Source: an uncultured bacterium | Lineage (GTDB): Bacteria; Bacillota_I; Bacilli_A; RF39; UBA660 | NCBI GenBank assembly: GCA_948433885.1 | Contig: CAOJEC010000004.1 | Location: forward strand, 1-49,775 | DNA length: 49,775 bases | Direction of reading: 5' to 3' | Shown: positions 1 through 49,775 of the stretch, piece after piece | Layout of the letters: each line of letters opens with the position of its first letter | Numbering within the stretch: position 1 is the first letter of the stretch | Position numbers and translations under genes: made by a program | Notes under the pieces: model-generated | What the model was told of the DNA's origin: nothing | Databases searched by the model: none | Seen by the model: the letters and a program-made list of their open reading frames with translations, nothing else

Positions 1-47
1 CGTATAGTGGACTTTCACCACCTAGTCAAATACCATGCACGGCACAC
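1..47 (-). mobile_element. 5' end of a group II intron (class IIC-like), continuing beyond the window's left edge
   Basis: Minus strand reads GTGTGCCGTGCATGGTATTTGACTAGGTGGTGAAAGTCCACTATACG. This has the GUGYG 5' consensus and the typical domain-I opening (GGTGAAAGTCC). It starts 2 nt after the U-tract of an intrinsic terminator, the known IIC target. Confidence 0.7.
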
Positions 48-86
48 ATAAAAAGAATTTTCTTAGTGCGAAAATTCTCTTTTTTA
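48..86 (-). terminator. Intrinsic terminator of the 84-755 gene
   Basis: Stem AGAATTTTC (54-62) / GAAAATTCT (70-78), 7-nt loop, A/T tracts on both sides. Confidence 0.75.
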
Positions 87-755
87 TTTCTTAAAAATTT
101 TCTTTTTTAATGCATCGAAATCGATTTTTAAATTTGGAAAAGAATCGATCAATCTCTTCAAAAATTTGTTTTCATTACCCAAATTTTCTCTAGCAAATTT
201 TGATATTTCCTCGGTCATATCCTTAGGCATATGTCCGACCATGTCTGTGAACTTGACGATGATACCCAAAGAGACGAACAAATCCGTTATGAATATTGCA
301 AGAAGAACACCCGCGATTACATAGATCATCGTATTGTTTAAAAGCGATAAAATATAAAGTGCTCCCGGAAATAAAACATATACGACTCCTAATCCGAGAA
401 GACCGAAGGGAATTGCCATTTCCAAACATATGCGACCATTGATATTGTATTTTTTTTCTGAATAATCCCACCATCTAGTTTTAAAAAGTTTTTCGAGAAT
501 GTATCCAGCAAAATATTCTAATACAGAACATAATACAATGCTTGCCACGGCTAATATGATAGGGTCATCGGCATAACCATTCAATGTCGTATATAATAAC
601 ACACAGCCCAAACCGTAAAGTGGACAAACAGGACCGATCAAAAATCCTCTATTTACAATCTTTTTGGTGGTCACTATCCCAAAAACCATTTCTAAGCACC
701 AACCACAAAAGGAAAAAACGATAAAACATATAAACAACTTAGATAAATAAAGCAT
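84..755 (-). CDS. Putative ABC transporter permease-like membrane protein (CmpB/DUF1113 type)
   Basis: Motifs GWCLE, NRGFLIGPVCPLYGLG, LEYFAG, RWWDYS, NINGRICL; multiple TM segments. Confidence 0.8.
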   Translation of the reverse strand: MLYLSKLFICFIVFSFCGWCLEMVFGIVTTKKIVNRGFLIGPVCPLYGLGCVLLYTTLNGYADDPIILAVASIVLCSVLEYFAGYILEKLFKTRWWDYSEKKYNINGRICLEMAIPFGLLGLGVVYVLFPGALYILSLLNNTMIYVIAGVLLAIFITDLFVSLGIIVKFTDMVGHMPKDMTEEISKFARENLGNENKFLKRLIDSFPNLKIDFDALKKKIFKK

Positions 756-756
756 T

Positions 757-1251
757 TTAACCTCTCTTCAAAAATCTGAATGTTTTAGCCCAAGTCTCTT
801 TACAAAATACGAAATCCATACTGACACATTTATCTACGATAGTAATGATGTATCCTGTGCTGTACCTAGGTGGTTTGATGTTCAAAGGAAACATGTGTCT
901 CAATATAGCATTCTCAATCTTTGGATTCAAATATTTACCGTAGTACTTTTGAGAATTTTCTAAAGCACATCTAGCATGAGAAAAAGCATGTCTTTTAAAA
1001 AAAGGTAAATCAACAGTGACATCTTGCCAAGGAGTAGTGTATAAATCGTGAAGAACACCTGCAATCGCGGCACTCTTATAATCCATTCTTAGCATCTTCG
1101 CCAACTTGAAAGCTCCCAAAGAAACTCTTATAGAATGTTCATAGACACTCGTATTACCATGATGTCTAAATTTCTTTCTTTTCAAATACTCTTTACTCGT
1201 TATTATAGGTCTTACTATTTTATACCATTCTTTATAATCACGTGGTTTCAT
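757..1251 (-). CDS. HD-domain phosphohydrolase
   Basis: EHSIRVS...LHDLY...RHMFPL...VDK pattern. Start moved to ATG 1251, which follows RBS GAGGGG (ORF track starts at 1299). Confidence 0.8.
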   Translation of the reverse strand: MKPRDYKEWYKIVRPIITSKEYLKRKKFRHHGNTSVYEHSIRVSLGAFKLAKMLRMDYKSAAIAGVLHDLYTTPWQDVTVDLPFFKRHAFSHARCALENSQKYYGKYLNPKIENAILRHMFPLNIKPPRYSTGYIITIVDKCVSMDFVFCKETWAKTFRFLKRG

Positions 1252-1488
1252 ATAAATCCCCTCTTTTCGTATAACATAATAATATATATGTTTTGCCATT
1301 TTGTCAAATTCTTATGTAAATATACCACTCAATATGACGATATTTATCTGATTTTAACATCAAAGAGTCATAATTTATATGATTTAGTATACTATAGTAA
1401 AGAACAACGCAATTGTAAAACAAACATCGAAAGTTATTGTCTAAAAGACGATATTGTAATATAATTTTAAATAGAAAAGGTGAAGTAA

Positions 1489-2220
1489 ATGAACGTAGTA
1501 GATATTATCATCATATTGATATTGCTTATATATATAGGAAAAGGCTTCAAAAATGGAGTTATCAAGGAATCAGTATCATTTTTAGGAGGACTAGGTGTCA
1601 TCATCATAGCATTCCTTCTAAAAAATCCAATTTCGGTATTCATGTATCAGCATTTTCCATTTTTTGAATTTTCGGGTCTTCTATCGGGCATATCCGTACT
1701 GAACATCATAATATACGAACTTGTCGCATTTTTAGTCGTCGCTTCAGTTTTATTGGTAATATATCAACTTCTTTTGAGAGTGACCAATGTACTCGAGACT
1801 ATTTTGAAGATAACTTTTGTCTTCGCTCTACCATCGAAACTTTTAGGAGCTCTAGTCGGTGTGATCGAAGGTATAATCGTCGCCTTTTTATTCATCTTTA
1901 TAAGTGTACAGTTCACTTCGATGAAAACGTTTGTAGATGATAGTAAGTATGGACACAAGTTGCTATCCGACACACCATTTTTGAGTAGTGCAGTAAGTCC
2001 AGCTTATGAATCTATCATAGAAATTTACAAAGTTGCCGATCAATATCAAGGAAACGAAAACAGAGATGAAGCAAACTTGAAGTGTTTGGAAGTACTTTTG
2101 AAATACAAAGTTCTCAAACCTTCCAATGCCGAAGTCCTCGTCGACAAAGGAAAATTGAAAATGCCTGGAGTCGAAGAGGTAATCGACAAATATAAAACTG
2201 TTGATGAGAAAGGAAAATAA
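1489..2220 (+). CDS. cvpA: CvpA-family (colicin V production) membrane protein
   Basis: N-terminal VDIIIILILL..GKGFKNGVIKE and SKLLGALVGVIEG motifs; 4 TM helices. Confidence 0.75.
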   Translation: MNVVDIIIILILLIYIGKGFKNGVIKESVSFLGGLGVIIIAFLLKNPISVFMYQHFPFFEFSGLLSGISVLNIIIYELVAFLVVASVLLVIYQLLLRVTNVLETILKITFVFALPSKLLGALVGVIEGIIVAFLFIFISVQFTSMKTFVDDSKYGHKLLSDTPFLSSAVSPAYESIIEIYKVADQYQGNENRDEANLKCLEVLLKYKVLKPSNAEVLVDKGKLKMPGVEEVIDKYKTVDEKGK

Positions 2221-2222
2221 AT

Positions 2223-2519
2223 ATGATTAAACATTTAGAAAACGCAGCGGATTTTGAAAGTTTGACTAAAGAAAGATGCTTAGTGGATTTTTATGCCGAT
2301 TGGTGTGGACCATGTAAAATGATGGGAGCTCTTTTAGAAGAATTAGAGAGTAAACTTAGTATTCCTGTCATAAAAGTTAACACCGATAAATTCAATGAAC
2401 TATCTGCCAAGATGGGTATAATGAGCATTCCGACTTTGATCGTCATGGAAAACTCTAAAGAAGTCAAAAAAAACATCGGATTCATGTCTAAAGACGATCT
2501 AATAGAATTTATAAAATAG
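2223..2519 (+). CDS. trxA: Thioredoxin
   Basis: DFYADWCGPCK active site; cis-Pro motif SIPTL. Confidence 0.92.
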   Translation: MIKHLENAADFESLTKERCLVDFYADWCGPCKMMGALLEELESKLSIPVIKVNTDKFNELSAKMGIMSIPTLIVMENSKEVKKNIGFMSKDDLIEFIK

Positions 2520-2541
2520 ACCTTTAAATGGGTCTTTTTTT
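2518..2541 (+). terminator. Intrinsic terminator after trxA
   Basis: AGACC-loop-GGTCT followed by a T tract. Confidence 0.6.
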
Positions 2542-2565
2542 GTCCCCCTGGGAGTTATGTCAATA

Positions 2566-2612
2566 TTTGGTACACATTTCCTTTCAACACCCCCTCACTT
2601 TTGTGTACCAAA
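2566..2612. repeat. 11-bp perfect inverted repeat, 25-bp spacer
   Basis: TTTGGTACACA (2566-2576) / TGTGTACCAAA (2602-2612). Confidence 0.7.
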
Positions 2613-2628
2613 AATATTCTAACACCCC

Positions 2629-2659
2629 TTGACAAGTTGGTTCGGGGGGGGGGTATAAT
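2629..2659 (+). promoter_or_regulatory. Consensus sigma70 promoter with poly-G (G10) tract in the spacer
   Basis: TTGACA 2629-2634, TATAAT 2654-2659, 19-bp spacer containing G10 (2644-2653). Confidence 0.85.
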
Positions 2660-2789
2660 CTTGAGTAGATGATACAGTAGGCAAGATAATCGAATCGAAA
2701 AAGATGTTTTTTTAAAAAGGTACTACTTATAAAGTCAACTCGCCGTGGTCGTCAAGCTTTTTGTGTGTCTAAAAATGAGGAGTGATAAA

Positions 2790-4229
2790 ATGAATTTGAA
2801 AACGAAAAAAATGATATGTTTGCTAATCGCGATCGCATCGGTACTGACGATCGTAGGAAGTGTATCTTATGCATACTTCACTGCAATTGGAGAAGTAAGT
2901 CCTTTAGATGCTAAATTGGATACAGCTAATGTAAGTGTTACATTTAGAGACAACGATTTGGGATTGAGTGCTATATTGAACTTAGACGAATCGGTGACAA
3001 AGAAGTTCACTATCGAAAATACAGGGACAGTCGATGCTTCAGTTAAAATGTACTTCGATGAGATGATCAATACATATACCGAAGGGAGTTTGACATATAC
3101 GCTTTTCTACAGTGAAACAGGCGAAGAACCTTACACCGAAGTAGTAAGTACCAAAAATGTACCAGTAAGTTCTGCGAGAGTGAGAAAGACACTAGCTAAT
3201 GAACTCGTTATTCCATTAGGTAAAACATATTACTATTACCTGGAAGTGACTTTCAATCACTTAAAAGACGAGAACCAGGATAAAGACTTAGAAGCCATAT
3301 TCAATACAAAATTCAAAGTAGTAGATATCAAAGAAACCGAAAAGCGAACTTTAGTCTTCGATGCAGGAGAAGGAACCGTCGACATGGAAAATCTCACAGT
3401 AATAGACGGAGAACCGTATGGAGATTTACCTGAAGCCGCGATGTATGGATACAATTTCTTGGGATGGTTCACTGCAAGAGAAGGTGGAGTACAAATAACT
3501 TCGGATACGGTAGTCAATCTAACAAGTAGTCAAAATCTTTATGCTAAATTCGAACCTAAAATAATAAACGTCACACTAGATGCTAGAGGTGGTTACTTTG
3601 ATAACGATCAAAATATTCATACAAAAGTTATTCAAGTAAGATATGGAGACACTTACGGAGAACTCCCGGTTGTTAAAGGAGTACCGGCAGGAGAGTGTAT
3701 CTCCGACTCTAAAGGATGGTCATTGACTAAGCTTGAAAAAGACCTAATTCAAGCTGATACGAAAATAACAATTGCAGAAGATCATATTTTGTACGCCTAT
3801 GCTCCTATATGTTTATGTTTCTTAAAAGGAACATTAATTTACACACCAAATGGATATGTACCTATAGAAAACTTAAAAGTAGGCGAAGAAGTATATTCGT
3901 ATAATGAGAAGACAAAAGAAATAGAAATATCAAAATTGACTCATGTCTTCACAAGGCAAGTCACAAACTATTTGAAAGTTACATTAAAAACAGGAACAGT
4001 TATATATGTGACACCTGAACATCCTTTCTACGACAAAAAAACTGAAACATGGAAACCTATAAAAACATTCAAAGTTGGAGATAAATTAATGGACGAAGAA
4101 GGAAATGAAGTAGAAATATTCTCTATAGAGGAGAAAAACGAAGAAGTGACAGTATACAACTTAGAAGTCGATGGTAATCACGATTATTTCGTTTCAAAAG
4201 ATAACATATTAGTTCACAATAAATTCTGA
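2790..4229 (+). CDS. Secreted protein: SipW/TasA-type signal peptide, two InlB B (Listeria-Bacteroides) repeats, C-terminal Hint (intein-like/PT-HINT) domain
   Basis: RBS AGGAG before ATG 2790; signal ending SYAYFT. Repeats TLVFDAGEG..YGDLP..GYNFLGWF..LYAKF. Hint runs from CFLKGT through VTPEHPF and VYNLEV..HDYFV to ILVHN-KF-stop. Confidence 0.85.
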   Translation: MNLKTKKMICLLIAIASVLTIVGSVSYAYFTAIGEVSPLDAKLDTANVSVTFRDNDLGLSAILNLDESVTKKFTIENTGTVDASVKMYFDEMINTYTEGSLTYTLFYSETGEEPYTEVVSTKNVPVSSARVRKTLANELVIPLGKTYYYYLEVTFNHLKDENQDKDLEAIFNTKFKVVDIKETEKRTLVFDAGEGTVDMENLTVIDGEPYGDLPEAAMYGYNFLGWFTAREGGVQITSDTVVNLTSSQNLYAKFEPKIINVTLDARGGYFDNDQNIHTKVIQVRYGDTYGELPVVKGVPAGECISDSKGWSLTKLEKDLIQADTKITIAEDHILYAYAPICLCFLKGTLIYTPNGYVPIENLKVGEEVYSYNEKTKEIEISKLTHVFTRQVTNYLKVTLKTGTVIYVTPEHPFYDKKTETWKPIKTFKVGDKLMDEEGNEVEIFSIEEKNEEVTVYNLEVDGNHDYFVSKDNILVHNKF

Positions 4230-4262
4230 CCGCTCTAAATTGGTAAACTCACAATTCAGAAG

Positions 4263-4301
4263 AAAAACTTTAGGTATGTTAATGAAACCTAGAGTTTTTT
4301 T
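4263..4301 (+). terminator. Intrinsic terminator after the Hint gene
   Basis: AAAAACTTTAGGT / ACCTAGAGTTTTT stem with T tract. Confidence 0.65.
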
Positions 4302-4425
4302 ATTTTCAAATTTATCGAGTTTTTATGAAAATACACACAAATTAATTAAAGAATTTAAAGATGACAAATTGACTTTTTCTAAAGGCATATGCTATAATCG
4401 TTATTAGAATAGTGAGTGGGTCTAA

Positions 4426-5694
4426 ATGAAGAGAAAAGTAGTGTTAATCATCGCAATCATGCTCAGTTTTATATCTTTTGAAAACATAAGTGCTTGTGGT
4501 GAAATCAAAGAATTACATTCGTCAGTAGGAACAGTAAGTACGATAGGTGAAACAAAATACTTGGTAACTGTACCGAAAGGAACAAACGAAGTAACGCTGA
4601 CTGGTACGACCGACTATATTTGGGTTAAGGGTTACGAACCGAGAACTGTATCTACTAAAAATGGAACAGTCGAACTGAAAGTAGACGGCAATGCTTGTGG
4701 ATTCGGAACATACACATATTTTGTATCTTTCAAAGAAGAATCCGACATTATCGCCGACAACGAAGTCGAGCAACAAGATCCAGCACCTACCGACCAAGAA
4801 CCGGATCCTGCTCCAAGTGAACCAATCGACTATGGAGTTTTAGTACTCTCAAACTTAAAAATAAGTGGTGTCGACATTGCTTTCAATCCGGAGACACGTA
4901 TTTACGATATAGAAATAATCGATACTATAAGTAAATTAGACATCACTCCGACCACTCAAGACTCTTCTGTTACTGTAGAAATTTCTAGCAATGTAAACGA
5001 CTTAAAAAAAGGAATGAATACAGTTACAATTAAACTATCGGACCCCTATGGAAACACAGGTCTCTATGTATTGAACGTCAATAAAGTACAAAAAAAATCT
5101 TCAAATAACTTTTTAGCAGGACTTACCATCGAAAAATATCAATTGAATTTCGATCCATCAGTAACGGAATATACTGTAGAAATAGGAAAAGAATCCGTTT
5201 TGAATATCTCAGCAATCACCGAAAGTGAACTAGCTTCCTATGTAATTCTTGGAAACACTAACATTTCAGATGGTGATACTATTACAGTTCGTGTCACCGC
5301 GGAGAATGGCGAAACGAAAGACTACGTAATTACAGTAAAGAGAAAATTTAACATAATGGATTATTGGATTTTCATCGTCATCGGACTACTGTTATTCTTA
5401 TTGCTACTCGTATTTACGATTTCTAAAAACAAGAAAAATAAGAAAAAGATGGGACCAGAAACGATCCAAGGAGAAAACAATACAGCAGGAGTCATCCAAG
5501 ACGTAGGATCTCAAAATCAAAACTCTATACAAACCGAAGTTTTCTCACAAGACGGCATCCAAATGGCTCCGACGACTAGTACTCCAGGTACTTTAAGAAT
5601 AATAGAACCTACTAATTTGGATACACAACCTGTCAACAATGAAAATTCAGCAGTAGACGAGGACAAAAGTCCGACTGAAATATTTCAATTGTAA
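4426..5694 (+). CDS. Surface protein with cadherin-like beta-sandwich repeats and C-terminal TM anchor
   Basis: Signal peptide; repeats LSNLKISG..FNPETRIY and LAGLTIE..FDPSVTEY..VTAENGETKDYVITV; TM at WIFIVIGLLLFLLLLVF. Confidence 0.75.
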   Translation: MKRKVVLIIAIMLSFISFENISACGEIKELHSSVGTVSTIGETKYLVTVPKGTNEVTLTGTTDYIWVKGYEPRTVSTKNGTVELKVDGNACGFGTYTYFVSFKEESDIIADNEVEQQDPAPTDQEPDPAPSEPIDYGVLVLSNLKISGVDIAFNPETRIYDIEIIDTISKLDITPTTQDSSVTVEISSNVNDLKKGMNTVTIKLSDPYGNTGLYVLNVNKVQKKSSNNFLAGLTIEKYQLNFDPSVTEYTVEIGKESVLNISAITESELASYVILGNTNISDGDTITVRVTAENGETKDYVITVKRKFNIMDYWIFIVIGLLLFLLLLVFTISKNKKNKKKMGPETIQGENNTAGVIQDVGSQNQNSIQTEVFSQDGIQMAPTTSTPGTLRIIEPTNLDTQPVNNENSAVDEDKSPTEIFQL

Positions 5695-5710
5695 TCATTG
5701 TAAATATACT

Positions 5711-5741
5711 GACACCAAAACCAATTCGGTGTCTTTTTTTT
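5711..5741 (+). terminator. Intrinsic terminator
   Basis: GACACC / GGTGTC stem plus T8. Confidence 0.65.
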
Positions 5742-5786
5742 GATAAGAAGTAAGATATATGTTAAAATGTAAATAGGTGAAACGAA

Positions 5787-6566
5787 ATGGAAGAACGTCT
5801 ACAAAAAATTATAGCCCAAAGTGGATACACATCTAGAAGAAAAGCAGAAGAATTGATCACGAAAGGAAAAGTCTCCGTAAACGGCAAAGTCGTTCGCGAA
5901 CTCGGTACGAAAGTCAAACCATCGGACGAGATATTGGTCGAAGGCAACATCATCTCGAATGAACCAAAAGAATACTACCTTTTGAACAAACCGCGTGAAA
6001 CTATCAGTTCGGCAAGTGACGATTTAGGAAGAAAGACGATCGTAGATATCATCGAAACCAATGCACGCATTTTCCCTGTAGGTAGATTGGACTACGATAC
6101 AACAGGATTGATTTTGCTCACAAATGACGGCGATCTTACGAATATTTTGACACATCCAAATTCTAGAGTACCAAAAACTTACCTTGCCAAGTTGGATAAA
6201 GTAATCACGATGGAACACTTCTTTTCAATCAAAAACGGTCTAGAGATCGAAGGAAGAAAAGTAGGAGTTAGTCATATCAAAATTAAAAAGAAGGACGAAA
6301 AAAAAGGAACCTGCTTTGTCGAATTGACAATAACCGAAGGTAGAAATCACATAATAAAAAAGTTGTTCGCAAAACTCGGCTACGACGTAACTAAATTGAC
6401 GAGAACACATTATGCATTTTTGGATCTCTCTTCACTTCTAAGTGGAGAATATAGAACATTGACAAAAAGAGAAATAGTGGAACTATATAAATACGAGGAG
6501 GTTGGAAGACATGACCGTAAAAATCGAAAAAATGGATCATCGAGGTCGCGGAATAGGTTATCATGA
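5787..6566 (+). CDS. rluB: rRNA pseudouridine synthase (RluB/RsuA family)
   Basis: S4 domain ERLQKIIAQSGYTSRRKAEELI; catalytic GRLDYDTTG; EGRNH. Confidence 0.9.
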   Translation: MEERLQKIIAQSGYTSRRKAEELITKGKVSVNGKVVRELGTKVKPSDEILVEGNIISNEPKEYYLLNKPRETISSASDDLGRKTIVDIIETNARIFPVGRLDYDTTGLILLTNDGDLTNILTHPNSRVPKTYLAKLDKVITMEHFFSIKNGLEIEGRKVGVSHIKIKKKDEKKGTCFVELTITEGRNHIIKKLFAKLGYDVTKLTRTHYAFLDLSSLLSGEYRTLTKREIVELYKYEEVGRHDRKNRKNGSSRSRNRLS

Positions 6567-7710
6567 TGGAAAAATCACTTTTGTAGAAAACGCTTTACCC
6601 GACGAAGAAGTAGAAATTTCAGTCGTCAAAGAGACAGCAAAGTACAAAGAAGCAGCAGTTGTAAATTTCATATCCAAATCTTCCACTCGCACGAAGAGTA
6701 AATGTCCTTACTACGAAGAATGTGGAGGTTGTCATTTGAGGCACATGTCTTATGACGATACTTTAAAATTTAAGAAAAATAAGCTGATCGAAATTCTTTC
6801 GAAATATGCCGGAATCGAAACCGAAATAGAAATGATCAAAAACAAAAATCGAGATTTTTATCGTAATAAAGTAGAAATTCATATCGAAAACGGCAAAGCG
6901 GGATTTTACAAAAAAGGCAGTCATGAAATCGTCGAAACGGATAGATGCTTGAATGTCGAAGAGGCTATAAACACTGTCATGCGCTCGTTGGACTTTTTTC
7001 ATCTCACCGAAGCGAACATGACTATAAAAGCCAATTACAATGGTGAAGTCATCATCGATATAAAGACTGAAGAAACTCCCGAAATCGAAATAGAAGTGCT
7101 ACGTAACAAAATGAAACTCGTCGGCATTATTTTGAATGGACAAACCATATTCGGAGCAGACCATTACATTGAGGTTTTAGAGGGAATGCTATTCAAAGAA
7201 ACTTACAATTCGTTCTTTCAAGTTAATAGATATATCAATGAACAGTTATTCGAAATATTGAAAAAACACCTAAGAGAAGATGCGACAGTTCTCGACCTGT
7301 GCTGTGGAGTAGGGACCCTCTCGCTCATCGCCGCATCTAAAACAAAAAAAGTGTATGGTATCGAAATAGTCGAAAATGCCATACGCGATGCTATCGTAAA
7401 TGCTCGCATGAACAAAATCGACAATGTCGAATTCATGTTGGGAGATGCCTTTAAAAATGCCAAGATGATCTCCGAAGATATAGATACAGTGATCATAGAT
7501 CCTCCTAGAAGTGGATTATCCCCTGAAGGTTTAGAAAATGTATTATCTTTGAATCCGAATTCGATTATCTACATATCATGCGATCCTGTCACATTGAGTA
7601 GAGATTTAAAAGAATTGATTAAAAATTATTCTATACAAAAATTTTATCTTTTAGATATGTTCAGCTATACCTATCACACAGAATGTGTGTGCATTTTAAA
7701 TAGGCGATAA
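6511..7710 (+). CDS. rlmD: 23S rRNA (uracil-5)-methyltransferase RlmD/RumA
   Basis: TRAM domain, CPYYEECGGC Fe-S motif, SFFQVN, LDLCCGVG, IIDPPRSG, YISCDP, HTECV. ATG 6511 follows GAGGAGG. Confidence 0.9.
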   Translation: MTVKIEKMDHRGRGIGYHDGKITFVENALPDEEVEISVVKETAKYKEAAVVNFISKSSTRTKSKCPYYEECGGCHLRHMSYDDTLKFKKNKLIEILSKYAGIETEIEMIKNKNRDFYRNKVEIHIENGKAGFYKKGSHEIVETDRCLNVEEAINTVMRSLDFFHLTEANMTIKANYNGEVIIDIKTEETPEIEIEVLRNKMKLVGIILNGQTIFGADHYIEVLEGMLFKETYNSFFQVNRYINEQLFEILKKHLREDATVLDLCCGVGTLSLIAASKTKKVYGIEIVENAIRDAIVNARMNKIDNVEFMLGDAFKNAKMISEDIDTVIIDPPRSGLSPEGLENVLSLNPNSIIYISCDPVTLSRDLKELIKNYSIQKFYLLDMFSYTYHTECVCILNRR

Positions 7711-7891
7711 ATTCTTATAAAACAAAAAATATTATAAAGGCTGTCTATGGAGAATATGTTTCATCATACCAACCTAACTAGTATGTGATGTGTAATTGAA
7801 ATTTGTAGTAAGGAGCAGATTGCAACGAAGAAAATAAATTAAAATTAGACTAAGCAGAAAAGGTAATTCATTATAAACGAAGGGAAAGTAA

Positions 7892-8494
7892 ATGAACAAA
7901 TATAGAATTAGATTTAAACAAAGCGATTATCATTTAGGCGAAATAGATAAGTTAGATAACGCAAATTGGTGTATAGAAAAATATGGATGTGGACCAACTT
8001 CTATAGCAAACATTTTAGTTAATTTAGGTTTTGATATTGACCCTATATGTGTAACTAAAAAGATTTTATTTGACAATGATGGGAACTTTGATGATACCTA
8101 TCTTAGAAATAAGGGAATAAATGAAAAAGGTATATTATATTGTCTTGATAGATTGATTAAGGAAGAAAATTATAATATAACATATGAAGTAGTTAAGATA
8201 AATTTTGATAATCCAAATGAACAAAAAAATAAAATTATAAACTTACTTAAACAAGGATATATGGCTATTATTCATGTAGGACCTTCAGAAAGAAGTCCAC
8301 TAACTTTTTCAAAAAATGGACACTATTTAGTAATTAGTGATATAGACGAAAATAATAAATTTTACGTAATTAACTCTAATAAAATTGGTGACGAACAAAT
8401 TGGTAAAGCGTTTGAGTATGATGAAATTATAAAAAACATTTATGGAAGAAAAGATTCTTTTAATTTTTTATTCATAGAAAAAATAATAAAATGA
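7892..8494 (+). CDS. Papain-like C39 peptidase-family protein
   Basis: GCGPTSIANIL (catalytic Cys), GHYLVI (His), INSN; AT-rich codon usage unlike flanks. Confidence 0.65.
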   Translation: MNKYRIRFKQSDYHLGEIDKLDNANWCIEKYGCGPTSIANILVNLGFDIDPICVTKKILFDNDGNFDDTYLRNKGINEKGILYCLDRLIKEENYNITYEVVKINFDNPNEQKNKIINLLKQGYMAIIHVGPSERSPLTFSKNGHYLVISDIDENNKFYVINSNKIGDEQIGKAFEYDEIIKNIYGRKDSFNFLFIEKIIK

Positions 8495-8820
8495 CATAGT
8501 CAGTTATAACTAAATATATATAATCTAATTTATTCATAATTTACCTTCTAGTCACGTTGAATGTGTATGTGCGCTAAATAAAAGAAAAGTAAATAACATA
8601 TTTTTAACTGATTGTAGTGATCAGTTTTTTAATACTCGATTTACAAAAACACTCAATGAAAATTGACCTTTTTGTGTAATCATGTTAGTATGAAGTAGGG
8701 TAATTGGAATAAGATAACGCATTAGAAAGCATATTTAAATTTTTAGGAAGAGCGACAATCGATGTAAGTATGTAAAAAATAATTATATTATGAAATTTTT
8801 GTAAAGGGGGAAATAACTAA

Positions 8821-9218
8821 ATGAAAAATGAAATAATAGAAAAATATAATTCAGAATTGATAATATATGAAACAAAAGATGGAAAAATAAAACTAGATGT
8901 CAATTTAGAAAATGAAACAGTTTGGTTATCACTAGAACAAATGACAAGATTGTTCGGAAGAGATAAATCTGAAATTCTAGACATATAAAAAATATATTTG
9001 AAGAAGGTGAACTAGAAAGAAATGATTCAACAATTGCAAATTTTGCAACAGTTCAAAAAGAAGGAATTAGAGAAGTTGAAAGAAATATCGATTATTATAA
9101 TTAAGACGTAGTAATAAGTGTCGGATATCGTGTAAAATCTTTAGAAGGAGTAAGGTTTAGAAAATGGGCAACTGCTAGAATTAAGGAATTTTTTGCAGAA
9201 AAATTAAATAAAGATTAA
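8821..9218 (+). pseudogene. rhuM: Disrupted RhuM (virulence RhuM-family) gene
   Basis: Reads IIYETKDGKIKLDV..ETVWLS..LFGRDKS, then a 1-nt deletion near 8986, then HIKNIFEEGEL...YN*DVVISVGYRVKS (TAA where Leu is expected)...WAT. Truncated. Confidence 0.8.
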
Positions 9219-9323
9219 TTCATTGTCGTGTATAAATAAAATAAAAAAATTAATTTATCATTTGTTAAATGTAATATATGCAATTACTGCTAAATTGAGA
9301 ATACTAAATAAAAACAAAAGAAC

Positions 9324-10736
9324 TCAAACGAAGAAACCCACCCATGGGTTTTTTCGTTTGAGTCGTTTTATCGCCTCCTCGATCGTCACATCGGCCGGCC
9401 CAACCTTGTCGAGCTCACTCCACTTGATGGGCATCGAAACGCGACATTTATCTTTGAGACGAATAGAGTAGGGAGCGACACTTGTTGCTCCTTTTGTATT
9501 TCTAACCCAATCTATGAATATCTTGTTCATCCTCTTGTTTTTTCTCATATTAGAAGAATACTTATCGGGCCACATCGCTTCCATAACTTTTGCCACATTT
9601 TGGGCAAATTCGCTCGCATCATCCCAATTCTTCAATTTGTCGATCGGGACTACCACATGATAGCCTTTCCCACCGCTCGTCTTCAAATAAGATTTCAAAG
9701 AAAACTCATCCAAGACACTTTTCAAATCTCTGACACCTTGTCGTATCTTCGATAAAGACATTCCTTCGTCGGGATCCAAATCGAAAACTAAAATATTCGG
9801 CTTATCTATATTTGCTATCGATGATCCCCATATGTGAAATTCGTAACTGTTCATTTGTACCTCTGAGATCAATCCTTCTTCATTTGTAATATGATAATAA
9901 TCTTCTTTGTTGCCGTTTTTACTAGGAATCATCATCTTGACTACACCACTATTAGAAGAGAAATTGTGCTTGGCAAAAAATTTTTCTCCACCCACACCTG
10001 AAGGCAATCTGACTGTGCTAAGTAGACGATTTTCTAAATAGGGTAACATACGTTTGGCAACCTTCTTATAATAAAGTGCAATGTCGTACTTTGTTATCGT
10101 CGGTTTTTCGAAGATATGCTTATCTGGGTTGCTTATTTCGACACCTTCGACAAGAAAGTCCTTTGCCGAATTTCGAACTCTTTTGATCTGCTTACCAGAA
10201 CTTATTTCACCCATAGTTCTATCAGTTCGCACGCTGCGATCGAAAGAAGATATGTCGTCATATAAGAAAACTCCATCTTTCTCTTTAATCAAAAGCCAAT
10301 TGTCCTCTTTGAATTTTACGAGAGTCCAAGATCCTTTTAGACGTTTTCCAAATAGACGGAATTTAAAAGAACCTGTTTTTATTTCGCCCTTTGCATTGCC
10401 ATCACATTCGTAAAAACCTTCATCCCAAATCATCACAGTCCCACCGCCATATTCTCCCTTCGGAATGGTTCCTTCGAAATCCTTGTAAGCATAAGGATGA
10501 TCTTCCACCTTGACAGCGAGACGTTTATCGCGAGTATTGTACGACGGCCCTTTAGGGACAGCCCAACTGACGAGAACACCACCGACCTCCAACCGAAAAT
10601 CGTAGTGATCTCTTCTAGCAGAGTGATGTTGAACGACGAATATATGCTTCTTTTTATTTGTTACTTTCTTTCCAATTGGCTCGGCTGTCGAATTGAAATT
10701 CCTTTTTTTATTGTATGCGCTCAAAGATTTTGTCAT
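9324..10736 (-). CDS. ligD: NHEJ LigD phosphoesterase-polymerase (PE-POL) fusion, no ligase domain
   Basis: PE motifs FVVQHH..HYDFRLE..SWAVPKGPS..VEDHP..YGGGTV; POL motifs VFDLDP, KTSGGKGYHV, FIDWVRN. Confidence 0.9.
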   Translation of the reverse strand: MTKSLSAYNKKRNFNSTAEPIGKKVTNKKKHIFVVQHHSARRDHYDFRLEVGGVLVSWAVPKGPSYNTRDKRLAVKVEDHPYAYKDFEGTIPKGEYGGGTVMIWDEGFYECDGNAKGEIKTGSFKFRLFGKRLKGSWTLVKFKEDNWLLIKEKDGVFLYDDISSFDRSVRTDRTMGEISSGKQIKRVRNSAKDFLVEGVEISNPDKHIFEKPTITKYDIALYYKKVAKRMLPYLENRLLSTVRLPSGVGGEKFFAKHNFSSNSGVVKMMIPSKNGNKEDYYHITNEEGLISEVQMNSYEFHIWGSSIANIDKPNILVFDLDPDEGMSLSKIRQGVRDLKSVLDEFSLKSYLKTSGGKGYHVVVPIDKLKNWDDASEFAQNVAKVMEAMWPDKYSSNMRKNKRMNKIFIDWVRNTKGATSVAPYSIRLKDKCRVSMPIKWSELDKVGPADVTIEEAIKRLKRKNPWVGFFV

Positions 10737-11629
10737 TTTTCATTCCTTTCTATCTCTTTTTGAAAAACCGGTTGTCTCAAGTGACCATTAGGTGTCCTTT
10801 CGATGAAGACAACTTCACACGAATATTTTCGATCGATGTAAAATGCTTTCTCTTCATCGTAATCTATAAAAGGAGATTTCTTTCTAGTTTTACATCTCTT
10901 CAATTTTTTATATAAAGGACTGTCCCTCATGACTGACACTTTACCAACAAAGTGAAATCTTTTACCTCGGTATTCTCCCAAAAGCAAAGAAGCTTTATGA
11001 GCGTTTTCTACAAAACCTCCGACTATAAAAATTTCTTTTTTAAAATTTTTAATCTTTATCCAATCTTTTGTACGAATTCCGGTTTCATAAATACTCGCTT
11101 TTTTCTTTGCGACGATTCCTTCTAATCCCATTTTGACTACTTGCTGAAAAAGATCTTTACCTTTTCCGGCGACATATTTTGTTTTGACGAATGTCTCCGT
11201 GTCGGGATATTTCGATAACATTTTTTTCCTGTCCAATAGAGGTAACTTTCTCAAGTCTTTTTTGTCATATAGACAATCGAACGCGACAAATGCGACCGGC
11301 TCCTCGCGACACATAGACTCGATTTTAGATTTGTCTTTGAGAAGATTTCGTTTTTGCAGTTTCGAAAAACTCGGCATACCATGTTCGAAAGAGACAATTT
11401 CACCATCAAAAATCACTTTATCGTCGACAATGTTGGCAATCTCTTGTAATTCGGGAAAAATATGAGTAATCTCGTTGCCTCGTCTAGTAAAAACATGAAC
11501 CACCTTAGGACTTGCATGAAGAGTTGCCCTGATGCCGTCGAACTTGAATTCGAAAATATAATCATCATCATCGAAAGGACTAGATTGCTCACTCAAAAGC
11601 ATCGGCTGAACAAAAGTATTGAATTTCAT
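10733..11629 (-). CDS. ATP-dependent DNA ligase (LigD ligase domain, stand-alone)
   Basis: PMLL, EFKFDGIRA (KxDG adenylation motif), FDGE, EGIVAKK, WIKIK. Confidence 0.88.
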   Translation of the reverse strand: MKFNTFVQPMLLSEQSSPFDDDDYIFEFKFDGIRATLHASPKVVHVFTRRGNEITHIFPELQEIANIVDDKVIFDGEIVSFEHGMPSFSKLQKRNLLKDKSKIESMCREEPVAFVAFDCLYDKKDLRKLPLLDRKKMLSKYPDTETFVKTKYVAGKGKDLFQQVVKMGLEGIVAKKKASIYETGIRTKDWIKIKNFKKEIFIVGGFVENAHKASLLLGEYRGKRFHFVGKVSVMRDSPLYKKLKRCKTRKKSPFIDYDEEKAFYIDRKYSCEVVFIERTPNGHLRQPVFQKEIERNEK

Positions 11630-12373
11630 CTAACTCTCCAAGCTCTTTTGTAAAGAAGACATCAAATCTTTGATAGACTCCTTTTTCTTTGCTTTCGTTT
11701 TCGATATAGGCTTGCCGTCGATCTTTTTATCAATGGAATCCTTGATACGATTTTGATAATCATCTTCGTATTTCTGAGGCGTAAAATGTCCTGAAAGATG
11801 CTCGACGAGCTTCAATGCCAAGTTGAGTTCTTCCTTCGAATATGATGCTTCGACGTTCGCCTCGGGAATATTCACTTCTTCATCAAAATACATCGTCGAC
11901 ATCAATATATTCCCGTCCATATACCTCAAAAGTACATAATAAAATTTGCTACTCAAAGCCGTTTTAGCGACCGCCACTTTTTTTGATTTTTTAAGAACTT
12001 CTAAAAAGAGAGAATAAGATTTCGATTTCTTAGGTGTTGAAAGCACATAACTTTTCTCATAGTAAATTGGACTTATTTCGCTTTCCGGCACAAAGGCGAC
12101 AATTTCGATAGTCCCTTTAGAGTCGACTTGAAAACTGTCGAGTTCTTCTTTAGTAAAAGTCACATATTTATCTTTCTCGTACTCGTATCCTTTTATGATG
12201 TCGGCTTCTTTCAAAGGTTTTTTACATTGCTCACAATATTTTTGATAATGTACACGGCTGAGACATTTTTTATGCAATTGATTGAAAGAAGTATCGTTGT
12301 TTTTTATGATGGGATTGTAGACGACAGGAATATTGACCAATCCGAAAGAAATTTCACTTTTCATATTTGCCAT
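11630..12373 (-). CDS. ku: Ku (NHEJ DNA end-binding protein)
   Basis: ISFGLVNIPV, IIKGYEYEKDKYV, YEDDYQNRI, DLMSSLQKSL. Confidence 0.9.
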   Translation of the reverse strand: MANMKSEISFGLVNIPVVYNPIIKNNDTSFNQLHKKCLSRVHYQKYCEQCKKPLKEADIIKGYEYEKDKYVTFTKEELDSFQVDSKGTIEIVAFVPESEISPIYYEKSYVLSTPKKSKSYSLFLEVLKKSKKVAVAKTALSSKFYYVLLRYMDGNILMSTMYFDEEVNIPEANVEASYSKEELNLALKLVEHLSGHFTPQKYEDDYQNRIKDSIDKKIDGKPISKTKAKKKESIKDLMSSLQKSLES

Positions 12374-12515
12374 AATTTATATCACCACTTGAATTATGGA
12401 TCGTTCGAGGTATGGTTATTCAAATACGTTCATAAATTTCAAATGAACTAAATAAATCTTTTTTGATATGATTTGAATTAAAATATGTTATAATTGTCCT
12501 AAGGAGGTTAGTAAT

Positions 12516-13175
12516 ATGGGTGTATTGATAAATAAAAAGAGATGTGACAATGCGTCCGTATGTCCTTGTATAGAAAACTGTCCAACAAAAGCATTTTATT
12601 ATGATACAAAAAAGAACACAGTTGCTGTTCATAATGAGCTTTGTATCAATTGTAGAAAATGCATGTTGATTTGTGAAGCAGGTGCAGTAAAAGTATTTAG
12701 AAACGAAGAAGAACTACTCAAATTGAAAACTGAATATGATGAAGATGCAATGACAACGGAAAAATTATTTCAGGATCGGTATGGCGCATGTCTCGTCGAT
12801 GAAACATTCGGTTTGGATCTGAGCAATTTAGATAAGCTGATCATCGATTCCAACAAAGTATTATTGATCGAGTTTTACAATGAAGATGAGGCAAGTTGCC
12901 TTATCAACTCTATCCCTATAAAGGAAATCGTCGAACATATTCCAAAGGAAGTATCGTATAGAAAAATAGAAGTAAAAGACGTTGAAATCATAAAAAAGTA
13001 CGGAGTCGATTCACTCCCATCGCTGATCATCATCGAAGGACAAAAAAATCATCCAAGAAGGTCCAATTTTAATCTCTTCAAAAGAAGAATTGTTCACGAA
13101 AATAGACGATCTTTTTCTCGAAAATGTAGATTGATATTTGAAAACTGTAGCATCTTCATTTCTACAGTTTTTTAG
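12516..13175 (+). CDS. 4Fe-4S dicluster ferredoxin fused to a thioredoxin-like domain (C-terminus likely frameshifted at A7, 13042-13048)
   Basis: CDNASVCPCIENCP and CINCRKCMLICE clusters; Trx-like C-terminal half (YGVDSLPSLIII). Confidence 0.7.
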   Translation: MGVLINKKRCDNASVCPCIENCPTKAFYYDTKKNTVAVHNELCINCRKCMLICEAGAVKVFRNEEELLKLKTEYDEDAMTTEKLFQDRYGACLVDETFGLDLSNLDKLIIDSNKVLLIEFYNEDEASCLINSIPIKEIVEHIPKEVSYRKIEVKDVEIIKKYGVDSLPSLIIIEGQKNHPRRSNFNLFKRRIVHENRRSFSRKCRLIFENCSIFISTVF

Positions 13176-13258
13176 TTGCAACAAGAAAATTTTATTCTTG
13201 AGAGAAACAGGTGTTTATGATAAAATGTTAATAGTAAAGAATGATAGGGTGATTCACG

Positions 13259-15604
13259 ATGGACGAATTCGAAAATAGATTTGGAATGAACTACGATGTG
13301 GCTATTTCTAAAACTGCTGCTATTTATAAGGGAATTAAATATAGAATCACCGTATTAAGTGAAATACTAGTAAGACTCGAATATAGTGAATCGGGTACAT
13401 TCGAAGATAGACCGACCGAACTAGCGAGATTTAGAGATTTCGATGTACCTCGTGTCATTGCCACCGAAGACGAGAAAAAATTGACATTGAAGACTAACTA
13501 TTTCGAACTCGTGTATGACAAAGAGATGCCATTCACCGGGACGAAATTTTCACCAGATCAATACTTGAAAATCAAACTTTTGGGTACAGATAAAATGTGG
13601 TTTTTTACTCAAGCAGAAGCTCGAAACTTTAAAGGTACATGTGTTAGTCTAGATGATAAAACATCTATTCCAAAACTCGAAAAAGGCCTCTACAGTACCG
13701 ATGGTTTTGTATCATTAGACGATTCCAAAAGTCTCATCTTCAATAGAGATGGGAGTGTAGGCAAAAGAAGCGATGATCGCATCGATACTTATTTATTCAT
13801 GTACAAAAAAGACTTTGGATTTTGCCTAAAAGATTATTATAGATTGACAGGATATCCTCCACTCATTCCGCGTTATGCACTTGGTGTTTGGTGGAATAGA
13901 GATTGCAGTTACAGTGTCAATGATATATATTCGATGTTGGCAAATTTCAAAAAATATGAAATTCCAATAAGTGTAATGTTACTAAATAAATGGAGTAAAG
14001 ACGACGTTTCCTTCGATCGCGAATTGATCCCTGAGCCGGCCGGTGTAATCCAAGAGTTGCATTCAAATCACATTCGTCTAGGACTGAATCTAGCACTTGA
14101 GAAAGTACCCGCTAACATGAATGGTGTCAATACCGAAGTTCCTTTCAATGTTTACGATAAAGGATTCGTCGGCAATTATTTTAAAACATTCATAAAACCT
14201 CTCTTCGATATGGGAGTAGATTTCTTTTCTCTCGATAAAAAAAGCAAGGACATCTATTCTCTACGCATGACAAACTACTACTTTTACAACTATATGAATG
14301 CCGAACCAGATAAGAGAGGAATGATTCTTTCTCGAAATGGACTTGTAAGTGCACACCTATATCCTGCCTGTACGAGTGGTGAGACGATAGTAGATTGGAA
14401 AACACTGAGAATGTTACCGGAATTCAACTCTACTAGTTCGAATATCGGTGTTTCTTGGTGGAGTCATGCGATAGGAGGATTCAAAGACGGAGTAGAGGAT
14501 AACGAACTATATACAAGATTCGTTCAATTGGGTACATACAGTCCGATATTTAGATTCAGTTCATCGAATGGAAAATACTACAAAAGAGAACCTTGGAAAT
14601 GGGACGTCAAAACTCACAAAATCGTGAGAGACTACACCAATGTCCGTCATAGATTGATCCCGTATCTATACAGTGAATCGTACAAATATGCCAAAACAGG
14701 CTTGCCTTTAATTCAACCACTTTATTATAGATACCCTGAACTTTACGACGAACCGACATATAAAAATGAATACTACTTCGGTACCGAATTGTTCATCGCG
14801 CCTATCACGGATAGGAAAGACCCTGTCATGAATCGTACTGTAGTAAGACTGTTCTTGCCAAACGGCACATGGTATGACTTCAAAACAGGTAAAAAGTTTC
14901 CAGGTGGAAAGAGATACATATCTTTTTTCCAAGACGAAGACTTTCCCGTCTTTGCTAAACAAGGGGCCATCATCCCGCTTGCTATACTCGATCCGAACAA
15001 TAGAAACGACACATCGAATCCCGATAAAATGCAAATTCACATATTCCCGGGAAGAAACAACACATACAAACTGTACGAAGATGATGGAACTTCTAACGCT
15101 TACAAACAAGGTAATTTCATGACTACTTCGATAGATTACAACTACCTACCGAACAACTTCACAGTAATAATAAGACCATTGGAAGGAAAAAGAGGAATCA
15201 TTCCTGCTAATCGTAGTTATAAAATAAGATTCAGAAACACTCGTTTTGCGGATGACGTGATAGTCTATCTAGGAACATCTCGTTTACAAGTCAAAACTTA
15301 CTTAGACGATCAAGACTTCATAGTCGAGACACCACCGATCAGTACGAGTGAGCAGTTGAGTATCAACTGTAAAGGTAAAGATATCGAAATAGACGCCGTG
15401 CGTTTGATCAATGAAGATATCGATCATATCATCAGCGATCTCAAAATACCGACGCGACTCAAAGAAAAGATAAACGAAATAATCTTCTCAGACGACGACA
15501 TTAAGAAGAAGAGAATTGCTATACGTAAACTAGCAGCACAAGGCTTAGGAGATATATTTATAAAAATGTTCCTAAAATTACTTGAATATGTCAGTGAATT
15601 TTAA
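13259..15604 (+). CDS. GH31-family glycoside hydrolase-like protein (with DUF5110-type C-terminal domain)
   Basis: LIPRYALGVWW, WWSHAIGG, RFVQLGTYSPIFR, RHRLIPYLY, YYFGTELFIAP, LYEDDG. Confidence 0.8.
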   Translation: MDEFENRFGMNYDVAISKTAAIYKGIKYRITVLSEILVRLEYSESGTFEDRPTELARFRDFDVPRVIATEDEKKLTLKTNYFELVYDKEMPFTGTKFSPDQYLKIKLLGTDKMWFFTQAEARNFKGTCVSLDDKTSIPKLEKGLYSTDGFVSLDDSKSLIFNRDGSVGKRSDDRIDTYLFMYKKDFGFCLKDYYRLTGYPPLIPRYALGVWWNRDCSYSVNDIYSMLANFKKYEIPISVMLLNKWSKDDVSFDRELIPEPAGVIQELHSNHIRLGLNLALEKVPANMNGVNTEVPFNVYDKGFVGNYFKTFIKPLFDMGVDFFSLDKKSKDIYSLRMTNYYFYNYMNAEPDKRGMILSRNGLVSAHLYPACTSGETIVDWKTLRMLPEFNSTSSNIGVSWWSHAIGGFKDGVEDNELYTRFVQLGTYSPIFRFSSSNGKYYKREPWKWDVKTHKIVRDYTNVRHRLIPYLYSESYKYAKTGLPLIQPLYYRYPELYDEPTYKNEYYFGTELFIAPITDRKDPVMNRTVVRLFLPNGTWYDFKTGKKFPGGKRYISFFQDEDFPVFAKQGAIIPLAILDPNNRNDTSNPDKMQIHIFPGRNNTYKLYEDDGTSNAYKQGNFMTTSIDYNYLPNNFTVIIRPLEGKRGIIPANRSYKIRFRNTRFADDVIVYLGTSRLQVKTYLDDQDFIVETPPISTSEQLSINCKGKDIEIDAVRLINEDIDHIISDLKIPTRLKEKINEIIFSDDDIKKKRIAIRKLAAQGLGDIFIKMFLKLLEYVSEF

Positions 15605-15624
15605 TATAATATTGTCAATCTCAA

Positions 15625-15818
15625 GTGAAGAGGAAGTAGTAACAAAAACGACACGAATACGAGAGAAAGGCTGGTCGGTGCAAAGCCCATGAATGTCGAC
15701 TTGTGAACTTGTCCTCGGATGAAGATAGGGGTTGCTCCCGTAGAAGCTACTAAAGCACAAATTAAGGTGGTACCACGAGCAAAATCGTCCTTTGGATAGA
15801 TTGCTCGTTTTATTTTTT
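15625..15818 (+). promoter_or_regulatory. T-box riboswitch (Leu)
   Basis: Promoter TTGAAT-17-TATAAT (15582-15610). Stem I has AGUA/GAA motifs and a Leu codon (CTT/TTG, 15708-15711). T-box AAGGTGGTACCACG at 15764-15777; antiterminator partner CGTCCTT; terminator with T tract. Confidence 0.9.
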
Positions 15819-15836
15819 GAAAGGAGGAAACGATAT

Positions 15837-16211
15837 TTGGAACACGCGATTTACTTTTTAATCTCGTTTGTAATAACTTACTTTGGACGATTATATCTTT
15901 TTAGAAGAAGTAACAAAGTGTCAAATAGATCTAAAAAAAAGGAGAAAAAAAAGGACAATACGAGTATAGAAATAAAATATTTGAGTTCGAAGTTTTCACT
16001 AGATAGAGATTCACTGAATACTAAAAAGATGAACTATCTAATAAGTGCGATAGACGCCTCGATCATCGCGATCGCATTCACTTTGGTAAGTTTTATCGAC
16101 GACATGATAGTCACCTTCACCGTAGGAATAATAACAGTGTTCGTTCTCATATATGTGTCCTATGAAATACTAGGAAAAATTTTAAAAAAGAAAGGAATTG
16201 AAAAAAAATGA
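15837..16211 (+). CDS. Small membrane protein of unknown function, first gene of the leuS operon
   Basis: RBS AAGGAGG then TTG 15837 (track start 15792 lies inside the terminator); 3 hydrophobic segments; stop overlaps leuS start (ATGA). Confidence 0.7.
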   Translation: MEHAIYFLISFVITYFGRLYLFRRSNKVSNRSKKKEKKKDNTSIEIKYLSSKFSLDRDSLNTKKMNYLISAIDASIIAIAFTLVSFIDDMIVTFTVGIITVFVLIYVSYEILGKILKKKGIEKK

Positions 16212-19060
16212 ATTATGACTTTAAAAACATCGAAAAAAAATGGCAAGAGAAATGGGAAAAAGAAGGTACATTTGTAGCCGAGAATGGTGGAGATAAAGAA
16301 AAGTACTATGTACTTGTAGAATTTCCATATCCAAGTGGAGTAGGCCTACACGTCGGTCATGTCCGCAGCTACACTGCTTTGGATTCACTAGCTCGTCTAA
16401 AAAGAGCACAAGGATATAACGTCTTGTTTCCTATGGGTTGGGATTCATTCGGTGCACCTGCTGAACAATATGCCATCAAAAACCACGTTTATCCAGCAAA
16501 CATGGTGAAAGACTGCATCGAAACTTTCAAAAGACAAATAAAAGCATTAGGTTCATCTTTCGATTGGACACGCGAATTTGCAACTACCGATCCCGAATAT
16601 TACAAATGGACTCAATGGCAATTTTTACAATTTTACAAAGCAGGACTCGCTTATAAGGCTGAGAAAGAAATAAATTGGTGTCCAAATTGTAAGACAGGCT
16701 TATCCAATGAAGATGCCGCTGGTGGAGTATGTGAACGATGTGGATCATCGACGACCAAGAAACTCAAAAATCAATGGATGCTCAAGATGAGTTCGTATGC
16801 TGATAGTTTATTAGATGGACTTGCAGAAACTGAATTTTGGGACAAAATAAAAATCGCTCAAATCAATTGGATAGGAAAGAGCACCGGGGCAGAAGTAAAT
16901 TTCAAAATGAAAGAAGTAGAAGATACTCTTACAGTTTTTACTACTAGATGCGATACACTATTCGGTGTAACTGCCATGGTTCTATCTCCAGAACATGAAT
17001 TTTTGAATAAATACGCAGACAAAATAAATAACATAGATGAAGTTCGTGCCTATCGAGAACAAACGCATAAGAAAAGTGAAATCGAAAGAACGGATATGAC
17101 TAAGGAAAAGACAGGCGTGAAGATCGATGGACTTACTGCCATCAATCCAGTTAACGGTGCCGAGATTGAAATTTGGATGTCCGATTATGTACTTGCAAGT
17201 TATGGTACTGGAGCCATCATGATGGTGCCTGCACACGATGATCGAGATTATGCTTTTGCAAAAAAATTCGATATACCTATCGTACAAGTTATAGCCAAGA
17301 ACTTCGTAGGTTCAGGAGACTCGACTATCAGACCAGATAAACCTTTCACCGATCGTCAAGTTGTAATAGCGGCAATCGCTCATCCGACTGAAGATAAATA
17401 TCTATGTGTCAAAAACAACAAATTTGGATGGATAAACTTCGTGATGGGCGGCATCGAAGGTGATGAAAACCCTATCGAGGCAGCAAAAAGAGAAATCATC
17501 GAAGAAACCGGGTATACTGAGATCGAGATCGAACGCGAAATGGAATTTGTCTACTTCGATAACTTCTTTGCTAGACATAAAGATGTCAATAGACATATAA
17601 CTTGCCACACTGTCGTCGGAAGATTGAAAAATCTAGATGCAATCGAAAGATCCGAAGAAGAAAGCGAACTCCAAGAAGTGATGTGGATCGATAAAGAAAA
17701 ATTAATCGAAACATTGAATACAAATGCACATAAGTACGACGCAACTCGTGCCTTAGAAGGCGACGGACCGTTGACCGAAGAAGGTGTTCATATCAATTCG
17801 GATTTCTTAGATGGTTTAGGAAAAGAAGAAGCAATTGAACGCATGCTAGAATTCCTAGAAGAAAAGGGTATAGGAAAAAAGACAACAAACTATCGTCTAC
17901 AAGATTGGATTTTCTCTCGTCAACGTTTTTGGGGTGAACCTATACCTATGATTCATTGTGAAAAATGTGGATGGGTGCCTGTACCTGAAGAAGAATTGCC
18001 ACTAATTTTGCCGGACGTTCCTTCTTACGAGCCTACTGATAATGGAGAAAGTCCTTTATCTACAGTAGACGAATGGGTGAATACGACTTGTCCTTCATGC
18101 GGAAATCACGCCGTCAGAGAAACCGATACGATGCCAAACTGGGCCGGGTCTAGCTGGTACTGGATCAGATACATGGATCCAAAATGTGACACCGCTATAG
18201 CAAACATGGATGCGATGAAATATTGGGGACAAGTAGATCTTTACAATGGTGGAATGGAACATGCGACGAGACATCTTCTCTATGCAAGATTTTGGAATCA
18301 AGTTCTCTTCGACAATGGAATAGTTCCTGTACGCGAACCGTTTAAAAAGAGAGTTGCTCACGGTATGATACTCGGTGAAAATAACGAGAAGATGAGTAAA
18401 AGCAAAGGCAATGTAGTCAATCCTGATGACATGTTCGAAACTTATGGTGCCGATGCACTTAGAACTTACGAGATGTTTATAGGAGACTACACTAAAGATG
18501 CCGCTTGGAGTGAAAACGGACTTAAAGGTTGTAAAAAGTTCTTGGATAGAATATTTAGACTTCAAACAAAACTGAATGATGATGAAGAGTATTCTAAAGA
18601 GTTGGAAGCTATGATCAATAAGACAATTAAAAAAGTTACCGAAGATATAGAAACTATGAACTATAATACTGCTGTGTCAGCACTGATGATTTTGTTGAAT
18701 GCATACGACAAACAAGAAAAAATTTCGCGAAAAGACTATCGTACTATTTTACAACTTTTGAATCCTATCGCCCCGCACGTAACTGAAGAATTGAACGAAA
18801 TATGTAAATTGGGTGTTCCGTTTACGTCAAGTGATTGGCCTATTTGTGACGAATCGAAAATAGTAGAAGACACTTATGAAATAGGAGTTCAAGTGAACGG
18901 AAAACTTCGTGGAAGTATAGTAGTAAGTGCTGATGAAAATGAAAACAGCATTAAAGAGAAAGCTCTAGCAAATGAAAATGTCATAAAACATATCGAAGGC
19001 AAAGAGATAATCAAAACCATCGTGATACCTAAAAGAATTGTCAGCATCGTAGTAAAATAA
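16208..19060 (+). CDS. leuS: Leucyl-tRNA synthetase with an inserted NUDIX hydrolase domain
   Basis: HVGH and KMSKS signatures; CP1 editing motifs TTRCDTLFG, GTGAIMMVPAHD; Nudix box GGIEGDENPIEAAKREIIEETGY at 17447-17515. Confidence 0.95.
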   Translation: MNYDFKNIEKKWQEKWEKEGTFVAENGGDKEKYYVLVEFPYPSGVGLHVGHVRSYTALDSLARLKRAQGYNVLFPMGWDSFGAPAEQYAIKNHVYPANMVKDCIETFKRQIKALGSSFDWTREFATTDPEYYKWTQWQFLQFYKAGLAYKAEKEINWCPNCKTGLSNEDAAGGVCERCGSSTTKKLKNQWMLKMSSYADSLLDGLAETEFWDKIKIAQINWIGKSTGAEVNFKMKEVEDTLTVFTTRCDTLFGVTAMVLSPEHEFLNKYADKINNIDEVRAYREQTHKKSEIERTDMTKEKTGVKIDGLTAINPVNGAEIEIWMSDYVLASYGTGAIMMVPAHDDRDYAFAKKFDIPIVQVIAKNFVGSGDSTIRPDKPFTDRQVVIAAIAHPTEDKYLCVKNNKFGWINFVMGGIEGDENPIEAAKREIIEETGYTEIEIEREMEFVYFDNFFARHKDVNRHITCHTVVGRLKNLDAIERSEEESELQEVMWIDKEKLIETLNTNAHKYDATRALEGDGPLTEEGVHINSDFLDGLGKEEAIERMLEFLEEKGIGKKTTNYRLQDWIFSRQRFWGEPIPMIHCEKCGWVPVPEEELPLILPDVPSYEPTDNGESPLSTVDEWVNTTCPSCGNHAVRETDTMPNWAGSSWYWIRYMDPKCDTAIANMDAMKYWGQVDLYNGGMEHATRHLLYARFWNQVLFDNGIVPVREPFKKRVAHGMILGENNEKMSKSKGNVVNPDDMFETYGADALRTYEMFIGDYTKDAAWSENGLKGCKKFLDRIFRLQTKLNDDEEYSKELEAMINKTIKKVTEDIETMNYNTAVSALMILLNAYDKQEKISRKDYRTILQLLNPIAPHVTEELNEICKLGVPFTSSDWPICDESKIVEDTYEIGVQVNGKLRGSIVVSADENENSIKEKALANENVIKHIEGKEIIKTIVIPKRIVSIVVK

Positions 19061-19118
19061 ATGTAAAACATATAGAAATAGGATCATAACGAAATTTGAA
19101 ATTTACTAAAAAAATAGA

Positions 19119-19147
19119 TTGACAAAAATAACTATTTAAAGTATCAT
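19119..19147 (+). promoter_or_regulatory. Sigma70 promoter
   Basis: TTGACA-17 bp-TATCAT. Confidence 0.75.
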
Positions 19148-19153
19148 TTATAT

Positions 19154-19270
19154 AGCAAGATGTGACTAATGTAATGTCTTGCTGCTAATGTATATTCATG
19201 ATTATTATGGAATACATTAGAACCAAAACCCCCTGAAGAGGACACGACTTAATGTGTCCTCACTTTTTTT
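19154..19270 (+). ncRNA. Putative small structured RNA (unidentified) containing the integration core
   Basis: Bounded by a consensus promoter and the terminator GAGGACAC/GTGTCCTC+T7. Internal hairpins AGCAAGA/TCTTGCT and CTAATGTA/TACATTAG. No substantial ORF. Confidence 0.45.
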
Positions 19271-19320
19271 GCCCTAAAATAAAGGGATTTGTGGATTTGA
19301 TATATCTTTGATGATTGTTT

Positions 19321-19369
19321 TAGGCGACATCTAGGCGACAATTTATAAAAATAGTGACATCTAGGCGTA
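19321..19369 (+). repeat. Integrase arm-type repeats (left end of element 1)
   Basis: TAGGCGAC at 19321 and 19332; partial TAGGCG at 19362. Confidence 0.7.
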
Positions 19370-19421
19370 GTTAATGTGATTATAGTGGTGTATAATATAG
19401 ACAATGAAAGGAAACGTGTGT

Positions 19422-20135
19422 ATGGATAATATTGAAATGTTACAAAAGATAATAGATGAATCAGATAATATTGTGTTCTTTGGAGGAGCTGGTGTTTCTA
19501 CTGAAAGTGGTATTAGAGATTTTCGAGGAGATAATGGTTTATATAAAGATAAGAATAATTATGAGCCAGAGTATCTATTAAGTTCAAAGTGCTTTCATAA
19601 TGAACCTGAAGTTTTCTTTGATTTTTATAAGAATAAGATGAATTGTTTGGATGCAGTACCTAATGTAACCCATTTGTACTTAAGTAAACTAGAGAAACTT
19701 GGAAAACTTAAAGCAATTGTTACTCAGAATATAGATGGATTGCATCAAAAGGCTGGAAGTAGTAATGTTTTAGAAATACATGGAACTATTCGTAAGAACT
19801 ATTGTATCGAATGCAGTAAGGAATATGATTCGGATTTTGTTTTTAATAGTAATGGGATACCTAAATGTGATTGTGGAGGTATAATTAAACCTAATGTTGT
19901 ATTGTATGGTGATATGTTACCAGAGGCATTTTCTATTGCACAAGACTATATAAGTAAAGCTGATACTTTAATTGTGGCTGGTACATCATTGACAGTAGAA
20001 CCTGCGAGTAGTTTGGTTAGATTATTTGGAGGTAAGAATTTGATTATTATAAACAAAGACAAAACCCCATATGATAAGTTTGCAACATTAGTAATTAATG
20101 ATAATTTATCTAATGTGTTTGGAAATTTACATTAG
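19422..20135 (+). CDS. cobB: Sir2-family NAD-dependent protein deacylase
   Basis: GAGVSTESGIRDFRG, TQNIDGLHQKAG, EIHG, Zn ribbon CIEC..CDCG, KPNVVLYG, GTSLTVEP. Confidence 0.88.
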   Translation: MDNIEMLQKIIDESDNIVFFGGAGVSTESGIRDFRGDNGLYKDKNNYEPEYLLSSKCFHNEPEVFFDFYKNKMNCLDAVPNVTHLYLSKLEKLGKLKAIVTQNIDGLHQKAGSSNVLEIHGTIRKNYCIECSKEYDSDFVFNSNGIPKCDCGGIIKPNVVLYGDMLPEAFSIAQDYISKADTLIVAGTSLTVEPASSLVRLFGGKNLIIINKDKTPYDKFATLVINDNLSNVFGNLH

Positions 20136-20247
20136 TATAGTGCTTAGAGTCTGCAACACCGAGGACTATGAGTTCTATACAATTGATAGAAAGTTAGATT
20201 TTATAAGGGTTTAACCAATGTGTTAGACTCTTTTCTTTTGTTCAAGT

Positions 20248-20273
20248 GTATCAAAAACGTATCAAAAGTATCA
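20248..20273 (+). repeat. GTATCAAAA direct repeats (11-bp period)
   Basis: Copies at 20248 and 20259, partial copy at 20268; preceded by a hairpin with T tract (20205-20239). Confidence 0.55.
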
Positions 20274-20521
20274 GTTTTTTATGAAATGTAACAAGAATAA
20301 TTGAAAGTTTAATTTTATTTCGTATATTAAGATAGATGATTATATGATCATCGGTATTTGCAGCACAGATTTTCAACTTAGACACGAGATTGGGCGTGCT
20401 TATATGAGAGCACATTTTACCTCGTTAAACGCACTTATAATAATAATACTAAAGATATTAACAATTCAAATTCAAATCTAAATTTAAATTTAAACAAACA
20501 TTTATTTTTAAAGAAAGATTA

Positions 20522-20605
20522 TTTTACAGGTAGATATTATTTTTACAGGTATTAATTTAAACTAAAAAAACAAAAGAAAGAGATTGAATCAATGTTTTAC
20601 AGGTA
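20522..20605 (+). repeat. TTTTACAGGTA x3
   Basis: Exact copies at 20522, 20541 and 20595 next to an AT-rich tract (20460-20500). Confidence 0.6.
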
Positions 20606-20913
20606 ATTTATATAGAGTATGAGTAATAGAATGGCATTGATTAACTAAATAGAGATAAAACTATTTAGAAGATAGTATCGACGTATGAAGAAACAAGATT
20701 CATATATGCAGATATAGAGAAATTATTTTATTTAAAGACTGATTTGAGTGATCAAGATTCTGAGCAGCTTGTTCACTCGAATTAAGTTATTCTTAAAACG
20801 TGCTTAATTTGGGTTAAACTGGTTTTGATGGGTATTTGATTAACCTGTTTAGAACAACTTCACAACGGGCTTAAAAACTGGTTAAAACTTTGTGATTTTG
20901 AAAGGATTGATGG

Positions 20914-21327
20914 ATGATGTGTAAGGATTGGTTGATAAAGATACAAAACCCTCTTACAAGATGTAAATTAGTGATTTATGAGGATGGACGTTTCTATGTT
21001 GACGGTAGTGGACCTCTAATTGGATACTTAAAAGTTGGAGCCCTTAGAGAAATAAAGAGCTTAATTGATGAGTTTTTACCAACCATTAAACAATATGGCT
21101 ATCATGTTCAAGAAAAAGATGGATTCATAGTAAAATTTTGGGATAATAGCAACATGAAACGTGATGATCTTAAGGTTAAAGGTTGGAAATATGAATATCA
21201 TCTTTTGAGAATATTGTTCAATGAGAATAATATTCGTAAGTTCAAGATAGATATATCTGATTTTTACTCTATTATGGAAACTTTTTTAGGAACTACGTTC
21301 GATGAGGAGCGTTCAAATGAAAGATAA
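20914..21327 (+). CDS. Hypothetical protein
   Basis: 137-aa ORF with RBS AAAGGA; no family recognised. Confidence 0.6.
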   Translation: MMCKDWLIKIQNPLTRCKLVIYEDGRFYVDGSGPLIGYLKVGALREIKSLIDEFLPTIKQYGYHVQEKDGFIVKFWDNSNMKRDDLKVKGWKYEYHLLRILFNENNIRKFKIDISDFYSIMETFLGTTFDEERSNER

Positions 21328-21763
21328 AACTTGGTTAATTATGCTTATTAAAGAGCAAACTGATGGAATTTATACTGTAACGATTACTGAAGATGGTTAT
21401 GTTTTAGATAACAAGAAGAAAAAAGTAGTCGTTTTGAAAAAGTCAACTATGGAAGAACTTAATAAACTGATGATTGAGTATAAAAACCCTAATTTAAGTG
21501 ATGATTTTGATTCAAAATGTATGGTGAAATTCAATGGTGATACTAATAAGTTCACGAGTAATGATAAGGAACTCTATTCTAAAATCATTGATATAGTTTT
21601 TAAAGAAGATAATATTAAGCATCCACCTAAGTTGCTAGATTCTGCGATATCTTTAATTGAAAGGTTGCGAGCAACTGGAGAGCTAGATGCAATGATTCAA
21701 GCAGATGGTAAGGATGCAACAATAGATGCAATACTTGCTATATGTCAGTTAGAAAACGAATAA
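21317..21763 (+). CDS. Hypothetical protein
   Basis: ATG 21317 after GAGGAG, overlapping the previous gene. Confidence 0.6.
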   Translation: MKDKTWLIMLIKEQTDGIYTVTITEDGYVLDNKKKKVVVLKKSTMEELNKLMIEYKNPNLSDDFDSKCMVKFNGDTNKFTSNDKELYSKIIDIVFKEDNIKHPPKLLDSAISLIERLRATGELDAMIQADGKDATIDAILAICQLENE

Positions 21764-21880
21764 TAGATTACTTTTCAACTATATAAACTAACTTTAATTG
21801 AATTAAATGATTAATAATTTATAACTATATTGCTAATTCTTTGATTTAGAGTTAATTATAAAATCAAAGGAGTTAGAAAT

Positions 21881-22240
21881 ATGAAAGAAAGAATAATAGA
21901 AAATGATAAATTGATATATGATAAAATCCAACTCCCTAAGCACAATTACATTACTTTAAACTTACTGATTAAGAGAAAGTTTGTTAAGGAAGATGATATC
22001 GAAACTTTTATGTATGATGCTCTGTTTGAAGAATTACTGCAACAATACGATTTTCAAATTATTATTGTTACTGCAAGTTATGTTATATCGAAAATAAAGT
22101 CGAACAAATTTCGTGATGAAGATGGGAAAGAGATTGAATGTTTATATGCTTATTTCCGTCATAGTCTAACATGGAATTTAAAGAGACTTACTGGGCAAAT
22201 TAGACTTAGTTGGGAGGAAGATGACGATGACTATGGATGA
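21881..22240 (+). CDS. Hypothetical protein (C-terminus loosely resembles replication-initiator/DnaD-type helical domains)
   Basis: RBS AAGGAG; IECLYAYFRHSL segment; weak resemblance only. Confidence 0.5.
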   Translation: MKERIIENDKLIYDKIQLPKHNYITLNLLIKRKFVKEDDIETFMYDALFEELLQQYDFQIIIVTASYVISKIKSNKFRDEDGKEIECLYAYFRHSLTWNLKRLTGQIRLSWEEDDDDYG

Positions 22241-22507
22241 TACTAGTAAGTATCTTTTATTCTAGTTTTTTATTAAGGGGCTGTAATTTTTAAAACTTAT
22301 GGTATTATACAAGCTAGGTGATGATTAAACATTTCAAAATGTTGAGTTAACTAAATGCTCATTTCCTTTCAAACTGTGATTGTAATATAAATCCATACAA
22401 TTTAATTCATTGCCTGTTAAAAGAGGTCTAATTCTTCTACAAACTAAGAAAGTTAGAACTTTTTTATTTACTTTAAAGTGTTGTAATTCATGAGAGGAGG
22501 AACAGAT

Positions 22508-22720
22508 ATGAGACCAAGTGAAGAAGTTGAGAAGATTAAGAAATTATTTCCTGTAGGTACAAGAGTTAGATTGATTCAAATGGATGATTCACAAGCAGTA
22601 CCTAGTGGTATTTTAGGAGCTGTAGATCATATTGACGATGATGGACAAATCCATATGAACTGGGACAATGGTAGAACTTTAGCTTTAATATATGGGGTTG
22701 ACCAGTTCGAAATTGTTTAA
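22508..22720 (+). CDS. DUF4314-domain protein
   Basis: FPVGTRVRLIQMDD..PSGILGAVDHIDDDGQIHMNWDNGRTLALIYGVD. Confidence 0.8.
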   Translation: MRPSEEVEKIKKLFPVGTRVRLIQMDDSQAVPSGILGAVDHIDDDGQIHMNWDNGRTLALIYGVDQFEIV

Positions 22721-22917
22721 TAGTAAGTTAGTTCTAAGTATTTGACAATAATTGAAAGCATTTTAAAATTACAGCAATTCTAGTGTCTAGAATTAGAAAG
22801 GAGAATTTGTTTATTATGAAGATTACTTGTAGAGTTTTAATTTAAATAATAAACTTACAATAAAGGCTGTATTTCTTTCGAACTTATGGTATATAAACAA
22901 GCGGGATGGTGATTTGA

Positions 22918-23145
22918 ATGAAGAAATTGTTATTAAATAATCCTAGTCTTAATGTGATTAAGGAAAAATTATCTAATGATTTACCCGAAGAAATTGAAAT
23001 AACTTTCAATAACAAAGTAGACAATGGTATAGAGTTTGTGATAATGGATTATTTAATTAATTCTGCTGGATATTCTATTGAAGAAGTAAAGCCAATAGAT
23101 GATTCAAAAGCAATGTATATTGTTTACTTTAAAAGGAAGAGTTAG
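22918..23145 (+). CDS. Hypothetical protein
   Basis: 75-aa ORF downstream of a repeated promoter motif. Confidence 0.5.
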   Translation: MKKLLLNNPSLNVIKEKLSNDLPEEIEITFNNKVDNGIEFVIMDYLINSAGYSIEEVKPIDDSKAMYIVYFKRKS

Positions 23146-23447
23146 TTCTCTTCCTTTTTGCCTTCTAATAACTTTTGATTTTCTTCCCAATATTCCCAAT
23201 AGAAATTTGGATCTTGTTCATACAATTCAATTGCACCACATAGAACCTCTAGTGATGGTCCGATTTCAGAACTTGGTGCTTCAATTCTTTTAAGCGATTC
23301 TGGTTCTATTCCAAGTGCAGGAGCTGCATCTTTTACTTTGATATTAGCGAGTTTTCTTGCAATACGCATATTCTGACAAATATTCTTTTTTACACCACTA
23401 TAATCTATCAATTGTTCATCAGTATAAGAGTGATTATTTCTACCCAT
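23142..23447 (-). CDS. XRE-family HTH regulator
   Basis: NMRIARKLANIKVKDAAPALGIEPESLKRIE; RBS GGAGG; divergent from 23554. Confidence 0.7.
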   Translation of the reverse strand: MGRNNHSYTDEQLIDYSGVKKNICQNMRIARKLANIKVKDAAPALGIEPESLKRIEAPSSEIGPSLEVLCGAIELYEQDPNFYWEYWEENQKLLEGKKEEN

Positions 23448-23553
23448 AAAACAACCTCCACAGTATTTATTATTTTCTCATAATTATCTTGAAATGACGG
23501 TATCTTCAAATGTTACTAAATTTGTGATATAATATTCTTGAGGTGGTGTTTTT

Positions 23554-24189
23554 ATGAGTAAAATTTCTAATGGTGAGGGGTTTATCTATGTATATCCGTG
23601 TATAATGGGTGGTACAAAGAATCTTTGTAAGATAGGTGTAACTGACAATTTTAAGGAAAGGATGAGTCAGCATGTTCGCACTCCATATCATGGTTTCAAT
23701 TGCATGCTAAACTACCCTAGTTATAAACCTATTGCTACGGCTTTTCGAGTTAAGTCTATGAATATATCTGATAACTTAGTTAGGGATTATTTTAAAGATT
23801 ATCAATTGGCAGGAATCGAGGTATACAATATCAATTATAATGTTAGTATCCAAGAACTATATAACCTATTGTATAAGCACAACCAGTTTATTGAACTTAT
23901 AGAAGATAAGACTACTGATTATAGTTTTCTTGTACTAGAAGAAGAAGTTAAAATTGATACAACTAAGTCAGTTTTTGAAGAACTTAGAGATAAAATTTTA
24001 TCTAAGTATAATGATGAGCTACCAGATGAACTGCTTTTACTTCTAAGAGATGGTGAAGAATTTAAAACGCATTGTCCATCTCACAAAAATTTTATTGAGT
24101 TTCGAGATGGATTAGTATTAGATATTAGTGTTTGTAAAGCTAGTCGTGCTTTATTGCTAAATAAGTTACAAGAAATATTAAAGGAGTGA
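23554..24189 (+). CDS. GIY-YIG-like T5orf172/MUG113-domain protein
   Basis: GFIYVY...LCKIGVTDNFKERMSQH. Confidence 0.65.
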   Translation: MSKISNGEGFIYVYPCIMGGTKNLCKIGVTDNFKERMSQHVRTPYHGFNCMLNYPSYKPIATAFRVKSMNISDNLVRDYFKDYQLAGIEVYNINYNVSIQELYNLLYKHNQFIELIEDKTTDYSFLVLEEEVKIDTTKSVFEELRDKILSKYNDELPDELLLLLRDGEEFKTHCPSHKNFIEFRDGLVLDISVCKASRALLLNKLQEILKE

Positions 24190-24470
24190 TTTTTATGTTT
24201 ACTGATTGTTTTGAGGACAGGATTCTAATAATTTTGGAATCAATATTTATTACATGTTCGGCTGTTTTATTATTTCCTTATAACAAAATGATTGCAGTTG
24301 ATATTTGTAGAGCAACACAAATACCCTATGATCTAGTTTTATCAGTTACATCAGCTGGATTTGGTAACAACATTATTATATTGTTATTTGTTGTTGAGAT
24401 TGTATTAGTTGTTCTATTTATTGAAAAATTTATTCCAACATGTATTGAAAGATTAGTTTGGGATTATTGA
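24186..24470 (+). CDS. Small membrane protein
   Basis: Two hydrophobic segments; overlaps upstream stop (GTGA). Confidence 0.45.
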   Translation: MIFMFTDCFEDRILIILESIFITCSAVLLFPYNKMIAVDICRATQIPYDLVLSVTSAGFGNNIIILLFVVEIVLVVLFIEKFIPTCIERLVWDY

Positions 24471-24490
24471 TTTTAAAGGAGTTGTATGTT

Positions 24491-25138
24491 GTGAAAAAGA
24501 AATTAATTATTTTAGGAATTATTATTATTCCAATTATTACTATTATTGCTATGCAAATACCAAAATGGACTAATCAGAATAAGTTTAAAGAGATATTTGA
24601 TGATACTTCTATACTGGCAAATGGATATACCTATCATGGTCTTACTTATTTAGACATCCACTCTAATCAGTTTAGAATGAAATATAGTGATTATGATACA
24701 AAAATTGTTAAAGGATCTGACATAGAAATCAAAGGAACTGTCAAAGTAAAGGATTCTAATACTTTAATACTTACCTATGATGGTGGTTCGATAACATGTT
24801 CAGTTTTAAATATTAATGTTTTAGACTGTGATGGTGCAGTTTTTAGAAGATATGATGGTCAATATGGGGATGAGAAAAAATGTGAATTAAGTCCTACCGA
24901 GTCAGAAAATGTAATTGCTGCTGGTTGGGATGATGCTTATGCAAATAGACAGGGTGCTAGTTATAATAACCCTTATGAGAAAACTGATCCTTGTTATCAA
25001 GAATATGATGGTGATTATTATACAGGTGTTTATAATGGTTACTTAAGAAATAAAATGTCTGTTAGTACCTATGAAATAATAGTAAAGGGACATAGTTGTT
25101 TAAGTATGGATGGCAACTGCTACAATGTTAAGAGGTGA
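24491..25138 (+). CDS. Membrane-anchored/secreted hypothetical protein, Cys-containing
   Basis: GTG 24491 after AAGGAG; MKKKLIILGIIIIPIITIIA N-terminal anchor. Confidence 0.65.
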   Translation: MKKKLIILGIIIIPIITIIAMQIPKWTNQNKFKEIFDDTSILANGYTYHGLTYLDIHSNQFRMKYSDYDTKIVKGSDIEIKGTVKVKDSNTLILTYDGGSITCSVLNINVLDCDGAVFRRYDGQYGDEKKCELSPTESENVIAAGWDDAYANRQGASYNNPYEKTDPCYQEYDGDYYTGVYNGYLRNKMSVSTYEIIVKGHSCLSMDGNCYNVKR

Positions 25139-25144
25139 TAAATT

Positions 25145-26227
25145 ATGAGTAAGAAACAAATTAAAAATATTGATGTAGATCAGGATATTGTTAAACCTAT
25201 AAAGAAGAAAAATAAGCATATTTTATTAAAGGTTCTTTTAGTTATTATAATTGTTATAATACTATTCTTTAGCTATAGCTTTATTAAGCAGAAGTTATAT
25301 CAAACTAGAAGTCAGAAGATGACTGAGGAGGTTAATGAGATACAAAAGGATAAGGTAGATTATGTTTTTATTGAGATTAACCCTTTTCTTGTTCTAACTA
25401 TTAAAGATGGTACTGTAGAAGATGTGGCATGCCTTAATGATGACTGTGTTTCCATTTATAATGAAATCAAAATTGCAGGTAAAAATATTGATGATAGTAT
25501 TGATTATTTATATGATTTAGCCAAGTCAAAAGGTTTTGATACTTCTAATGGAGTTAAAGTTAGAGCAACTGGAAATGTATATATTGAGAAAAAGGATTAT
25601 GTTATTGTTGAGTATATTTCAGTAGCAGATAAAGAGGTATTGCTAGCTGATTTGAAGAACAATGAGAGTATAAAAAATAGTAATAATGATGGTTATTACA
25701 CTACCCTATGGGATAAGTTAAAAGCAGATGGTGACTATGGTGATGTATATTCTTGTAGTATGAATAATGAAGAATTAGAATGTTATTTTACTGAGAAATT
25801 TATATCGAATATTTTTGATGAAAAACAACTAGTTTTAGATTACGTAGGATTGGAAAATCAAATCAATAAGTTTTTCAATACACTTGATAAATTTAGAATA
25901 AAACACACAAAGAAAGATGATACCGAATATATTTCCATTAATTATAATGAATATGTTGCTACAGGTAGTATTCAAATAGAAGATAAAGAGATATTAGCTA
26001 ATGTTTTATCGAGAAAAATTGAACATCAGAATTCAAGTTCTTCTTATGAGGAATGTTTACTTGCCGATACATATGAATACGTTGATTTGAAAGATTTTAA
26101 TCTTTTAAATCCTAATGATGCTAATAAGATTAAAAGATATACACCTGAGCGAGTAATTAAAGATTGTAAAGAAGTAGAAATGATTAATAATTGTTTGACT
26201 GGTAATGGTCCATGTGATTTAGAATAA
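25145..26227 (+). CDS. Membrane-anchored protein with RsgI-type juxtamembrane domain
   Basis: Single TM, then VFIEINPFLVLTIKDGTVEDVACLNDD...GKNIDDSIDYLYDLAKSKGF, resembling the RsgI (V/I)xIDINP...ALNED...L..KGY domain. Confidence 0.6.
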   Translation: MSKKQIKNIDVDQDIVKPIKKKNKHILLKVLLVIIIVIILFFSYSFIKQKLYQTRSQKMTEEVNEIQKDKVDYVFIEINPFLVLTIKDGTVEDVACLNDDCVSIYNEIKIAGKNIDDSIDYLYDLAKSKGFDTSNGVKVRATGNVYIEKKDYVIVEYISVADKEVLLADLKNNESIKNSNNDGYYTTLWDKLKADGDYGDVYSCSMNNEELECYFTEKFISNIFDEKQLVLDYVGLENQINKFFNTLDKFRIKHTKKDDTEYISINYNEYVATGSIQIEDKEILANVLSRKIEHQNSSSSYEECLLADTYEYVDLKDFNLLNPNDANKIKRYTPERVIKDCKEVEMINNCLTGNGPCDLE

Positions 26228-26236
26228 GAAAGAAGT

Positions 26237-26917
26237 GTGATGGTTATGTTTAAGATTATATTAGGTTTGGTTCAGCAACATATTGCTGCAACTATTATTG
26301 TTAGTGTTGTAGTGGTAGTTGGTGCTGTTGCTACTCCTGTTATCTTATTGAACGTCAAAGATGAACCAAAGCCAAATAAAGATATTAAAGAAGAAGTTAA
26401 ACAAGATGATCAAGAGGCGGAGGTCATAGAACAAGAGCCCGAATTGAACGAAGATGGGTGTCCTGTAGGTTTCTTTTTGAACTACTATGGTATATGTCAG
26501 GATGAGCACCTTTACGAGCCACAGGAGTGCCCAGATGGTGAAATGTGGTGGCCAAATAATATGGCAGAGTATACTAAAGATAATGGTGATGGAACTGTGT
26601 CACCAGATTATGAGGCTGCATTTGGTATTGATGGTTTACCTAAAGGAATTTGTGTAAGAGATTATGAAGCACAAGATGCTTGGTATAAGTCACATGGATA
26701 TCCTGGTATGAATCCAAAGGATAGAGAATTATATAATCATATTAATGATTGTGAACGTGGTTTTAGTTATGATTCAGATACAAAGACTTGTGTAGATAAG
26801 ACAGCTTGGTATCGTATGAGATATGAGAAAGAAGTTCTTAGTAAACATGATCCAAAGGATGATTTACCAAAATGTTCTGAACGATCTGAAACTGATCAGG
26901 CTTGTCTTAAGGATTAA
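26237..26917 (+). CDS. Membrane-anchored Cys-rich extracellular protein
   Basis: N-terminal TM, acidic linker, repeats GCPVGF..GIC, ECPDGE, DCERGF..TC. Confidence 0.6.
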   Translation: MMVMFKIILGLVQQHIAATIIVSVVVVVGAVATPVILLNVKDEPKPNKDIKEEVKQDDQEAEVIEQEPELNEDGCPVGFFLNYYGICQDEHLYEPQECPDGEMWWPNNMAEYTKDNGDGTVSPDYEAAFGIDGLPKGICVRDYEAQDAWYKSHGYPGMNPKDRELYNHINDCERGFSYDSDTKTCVDKTAWYRMRYEKEVLSKHDPKDDLPKCSERSETDQACLKD

Positions 26918-27052
26918 AGAGATATTTAATATAAGTCATATTAATGAGAAAGAAGCACTTAACTAGTTGCTTCTTTTACCAATTGTATGGCTGTAATAAT
27001 AATTATTTATGGTATAATTTGTATAATGAAATATAGTTAGGAGGTTACCAAT

Positions 27053-28033
27053 GTGACTAAGAAGATTAATTTTAGGAAGATAGAGACTATGATCCCAGAG
27101 GATATATTCATTTCTAATATAGCACATCTTATTGGTGATGTAAAAAATGTAACACTAGAAGTTAGATTTGATAGTATTAATTCTTTTGAAGTTGATGATA
27201 CTATGTTTGTTCTTCTTGAGATGCATGATGCTGCTTGCAATAAAATTAAAGGTTTAATGGTTGGTGCAAGAGATAATGATTTTAAGACTTTAGTAAAAAA
27301 TATTAATATAGATACCAAATACAGAGTTAGTGGTAATGTTTCTTTATTAGATAAAGGATCGTACGATGAAGAGTTGCCTTTTAAAATTAATGATGATAGA
27401 GTATTTTGTATTTATGCCTTACAAAATTATGGTGAGACTTTATTTGGTGTAGATTTAGATGAGTTGTATTGTAATGGTGATTCTAAGATGGCATACAATT
27501 TGGTTAAAAGTAATACCAGTTATTTAAATAACATTTCTTTAGAAGATGTTGAGATGATTGAATTCTCTTGTTATAAAGATATCATAGTGCTATTGAAAGA
27601 TGGTACTCTATATGTAAATGGTGAGAAGAAATTTGATAATATTGTGTATGTTGCTTTTATAGATATTGATTGTGTTTTTGCAATAAGTACTGATAGAGTT
27701 ATAACTTGTTTAACTAGTAAGAAGAAAGATGCTAGAGATGCTATTAATAATCACGATTATAGATATAAGAAAGTAATTGTAACAGGTACAGGAATTGTTG
27801 CCTTAACTTATGATAGAACAGTTAGATATTATGGACATTTTATAAAAGAGTGCATTTTTGGAGAATACTTAGTTGATGTGGATGATATAGGAATAGTAGA
27901 TAAATATACTTCTGATGTTGTTGTTATTAAAGGAGACATGGCTTATTCCTTATTTATGACATACCCACCTTATCGAGTATCGGATATAACATTATTAAGT
28001 TATTGCAATAGAGGTGGAGATTTTGTTATTTAA
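27053..28033 (+). CDS. Hypothetical OB-fold plus beta-repeat protein (paralog A)
   Basis: N-terminal VTLEVRF..DTMFVLLEMHD..YRVSGNV OB-like pattern; paralog of 28637-29608. Confidence 0.55.
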   Translation: MTKKINFRKIETMIPEDIFISNIAHLIGDVKNVTLEVRFDSINSFEVDDTMFVLLEMHDAACNKIKGLMVGARDNDFKTLVKNINIDTKYRVSGNVSLLDKGSYDEELPFKINDDRVFCIYALQNYGETLFGVDLDELYCNGDSKMAYNLVKSNTSYLNNISLEDVEMIEFSCYKDIIVLLKDGTLYVNGEKKFDNIVYVAFIDIDCVFAISTDRVITCLTSKKKDARDAINNHDYRYKKVIVTGTGIVALTYDRTVRYYGHFIKECIFGEYLVDVDDIGIVDKYTSDVVVIKGDMAYSLFMTYPPYRVSDITLLSYCNRGGDFVI

Positions 28034-28110
28034 ACATTAGATTTAGTTTTTAACTATACCTTCTTTGTGATGATTTGACTTTTTCTTTTTGTAAAAGGAA
28101 GTGATTTAAG

Positions 28111-28554
28111 ATGAATATAGAAAAAGATTATGATTTGGATAGGTTTATTGAGGCACACAATGATGATTATAATAGAGCATTAAACGAAGTAAAAAGCGGA
28201 AGAAAATTAACTCATTGGATGTGGTACATTTTTCCTCAGATAGCTGGTTTAGGTATGAGTGAAACCGCAAAGTATTATGAGATTAAGAGTTTAGATGAGG
28301 CAAGAGCTTATTTAAATAATGAGTTATTAAAAGACCATATAATTGAAATATCAAATGCTTTATTAGAACTTTATACAAATGATCCAGTAGAAGTATTTGG
28401 CGATATTGATGCTTTGAAGTTAAAATCGTCTATGACTCTATTTTCTTATATATCCAATAATGAAATATTTAATAAAGTTATAGACAAATATTTTAATGGT
28501 AATAAAGATTTAACTACTGTTAGAATATGTGAAGAATTGAAAGCAGGAAGTTGA
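28111..28554 (+). CDS. DUF1810-family protein
   Basis: LDRFIEAH..ALNEVKSGRKLTHWMWYIFPQIAGLG.S..Y.IKSLDEA.AYL; KLKSSMTLF. Confidence 0.88.
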   Translation: MNIEKDYDLDRFIEAHNDDYNRALNEVKSGRKLTHWMWYIFPQIAGLGMSETAKYYEIKSLDEARAYLNNELLKDHIIEISNALLELYTNDPVEVFGDIDALKLKSSMTLFSYISNNEIFNKVIDKYFNGNKDLTTVRICEELKAGS

Positions 28555-28636
28555 TTTGCTTCTATTGAGGAATAGGGATACAAATATTAATTATTTATGG
28601 TATAGTTTAAGTATGATTAAGGAGGTTATTGATGTG

Positions 28637-29608
28637 GTGACTAAGATGAAGATTAATTTTAGGAAGATAGAGACCACGATTCCAGAGAACGTATTTATTT
28701 CTCATATTGATGGATTAATTGGCAAAGTTAAGAATGTTACACTTGAGGGAAAGTTTCATAATATGAAAGTCTATGAGATTGAAGATACTATGTTTGTGCT
28801 TGTACAATTTGTTGATTGTAGTGGAACAATTCCTGCAGTATTTGTTGGTAATAGAAATAATGAGTTTAAATCATTTGTAGAGGGTATCATTATGAATACT
28901 GACTATAGAATTAGTGGCAATGTTTCTTTACTGAATGATGATTTGTTAGATGAAGTTCTACCATTCCAGGATGAGATTACAGGAAACAAGATTTTTTGTA
29001 TTACTGCATTACAAGATTTAAGAAGTATCAGATTGTTTGGTGTTGATATTGTAAAATTATATGATTATGATTTACATAATGCATATGATATTGTTAATGA
29101 TAATACTGATTATTTAAAGGATGTATCCATTGATGAAGTTAAAGATATCAAATTTTCTTGTTATAAAGATGTTATTATTTTATTAAATAATGGCATAGTC
29201 TTATTAAATGGTAAGAACCAGTTATCTAATATAAAGACACTAGGATTAATGAGTGGACTTTCTATCTTTGCATTTAGTAATGATAATGTTATTACTTGTC
29301 TTACTGGAGTATGGGATTCTACTGAATTTATGAATAATAACAATTATAAGTATAAGAAGATAATTATTACACCACTTATAATAGTGGCATTAACTTTTGA
29401 AAAAGATATAAGATTGTTTGGTACCTTATGTGATAATGTTATTGATTATAATAGGTATGTTGGTGTAGATGATATCGGATATGTAAATGAGGAACATGAT
29501 ATTGTCGTTATTAAGGATGGTAAGGTTTATTCTTTATTCCATGAGAATGATTATTCTAATAATAAGCCAAAGGTATTGACTGCTGGAGATTTAATTGAGA
29601 TAGCTTGA
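28637..29608 (+). CDS. Hypothetical OB-fold plus beta-repeat protein (paralog B)
   Basis: GTG after GGAGG; KINFRKIET.IPE..FIS and FSCYKD, NYKYKKIII shared with paralog A. Confidence 0.55.
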   Translation: MTKMKINFRKIETTIPENVFISHIDGLIGKVKNVTLEGKFHNMKVYEIEDTMFVLVQFVDCSGTIPAVFVGNRNNEFKSFVEGIIMNTDYRISGNVSLLNDDLLDEVLPFQDEITGNKIFCITALQDLRSIRLFGVDIVKLYDYDLHNAYDIVNDNTDYLKDVSIDEVKDIKFSCYKDVIILLNNGIVLLNGKNQLSNIKTLGLMSGLSIFAFSNDNVITCLTGVWDSTEFMNNNNYKYKKIIITPLIIVALTFEKDIRLFGTLCDNVIDYNRYVGVDDIGYVNEEHDIVVIKDGKVYSLFHENDYSNNKPKVLTAGDLIEIA

Positions 29609-29798
29609 TTTTTACTTTCTTTTTAAGATAGATTTCACAATCTATCTTTTATTGGCACTAAAATCGTTGCAATTAGTTGTAGAACATGGTTAAACAAAGA
29701 AGAGCTTATATTCTGCTTATATGTTTAACTATCTAAGATATGGTCTTCAATGGGCCAATAATGGGGTTAAATTGTAGCTCTTATTTTTTTACCTAGGG

Positions 29799-29914
29799 GT
29801 GTCAAATTAAACTATTGATTAATTGGACACTCATGTTAAGGGGAAATTATATGTCATTTAAGCGGAAAATAAGCCAAAACTGTCTAATAAATTCAAACAG
29901 GGATTTTTTGGACA
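29799..29914. promoter_or_regulatory. Putative res site of the serine resolvase
   Basis: GTGTCAAATT..AATTGGACAC (29799-29830) and TGTCTAA..TTGGACA (29881-29914) imperfect dyads directly upstream of the resolvase. Confidence 0.55.
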
Positions 29915-29936
29915 CTTGGAGAAAGGATTGATTATT

Positions 29937-30554
29937 GTGGATTCACAGGATAATGACAAATATGGGTATGCTAGGTGTTCTACTCTAGCACAGGATGCGG
30001 AGTATGAGATTAAGGTGTTAATGGATAAAGGAGTTGCTAGGGATCATATCTATATAGAATATGTGTCCGGAGGGAAAACTCGAGATCAGCGAGTTGAGTA
30101 TGACAAATTGATGAAAGTGTTGGAACAAAATCCAGGTAGTGAGTTATATGCTACCGATTTGACCAGAATTGCTCGTAATAACAAAGATGTCTATGAGTTG
30201 GTGGAGTTTATTCAAAAGAACCATTTAAAGCTGGATATAGGTTCTTTTGTGGTATCATGTAAAGATTCTGAGATAGATCCAATTAGTGAAGTTATTATTA
30301 TGGTCTTGGGAATTTTCGCCACCTTCGACCTCAAGCTCAAACACCAACAGATTTTTAATGGTATTCAACAGGCGAAGGCCTCTGGGAAACGTTTAGGTGC
30401 TCCTAATAAAACTAAAGATAAGATAGACGATCAGTTTTATAAGTATTATGCACAATATAAGAATAAGCAAATTAACATTACTGAGCTAGCTAAGCTTTCT
30501 GGTAGATGTAGGCAAACTTGCTATAACCTAATTAAGTTGATAGAAACAAATTAA
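29937..30554 (+). CDS. Small serine recombinase (resolvase/invertase) with C-terminal HTH
   Basis: GYARCST, EYVSGG, DLTRIARN, GKRLGAP, HTH at the end; GTG 29937 after GAAAGGA. Confidence 0.88.
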   Translation: MDSQDNDKYGYARCSTLAQDAEYEIKVLMDKGVARDHIYIEYVSGGKTRDQRVEYDKLMKVLEQNPGSELYATDLTRIARNNKDVYELVEFIQKNHLKLDIGSFVVSCKDSEIDPISEVIIMVLGIFATFDLKLKHQQIFNGIQQAKASGKRLGAPNKTKDKIDDQFYKYYAQYKNKQINITELAKLSGRCRQTCYNLIKLIETN

Positions 30555-30582
30555 GAAGCTACTTTTTGATGGTAGCTTCTTT
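30554..30582. terminator. Bidirectional terminator between convergent genes
   Basis: AAGAAGCTAC / GTAGCTTCTT. Confidence 0.65.
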
Positions 30583-31961
30583 TAATTGATTTCTTTCTTT
30601 TGTTTGTTTCTAGATCTGTTTACTCGTTCTCTATTTAATGCTGCTTTGTGTTTTTCAAAACATTTATCACATAAATATCCTCCTGTTTCAATAGGATGAG
30701 CACTTTTATCTATTTGTTTTTGACAAGCATTGCAATATGGTATTGGAGAATTTATTTGTAAATTGCCTAAATAGTCATGATAAAATGTGTCCCAAGCAGC
30801 AATTGCAATACTCTCATATTCTGTTACATTTCTAAAGACTGTATTGTAATTTTTTGTATATGGAGTCTTTTTTTTATTTATTTCTAATTTCAAACTTCCA
30901 ATTGAGTTAAAGTTATTCATTATATAATTGTTATATTTGTCTGCTTGTTCAATCAAGTCTATTATATCTCTAGCCCATGATCCCATAGTTGACTTTAAAA
31001 ACTCTAAGTCCTTTTGTTTATCATCATTGATTTTTTTTAAAGTAGTGTATTCTTCCCATAGACTATACAATAAATACATTACAATACTTATAGTAATAAG
31101 TCCATTAACTGATATTGTATTATTAGCATATTCTTGTAAGCTATATGAATTTGATTCTGGGGCATTCTCTTTCCATTGAGGTATTATTAACTGTCCATCA
31201 GTAATGATCATGCTTTTAGTATATTCAGCAATTTTTTTGCGTTCAGTCCAGAATGGCATTCCAAATTCTTTACACCAATTTATTATTGCTTCAGATATCT
31301 TTATTGCTTCCTTATTATCTGTTCCATTTCCATTTATTAATATTCTGTCAAATAAATACTTTATAGTAAATGGGATATACTGCATTTTACTTATAAGTGA
31401 TCTACAATTGCACTCATCTACAATGTCTAAAATTTTACTTAATATAGTATTATAAGCTCTATTTATATCTTCTAGAGACTTTGATTTTTCTCCAAAACTT
31501 TCATAGTAATCCATTGTGGCTTTATCAATATCACATTTTATCTGAATGGGTATGTATATTAATTCATTTGGAGAAATTTTTTTGTATTTCTTAAGCAAAT
31601 TAAATGCTTCTTTATAAAATTCAAACATTGAAAGATAATGTGAGTGATTTTTGTCTGTTATTGATTTGAATTCGTTAATATAGTCCTTAATTTTTTTATT
31701 AATAGTTTTTTTATCTTTTGGATTGTCAATTTTGATTGTCATATCAACATTATATATTGAATATTTTTCTTCTGCTTCTTTGATAATTTCATATAACGAT
31801 TTTCCTAGTTCACAAGTTTGTTTAACTAGATAATGAGTATTGAATTTTTTATCAATTACACTTTCACTTTTATAACCAGTTAACAATATATTTTCCATAT
31901 CAATACTTAAATTATATTTTTTATATTTTTTTACACTTTTTATCAAAACAATTGATTCCAT
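30582..31961 (-). CDS. Hypothetical protein with C-terminal Zn finger
   Basis: YCNAC...LCDKC followed by a basic tail RERVNRSRNKQKK. Confidence 0.6.
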   Translation of the reverse strand: MESIVLIKSVKKYKKYNLSIDMENILLTGYKSESVIDKKFNTHYLVKQTCELGKSLYEIIKEAEEKYSIYNVDMTIKIDNPKDKKTINKKIKDYINEFKSITDKNHSHYLSMFEFYKEAFNLLKKYKKISPNELIYIPIQIKCDIDKATMDYYESFGEKSKSLEDINRAYNTILSKILDIVDECNCRSLISKMQYIPFTIKYLFDRILINGNGTDNKEAIKISEAIINWCKEFGMPFWTERKKIAEYTKSMIITDGQLIIPQWKENAPESNSYSLQEYANNTISVNGLITISIVMYLLYSLWEEYTTLKKINDDKQKDLEFLKSTMGSWARDIIDLIEQADKYNNYIMNNFNSIGSLKLEINKKKTPYTKNYNTVFRNVTEYESIAIAAWDTFYHDYLGNLQINSPIPYCNACQKQIDKSAHPIETGGYLCDKCFEKHKAALNRERVNRSRNKQKKEIN

Positions 31962-32121
31962 AAGGGCTTAAGCTCCTTTCTTTTTTGCTCAAAATAATTA
32001 TGTAATGCTATTGTAATGCTTATTTTTATTGTTTGTCAATAGGTCATGAGATAATTTTCTTGTCAAGCACCAATGCTGCGCAGCTTTATGCTTGTAATAA
32101 AAAATTAAGGAGGTTGAATTT

Positions 32122-32610
32122 ATGATAGATGATAAATTCATAGTCGATGGTAATGACTTTAAATATTTACCTTTAAAAGTAGCTTACTATGCTAGATCTT
32201 TAGGATCCAACCATGATAAAAGACTTAAAGGAAAAATTTGCTTGATAGAGTTTTATGTTAAAGCGGAAACAACCTGGAATTTAGTTGTTGGATACGAAGA
32301 TAATAATTGCTCTAGTCAATATATAGGTGAACAATTTGAACTAGAAGAATTGTTAGAGGATGCGGATAATCCTATATTTGATTTAATAGTTGTTGATAGC
32401 TTTTCTCAAATTTCAAGAAATAAAGAATATATCAATTACTTGTTAGAAGATGAAGCACTTAAAGTCCCAGTGTTCTGTATAGACACTGAAACAATAATAA
32501 GTAGTAATCCGAAAAATTTAAAAGATACCTTATTTTATGATGACAAAGTAAGTGTAAGTGATTACTATATACATCCAAATAATGAGGTGTGCAATGAAAA
32601 TTCAAAATAG
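32122..32610 (+). CDS. Degenerate serine-recombinase catalytic-domain homolog
   Basis: KVAYYARSL..WNLVVGYED..S..LEELLEDA...FDLIVVDSFSQISRN; the catalytic Ser position is Leu. Confidence 0.55.
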   Translation: MIDDKFIVDGNDFKYLPLKVAYYARSLGSNHDKRLKGKICLIEFYVKAETTWNLVVGYEDNNCSSQYIGEQFELEELLEDADNPIFDLIVVDSFSQISRNKEYINYLLEDEALKVPVFCIDTETIISSNPKNLKDTLFYDDKVSVSDYYIHPNNEVCNENSK

Positions 32611-33760
32611 ATTCAAGAAAGATAGGTTTATGACTGTGCACGATCAGTTTGTACTAGATTTGTACAAATTAAATACTGCCTTACCTCGATTCACTCTTAG
32701 AGAGAAGATAATTAATGGTGAAAAGTATCTTATTAACTCATTTGTTGAGAAGAATAAATACGAAGTTGGGATAGCAGTTAAAATTCCTAGAGAGTTGATT
32801 TCTATAGGTGTAAATCTTGATAGGTTTACTCATCCTGTTGAAGATGAGTATTCTAGGTTTTATGAATCTATGAAAGAGAGATTACAATTCTCTGAAGCTG
32901 AAATATTAGTAACAAATATTCTATTCAGTAAGTATTTAAGTGAGTATTATGCTATTAATCAAATCTCATTTAAGGATATTGAGAGATATCGTAGTAAGTC
33001 ATCATCTAAGCGAAATATTGTTTTAAATGAAGATACTTTTAAGAGATATAAACATATAATTGATAGTTTATGTGCTAAGACAATTTACCTTAAGACAGGT
33101 GATGTTAGACATCCTACATTTGGTGTTAATAATCGAAATATAATGCAACCATTTCTAGTAGTTACTTCTAGATGTATGACTGGCGTAACCAATATGCAAT
33201 TTAATTATTCTTTTGGAAACTTTGGGAAGTTTATTAAACGTTCTAGAAGATATTCTAACAATTTACCAAACATAGCCTATAGTTATAATTTTAAGCAAGC
33301 TAAGAAACATTGCACAGCTATATATGTTGCACAGGAAGTATTTTGGCAAAATTATAGGATTAAGAAGAGAGCTAAGAAGTTTGCTCCACCTGGTGAATTT
33401 GATTTCATTATAGAAGTAATGCCAATTTGTGAGTGGGTTTATGGTAGATATAACATTACTACAAAGGAATATAGACTTGTTCTAGGTTACATTGAAGATG
33501 TACTAAAGATGTTACAAGCTACTGGTGAGATTGGGGAATATGTTGTTTCTGAAAAGATTACTAGAAAAAAGCATACAACTTTCAATGTTAAAACTACCTT
33601 ACAAAAGTTATATGCTAATGGTCTAAATGAGGGTGCAAAACTTTTATTAGGATCAGCTCACTATGAGAATGATTTAGATGCAGATTGTACACCTTCAAGT
33701 ATTTCCTCAATGGTTGTTTTGAATTTAGGACAACATAAAGTTGAGACAGAAAATACATAA
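32594..33760 (+). CDS. Hypothetical protein (candidate replication initiator by position)
   Basis: Basic ~390-aa ORF directly before the helicase-like gene; no motif recognised. Confidence 0.5.
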   Translation: MKIQNRFKKDRFMTVHDQFVLDLYKLNTALPRFTLREKIINGEKYLINSFVEKNKYEVGIAVKIPRELISIGVNLDRFTHPVEDEYSRFYESMKERLQFSEAEILVTNILFSKYLSEYYAINQISFKDIERYRSKSSSKRNIVLNEDTFKRYKHIIDSLCAKTIYLKTGDVRHPTFGVNNRNIMQPFLVVTSRCMTGVTNMQFNYSFGNFGKFIKRSRRYSNNLPNIAYSYNFKQAKKHCTAIYVAQEVFWQNYRIKKRAKKFAPPGEFDFIIEVMPICEWVYGRYNITTKEYRLVLGYIEDVLKMLQATGEIGEYVVSEKITRKKHTTFNVKTTLQKLYANGLNEGAKLLLGSAHYENDLDADCTPSSISSMVVLNLGQHKVETENT

Positions 33761-33838
33761 AGTTAAGTCATTATTGTGGCTGTAAAGTTAAGAAAATAAA
33801 GGGGTTGTGCTCTTTATATAAGAGCTTATAAGAAAGGG

Positions 33839-35341
33839 ATGATTTATATGAATAAAGTACCAGAAATCAGCAAAGGATTGTTGAAGATTCTTAATTCTCC
33901 ATGGGATAATAAAGAATTAATTAATTATATACAAGACTTATTTAAAGCAAAAGTTTTAAGTAAGGATGAGATAATACTCTGTAAAAATATAATAGAGCAG
34001 GTTGAAGTCAAAAGTAGTGTAAGTATTAGCAGCGCATTTGCAGAATTAAAAATTTATTGTAATTGGGAACGCGATGCTCGTTATGAAAAGAAAGACTTGC
34101 AGTTTGTATCAGACTATTATCTTGGAGGAAGAATCGAGAGCCAACTAAAGGAACAAGCAAGAGTTGCTTTTAAAAATTCAGGTGACAAAGTATTTAACGG
34201 AACCGATACATCGTTATTCTTTAATAGATATACTGATGTAATAGGTGTTAAGCAAGAGACAACACTTGAGGATTTCTTAAGTCCATTTGATAAAGTTTCT
34301 ATTGAAGAAAATAATTTAGTATTAACTTGTGAATCTATTGATAAACTTCTCAATGGTGGTCTTATGGGAGGACAGGTTACTACTATTCTTGGGGATTTGG
34401 GTGTAGCGAAAAGTTTATGGAGTTTAAATATTGCTTATAATGCTATCTCAGAGGGGAAGAATGTTCTTTACTTCTCACTTGGATTAAGTAAACAAGAGCT
34501 CAATAAGAGATTTATATTAAGGCATTCATATGATCTTAAGTTTGAAAATGAACTTATTTATGATGAAGAAGAACCCTGTGATAAAGAATTATTAGAAGAG
34601 GTATGCAAAAACTTTTACAATAACTTATCTGGTAATTTAATAGTTTTTGATGAATCTTATTTTGATATTAGTACAGCACGTAGTTTACTAAAATTATTTG
34701 CAGTTGCTGAACGTGATTTTCAAAAGGTAACTCAACATGGCATTGATTTAGTAATTATAGATGACTTTACCTATATGAAACTGGACAATGGCTTAAAGTT
34801 GATAACTACTAAAAGTAAGATTCAAGATGAATACTATTGTTTTCTTAGAAATCAAAGCAAGAATTTACTTGGTATGAAAAGGATGATACCTATCGTGGTT
34901 ACATATAGTATCGATAAGAAATATTATAGTTATTTCAACGAAAATGATACATTTGGACAATTTATGATTCCTGAAATTATAGAGTCTTTAAGTGATAATG
35001 TATTGGCTATACGCTTGGATAATAGTCAACAATTGAAAATTACATTAGCAAAGCCTCATGCTAAAGGCGACGAAGATTATTGCTTTGAACCTATTGATGC
35101 ATGTATTCAAAATTGGTATTTGGGATACAACAACGAGGATGAGACTCTACGGGTTCGTAGGATGGGTTTAGTAAAAGACGAAGATTCTGAAGAACCTGAA
35201 GAGTTTGGTAGTATTTCCACAGCAAAGGTTACTAATGGATTTATGGATAAGGAAACAATTAAAGCTCTAATGATGGGCAAAGATATTGAAAATACATCTA
35301 AAGATGTTGAGGGATCTGATTCATCAGATAGCGAAAACTAA
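33839..35341 (+). CDS. DnaB/RecA-fold helicase-like protein
   Basis: IDKLLNGGLMGGQVTTILGDLGVAKS (variant Walker A), VLYFSL, LVIIDD (Walker B). Confidence 0.65.
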   Translation: MIYMNKVPEISKGLLKILNSPWDNKELINYIQDLFKAKVLSKDEIILCKNIIEQVEVKSSVSISSAFAELKIYCNWERDARYEKKDLQFVSDYYLGGRIESQLKEQARVAFKNSGDKVFNGTDTSLFFNRYTDVIGVKQETTLEDFLSPFDKVSIEENNLVLTCESIDKLLNGGLMGGQVTTILGDLGVAKSLWSLNIAYNAISEGKNVLYFSLGLSKQELNKRFILRHSYDLKFENELIYDEEEPCDKELLEEVCKNFYNNLSGNLIVFDESYFDISTARSLLKLFAVAERDFQKVTQHGIDLVIIDDFTYMKLDNGLKLITTKSKIQDEYYCFLRNQSKNLLGMKRMIPIVVTYSIDKKYYSYFNENDTFGQFMIPEIIESLSDNVLAIRLDNSQQLKITLAKPHAKGDEDYCFEPIDACIQNWYLGYNNEDETLRVRRMGLVKDEDSEEPEEFGSISTAKVTNGFMDKETIKALMMGKDIENTSKDVEGSDSSDSEN

Positions 35342-35484
35342 TATTAATAGGTTGACTTTAAGACCTATTTAAGTGATATATGTAAAGAATTTTAACTAGT
35401 TTTAGCTGGTTAGCACTCAAAAATAATCCAATAGGGTTGCTGGTGATTTTGCAGCAACTATGAATGAAGAAAGGGTGATTTATA

Positions 35485-35814
35485 ATGGATTATGATATGT
35501 TAAATATACAAAAAGAAGTAACTAATAAAAGGGGGTTGGATTATATCCAAGCAAGTGATAAGAAAGATATGGATTATGTGGAAATGTTAGAGTTAATATC
35601 TAAAGTATGGATAGATGCTGACGATATAATGAGGTTGGCGCAATGCGGAAAACATAGTGCAACTAATATAAGGAATGAAATCGAGGAGCAGATAATAGCA
35701 AGTGGTAAGAATGTTCCAACAGGAGCTCGCAAATGTGTTCCTACGAAGTTAGTTCTTGAATATTTAGGACTAGATATTGATTTCATTTGTAGTATGGCGG
35801 AAAGGTTAGCTTAA
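35485..35814 (+). CDS. Putative excisionase/DNA-binding protein
   Basis: Immediately upstream of the integrase; homologous to 39336-39572 (W.D.DD.M.LA..GK..A..(I/L)R.EI). Confidence 0.55.
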   Translation: MDYDMLNIQKEVTNKRGLDYIQASDKKDMDYVEMLELISKVWIDADDIMRLAQCGKHSATNIRNEIEEQIIASGKNVPTGARKCVPTKLVLEYLGLDIDFICSMAERLA

Positions 35815-35825
35815 GGTGATGTGGT

Positions 35826-36941
35826 GTGTCTGTTAGAAAAGTTAATGAAAAAGAATGGACTAAAGATGGTCGTAAATATGTGTATGAGGGATGGTATAAA
35901 GATGCCTTTGGCAAGAGAAAACCTTACAAGTCAAGAAAATATCTTACTAGAAAAGAAGCAGTACAGGAAGAAAGAGTTTTTCTTTCTTCTCTTGAAACTG
36001 TAGTTAAGATGGAAGATATTACGTTCAAAGAATTGTGTGATAAACATTTTGATTATAAGCAAAATGCCAAAAAGGTTAAGGTTACTACATTGCGTAATTA
36101 TAATAAAAGACAACAACATTTAGAAATATTTAATGATGTTAAGCTAAGTAAATTAAGTATAGCGCAGTTCGATGAATGGAAGAAGATGATGAACGAAACA
36201 ACTATGGAGACTTCTACTAAAAATGATTTATACAAATACTTTAGAAGCGTTCTTCATTTTGGAACTAATCGTTATAATTACAATTTTACAGAATTACTCA
36301 ATATGATGAATAATTTTGATGATCCTAATGAGAGTCCAAAAGAGATGGAGTTTTGGACGAAAGCAGAATTTGATAAATTTATCTCTGTTGAAACTGATCT
36401 TCAATTTAGAGCAGCATTTGAAACATTGTACTATTGTGGATTGCGATCCGGGGAACTTAGGGGACTTACTTGGTACGACATAAATTTTGAAACCAAAGAA
36501 TTGTCAGTAAATAAGAATATAACTGTTAATTTAGATGGTAAGAAATATGTTATAACAACGCCTAAGACAAAAAGTAGTAAAAGAAAACTTACGATGCCAG
36601 ATATACTAGTAGAAGATTTAAAAAAGTTAAGAAAAATGCAAAATAATTATTGTGAATTTAATAATAATTGGTTTGTATTTGGTTCTTATGAACCATTAGG
36701 AAAATCTAGGCTAAGAGACAGAAAGAATAAGAACTGTAAATTAGCTGGAGTAAAGCAAATAAGAATTCATGATTTTAGACATAGTTGTGCGTCCTTGTTA
36801 ATCAATAATGGGGCTAACGTAACAATTGTTGCTCATTATCTAGGTCATACAAAAATAGATGAAACTTTAAATACTTACACTCATATGTTTAAAGATAAAG
36901 CAGAAGAAGTTACAAGAATGATAAATCAGTTAAACAGGTAG
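35826..36941 (+). CDS. int: Tyrosine integrase (element 1)
   Basis: GLRSGE (R), TPKT (K), IHDFRH, LGH, TYTH (Y); N-terminal arm-binding domain. Confidence 0.92.
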   Translation: MSVRKVNEKEWTKDGRKYVYEGWYKDAFGKRKPYKSRKYLTRKEAVQEERVFLSSLETVVKMEDITFKELCDKHFDYKQNAKKVKVTTLRNYNKRQQHLEIFNDVKLSKLSIAQFDEWKKMMNETTMETSTKNDLYKYFRSVLHFGTNRYNYNFTELLNMMNNFDDPNESPKEMEFWTKAEFDKFISVETDLQFRAAFETLYYCGLRSGELRGLTWYDINFETKELSVNKNITVNLDGKKYVITTPKTKSSKRKLTMPDILVEDLKKLRKMQNNYCEFNNNWFVFGSYEPLGKSRLRDRKNKNCKLAGVKQIRIHDFRHSCASLLINNGANVTIVAHYLGHTKIDETLNTYTHMFKDKAEEVTRMINQLNR

Positions 36942-37016
36942 ATTTATTGTTCTTTTTTTGTTATAATGAGTGTATGTTAATCAACAAGAAGTATTATGAT
37001 TTTTCAGGTGATGGTT

Positions 37017-37078
37017 TAGGCGACAACTTAGGCGACTAGATAAGTAAAAATGTGTGCATTTTGATGAATTTAGGCGAC
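37017..37078 (+). repeat. Integrase arm-type repeats (right end of element 1)
   Basis: TAGGCGAC at 37017, 37029 and 37071, same orientation as at 19321. Confidence 0.7.
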
Positions 37079-37151
37079 AATTGAATTTGTGTTTTGCCCA
37101 TAAATAAAGGTATGAGCAAGACGGTGGAGTCCTTAACAGCCACCCCCTGAA

Positions 37152-37184
37152 ATCCCAGCCGAAAGGCTGGGATACTTTGTTTTT
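37152..37184 (+). terminator. Terminator immediately after the second core copy
   Basis: ATCCCAGCC-GAAA-GGCTGGGAT plus T-rich tail. Confidence 0.75.
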
Positions 37185-37214
37185 AAGGGCTCCAAGCCAT
37201 TTTGTATATGTATT

Positions 37215-37235
37215 AGGTACCCAAATAGGTACCCA
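37215..37235 (+). repeat. AGGTACCCA direct repeat pair (arm-type sites of element 2)
   Basis: Copies at 37215 and 37227, just past the int2 stop. Confidence 0.6.
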
Positions 37236-37237
37236 TT

Positions 37238-38353
37238 TTAATTTAAATTGTCGATAATGTTTATTATTTCATTCATTTGATTTTTAAATAGGTGAGAATA
37301 TGTGTTTAATGTCTCATCTATTTTTGTATGTCCTAGATATTTTGCAACTACATTTATTGTTGCGCCACTATTAATTAAAAGTGATGCACAACTATGCCTA
37401 AAATCGTGAATTCTAATTTGTTTAACTTCTGCTAACTCACAATTTTTATTTTTCCTACATCTTATTTTACCATTTGTAATAGGTTCAGTATCTCCAAAAA
37501 CATACCAACTATTGTTAAATCCATAATGATTATTAGAAACCCTATATAATTCCTTTAAGTCATCTAATAAAACTTTAGATATTGGAATATTTCTAACACT
37601 TGACTTTGTTTTAGGGGTAGTAACCATATAAGATTTATCTTCATCTCCTCTAGTTGCTACAACATTTTTATTTACACTTAAATAACTATTTTTAAAATCA
37701 ATGTCATTCCAAGTAAGCCCACGAAGTTCACCACGCCTTAAACCACAATAATATAAAGTCTCATACATAGTTTTATACAATATGTTATCTTCTACGGAAA
37801 TAAACTTTTTAAATTCATCATAAGTAAAAAATAACATTTCTTTTGGAATTTCGTTTGGATTAGTAAAATTAGTCATTTTATTGTAAGTTGCAGTGAAATT
37901 AAAATTGTACCATTTAGTGGCATAGTTTAATAATTCTTTAAAGAATTTAAATAGATGATTTTTATGATTCGTTGTATAACCATAAGAATTAATCTCTTTC
38001 TTCCATTTTTCAAAGTGTTCTATATTAAAATCCTTTAGTTTTACATTTTCTAGATTTTTAAAGAATTTTTGTCTATCTCTATAAGTCTTTAAAGTAGTGA
38101 ATTTTACTTTATCTTCTTTATAGGCATAGAAGAGAGTATATAAATCTTTAAAAGTCATATTACGATCTTTATCTGCTCGTTCAGTATTGGTTGTTAGAAA
38201 CTCTCTTTCGGCTTTTAATGCCTCTGGTTTCGTAAAAAACTTCTTTGACTTATATTTTCTTCTAGTTCCATCTAAATTCTTTATATAGTCATAAAATATC
38301 CATTTGCGCCCATCTTTTGTCCAGTCTTGCCTTTCTAATTGTTTAACTGCCAT
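37238..38353 (-). CDS. int: Tyrosine integrase (element 2)
   Basis: GLRRGE, TPKT, IHDFRH, LGH, TYSH; closely related to int at 35826. Confidence 0.92.
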   Translation of the reverse strand: MAVKQLERQDWTKDGRKWIFYDYIKNLDGTRRKYKSKKFFTKPEALKAEREFLTTNTERADKDRNMTFKDLYTLFYAYKEDKVKFTTLKTYRDRQKFFKNLENVKLKDFNIEHFEKWKKEINSYGYTTNHKNHLFKFFKELLNYATKWYNFNFTATYNKMTNFTNPNEIPKEMLFFTYDEFKKFISVEDNILYKTMYETLYYCGLRRGELRGLTWNDIDFKNSYLSVNKNVVATRGDEDKSYMVTTPKTKSSVRNIPISKVLLDDLKELYRVSNNHYGFNNSWYVFGDTEPITNGKIRCRKNKNCELAEVKQIRIHDFRHSCASLLINSGATINVVAKYLGHTKIDETLNTYSHLFKNQMNEIINIIDNLN

Positions 38354-38355
38354 AA

Positions 38356-49775: not shown

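Follow-up and report, generated by a model that had tools for sequence, protein, structure and literature searches.

Slippage switches are textbook material in Neisseria, Haemophilus, Campylobacter, Treponema and the mycoplasmas, and among gut commensals attention has been directed mainly to the invertible promoters of Bacteroides. In Mycoplasma hyorhinis, the vlp system studied by Rosengarten and Wise reportedly consists of paralogous surface genes that carry a poly-A tract in the promoter spacer, each of which switches independently of the others. Two described systems place a poly-G tract at the same position. In N. meningitidis, the spacer of the porA promoter contains a poly-G run for which 11G gives high expression, 10G an approximately 2-fold lower level and 9G an approximately 13-fold lower level, with an optimum at 17 nt (PMC3639595), and this work upholds the appeal made to porA in the preliminary description of the locus reported here, namely that homopolymer slippage in a promoter spacer can switch expression. 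In T. pallidum, the tp0126 gene, encoding an OmpW homologue, has a poly-G between its -35 and -10 elements and is transcribed optimally with a 17-nt spacer; the length of its tract varies within isolates, with G8 to G11 being common (PMC7864442). Passages of two other reports (PMC8355987, PMC6321876) describe, in the low-GC genome of Campylobacter jejuni, homopolymers of about 8-11 G or C that are associated with surface-structure genes and are polymorphic both between and within populations, while invertible promoters that reversibly turn surface structures ON and OFF in gut Bacteroidales and in Clostridioides are treated in passages of a review (PMC11868660).

The promoter studied here lies in a 49,775-nt stretch of DNA, hereafter called the window, from an uncultured, low-GC gut organism of Bacilli/Tenericutes-like affiliation. 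It resembles porA in that about 9-11 G are located in the spacer of a sigma-70-type promoter that precedes a surface-protein gene, but it differs in having two perfect consensus hexamers and a tract flush with the -10, in an assembled spacer that exceeds the optimum by 2 nt instead of being at or below it, and in its host, switching at this locus being predicted from sequence. A similar likeness exists with the poly-G promoters of tp0126 and the tpr genes of T. pallidum, and the class scan described below also matched Treponema MAGs; phylum and product differ, however, and the heterogeneity and reporter dependence that were measured for tp0126 are deduced here. The presence of several Hint-protein and lipoprotein cassettes, each with a copy of one promoter module, recalls what is said of vlp, except that vlp has poly-A tracts and clustered lipoprotein genes, whereas here we find poly-G, loci scattered next to trx, rimP and RNase J, and a protein with a bacterial intein-like (BIL) domain. 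Unlike the tracts of C. jejuni, which are mostly intragenic and cause frameshifts, this one is in a promoter spacer, and unlike invertible promoters, which are flipped by a site-specific recombinase, it involves neither a recombinase nor a promoter bounded by inverted repeats.

Results

Architecture of the G-tract promoter

Read 5' to 3', the promoter region is AACACCCC TTGACA AGTTGGTTC GGGGGGGGGG TATAAT CTTGAG, with CCCC preceding TTGACA. The -35 hexamer (TTGACA, 2629-2634, forward strand) and the -10 hexamer (TATAAT, 2654-2659, forward strand) are both perfect consensus, and both are the same in every promoter of the family. Between them, on the same strand, is a 19-nt spacer (2635-2653) made of AGTTGGTTC and of a G10 homopolymer (2644-2653), which is located on the non-template strand, flush with the -10, and is the proposed slippage-prone element. 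All of these features were read directly from the sequence. The preliminary description had reported two perfect hexamers 19 bp apart with ten of the intervening bases being G, which is exact by coordinates, and had calculated that G8 would bring the spacer to 17 nt, which is arithmetically correct (G8 = 17, G9 = 18, G10 = 19). No alternative -35 is available at 17 or 18 nt from the -10 at 2654, as the hexamers found there, GACAAG and TGACAA, agree with TTGACA in 1/6 and 2/6 positions.

According to our census of all 49,775 nt of the window, no G or C homopolymer reaches 6 nt apart from the G10 run at 2644-2653, and a perfect TTGACA-N14-21-TATAAT pair occurs a single time when both strands are counted. 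At the base composition of this DNA (17.6% G, 13.1% C), the window would be expected to contain 0.0012 tracts of at least ten G and 0.28 pairs of perfect hexamers, and the combination of the two is therefore far beyond chance. The promoter is of the sigma-A type, with perfect hexamers, and its architecture, a homopolymer of at least 8 nt between recognisable hexamers, is that of the homopolymer promoter-spacer switches exemplified by porA and tp0126. Near-consensus promoters across the window as a whole showed the same spacings as shuffled sequence in this AT-rich DNA, and because the two are indistinguishable this window-wide tally is uninformative on the spacing that the organism prefers.

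Surroundings of the promoter

Upstream of the promoter are cvpA and a thioredoxin gene (2223-2519, forward strand; Pfam Thioredoxin, 1.7e-23) that ends 110 nt before the -35. A terminator scan, together with the palindrome itself, placed the intrinsic terminator of the thioredoxin gene, a stem-loop followed by a T run, at 2518-2541 on the forward strand, so that the G-tract promoter stands alone and is insulated from read-through. A repeat search also identified an inverted repeat at 2563-2615, with 14-nt arms (ATATTTGGTACACA and TGTGTACCAAAAAT, 93% complementary) separated by 25 nt, which ends 14 nt 5' of the -35. At the trx locus this repeat is confined to the clone and its sister strain, and a role as operator or insulator is possible. 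A second inverted repeat (2655-2690) overlaps the promoter. A AAATATTCTAACAC block found just 5' of the -35 (2612-2625, forward strand) recurs in L010, at the orthologous promoter of a different species, and is possibly an UP-like element; the motif alone, however, also occurs at unrelated promoters, and its meaning is uncertain. The use of AATATTCTAACAC as a diagnostic anchor was likewise tried and abandoned, as the pattern search recovered the L010 contig along with two unrelated promoters with ordinary spacers, located upstream of HicA-like toxin and HTH genes.

Downstream of the promoter, with a start placed about 7 nt past the -10, the predicted 5' UTR spans about 124 nt (2666-2789, forward strand) and is designated here as the type A leader. 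It has no significant structure (fold z = 0.57), and scanning the whole window for Rfam families and tRNAs gave no match, hence no Rfam family for the 5' UTR either. A Shine-Dalgarno sequence, GAGGAG, can be read on the forward strand at 2777-2782, 7 nt ahead of an ATG. The next gene (4426-5694) encodes a cadherin-like beta-sandwich protein, and because the promoter scan found an ordinary promoter for it at 4369-4398 on the forward strand (TTGACT-18-TATAAT with a TG), its expression need not depend on the G-tract promoter.

The downstream gene and its product

The gene that the promoter would control (2790-4229, forward strand) encodes 479 aa and was characterised using Pfam, NCBIfam, its homologues and an AlphaFold model with a mean pLDDT of 84. 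Its real start is almost certainly the ATG at 2790, rather than the GTG at 2745 given in public gene calls, because the Shine-Dalgarno sequence at 2777-2782 precedes that ATG and the homologues begin there. The protein starts with a predicted signal/anchor helix and has a beta-rich N-domain; a large family of surface proteins, ~505 aa in length, has N-termini that share approximately 70% identity with it. Residues 187-253 (3348-3548, forward strand) form a Flg_new / Listeria-Bacteroides (InlB B-) repeat (PF09479, 1.3e-13), and residues 343-477 (3816-4220, forward strand) a Hint, or BIL, domain (PT-HINT, 8e-19). The best solved relative of the latter is PDB 2LWY (E = 4.6e-21; Foldseek TM 0.89, rmsd 1.5 Angstrom), and its motifs include the block A Cys (Cys344, the first residue of CFLKGT), TPEH and a terminal His-Asn (LVHN), followed by Lys-Phe and the stop. 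By fold and motifs, the domain is of the bacterial intein-like class, A-type. The PT-HINT and Flg_new matches and the predicted helix bear out the Hint surface protein that had been announced downstream of the promoter, and as far as its sequence can predict, the product is an exported, surface-type protein of the kind encoded by contingency loci.

Since no toxin domain follows the Hint domain, and just two residues (KF) come after the His-Asn, the possibility of a polymorphic toxin (PT-HINT) locus was ruled out; also bearing on this point, the adjacent gene is the cadherin-like one, with a promoter of its own. When the protein was tested as a SipW-dependent product of the TasA/BsaA/camelysin type, TIGR04090 gave a weak match (22 bits vs. 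a cut-off of 60, E = 1e-4). Camelysin (PF12389) is present in some of the homologues, and no SipW gene was seen within the window. A PDB sequence search with the N-terminal domain returned no match, and the fold search was dominated by the Hint domain.

Alleles of the same site and copies elsewhere

Contigs of the same clone, found via identical thioredoxin or CvpA and 99.9-100% identical to the window, show G10 in all five of the other assemblies that cross the tract (L001, L002, L003, L004 and L008, from five samples, at the consensus level). Such invariance is a weak test, because a single clone is involved and a consensus hides minority alleles. Samples with this clone include SRR15604563, SRR33407052 and SRR29971870, along with the runs behind ERZ14867581, ERZ14231463 and ERZ14864012. 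At the trx locus, the window carries AGTTGGTTC (9 nt) and G10, for a total of 19 nt, ahead of the Hint protein. The sister strain L286, which is 98.7% identical upstream, carries AACAAGTTC (9 nt) and G10, also 19 nt, and has a different lipoprotein-like gene located behind a different leader, while a third sample (L294) carries AAAAGCTC (8 nt) and G11, once more 19 nt, followed by a Hint-protein allele. All three alleles thus total 19 nt, the one with G11 being a base shorter elsewhere in the spacer, and this compensation is a hint that the spacer is under selection for 19 nt and does not drift freely. Contigs that end close to the tract (L002, L004, L017, L018) were considered as evidence of heterogeneity and set aside as ambiguous, as they are equally well explained by strain mixtures (C4 vs. 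C5 before the -35) and by the problems of Illumina sequencing with homopolymers; in L017, a companion contig, a 46-nt poly-C/G junk tail is found at the position of the tract. The exact promoter, with a tract of any length, had 0 matches in the GTDB representatives, which means either that the species is unrepresented there or that its representative has another allele.

Copies of the promoter are also found at other sites. At the rimP locus (the T4SS coupling-protein gene / rimP-nusA interval), L016 carries AAAAGCTC and an interrupted tract, G6AG3, for 18 nt, still with perfect hexamers and with a Hint paralogue downstream that is 88-89% identical, and the sister strain L293 carries AAAAGCTC and G10, also 18 nt, ahead of a Hint paralogue. 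The same spacer, AAAAGCTC and G10 (18 nt), precedes the Hint paralogue at the RNase J locus (L018). In the other species, L010, AAGGTC and G9 make up a 15-nt spacer ahead of a Hint orthologue whose protein is 48% identical. When L293 and L294 are compared, the flanks are identical and the tract is G10 in one and G11 in the other. The preliminary description had taken an invariant run across populations to speak against its reading, and for the allele of the window such invariance is seen at the consensus level, with G10 in 5/5 clone assemblies and in the 98.7%-identical sister strain, whereas paralogues and orthologue have G9, G10, G11 or G6AG3, and promoters of like build G8-G11.

Across the window, L016, L018, L286 and L010, conservation is limited to CTTGACAA, the G tract and TATAAT, with both leaders and upstream DNA diverging; leaders are in fact of two unrelated types, type A in the window, L016, L293 and L294, and type B in L018 and L286. 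On the basis of this comparison of copies, the tract is kept as a tract by selection, and its length and that of the spacer (15, 18, 19 nt) are not fixed. By blastn against L016 (88.8%), a cassette at 2626-4223 on the forward strand is duplicated at other chromosomal sites in the species, with homology extending from exactly 3 nt 5' of the -35 to the stop codon; because homology spans this interval, the duplicated unit is composed of promoter, leader and gene. The trx-adjacent site, in turn, is occupied by the Hint protein in one strain and by an unrelated lipoprotein in another. As for more distant relatives, no poly-G promoter is present in L011 (43% identical), a relative that lacks the Hint domain (P0013, in L298) has an ordinary TTGACT-17-TATAAT promoter, and the ~505-aa relatives (P0033) are arranged as operon-like tandem arrays in which the genes lack promoters of their own.

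Similarly built promoters in genomes and metagenomes

The GTDB representatives, one genome per species, were scanned with TTGACA-N4-12-G8+-TATAAT, a pattern that itself sets the G run against the -10. At least 118 stretches (at least 124 sites) matched, with about 10 expected in random sequence, and a complete poly-C control (C8) in the same scan gave 21 matches, mostly from unrelated environmental phyla. Part of the surplus of poly-G relative to poly-C could stem from the fact that, in Firmicutes, coding and leading strands are generally richer in G than in C, as is also visible in the composition of the window. The matches listed come for the most part from gut Clostridia, Bacilli, Anaeroplasmataceae, Selenomonadales, Saccharibacteria and Treponema, and several MAGs have two or three G-tract promoters each. 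Neighbouring paralogous promoters are often one G apart (G10/G9 in L099, G9/G10 in L046 and L078, G10/G11 in L071). In viral contigs, the G run was found against the -10 in 5 cases and against the -35 in 2, and a C run against the -10 in 0.

Tract lengths among the matches listed peak at G9-G10 (G8 17, G9 61, G10 30, G11 9, G12 5, G14 2). Spacers of 14, 15, 16, 17, 18, 19 and 20 nt were counted 5, 15, 16, 8, 29, 37 and 14 times among the same matches, a bimodal distribution with modes at 15-16 and 18-19 nt and a dip at 17 nt; the Poisson probability of the dip, calculated post hoc on the matches listed, is 4e-4 (8 or fewer, with 22.5 expected from the neighbouring lengths). When random anchors in the same loci were put through the same procedure as a control, again among the matches listed, signal-peptide- or lipoprotein-like N-termini were seen in 56/86 (65%) of the first genes downstream of the promoters vs. 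166/1076 (15%) for the anchors (odds ratio 10, Fisher p = 1e-22), and lipoproteins were common among these downstream genes.

Metagenomes were scanned with CTTGACAA-N2-8-TC-G4-N0-12-GGG-TATAAT, and the at least 120 stretches recovered were grouped by their flanks. Among the matches listed, sets that share flanks and are hence orthologous, although derived from different samples, differ in the tract alone. The largest of these clusters, with 41 contigs listed, includes G8 in 6-7 of them, G9 in 15, G10 in 16, G11 in 2, and one G4AG3; a second, with 13 contigs listed, has G9 twice, G10 seven times, G11 three times and G12 once. The range is G8-G10 in a third cluster (8 contigs listed), G7-G11 in a fourth (6 contigs listed) and G8-G10 in a Streptococcus-like one (5 contigs listed). 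The products of the genes behind these polymorphic clusters are Tat- or Sec-lipoproteins and wall-type surface proteins, and hypermutable contingency promoters would be expected to show polymorphism of this kind. In metagenome contigs of low coverage some of the length differences could come from assembly errors or miscalled homopolymers; to give two examples of coverage and length, L218 (93x) has G10 and L237 (9x) has G9, yet contigs of high coverage also differ from one another.

Discussion

Our preferred interpretation, to which we would assign a probability of about three in four, is that the slippage-prone G10 in the spacer makes this promoter a hypermutable expression switch of the porA/tp0126 type. 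Slipped-strand mispairing during replication would lead to the gain or loss of single Gs in the tract, the number of Gs would set the distance between -35 and -10 and, with it, the contact of RNA polymerase with both hexamers, and the cells of a clone would consequently come to display differing amounts of the exported Hint protein. Due to the location of the tract, flush with the -10, GGG-TATAAT would remain constant in such a process and the -35 would be the element displaced. Because 19 nt is off the canonical optimum, the G10 allele probably corresponds to low expression, two steps away from the maximal level. We infer that slippage at 2644-2653 is frequent, that transcription starts downstream of the -10 at 2654-2659, and which length is the ON state.

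A competing explanation, which we consider possible but well behind the switch in likelihood, accepts that the tract is hypermutable and holds that G10 at 19 nt is a selected working level, either low but real or even the best length for a spacer with a G tract, and not an OFF state. The promoter may then serve as a volume control usually set at 18-19 nt, with a "G8 = ON" variant that is rare or deleterious. Such a view gains from the three trx alleles that share a 19-nt spacer, one of them by compensation (8 + G11), from the modal 18-19 nt and the depletion of 17 nt in the class, as noted post hoc among the matches listed, and from the polymorphic metagenome clusters, which, among the matches listed, also centre on 18-19 nt. 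Three alleles are nonetheless a small sample, and an optimum at 18-19 nt leaves the second mode of the class, at 15-16 nt, unexplained. Furthermore, porA and tp0126, which also have G tracts in the spacer, peak at 17 nt, and ordinary promoters of this lineage have 17-18 nt (TTGACT-17-TATAAT in L298 and TTGACT-18-TATAAT at 4369). It is, on the other hand, unlikely that the G run is static, a stable structural or protein-binding element in a conventionally regulated promoter, perhaps acting via the inverted repeats at 2563-2615 or 2655-2690. The G10 is indeed unchanged in all clone assemblies and in the sister strain, the inverted repeats flank and overlap the promoter, and the tract is always flush with the -10 and on the non-template strand, neither of which a logic based on spacer length would need, even though the scan pattern was fixed in that way. 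A static element, however, does not agree with spacers of 15, 18 and 19 nt among paralogues and orthologue, with a point-interrupted G6AG3 paralogue that retains perfect hexamers, with the length polymorphism seen between samples in promoters of like build, or with the enrichment for surface proteins, a signature of contingency loci; nor are the inverted repeats conserved across the family.

We regard it as still more improbable that the gene is driven by another promoter in the 130-nt interval, such as TTGAGT-18-GATAAT at 2661-2690, which would make the G-tract promoter irrelevant or a relic. This candidate matches the consensus at 9/12 positions, and a GATAATC motif is common to the type A leaders and L010, but matches of this quality are at chance level (9 found vs. 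11.6 expected in shuffles) and the motif is absent from the type B leaders of the same gene family. In all copies, the block that is kept is that of the perfect -35, G tract and -10 alone, and the 5' edge of the duplicated cassette is located exactly 3 nt from the -35; these two observations favour a start downstream of the -10 at 2654-2659. That the run is an artefact of sequencing or assembly, for example of the poly-G type seen with two-colour Illumina chemistry, could be suspected from the junk tail in which L017 ends at the tract, yet five independent assemblies, produced with different assemblers, have unique sequence on either side of G10, and homologous promoters in other species and at other loci have the same tract, so that this explanation is effectively refuted.

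While the mechanism is already known, novelty may lie in how large this class is in gut commensals and in its grammar there, along with the portability of promoter and leader. No description of such a promoter class in gut Firmicutes was found in the open-access literature, including passages of the 2025 review cited above (PMC11868660), which is to be taken as absence of evidence. When all the results are read jointly, we lean, by a little, towards a very large, apparently uncatalogued class of contingency promoters in gut commensals, with a strict grammar and a portable module, of which the window holds one instance. The class may span Clostridia, Bacilli/Tenericutes-like lineages, Selenomonadales, Saccharibacteria and Treponema; its grammar may consist of perfect hexamers with G8-G14 on the non-template strand, always flush with the -10; and its majority alleles may be 1-2 nt off the 17-nt optimum, with lipoprotein and surface-protein genes preferred downstream. 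Within the species studied here, the promoter-plus-leader module may have been recombined between chromosomal sites and surface-protein cassettes.

With regard to the protein itself, a BIL domain at the extreme C-terminus, with nothing to release behind it, would suggest a surface protein that processes or attaches itself. On a practical level, the TTGACA-N-Gn-TATAAT pattern would let loci of this kind be catalogued straight from assemblies. If our interpretation is true, it bears on the annotation of phase-variable genes in MAGs and on strain-level metagenomics, where contigs tend to break at such tracts, and also on the way commensals evade immunity and phages, as the finding of at least 200 similarly built promoters suggests that many uncultured gut Firmicutes and their relatives vary their surface proteins by means of poly-G spacers.

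Apparent exchange of genes behind the promoter

In the sister strain (98.7% identical), the trx-adjacent G10 promoter precedes a different, lipoprotein-like gene (MKKKVLLIVLGIPLISLWLCS...; L286 2601-3651 versus window 2590-2800), and the leader of this gene also differs from that found in the window. This lipoprotein-like gene shares its C-terminal domain (ATTDEG...YWRIIR...) with the ~505-aa relatives, in which the N-terminal domain of the window protein recurs at ~70% identity. It seems that promoter, leader, and cassettes have been shuffled among loci. At L295-L297, the ~505-aa relatives form tandem arrays in which at least four paralogues (514, 498, 505, and 521 aa) follow one another at distances of 13-43 nt.

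In the window protein itself, the extreme C-terminus is a bacterial intein-like (Hint) domain (window 3816-4229) that carries the catalytic Cys, a TPEH motif, and the terminal His-Asn, followed only by Lys-Phe and the stop codon; no segment is left downstream of the domain to be spliced or released. The Hint domain likely serves in cleavage, or in the transfer of the upstream surface domain to some nucleophile, as is the case for Hedgehog. BIL2 domains of Tetrahymena (BUBL locus) were among the fold-search matches.

Inverted repeats near the promoter

Inverted repeats are found in the vicinity of the G10 promoter. One of them (window 2563-2615) has 14-nt arms, 93% complementary, with a 25-nt loop, and stops 14 nt before the -35. 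This repeat is confined to the trx-adjacent locus as carried by the clone and its sister strain. A shorter inverted repeat (GTAGTG...CACTAC) occupies a comparable position in L010, the orthologue from another species. This element is possibly an operator or an insulator. Another, a 9-nt inverted repeat (ATAATCTTG / CAAGATAAT; window 2655-2690), overlaps both the -10 and the site where transcription is predicted to start. It is kept in the type A leaders (L016, L293, and L294), is not conserved in the type B leaders, and could represent a repressor site.

Promoters of similar and different build at other loci

An arrangement consisting of TTGACA-CGACAAGAC-G10-TATAAT, with a 19-nt spacer, is common to four loci from three Oscillospiraceae-type MAGs (L024, 3957-4500; L058; L109; L121), and the tract is G10 in all of them. 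At these loci the promoter is followed by several hundred nucleotides of conserved, apparently non-coding sequence, for which no Rfam match was obtained. In an uncultured Bacilli MAG (L075), a G10 spacer promoter of 18 nt on the minus strand lies ahead of a gene encoding a prepilin-type (N-methyl), pilin-like protein (MKKNGFTLVELL...), and the sequence past the -10 (CTGAGTAGAG) is similar to that of the window. No poly-G promoter is present at L011, a locus from a "Tenericutes" MAG that encodes a relative of 43% identity. Instead, its 5' leader (1040-1110) contains a 17-nt unit (GAAGTCCGGATAAAAAA) in three to four tandem copies, which may provide another kind of repeat-based variation.

Other features of the window

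The window also encodes, on the minus strand (9324-12373), a complete bacterial non-homologous end-joining set composed of Ku, an ATP-dependent ligase, and a LigD phosphoesterase/primase-polymerase. The leucyl-tRNA synthetase (16208-19060; 950 aa) appears to have a NUDIX domain (residues 385-509) inserted past the editing domain, and the 950-aa form is also found in 25 cluster members. A region of low GC (0.23-0.31; ~20000-44000) is probably made of one or more integrated mobile elements; it harbors a serine resolvase (29916-30554), two tyrosine integrases (35826-36941, plus strand; 37238-38353, minus strand), DnaB-like/AAA_25 replication proteins, a T5orf172 domain, and DUF3800.

Assembly breaks at poly-G tracts

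Where a poly-G tract of this kind occurs, assemblies tend to break or to deteriorate. The related contig L017 (1-60) terminates in a 46-nt poly-C/G tail, at L270 a Nextera adapter directly follows TATAAT, and several contigs begin or end within a few nucleotides of the tract (ends of L002, L004, and L018). Such breaks bear on the completeness of MAGs around poly-G promoter loci.

Follow-up and report, generated by a model that had tools for sequence, protein, structure and literature searches.

A single gene within the window (the whole 49.8-kb stretch of DNA analysed, 31% GC) encodes a protein that ends in a Hint domain. The gene is a self-contained cassette with its own promoter and terminator, and its product is a surface/matrix protein of an uncultured low-GC gut Firmicute (Table 1). 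The consensus promoter scan accepts spacers of 16-18 nt only and for this reason does not list the promoter; the hairpin after the gene is missed by the consensus terminator scan because its loop is too long. A GTG at 2745 was considered as an alternative upstream start and rated unlikely. The stop codon is separated from the next gene by 195 nt, and this interval holds the hairpin and the promoter of that gene. Extension of the protein past the TGA by read-through or frameshift was also considered, and would give merely two more codons before a TAA. No LPXTG motif, transmembrane segment or other C-terminal anchor is present in the 479 residues. A related cassette, L003, is 89% identical; its DNA homology with the window starts exactly at the promoter and stops at the Lys codon that follows the terminal His-Asn of the Hint domain. 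Downstream, both in the window and in L001, L002, L003 and L027, lie unrelated genes with housekeeping or surface functions (a cadherin-like protein, rimP, RNase J, an aminotransferase and rimM).

Table 1. Features of the Hint-terminated cassette; positions are those of the window and residues (aa) those of the encoded protein.
Feature	Position	Strand	Remarks
Sigma-70-type promoter: TTGACA 2629-2634, TATAAT 2654-2659, 19-nt spacer	2629-2659	+	Read from sequence
G10 homopolymer in promoter spacer, candidate slipped-strand phase-variation switch	2644-2653	+	
Shine-Dalgarno GAGGAG	2777-2782	+	7 nt 5' of ATG 2790; read directly
ORF, 479 aa	2790-4229	+	ATG at 2790, TGA stop 4227-4229
Predicted signal peptide, aa 1-28, ...GSVSYA↓YFTA, SipW/TasA-type cleavage motif, Phe at P2'	2790-2873	+	Model helix residues 3-31
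TasA/camelysin-like beta-sandwich module, aa 29-180	2874-3329	+	Remote homology; family profile
InlB B-repeat/Flg_new domain 1, aa 185-256	3342-3557	+	PF09479 E 1.3e-13 at aa 187-253; model strands 185-256
Second, divergent Flg_new-like beta domain, aa 258-337, holds Cys303	3561-3800	+	Model strands, pLDDT 80-97; conserved in family alignment
N-terminal splice junction Cys341-Leu342↓Cys343; scissile bond Leu342-Cys343	3810-3818	+	
A-type bacterial intein-like (BIL/PT-HINT) domain, aa 343-477: Cys1, T408xxH411, block F H464, terminal H476-N477	3816-4220	+	
Two-residue tail Lys478-Phe479 (4221-4226) and TGA stop	4221-4229	+	No C-extein domain
Terminator-like hairpin, then U-run	4261-4301	+	RNA folding: -15 kcal/mol, z -3.6

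The earlier note had described the product as a TasA/SipW-type repeat protein. The family profile aligns SYA↓YF with the TWA↓AF of TasA, at the mature N-terminus of the latter, and A-Y-F varies hardly at all among family members; a Phe at P2' of the TasA cleavage site is described in PMC10269814. The first ten or so mature residues are predicted to be disordered, with pLDDT below 50 at residues 25-37 of the AlphaFold model; this is the one feature that may point to donor-strand fibre assembly. The TasA/camelysin-like module is common to many paralogs that carry other C-terminal domains (55-76% identity). At the level of the family, PF12389 matches 18 of the 21 N-terminal modules (best E 1.6e-7) and TasA (8aur, 5of1) is the top PDB match of the family profile, at E 0.11. 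The label is weaker for the single protein, with TIGR04090 at E 1e-4 (22 bits, below the cut-off of 60) and PF12389 at E 0.034. The best 50 Foldseek matches listed for the whole model are all to the Hint domain, and no structural match of the N-terminal module to TasA is among them.

The Hint domain is intact. Cys343, which opens the CFLKGT motif, is encoded at 3816-3818, the block B motif is T408-P-E-H411 and the His476-Asn477 pair ends at 4220. The Pfam PT-HINT family (PF07591) matches residues 349-477 over model positions 1-136 of 137 with an E value of 8.3e-19; Intein_splicing and Hint_2 are likewise above their Pfam cut-offs, and NCBIfam places intein_Nterm at residues 343-414 and intein_Cterm at 455-477. 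The best PDB sequence match (E 3.7e-20, residues 343-477) is 2lwy_A, a "bacterial intein-like domain". An AlphaFold model from an alignment-based run (pLDDT 86) superposes on 2LWY with a TM score of 0.92 and an rmsd of 1.3 Å, and the Foldseek runner-up is BIL2 of Tetrahymena. There is no endonuclease insert. Residues C343, T408, H411, H476 and N477 are invariant in the family, the first three being present in 12/12 aligned sequences. The Hint domain is under purifying selection; its dN/dS is 0.11-0.22, no higher than that of the preceding domain. The residue at +1 is Lys478 here and K, V or Y across the family, all non-nucleophilic, and Lys occupies this position after about 65% of related Hints. 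The domain matches, residues and coordinates thus all agree with the earlier claim of an intact Hint with a non-nucleophilic +1 residue and no C-extein. A-type BIL domains (Amitai 2003 and Dassa 2004, as cited in PMC7765530) are reported to cleave themselves and to have no nucleophile at +1 (PMC7765530, PMC5874633).

Some 17 Hint-bearing relatives were found, with identity down to 42%. The earlier note had held that homologs continuing past the His-Asn into a toxin domain would refute its reading; none of the relatives does so. In the 15 relatives with an intact terminal His-Asn the stop codon follows 2-9 residues later, and the tails recorded are KF, KLVC, KVC, KTC, KTIVC, KT, KGV, KGGAI, KITDSGTIN, KLDSGTLN, VY, VVTTG, YGSQL and KASNN. 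L007 has lost the last Hint strand. Neither a toxin domain nor an immunity gene was found in the Hint-bearing relatives, and the downstream regions of the window and of L001, L002, L003 and L027 contain no orphan toxin cassettes or immunity gene. The family is multi-copy, with swappable C-terminal domains and promoters that contain poly-G. A rabbit-gut MAG contains a second N-extein family, which is unrelated to the first; its members also end in a Hint, have a similar signal (GYAAFNT) and are preceded by poly-G promoters.

The terminal position of the Hint domain is real, but it is less unusual than the earlier note implied: 23 of the 119 nearest Hint cluster representatives elsewhere (19%) end no more than 10 residues after the His-Asn, which suggests that the layout is common among such sequences. 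Some Rhs-type representatives likewise end at HN-K, and the dipeptide KF is also found as the linker between Hints in a tandem-Hint protein. One candidate for a natural Hint-less paralog, P0012 (332 aa), proved to be the first half of a copy split by a frameshift, the intact Hint of which lies in a different frame; apart from it, no Hint-less ORF was found among the relatives.

A possible catalytic part for the extra Cys two residues before Cys343 had also been proposed. Cys341 was discarded as a catalytic residue, the position not being conserved in the family alignment. Members of the 480-490 aa clade always have one extra Cys within five residues of one or other splice junction, and in the present protein this clade-specific residue is Cys341. 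Because the non-catalytic Cys counts are always even, the pattern points to Cys341 as a probable disulfide partner of C303 rather than a catalytic residue.

The G10 tract between the promoter elements is the sole G/C run of at least 8 in the 49.8-kb window, where 0.11 would be expected by chance. The same -35/poly-G/TATAAT layout is found in L007, L015 (two times) and L018. Homologous promoters have G9, G12, G14, G17 or interrupted tracts and spacers of 15-24 nt, lengths that come from metagenome assemblies and are error-prone for homopolymers; the copies with degenerate tracts have 18-nt spacers. The differences in tract length between homologous promoters support the phase variation that the earlier note had proposed for this gene. 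Contig L027 ends at its G tract.

A search for a nearby sipW, which the earlier note had suggested, located one (TIGR02228, E 1e-26) beside the relatives in L001, L002 and L008, which in L001 and L002 belongs to the operon of the relative. Together with the Hint protein, the operon encodes a small TasA-like protein, SipW and a membrane protein. No sipW was found within the window, and tblastn of the window with the sipW, the small TasA-like protein and the 276-aa membrane protein of L002 returned nothing. Besides this operon of one lineage, no conserved partner gene was found among the relatives.

These observations suggest that the Hint domain serves not to release a toxin but to activate the C-terminus of the protein itself, perhaps for covalent attachment. 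A mechanism can be proposed in five steps. Slippage of the G10 tract would switch expression, the assembled 19-nt spacer probably representing a weak or off state. The protein would then be exported by Sec and cut after Ala28 by a signal peptidase of the SipW type whose gene lies elsewhere in the genome. The mature part (residues 29-342), composed of the TasA-like module and two InlB-type repeats, would from its domain content act as an adhesin or a fibre-associated subunit. In a single-turnover autoprocessing reaction, modelled on characterised BIL domains, an N-to-S acyl shift at Cys343 would convert Leu342 to a thioester, Asn477 would cyclise with loss of the Lys-Phe tail, and the 135-aa Hint would depart. 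Finally, the thioester would most likely acylate an amine, which could belong to a peptidoglycan stem peptide or, as a Lys side chain or N-terminus, to a partner protein or subunit. The outcome would be ATP-independent covalent attachment outside the cell, comparable to that of Hedgehog to cholesterol and of Tetrahymena BIL2 to lysine. We regard the first four steps (switching, export, a mature adhesin and autoprocessing by the Hint) as likely; the whole chain, with thioester transfer included, is put forward tentatively and falls somewhat short of an even chance. Across the Hint-terminated family, both autocleavage and any acceptor are predictions from sequence. The earlier note had named a wall component, a lipid, a host protein or another subunit as acceptors, and anchoring or polymerisation without sortase as the outcome; these, too, are conjecture.

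Thioester transfer has an experimental precedent in the structurally close BIL2, whose depositors describe how isopeptide bonds to Lys are formed on several substrates (PMC8616854, section 2.4). Several observations count against the proposed chain. The Hint has no sequence behind it to which an acceptor could bind, there being no counterpart of the sterol-recognition region of Hedgehog, and the strict terminal His-Asn with its tail of 2-9 residues is left unexplained. The lack of a conserved partner gene outside the sipW operon of one lineage, the lack of sipW in the window and the loss of the last Hint strand in L007 also weigh against it, as does the reading of this Hint type in polymorphic toxins as a releasing protease. 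The gene at 4426-5694, the mature N-terminus of whose product would be Cys, was considered as the thioester acceptor and set aside as a general mechanism; the cassettes of L003, L027, L001 and L002 show no linkage to it, and its product has a lipobox (ISAC), which would leave the thiol lipidated.

The absence of an acceptor-binding region and of a partner gene would also fit a simpler course, in which self-cleavage ends in hydrolysis. The Hint would then act transiently in maturation, for example as a cap that holds back folding, polymerisation or adhesion until the protein has been exported, and would be discarded to leave a free Leu342 carboxylate. PT-HINT has been read as a plain releasing peptidase/protease in polymorphic toxins (PMC3482391), and A-type BILs show both N- and C-terminal cleavage in vitro (PMC7765530). 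The product would, however, be no different from what a gene with codon 342 as its last would yield, and a 137-aa domain that is under purifying selection and is kept in two unrelated N-extein families requires a benefit, none being evident for the cap role. We judge hydrolysis to be a real possibility, though a rather doubtful one. The same reasoning underlies our preference for transfer: since a stop codon at the junction would equal the hydrolysis product and yet the domain is kept in every relative, the thioester would itself be the point of the design. Conserved Cys1, TxxH and HN motifs and low dN/dS would be expected of a self-excising parasite too. The Hint might be a harmless passenger that removes itself, or rejoins the tail by A-type BIL aminolysis, its catalytic residues being kept, as with inteins, since failed excision harms the host protein. 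Splicing of an alternative kind, without a +1 nucleophile, is reported for A-type BILs (PMC5874633), and the tail resembles the inter-Hint linkers of tandem-Hint proteins, suggesting descent from such arrays. A terminal Hint, unlike an internal intein, could be lost at no cost by any nonsense mutation near the junction; some 17 diverged copies nevertheless keep it, the sole Hint-less ORF being the frameshifted copy, and the domain is without a homing endonuclease. A passenger is accordingly improbable in our view.

The remaining alternatives dispense with autoprocessing or with an intact gene. If the Hint were not processed, it could be a folded C-terminal binding or docking domain; nothing speaks directly for this beyond the ability of compact beta domains of the Hint fold to bind ligands, and invariance falls on precisely the catalytic residues; we consider it very unlikely. 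That the domain scores best against the pre-toxin HINT in Pfam, that homology to the L003 cassette stops right after HN-K, the usual swap point of toxin cassettes, and that Rhs-type representatives can end at the same point would all be consistent with a truncated or "empty" polymorphic toxin, from which the toxin domain and immunity gene have been lost in this copy. Every Hint-bearing relative with an intact terminal His-Asn ends just as early, the downstream genes are unrelated and 4230-4425 holds no toxin remnant; we give this explanation hardly any credence.

Three functions are known for Hint domains: splicing (inteins), toxin release (PT-HINT) and ligation of the N-terminal part to a nucleophile (Hedgehog and the ciliate BUBL proteins). 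Where a bacterial architecture is conserved and the Hint is its last part, neither of the first two can apply, which makes ligation directly testable in bacteria. Searches of the literature for Hint in combination with TasA or SipW, and for intein-like in combination with adhesin and thioester, found no description of the architecture in the literature that could be searched. Were the thioester transferred, this would be a new means of covalently fixing surface proteins in Gram-positive-type cells without sortase or ATP, and a natural case of expressed-protein-ligation chemistry on the cell surface. It would amount to a bacterial counterpart of Hedgehog cholesteroylation, serving sortase-independent covalent anchoring or adhesion. 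More broadly, the terminal BIL/Hint domains of SipW-exported TasA-like proteins may constitute a phase-variable, extracellular, ATP-free ligation system, with a peptidoglycan stem peptide, a fibre subunit (at a Lys or the N-terminus) or a host protein as acceptor, that would extend to many other Hint-ending proteins; this generalisation is speculative and we lend it limited weight. Even if hydrolysis is all that occurs, the multiple copies, swappable C-terminal domains and poly-G switched promoters make a clear candidate for a system of antigenic or adhesive variation in uncultured gut Firmicutes.

Several known systems bear comparison with this one. Phase variation by homopolymers in promoter spacers is known, for example, in surface genes of Neisseria or Mycoplasma. 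The tract here likewise lies between -35 and -10 and differs in length among homologous promoters; switching within a strain is a prediction. With the TasA/CalY-SipW fibres of Bacillus the protein shares the A↓xF cleavage motif, an N-terminal module remotely related to Peptidase_M73 and, in a relative, the sipW operon; it differs in that the homology is very remote, InlB repeats and a Hint are added, the window has no sipW and any fibre formation is a prediction. Sortase anchoring and internal-thioester (TIE) adhesins also perform ATP-free covalent chemistry outside the cell through acyl or thioester intermediates, but this is a functional analogy only, since the protein has neither LPXTG nor a Cys-Gln thioester domain. 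A canonical intein has a conserved protein as host and Cys, Ser or Thr at +1, which lets its exteins be spliced, whereas this Hint is found in a variable surface protein, with Lys at +1 and no C-extein. The PT-HINT polymorphic toxins (PF07591; Zhang et al. 2012, PMC3482391) share its Pfam family, export by Sec and the position of the Hint at the boundary where conservation ends; in contrast, the window and the relatives lack a toxin domain, immunity gene or cassette array.

The closest likeness in sequence and fold is to the A-type BIL domain of Clostridium thermocellum (2LWY), which shares the length of about 135 residues, the lack of an endonuclease, Cys1, TxxH, the terminal His-Asn, a non-nucleophilic +1 residue and a variable secreted host protein. 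The described BILs are, however, discussed between flanking regions, whereas here the Hint is last in the protein (but for the 2-9 residue tail) and is fused to a SipW/TasA-type module. BIL2 of the Tetrahymena BUBL protein (PDB 6TMM, 6Y75), the second-best structural match (TM about 0.8), conjugates its N-extein through a thioester to the epsilon-amine of Lys without ATP, and Lys is the +1 residue here. BIL2 differs in being eukaryotic and intracellular, in having ubiquitin-like domains on its flanks and in sequence, with only 22% identity; the present Hint has no acceptor domain behind it. The Hog domain of Hedgehog differs in having a sterol-recognition region and no terminal His-Asn; in the present protein PF01079 reaches 17.8 bits, below its cut-off of 29.7, and nothing follows the Hint. 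In both, nevertheless, a secreted protein terminates in a Hint that removes itself and, as predicted here, leaves behind an N-terminal part with a modification at the newly formed C-terminus.

The open reading frame at 2790-4229 (forward strand) is real and encodes a secreted repeat protein of 479 residues with a complete C-terminal Hint domain. The gene is a self-contained transcription unit, with its own promoter and a terminator-like hairpin. In the alignment-based AlphaFold model (pLDDT 86), the Hint domain superimposes on the bacterial intein-like (BIL) domain 2LWY of Clostridium thermocellum with a TM score of 0.92 and an rmsd of 1.3 Å; Tetrahymena BIL2, then mini-inteins and Hedgehog, are the next structural matches. 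Sequence comparison likewise ranks 2LWY first among solved relatives (E 3.7e-20). Cys343, T408-x-x-H411 and H476-N477 sit where the earlier note had placed them. Asn477 is followed by Lys, Phe and TGA; read-through of the TGA extends the frame by just two codons, and in the 195 nt between the stop and the next gene there is nothing but the hairpin and the promoter of that gene. The 422-residue product of the downstream gene (4426-5694, forward strand) has cadherin-like beta-sandwich domains. Its signal resembles a lipobox (ISA↓C), and it also has a transmembrane segment at the C-terminus and a Lys-rich stop-transfer sequence. In relatives this gene shows no linkage to the Hint gene.

Features of the Hint-protein gene and its product
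Feature	Location	Strand	Detail
Terminator of upstream thioredoxin gene	2518-2535		
Promoter	TTGACA 2629-2634; TATAAT 2654-2659	+	19-nt spacer
GAGGAG	7 nt 5′ of ATG at 2790	+	
Hairpin and U-run, 3′ of stop codon	4261-4301		-15 kcal/mol, z -3.6
Signal peptide	aa 1-28		
Beta-sandwich module	aa 29-180		
Flg_new / InlB B-repeat	aa 187-253		E 1.3e-13
Second domain resembling Flg_new / InlB B-repeat	aa ~258-337		
Complete Hint	aa 343-477		PF07591 positions 1-136 of 137, E 8.3e-19

A whole-protein search returned 173 relatives, of which 12 carry a Hint; all 12 end 2-9 residues past the terminal His-Asn. Further copies in genome and metagenome contigs show the same short tails (KTIVC, KTC and KT in three tandem copies on contig L004; KGV, VVTTG and KASNN on L011, L012 and L013). 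Neither a toxin domain nor an immunity-like neighbour was found in any relative. The gene 3′ of the Hint gene encodes a cadherin-like lipoprotein in the window, RimP-NusA in the 89%-identical cassette (L003), RNase J in a third allele (L027), an aminotransferase in L001 and RimM in L002. The relatives thus refute the objection that this copy is truncated, and the terminal-Hint layout is genuine. The Hint-bearing relatives are just 42-50% identical overall, yet C343, T408, H411, H464, H476 and N477 are invariant. Where synonymous sites are unsaturated, dN/dS is 0.11-0.22 for the Hint and 0.17-0.38 for the preceding domain, the Hint being equal or lower. The third tandem copy of L004 (2332-3793) has a frameshift that splits the N-extein from the Hint, and in the L007 copy (~1790-1900) the last Hint strand (ILVHN) is swapped for an unrelated 38-residue tail; both may be pseudogenes or assembly errors. 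The front half of the frameshifted copy had passed for a Hint-less paralog, a reading rejected once the other frame was considered.

Beyond the family, a Hint-only search gave 23,276 cluster representatives (E up to 1e-3). Of the representatives outside the family with His-Asn at the end of their last Hint, the best 119 were examined; the chain stops within 10 residues of it in 23 and within 25 in 46. Lys directly follows Asn in about two thirds (~65%) of related Hints, with or without anything further. Many representatives (P0121-P0268) have 2-8 tandem Hints joined by linkers of 1-5 residues; since these include K, KG, KGG, KC and even KF, the tail of the window protein resembles an inter-Hint linker. 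Gly/Ser-rich low-complexity regions often come after the tandem Hints. A second Hint-terminated family, of eight copies (L014-L021, ~515 aa) in the rabbit-gut MAG Lapin-012 bin34, differs in its N-terminal part, which has the signal GYAAFNT and a domain resembling CARDB. A hypervariable tail of ~20 residues with one Cys, for example DEMGAYPIGITPPCKGTFW, closes seven of these copies, and the eighth ends in YYSL; the hypervariable tails may be peptides released by the Hint.

The window and L003 share similar DNA (88.8%) only over the stretch from the -35 element through the Lys codon that follows His-Asn. The neighbouring sequences bear no relation to each other: trxA and the cadherin-like gene border the cassette in the window, whereas L003 has type IV secretion genes together with rimP, and L027 has RNase J; the cassette, promoter included, therefore occupies different genomic places. 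In L003 (1-9854) it lies directly after conjugation genes, which encode a VirB4-like protein, a TraG/VirD4-like coupling protein and an M23/lysozyme hydrolase; this setting hints that in that genome the protein may serve an integrative element as a mating adhesin. The window itself holds mobile-element-type genes at 23554-36941 (T5orf172, a resolvase at 29916-30554, a DnaB/KaiC-like ATPase at 33839-35341 and a tyrosine integrase at 35826-36941), and 36758-36899 and 44193-44868 match L001 and L002 at 72-82%. Elsewhere it has an operon for non-homologous end joining (Ku / ATP-dependent ligase / LigD primase-polymerase-phosphoesterase; 9324-12373, reverse strand) and encodes a 950-residue leucyl-tRNA synthetase (16208-19060, forward strand) in which a NUDIX domain (aa 385-509, E 8e-12) is inserted after the editing domain.

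The G10 tract at 2644-2653, the sole G/C run of at least 8 in the window (0.11 expected by chance), occupies the 3′ half of the promoter spacer. Homologous promoters differ here: G6-A-G3, interrupted, with an 18-nt spacer in L003; G9 with 15 nt in L007; G17 with 24 nt and G12 with 19 nt at the first and second genes of L015; G14 with 20 nt in L018; and a decayed tract with 18 nt in L020 and L021, all lengths being open to homopolymer assembly error. The L027 contig breaks within its G tract, and several L014-L021 copies have tracts of G12-G17. Such differences are the signature expected of slipped-strand promoter switching and, as a comparison of sequences, support the phase variation suggested earlier; the 19-nt spacer seen in the assembly probably represents a weak or off state. 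A 14-nt inverted repeat (2563-2576 / 2602-2615, ATATTTGGTACACA / TGTGTACCAAAAAT, 93% complementary), which stops 13 nt 5′ of the -35 element (2616-2628 between), may be an operator or recombination site. AAATATTCTAAC, immediately 5′ of the window -35, also occurs in L007, and the near-identical AAATATTCTAAA in L018. In another lineage (L005 ~1020-1120; L010 ~1-85), three or four tandem 17-nt units, aaaagaagtccggataa, stand directly 5′ of Hint-terminated genes in place of the poly-G promoter.

Taken by itself, the window protein gives weak TasA/SipW matches (TIGR04090, E 1e-4; PF12389, E 0.034). Its 180-residue N-terminal module is common to more than 100 paralogs of ~505 aa (55-76% identity) with other C-terminal domains, often in tandem arrays. 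PF12389 (camelysin/TasA) is matched by 18 of 21 diverse modules (best 1.6e-7), the TasA structures 8aur and 5of1 are the top PDB matches of the family profile (E 0.11), and in its alignment SYA↓YF sits on the TasA cleavage site TWA↓AF. In L001, L002 and L008, genes for a 198-residue TasA-like protein, a signal peptidase of SipW type (TIGR02228, E 1e-26; SipW model, E 1e-21) and a 276-residue membrane protein come first, in this order, and the Hint-terminated gene is fourth and last. Comparison thus supports the SipW/TasA affiliation. A nearby sipW, which the earlier note proposed to look for in homologs, is present beside these three Hint genes and absent from the 49.8-kb window, where no paralog of the window protein was found either; its signal peptidase must be encoded elsewhere in the genome. 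L025 (6903-13097) and L026 carry four tandem paralogs of 498-521 aa that share the module at 65-72% identity, have a ~320-residue C-terminal domain without a Pfam match and adjoin a divergently transcribed HTH gene.

A catalytic role for the extra Cys two residues before Cys1 was not borne out. The position of Cys341 is not conserved in the family, and Cys residues other than Cys1 outside the signal peptide are always even in number (0 or 2), which points to a disulfide instead. In the 480-490 aa clade, all six members have a single additional Cys no more than 5 residues from a splice junction: four have it in the tail (+3 to +5), and the two with Cys-free tails have it at -2 or -4. Every one of the six has a further Cys at position -38 or -40. 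This pattern, covering C303 (3696-3698) and C341 (3810-3812) of the window and relatives P0002-P0004 and L004, suggests a disulfide C303-C341, or its tail equivalent, that would tie junction or tail to the last repeat domain and leave Cys1 free. A redox effect on Hint processing is possible.

The window Hint is an intact A-type BIL domain, with a non-nucleophilic +1 residue, no C-extein, conserved catalytic residues and purifying selection. A-type BIL domains make a thioester at the N-terminal junction, and the window protein probably undergoes Cys343-dependent autoprocessing. Cleavage at either end, without canonical splicing, is described for this class (PMC7765530, PMC5874633). Hydrolysis only, after self-cleavage, would agree with the interpretation of toxin-linked Hints as releasing peptidases (PMC3482391), but we consider it somewhat less likely than transfer of the thioester: any nonsense mutation at the junction would give the same product at no cost, yet the domain is kept in all lineages and in the second family. 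The Hint chemistry itself is therefore probably used. A self-removing passenger is improbable, and an unprocessed binding or docking domain very unlikely; that the gene is a toxin remnant is scarcely credible, as the relatives also stop shortly past His-Asn and have no toxin or immunity genes.

The most plausible use is that the Hint would excise itself and leave Leu342 activated, which would then acylate an amine, whether of the wall, of a partner subunit or of a host molecule. That such thioester transfer is the purpose of the Hint we hold only tentatively. None of the models accounts for an invariant His-Asn beside a tail of 2-9 residues. The domain is classed as A-type BIL/PT-HINT, and the gene is not classed as a polymorphic toxin, an intein or a Hedgehog-type protein. 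Covalent anchoring through the Hint is an attractive if unproven hypothesis, with a precedent in Tetrahymena BIL2, which moves its N-extein onto the lysine epsilon-amines of several substrates (PMC8616854).

Follow-up and report, generated by a model that had tools for sequence, protein, structure and literature searches.

Two related mobile islands adjoin each other at the 3' end of a conserved small RNA gene in an uncultured Bacilli lineage

Genomic islands and prophages that target tRNA or tmRNA genes rebuild the 3' end of their target gene. In enterobacteria, sRNA loci are also found among the insertion hotspots, for example ryeA/ryeB in Salmonella. The integrases of lambda, HK022 and Tn916/Tn1549 are heterobivalent tyrosine integrases with arm-type and core-type sites; lambda and HK022 have their arm sites in common and differ in core specificity. 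PICI/SaPI-like islands carry an integrase, a regulator and a replication helicase. In streptococci, tandem accretion at a single att site has been described for ICEs, IMEs and CIMEs, e.g., ICESt1/ICESt3-related elements and IME_Sag2603_tRNALys (PMC5704250). Here, a newcomer enters the attL or attR site of a resident at the same gene end, which results in element-att-element arrays whose partners are often decayed and for which modular excision patterns are possible (PMC5704250).

Two related mobile islands, element 1 (E1) and element 2 (E2), were identified next to each other at the 3' end of an unannotated RNA gene that is small and conserved. The analyzed stretch of 49,775 nucleotides (termed the window) belongs to the genome of an uncultured mouse-gut bacterium of low GC content within the Bacilli (“Tenericutes”/RF39-like). 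The GC content drops from 35-40% in the leuS flank to 29% and then to 25%, and these steps fall at two copies of a core sequence. Site-specific accretion is a kind of system that is already known; the target is new. The model as a whole, in which the 3' part of the sRNA-like gene is the target, E1 and E2 form a tandem by accretion and crossover takes place within the 10-mer core ACCCCCTGAA, is considered highly probable.

A search of both strands of the window detected exact copies of ACCCCCTGAA only at 19228-19237 and 37142-37151 (both plus strand), while 0.06 matches are expected by chance and none of 100 shuffled sequences contained two or more. As reported in a first-pass annotation of this DNA, each copy is followed by its own terminator, with hairpins and T-runs located directly 3' (19238-19261 and 37152-37173). 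The first copy is the attL core of E1, and the second serves as both the attR core of E1 and the attL core of E2, as evident from the exact repeat and from alleles that lack E1. In these E1-free alleles, position 19237 is joined straight to 37142 via a single 10-mer (10-nt overlap). They were found in seven contigs from seven samples of the same species, all independent assemblies (L213, L214, L215, L217, L219, L220, and L221), which encode an identical int2 protein. The runs X26, X27, and X29 are also E1-free and show a loose end, ATCCCAGCCGAAAGG, directly after 19237. The arrangement with both elements was found independently in L206 and L209. Because the E1-free alleles join 19237 to 37142 via one 10-mer, the crossover is positioned inside ACCCCCTGAA and E1 is a 17,914-bp insertion (19238-37151, including one core copy; GC content ~29%), whose presence/absence polymorphism is precise at the 10-base repeat. 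E1 alone is polymorphic, E2 stays in place, and an allele lacking E1 as well as E2 was not found among strains of the same species. The sequencing depth of E1 equals that of its flanks, and a circular attP junction or joint was not detected in Logan contigs, which drop rare variants, of X1, X2, X3, X4, X5, and X9.

The core of E1 is surrounded by additional att features. The imperfect TTTTGCCC-N5-TAAAGG pair that the first-pass annotation had placed around E1 is located at 19267-19285 (TTTTGCCC-TAAAA-TAAAGG, P' side) and at 37092-37110 (TTTTGCCC-ATAAA-TAAAGG, P side, ~32 nt 5' of the core), in both cases on the plus strand, and forms a conserved CCC-AT-GGG quasi-palindrome. The two copies agree at 17 of 19 positions and are longer than the 10-mer, which could point to a crossover at this motif (19267, 37092) with ACCCCCTGAA being incidental. 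However, the E1-free alleles, i.e., the empty site that the earlier reading had proposed to look for in relatives, follow the window as far as 19237 and continue from 37142; neither motif copy is retained, and the E2 terminator adjoins the 10-mer. These alleles rule out the TTTTGCCC motif as the crossover site, leaving it a vanishingly small probability. As the CCC-AT-GGG motif is also present in elements and phage-like attP sites with other cores, it is regarded as an accessory feature of att sites. Many elements contain it past their terminator, and attP sites of IMG/VR relatives have it too; cttattttataagg, which is analogous to the P-side motif of E1, precedes the core by ~55 nt in 18 attR sites.

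The reported TAGGCGACA repeats at both ends of E1 were recovered as exact copies at 19321, 19332, 37017, and 37071, and with one mismatch at 37029 (TAGGCGACT). The P' arm (19321-19369, plus strand) contains the first two copies and a degenerate second pair (TAGTGACA/TAGGCGTA, 19352-19369), the P arm (37017-37079, plus strand) the remaining three, and every copy is in direct orientation. The 2+1 layout of the P arm recurs in the attR of L137. In principle, the E1-free alleles could have arisen by slippage or spontaneous deletion between the 10-bp microhomologies, and E1 would then not be a site-specific element. This explanation is very unlikely, as the same core is used by more than 100 related elements of other species and E1 exhibits a complete att layout of the lambda type, flanked by arm repeats on either side, and encodes an intact integrase. 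In addition, the layout of E1 is common to TAGGCGA-type elements elsewhere: L137 repeats the arm-motif-core order at attR, and L283 and L288 repeat the arm-repeat type and the plus-strand gene layout at attL.

The core forms the 3' portion of a conserved sRNA-like gene, a point absent from the first reading. This integration target (19154-19270, plus strand; ~115 nt) is situated downstream of leuS and has two hairpins and its own promoter, TTGACA-17-TATCAT (19119-19147, plus strand; 11 of 12 matches), whose position is conserved in the comparators and from which the 5' end of the gene was deduced. The predicted fold has a free energy of -39.6 kcal/mol (z = -7.65), with compensatory changes at all 11 of the 11 predicted pairs (61 sequences/species). 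The C-rich linker AACCAAAACCCCCUGAAG is predicted to be single-stranded and contains the 10-mer core in an unpaired state. A search of Rfam yielded no family match for the gene, and ARAGORN detected no tRNA or tmRNA. The 17-mer AACCAAAACCCCCTGAA of the gene is found in at least 119 genome stretches, nearly all of them Bacilli MAGs, and the gene itself occurs in more than 100 uncultured Bacilli MAGs. The location of the core within this gene explains why the elements come with terminators of their own. The terminator of E1 (19238-19270, plus strand; hairpin 19238-19261 and T-run) takes the place of the 3' end of the sRNA gene, and a homologue with compensatory changes was found in L008. The terminator of E2 (37152-37186, plus strand; hairpin 37152-37173 and T-rich tail) is identical in the E1-free alleles.

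In uncultured Bacilli MAGs, the sRNA-like gene represents a hotspot at which integrases of this family are found. The accretion at one hotspot that the first-pass annotation had suggested is borne out by the comparators, in which the same core serves many, frequently tandem elements that use about ten different arm repeats between them. Their att architecture is shared across the family: the core is followed by a differing terminator, the motif, a direct-repeat pair (for example, TAGGTACAAT, TAGGTGGCAT, TATGTGGCA, TTATGTAACAG, or CTAGATACCA) and an integrase homologue. A minimal element of 2.2 kb in L133 has a second core, and each of its ends carries arm repeats. Other MAGs contain 76 attL-type sites with a pair of TAGGTACCCA, the arm repeat of E2, and 18 attR sites of TAGGTACCCA-type elements, each with three arm repeats ~108-115 nt 5' of CCCCCTGAA. 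At least six of these 18 are followed by an element with another arm type, including the TAGGCGA type (L283, L288), and these MAGs frequently show tandem arrays in which arm types are mixed.

The attB core in the sRNA linker serves lambda-type tyrosine integrases that make up a large family. In the proposed mechanism, integration proceeds by crossover within ACCCCCTGAA and exchanges the terminator of the sRNA for an element-borne one, and the RNA gene stays intact because the latter takes over. In the attP sites of the family, the core and the terminator behind it lie between two CCC-AT-GGG motifs, with arm repeats outside the motifs on both sides. The tandem of E1 and E2 would exist because one element integrated into the att site made by the other; probably, E2 was resident first and E1 then entered the attL of sRNA::E2.

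In E1, the tyrosine integrase gene int1 (35826-36941, plus strand; PF00589, E = 5e-25) is located at the attR end and reads toward the core. It is preceded by genes for a DnaB-like (SF4) helicase (33839-35341, plus strand; profile search), a putative replication module, and for a small protein (35485-35814, plus strand), whose position makes it a candidate excision/directionality factor. A family search with this protein gave no match; it shares 37% identity (E = 4e-17) with the product of an E2 ORF (39336-39572, minus strand), and both small ORFs beside the integrases would represent directionality factors. Additional E1 genes code for a Sir2-family cargo protein (19404-20135, plus strand; PF02146, E = 1.9e-52) and, according to profile search, a serine recombinase of the DNA invertase/resolvase type (29916-30554, plus strand). 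A shorter, second resolvase-like ORF is located at 32122-32610.

E2 exhibits the layout that is usual in the family, with int2 (37238-38353, minus strand; PF00589, E = 3.5e-26) at the attL end. The two TAGGTACCCA repeats reported for E2 are present beside int2 at 37214 and 37226 and constitute its P' arm (37214-37235, plus strand); L213 has a single copy. Profile searches identified an AAA_25/DnaB-like helicase (38356-39324, minus strand) beside the small ORF as well as a cI-like HTH regulator with cargo (39788-49107, plus strand) that includes DUF3795, MazG, UDG-like, DUF3800, a second HTH, a mad2-like methyltransferase, a PDC-S02/DUF1016 nuclease, inositol monophosphatase, and 2-Hacid_dh. 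The left end of E2 is confirmed by L007, a different species (LeuRS 83% identical, integrase 94% identical to int2), which has the same junction of ACCCCCTGAA and ATCCCAG directly after the sRNA.

E2 spans at least 12.6 kb, and its right side looks deleted. A gene for a GajA/OLD-like ATPase (49237-49620, plus strand; PADLOC GajA, E = 5e-13, profile positions 1-130 of 574) is limited to its 5' third and ends at about residue 128 of ~570-600. It continues in frame into the last 19 codons and the stop codon of a third integrase gene (IDETLNTYSHMFKN..., 49621-49680, plus strand), a fragment with similarity to int1 (84% identical to 36855-36897). In run X14, the same 43 nt are preceded by an intact integrase coding sequence. 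The fusion at 49621 is read as a putative deletion scar, and the attR of E2 would have been lost by the deletion that fused the GajA-like gene to the integrase 3' end of a third element. A repeat with multiple copies, which is most simply explained as an insertion sequence, starts 41 nt beyond the fused ORF (49722-49775). At 49722, depth rises from 11 to 178 and from 16 to 778, a high-depth unitig of 1,439 nt begins, and several different left contexts meet at 49721; the window breaks here, as do all public contigs, which end at most 95 nt from the fused ORF. No third core or TAGGTACCCA repeat is present in the window to the right of 37235 (37236-49775), and the right end of E2, which the first-pass annotation expected beyond the window, did not emerge; neither the window nor the source metagenomes yielded a cognate attR. 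In X1 and X3, which both hold the whole window, no contig was at least 85% like either canonical attR form of E2's arm type, and E2 is consequently not demonstrable as a complete element. It may have lost its ability to excise.

Together with the presence of E2 in every strain seen, the truncated and fused ATPase gene, the inserted repeat and the missing core, arm repeats and attR are in line with an array of an active E1 and a decayed, immobile E2 relic that has retained only attL. The chances of this reading are about even, as int2, the helicase gene and the small ORF are intact, the int2 protein is identical across 14 contigs, and E2 is 99.1-99.97% identical between strains compared with 96.6-98.9% for the adjoining chromosome, which hints at a recent spread of E2. 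Moreover, its true right end lies beyond the assembly break, and its attR might be divergent.

The positions of core and repeats agree with the earlier view of E1 and E2 as separate elements that abut one core and carry different arm-type repeats. The integrases are indeed arranged tail-to-tail and converge on the junction, but the near-identity claimed for their catalytic C-termini did not hold. Int1 and int2 are 51% identical overall, with 39% (aa 1-60), 42.5% (aa 61-180), 53% (aa 181-295), and 70% (aa 296-371) in the individual segments, and identity reaches 90% only at about aa 300-330. The arm-binding domain match stays under the Pfam cutoff in both proteins (Arm-DNA-bind_4 on int1: 21.8 bits, just below 22.3), and the closest solved structures to int2 are 6EMY/6EMZ “Int protein” (E = 7e-12). 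Judged from sequence, it is plausible that both integrases are orthogonal in arm use, which would permit independent excision; we infer that each reads its own arm repeats only and, thus, recombines its own attL and attR.

Alternatively, the arm sets may not be orthogonal, so that the integrases cross-recognize them or the repeats drift neutrally, and the array may also move as a composite via its outermost att sites (cis-mobilization). Both arm repeats begin with TAGG, and TAGGTACCCA repeats also adjoin a clade only 52-55% identical to int2 (residues 1-60). Arm specificity is, therefore, not a simple function of N-terminal identity, and recognition that tolerates as much divergence as in this clade (only ~55% identical) would be compatible with such cross-talk. 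Composite transfer of accreted elements has been documented in streptococci (PMC5704250). Nevertheless, this possibility appears rather unlikely, given that the E1 and E2 repeats differ at 5 of 10 positions, that E1 is polymorphic alone with E2 unmoved, and that mixed-arm tandem arrays are common, as expected for neighbors without mutual interference.

Like the accreted elements of streptococci, E1 and E2 form an element-att-element array at one gene end. In contrast to these cases, the target is an unannotated sRNA gene instead of the 3' end of a tRNA or protein gene, no relaxase, oriT or conjugation genes were recognized in E1 and E2, the host belongs to an uncultured RF39-like Bacilli lineage, and the two fairly close integrases (51% identical) nevertheless lie beside different arm repeats. 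In gene content, the islands described here resemble PICI/SaPI islands: both kinds are small, combine an integrase and a DnaB-like/primase-type helicase with a cI-like repressor that is divergent from the int-proximal operon, and lack structural genes; unlike in PICI/SaPI, no packaging, terS or capsid-remodeling genes were recognized. We know of no helper phage for E1 or E2. The resemblance to the lambda family comprises the PF00589 catalytic domain with a weak N-terminal arm-binding match, the direct arm repeats of E1 that flank a short core and the small neighboring ORF as a candidate Xis. The locus would represent the converse of lambda and HK022, as one core appears to serve many integrases whose arm repeats have diversified. 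As in tRNA/tmRNA islands, the core is located within the 3' portion of a gene for a small, stable RNA, this gene acts as a hotspot with multiple occupants, and the replacement 3' end (terminator) carried by E1 and E2 lets the RNA gene survive; unlike in these islands, the target RNA is neither a tRNA nor a tmRNA (ARAGORN) and belongs to no Rfam family. Finally, horizontally acquired DNA gathers at a small-RNA gene as it does at ryeA/ryeB, but in another phylum, at another RNA and with another integrase family, and single-base resolution is reached here for the core, for the arm repeats and for the empty alleles.

The decamer ACCCCCTGAA, which forms the att core, occurs in exactly two copies in the window, at 19228 and 37142, where 0.06 were expected by chance and no shuffled sequence contained two matches. 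Each copy is directly followed by a terminator-like hairpin and a T-run (19238-19261 and 37152-37173), as the first-pass annotation had described. As direct repeats, the two cores flank element 1 (E1, 19238-37151); element 2 (E2), which lies to the right of the core at 37142, has no second flanking core inside the window. The resulting order is core-E1-core-E2, with an integrase for each element, which is the arrangement of a tandem array. The remaining att features proposed for the two elements were likewise recovered: E1 is bracketed by the arm repeat TAGGCGACA at 19321, 19332, 37017, 37029 (one mismatch) and 37071, the TTTTGCCC-N5-TAAAGG motif is located at 19267 and 37092, and E2 carries its own arm repeat, TAGGTACCCA, twice (37214 and 37226). 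Including a degenerate extra pair at 19352-19369, E1 exhibits two (plus two degenerate) arm repeats at attL and three at attR, all of them direct, and the E2 arm repeats within the window are confined to the attL side.

An exact look-up of the E2 integrase protein (int2) led to contigs of other samples that have int2 immediately next to leuS. In a BLAST comparison with the window, the empty site that had been expected in relatives was found in seven comparator contigs (L213, L214, L215, L217, L219, L220, L221), which follow the window as far as 19237 and continue at 37142, the two segments overlapping by 10 nt; the alignment reads ...GAACCAAAACCCCCTGAA|ATCCCAGCCGAAAGG... and the E1-free site would read TTAGAACCAAA-ACCCCCTGAA-ATCCCAGCCGAAAGG. 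Contigs of three sequencing runs (X26, X27, X29) depart from the window at 19237 and continue in the same way as the E1-free alleles, and the combined E1 and E2 arrangement was found independently in L206 and L209. Therefore, E1 is an insertion of 17,914 bp with the 10-mer at its boundaries, and the crossover takes place inside this 10-mer. A crossover at the TTTTGCCC motif, which the first-pass annotation had named as the competing position, is ruled out by the E1-free alleles. Runs labelled “RNA-Seq” contain long DNA-like contigs of the E1-free allele, uninformative as to sRNA expression.

The circular form of E1 (predicted to read ...CTTAACAGCC-ACCCCCTGAA-GAGGACACGACTT...) was searched for in assembled Logan contigs, which drop rare junctions, and neither an attP joint nor a loose end was detected in the assembled contigs of six runs at 10-16x. 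Empty-site joints were also not found among the Logan contigs aligned to 19000-38500 and 37060-37240. A search for a site lacking both elements, by exact look-up of the LeuRS of this species, yielded only contigs that carry E1 or are broken, and an allele without E2 was not found in the host species. Contigs bearing the E1 integrase gene (int1) tend to break at 37229-37234, within the TAGGTACCCA repeat.

The two tyrosine integrases, int1 (35826-36941, plus strand) and int2 (37238-38353, minus strand), comprise 371 amino acids each and converge on the E1/E2 junction, in agreement with the earlier description. Both match PF00589 (E = 5e-25 for int1 and 3.5e-26 for int2), show the HDFRHS...LGH...NTY motifs and find their closest PDB matches in the Int proteins 6EMY/6EMZ and in XerA/XerD. 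The arm-binding domain PF14657 (Arm-DNA-bind_4) scored 21.8 bits for int1 and 17.3 bits for int2, both under the cutoff of 22.3. The integrases are 51% identical overall. Their proposed divergence in the N-terminus holds (39% identity over residues 1-60, followed by 42.5% over residues 61-180), but the catalytic C-terminus, described as nearly identical, shows identities of 53% (residues 181-295) and 70% (residues 296-371), and this part of the description was therefore an overstatement.

On the chromosomal side, the array adjoins the LeuRS gene leuS (16208-19060), whose product is 83% and 81% identical to LeuRS of two “uncultured Bacilli” metagenome-assembled genomes (MAGs; L007 and L008, respectively). 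The window stems from a metagenome and belongs to a low-GC, uncultured bacterium; its GC content amounts to 35-40% in the leuS flank, about 29% between 19.2 and 37.1 kb and about 25% from 37.1 kb to the window end. Runs containing the window sequence are nearly all mouse-gut metagenomes. A NUDIX domain is inserted in the LeuRS gene itself (at about 17288-17783, with the Nudix box GGIEGDENPIEAAKREIIEETGY at 17447-17515), and precomputed Pfam matches place PF00293 between synthetase segments; in many related Bacilli, the LeuRS gene is shorter by about 150 amino acids and alignable over only 2.4 kb (L035, L037-L041), and full-length matches reach as far as Patescibacteria. Farther out in the chromosomal flank, the Pfam listing assigns 9324-12373 (minus strand) to a non-homologous end-joining operon of Ku and LigD (ligase and primase-polymerase).

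Between leuS and the core at 19228, a near-consensus promoter (TTGACA-17-TATCAT, 19119-19147) precedes an sRNA-like gene (19154-19270, plus strand). For its predicted transcript (about 115 nt), folding gives two hairpins, a linker of 17 unpaired nucleotides (AACCAAAACCCCCUGAA) and a terminator (-39.6 kcal/mol, z = -7.65). The same promoter-hairpin unit follows leuS in both L007 and L008. A scan for AACCAAAACCCCCTGAA in one genome per species yielded at least 119 stretches, nearly all from MAGs of uncultured Bacilli, “Tenericutes” or Erysipelotrichaceae, about 100 of which exhibit this promoter and hairpin layout, and across 61 aligned copies each of the 11 pairs predicted in the two hairpins shows compensatory changes. 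ARAGORN detected neither a tRNA nor a tmRNA in the window, Rfam gave no match at gathering threshold for the sRNA-like gene or elsewhere in the window, and permissive Rfam searches with two sRNA copies returned only chance-level matches (E > 0.09). Taken together, the promoter, the fold, the covariation and the lack of tRNA, tmRNA or Rfam matches indicate that the att core corresponds to the C-rich, unpaired 3' part of an sRNA-like gene that is conserved and unannotated. Each element would carry its own terminator because it rebuilds the 3' end of this gene, as islands targeting tRNA or tmRNA genes likewise do for theirs. In other MAGs (e.g., L113, L118, L120, L199 and L202), sRNA genes with AT-rich downstream sequence, devoid of motif and arm repeats, apparently represent unoccupied sites. 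As a matter of speculation, the C-rich unpaired AACCAAAACCCCCUGAAG could pair with G-rich Shine-Dalgarno regions in the manner of RoxS/RsaE-type sRNAs, the stretch considered for such pairing being CCAAAACCCCCUG. A second CCCCCTGAA in L187 was dismissed, as it sits in a chance hairpin loop.

In the comparator loci, the core is followed by an element-specific terminator, a CCC-(A/T)8-10-GGG quasi-palindrome (e.g., TTTGCCCATAAATAAAGGGTTTG) and a pair of direct repeats of 9-11 nt that differ by element (TAGGTACCCA, TAGGTACAAT, TAGGTGGCAT, TATGTGGCA, TTATGTAACAG, CTAGATACCA, AACTACCAA and others), after which an integrase homologue usually comes on the minus strand. One element (L133; 2.2 kb) is complete, with one repeat type near either end and, after its second core, a terminator. 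The copy number of the arm repeats varies, with one TAGGTACCCA in L213 vs. two in the window, L214, L217 and L007. A scan for TAGGTACCCA pairs identified 76 attL-type and 18 attR-type sites, the latter with three repeats and a “cttattttataagg” motif located about 108-115 nt upstream of CCCCCTGAA. At least six of the 18 attR sites directly abut a further element with other arm repeats, and in two cases (L283 and L288) the following element is E1-type, with TAGGCGA(C/T)A arms; analogous mixed arrays are present in L238, L241, L250, L283, L288 and L324. These differing neighbors at the attR sites show that mixed-arm tandem arrays are common at the sRNA hotspot.

E1 conforms to the att grammar of the family on both sides; its peculiarity is the position of int1 at the attR end and on the plus strand. 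Similar features are found in other TAGGCGA-type elements, as L283 and L288 carry plus-strand genes after attL and L137 displays the same 2+1 arms at attR. IMG/VR relatives of the integrases (up to 43% identity) show an arms-motif-core-motif-arms attP layout around other cores, and the TTTTGCCC motif is thus an accessory att-site feature throughout the family. Three of the predicted viral contigs in IMG/VR (L332, L333, L339) encode integrases 29-43% identical to int2 with an apparent unintegrated attP beside the integrase gene, consisting of paired arm repeats and a CCCTTATTTTATAAGGG-type palindrome on each side of a different core.

Three genes are common to both elements: those for the integrase and the DnaB-like helicase, and a small ORF, homologous between the two (37% identity, E = 4e-17), that could be a directionality factor. 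In addition, E1 encodes Sir2, a T5orf172 protein, a DNA invertase, a second resolvase-like ORF and a DUF1810 protein, whose gene lies between two paralogous ORFs without assigned function (27053-28033 and 28556-29608; 70-74% nucleotide identity over aligned repeat stretches). The DNA invertase, a serine recombinase, is encoded at 29916-30554 and the shorter resolvase-like ORF is located at 32122-32610; the E1 genes as a block run opposite to the usual layout in this integrase family. The E2 cargo comprises a cI-like regulator, DUF3795, MazG, UDG-like and DUF3800 proteins, a mad2-like methyltransferase and a PDC-S02 nuclease. PADLOC returned no convincing match for the E1 cargo. Searches with Pfam (30 ORFs) and PHROGs (10 ORFs) detected no relaxase, coupling-protein or T4SS families and left several ORFs without any match, one of which might encode a novel Mob protein, and neither E1 nor the visible part of E2 contains capsid, terminase, tail or lysis genes. 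The resemblance to PICI/SaPI-like satellites is limited to the module of integrase, regulator and helicase, with no packaging genes recognized. The gene content of E1 and E2 fits best with integrative islands that have a replication module, with no assignment to the IMEs, ICEs, prophages or PICIs.

The left junction of E2 is set by the E1-free alleles and by the ACCCCCTGAA|ATCCCAG junction of L007, whose integrase is 94% identical to int2 although the host LeuRS is only 83% identical. To the right of this junction, the window contains neither a core (allowing up to two mismatches) nor TAGGTACCCA. Its last ORF (49237-49680) encodes the first approximately 128 residues of a GajA/OLD-type ATPase in frame with the last 19 codons of an integrase, a 3' fragment that matches the end of int1 at 84% identity; in run X14, an intact ...VAKYLGHTK coding sequence precedes the same 43 nt. 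The identical chimeric protein is present on 18 public contigs. From 49722 onward, depth is 6 to 48 times higher; a high-depth unitig of 1,439 nt starts here, several left contexts converge at 49721, and all public contigs stop at 49749-49775, no more than 95 nt from the last ORF. Therefore, the last stretch of the window (49722-49775) belongs to a multicopy repeat, probably an insertion sequence. Its terminal 34-mer was not found in the genome or JGI metagenome contig collections.

An insertion of E2 into an integrase gene at 49621 was rejected, as the junction shows no core-like sequence and the strand of the fragment is wrong for a split int2. Instead, we infer that a deletion eliminated the right end of E2 together with the following core and the bulk of a third element of E1 layout, which would leave E2 without a cognate attR. 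Two runs that cover the whole window at even depth (X1 and X3) contained nothing at least 85% similar to either attR form of TAGGTACCCA-type elements, the queries being the canonical attR sequences of this family from L247 and L295. Evidence against complete decay of E2 comes from int2, which is intact and identical across 14 contigs, and from the comparison between strains (L213-L221 vs. the window), in which E2 is 99.1-99.97% identical and the adjacent leuS-side chromosome 96.6-98.9%. This low divergence suggests that E2 has spread recently or that the locus has undergone recombination. In L213 and L218, about 100 nt are missing at 42224-42322, shortening a transglutaminase-like ORF (42217-43038) from 273 to 201 amino acids.

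E1 is gained or lost site-specifically at the 10-mer, and its sRNA core is common to E2 and many other elements. Lambda integrases provide the paradigm for the bridging of arm and core sites. By this analogy, each integrase would bridge its own arm repeats and the shared core, a second element would integrate via the hybrid att site left by the first, and each integrase would assemble only on its own attL/attR pair, because the arm repeats of E1 and E2 differ at five of 10 positions. Such orthogonality is tempered by the TAGG with which both repeat types begin and by a clade whose N-terminus is only about 55% identical to that of int2 and which also adjoins TAGGTACCCA repeats. A broader proposal, which we consider possible but somewhat doubtful, holds that a widely conserved, undescribed sRNA of RF39-like gut Bacilli is the landing pad of a radiating group of one-core integrases with some 10 or more arm variants, whose diversification is an adaptation against interference, so that stacked elements excise only themselves. 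If true, the family would constitute a natural set of mutually orthogonal integrase/attP pairs with one common attB, and several integrases for a single short attB would be useful for genome engineering. The Sir2, PDC-S02 nuclease, mad2-like methyltransferase and GajA-like remnant among the cargo suggest that the hotspot is also a site of defence-gene exchange.

A main route of island build-up and module exchange is the tandem accretion of elements at RNA-gene hotspots, seen here at base resolution in an uncultured gut lineage with almost no genetics. The case points to a conserved, structured sRNA listed by no database, exposes a family-wide att grammar of core, terminator, CCC-AT-GGG motif and variable arm repeats, and provides the testable hypothesis that divergence of arm sites keeps stacked elements independent.

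Elements that target small stable RNA genes and restore the 3' end of these genes are well documented. The site-specific accretion of ICEs, IMEs and their decayed relatives at a single att site is equally well documented (PMC5704250). The locus belongs to this known kind in both respects; new here are the host lineage, the conserved but unlisted sRNA that serves as target and, at the family level, the pattern of one core with many arm types. In lambda and HK022, arm sites are shared and core specificity differs. The present family exhibits the converse, with a shared core and varying arm types.
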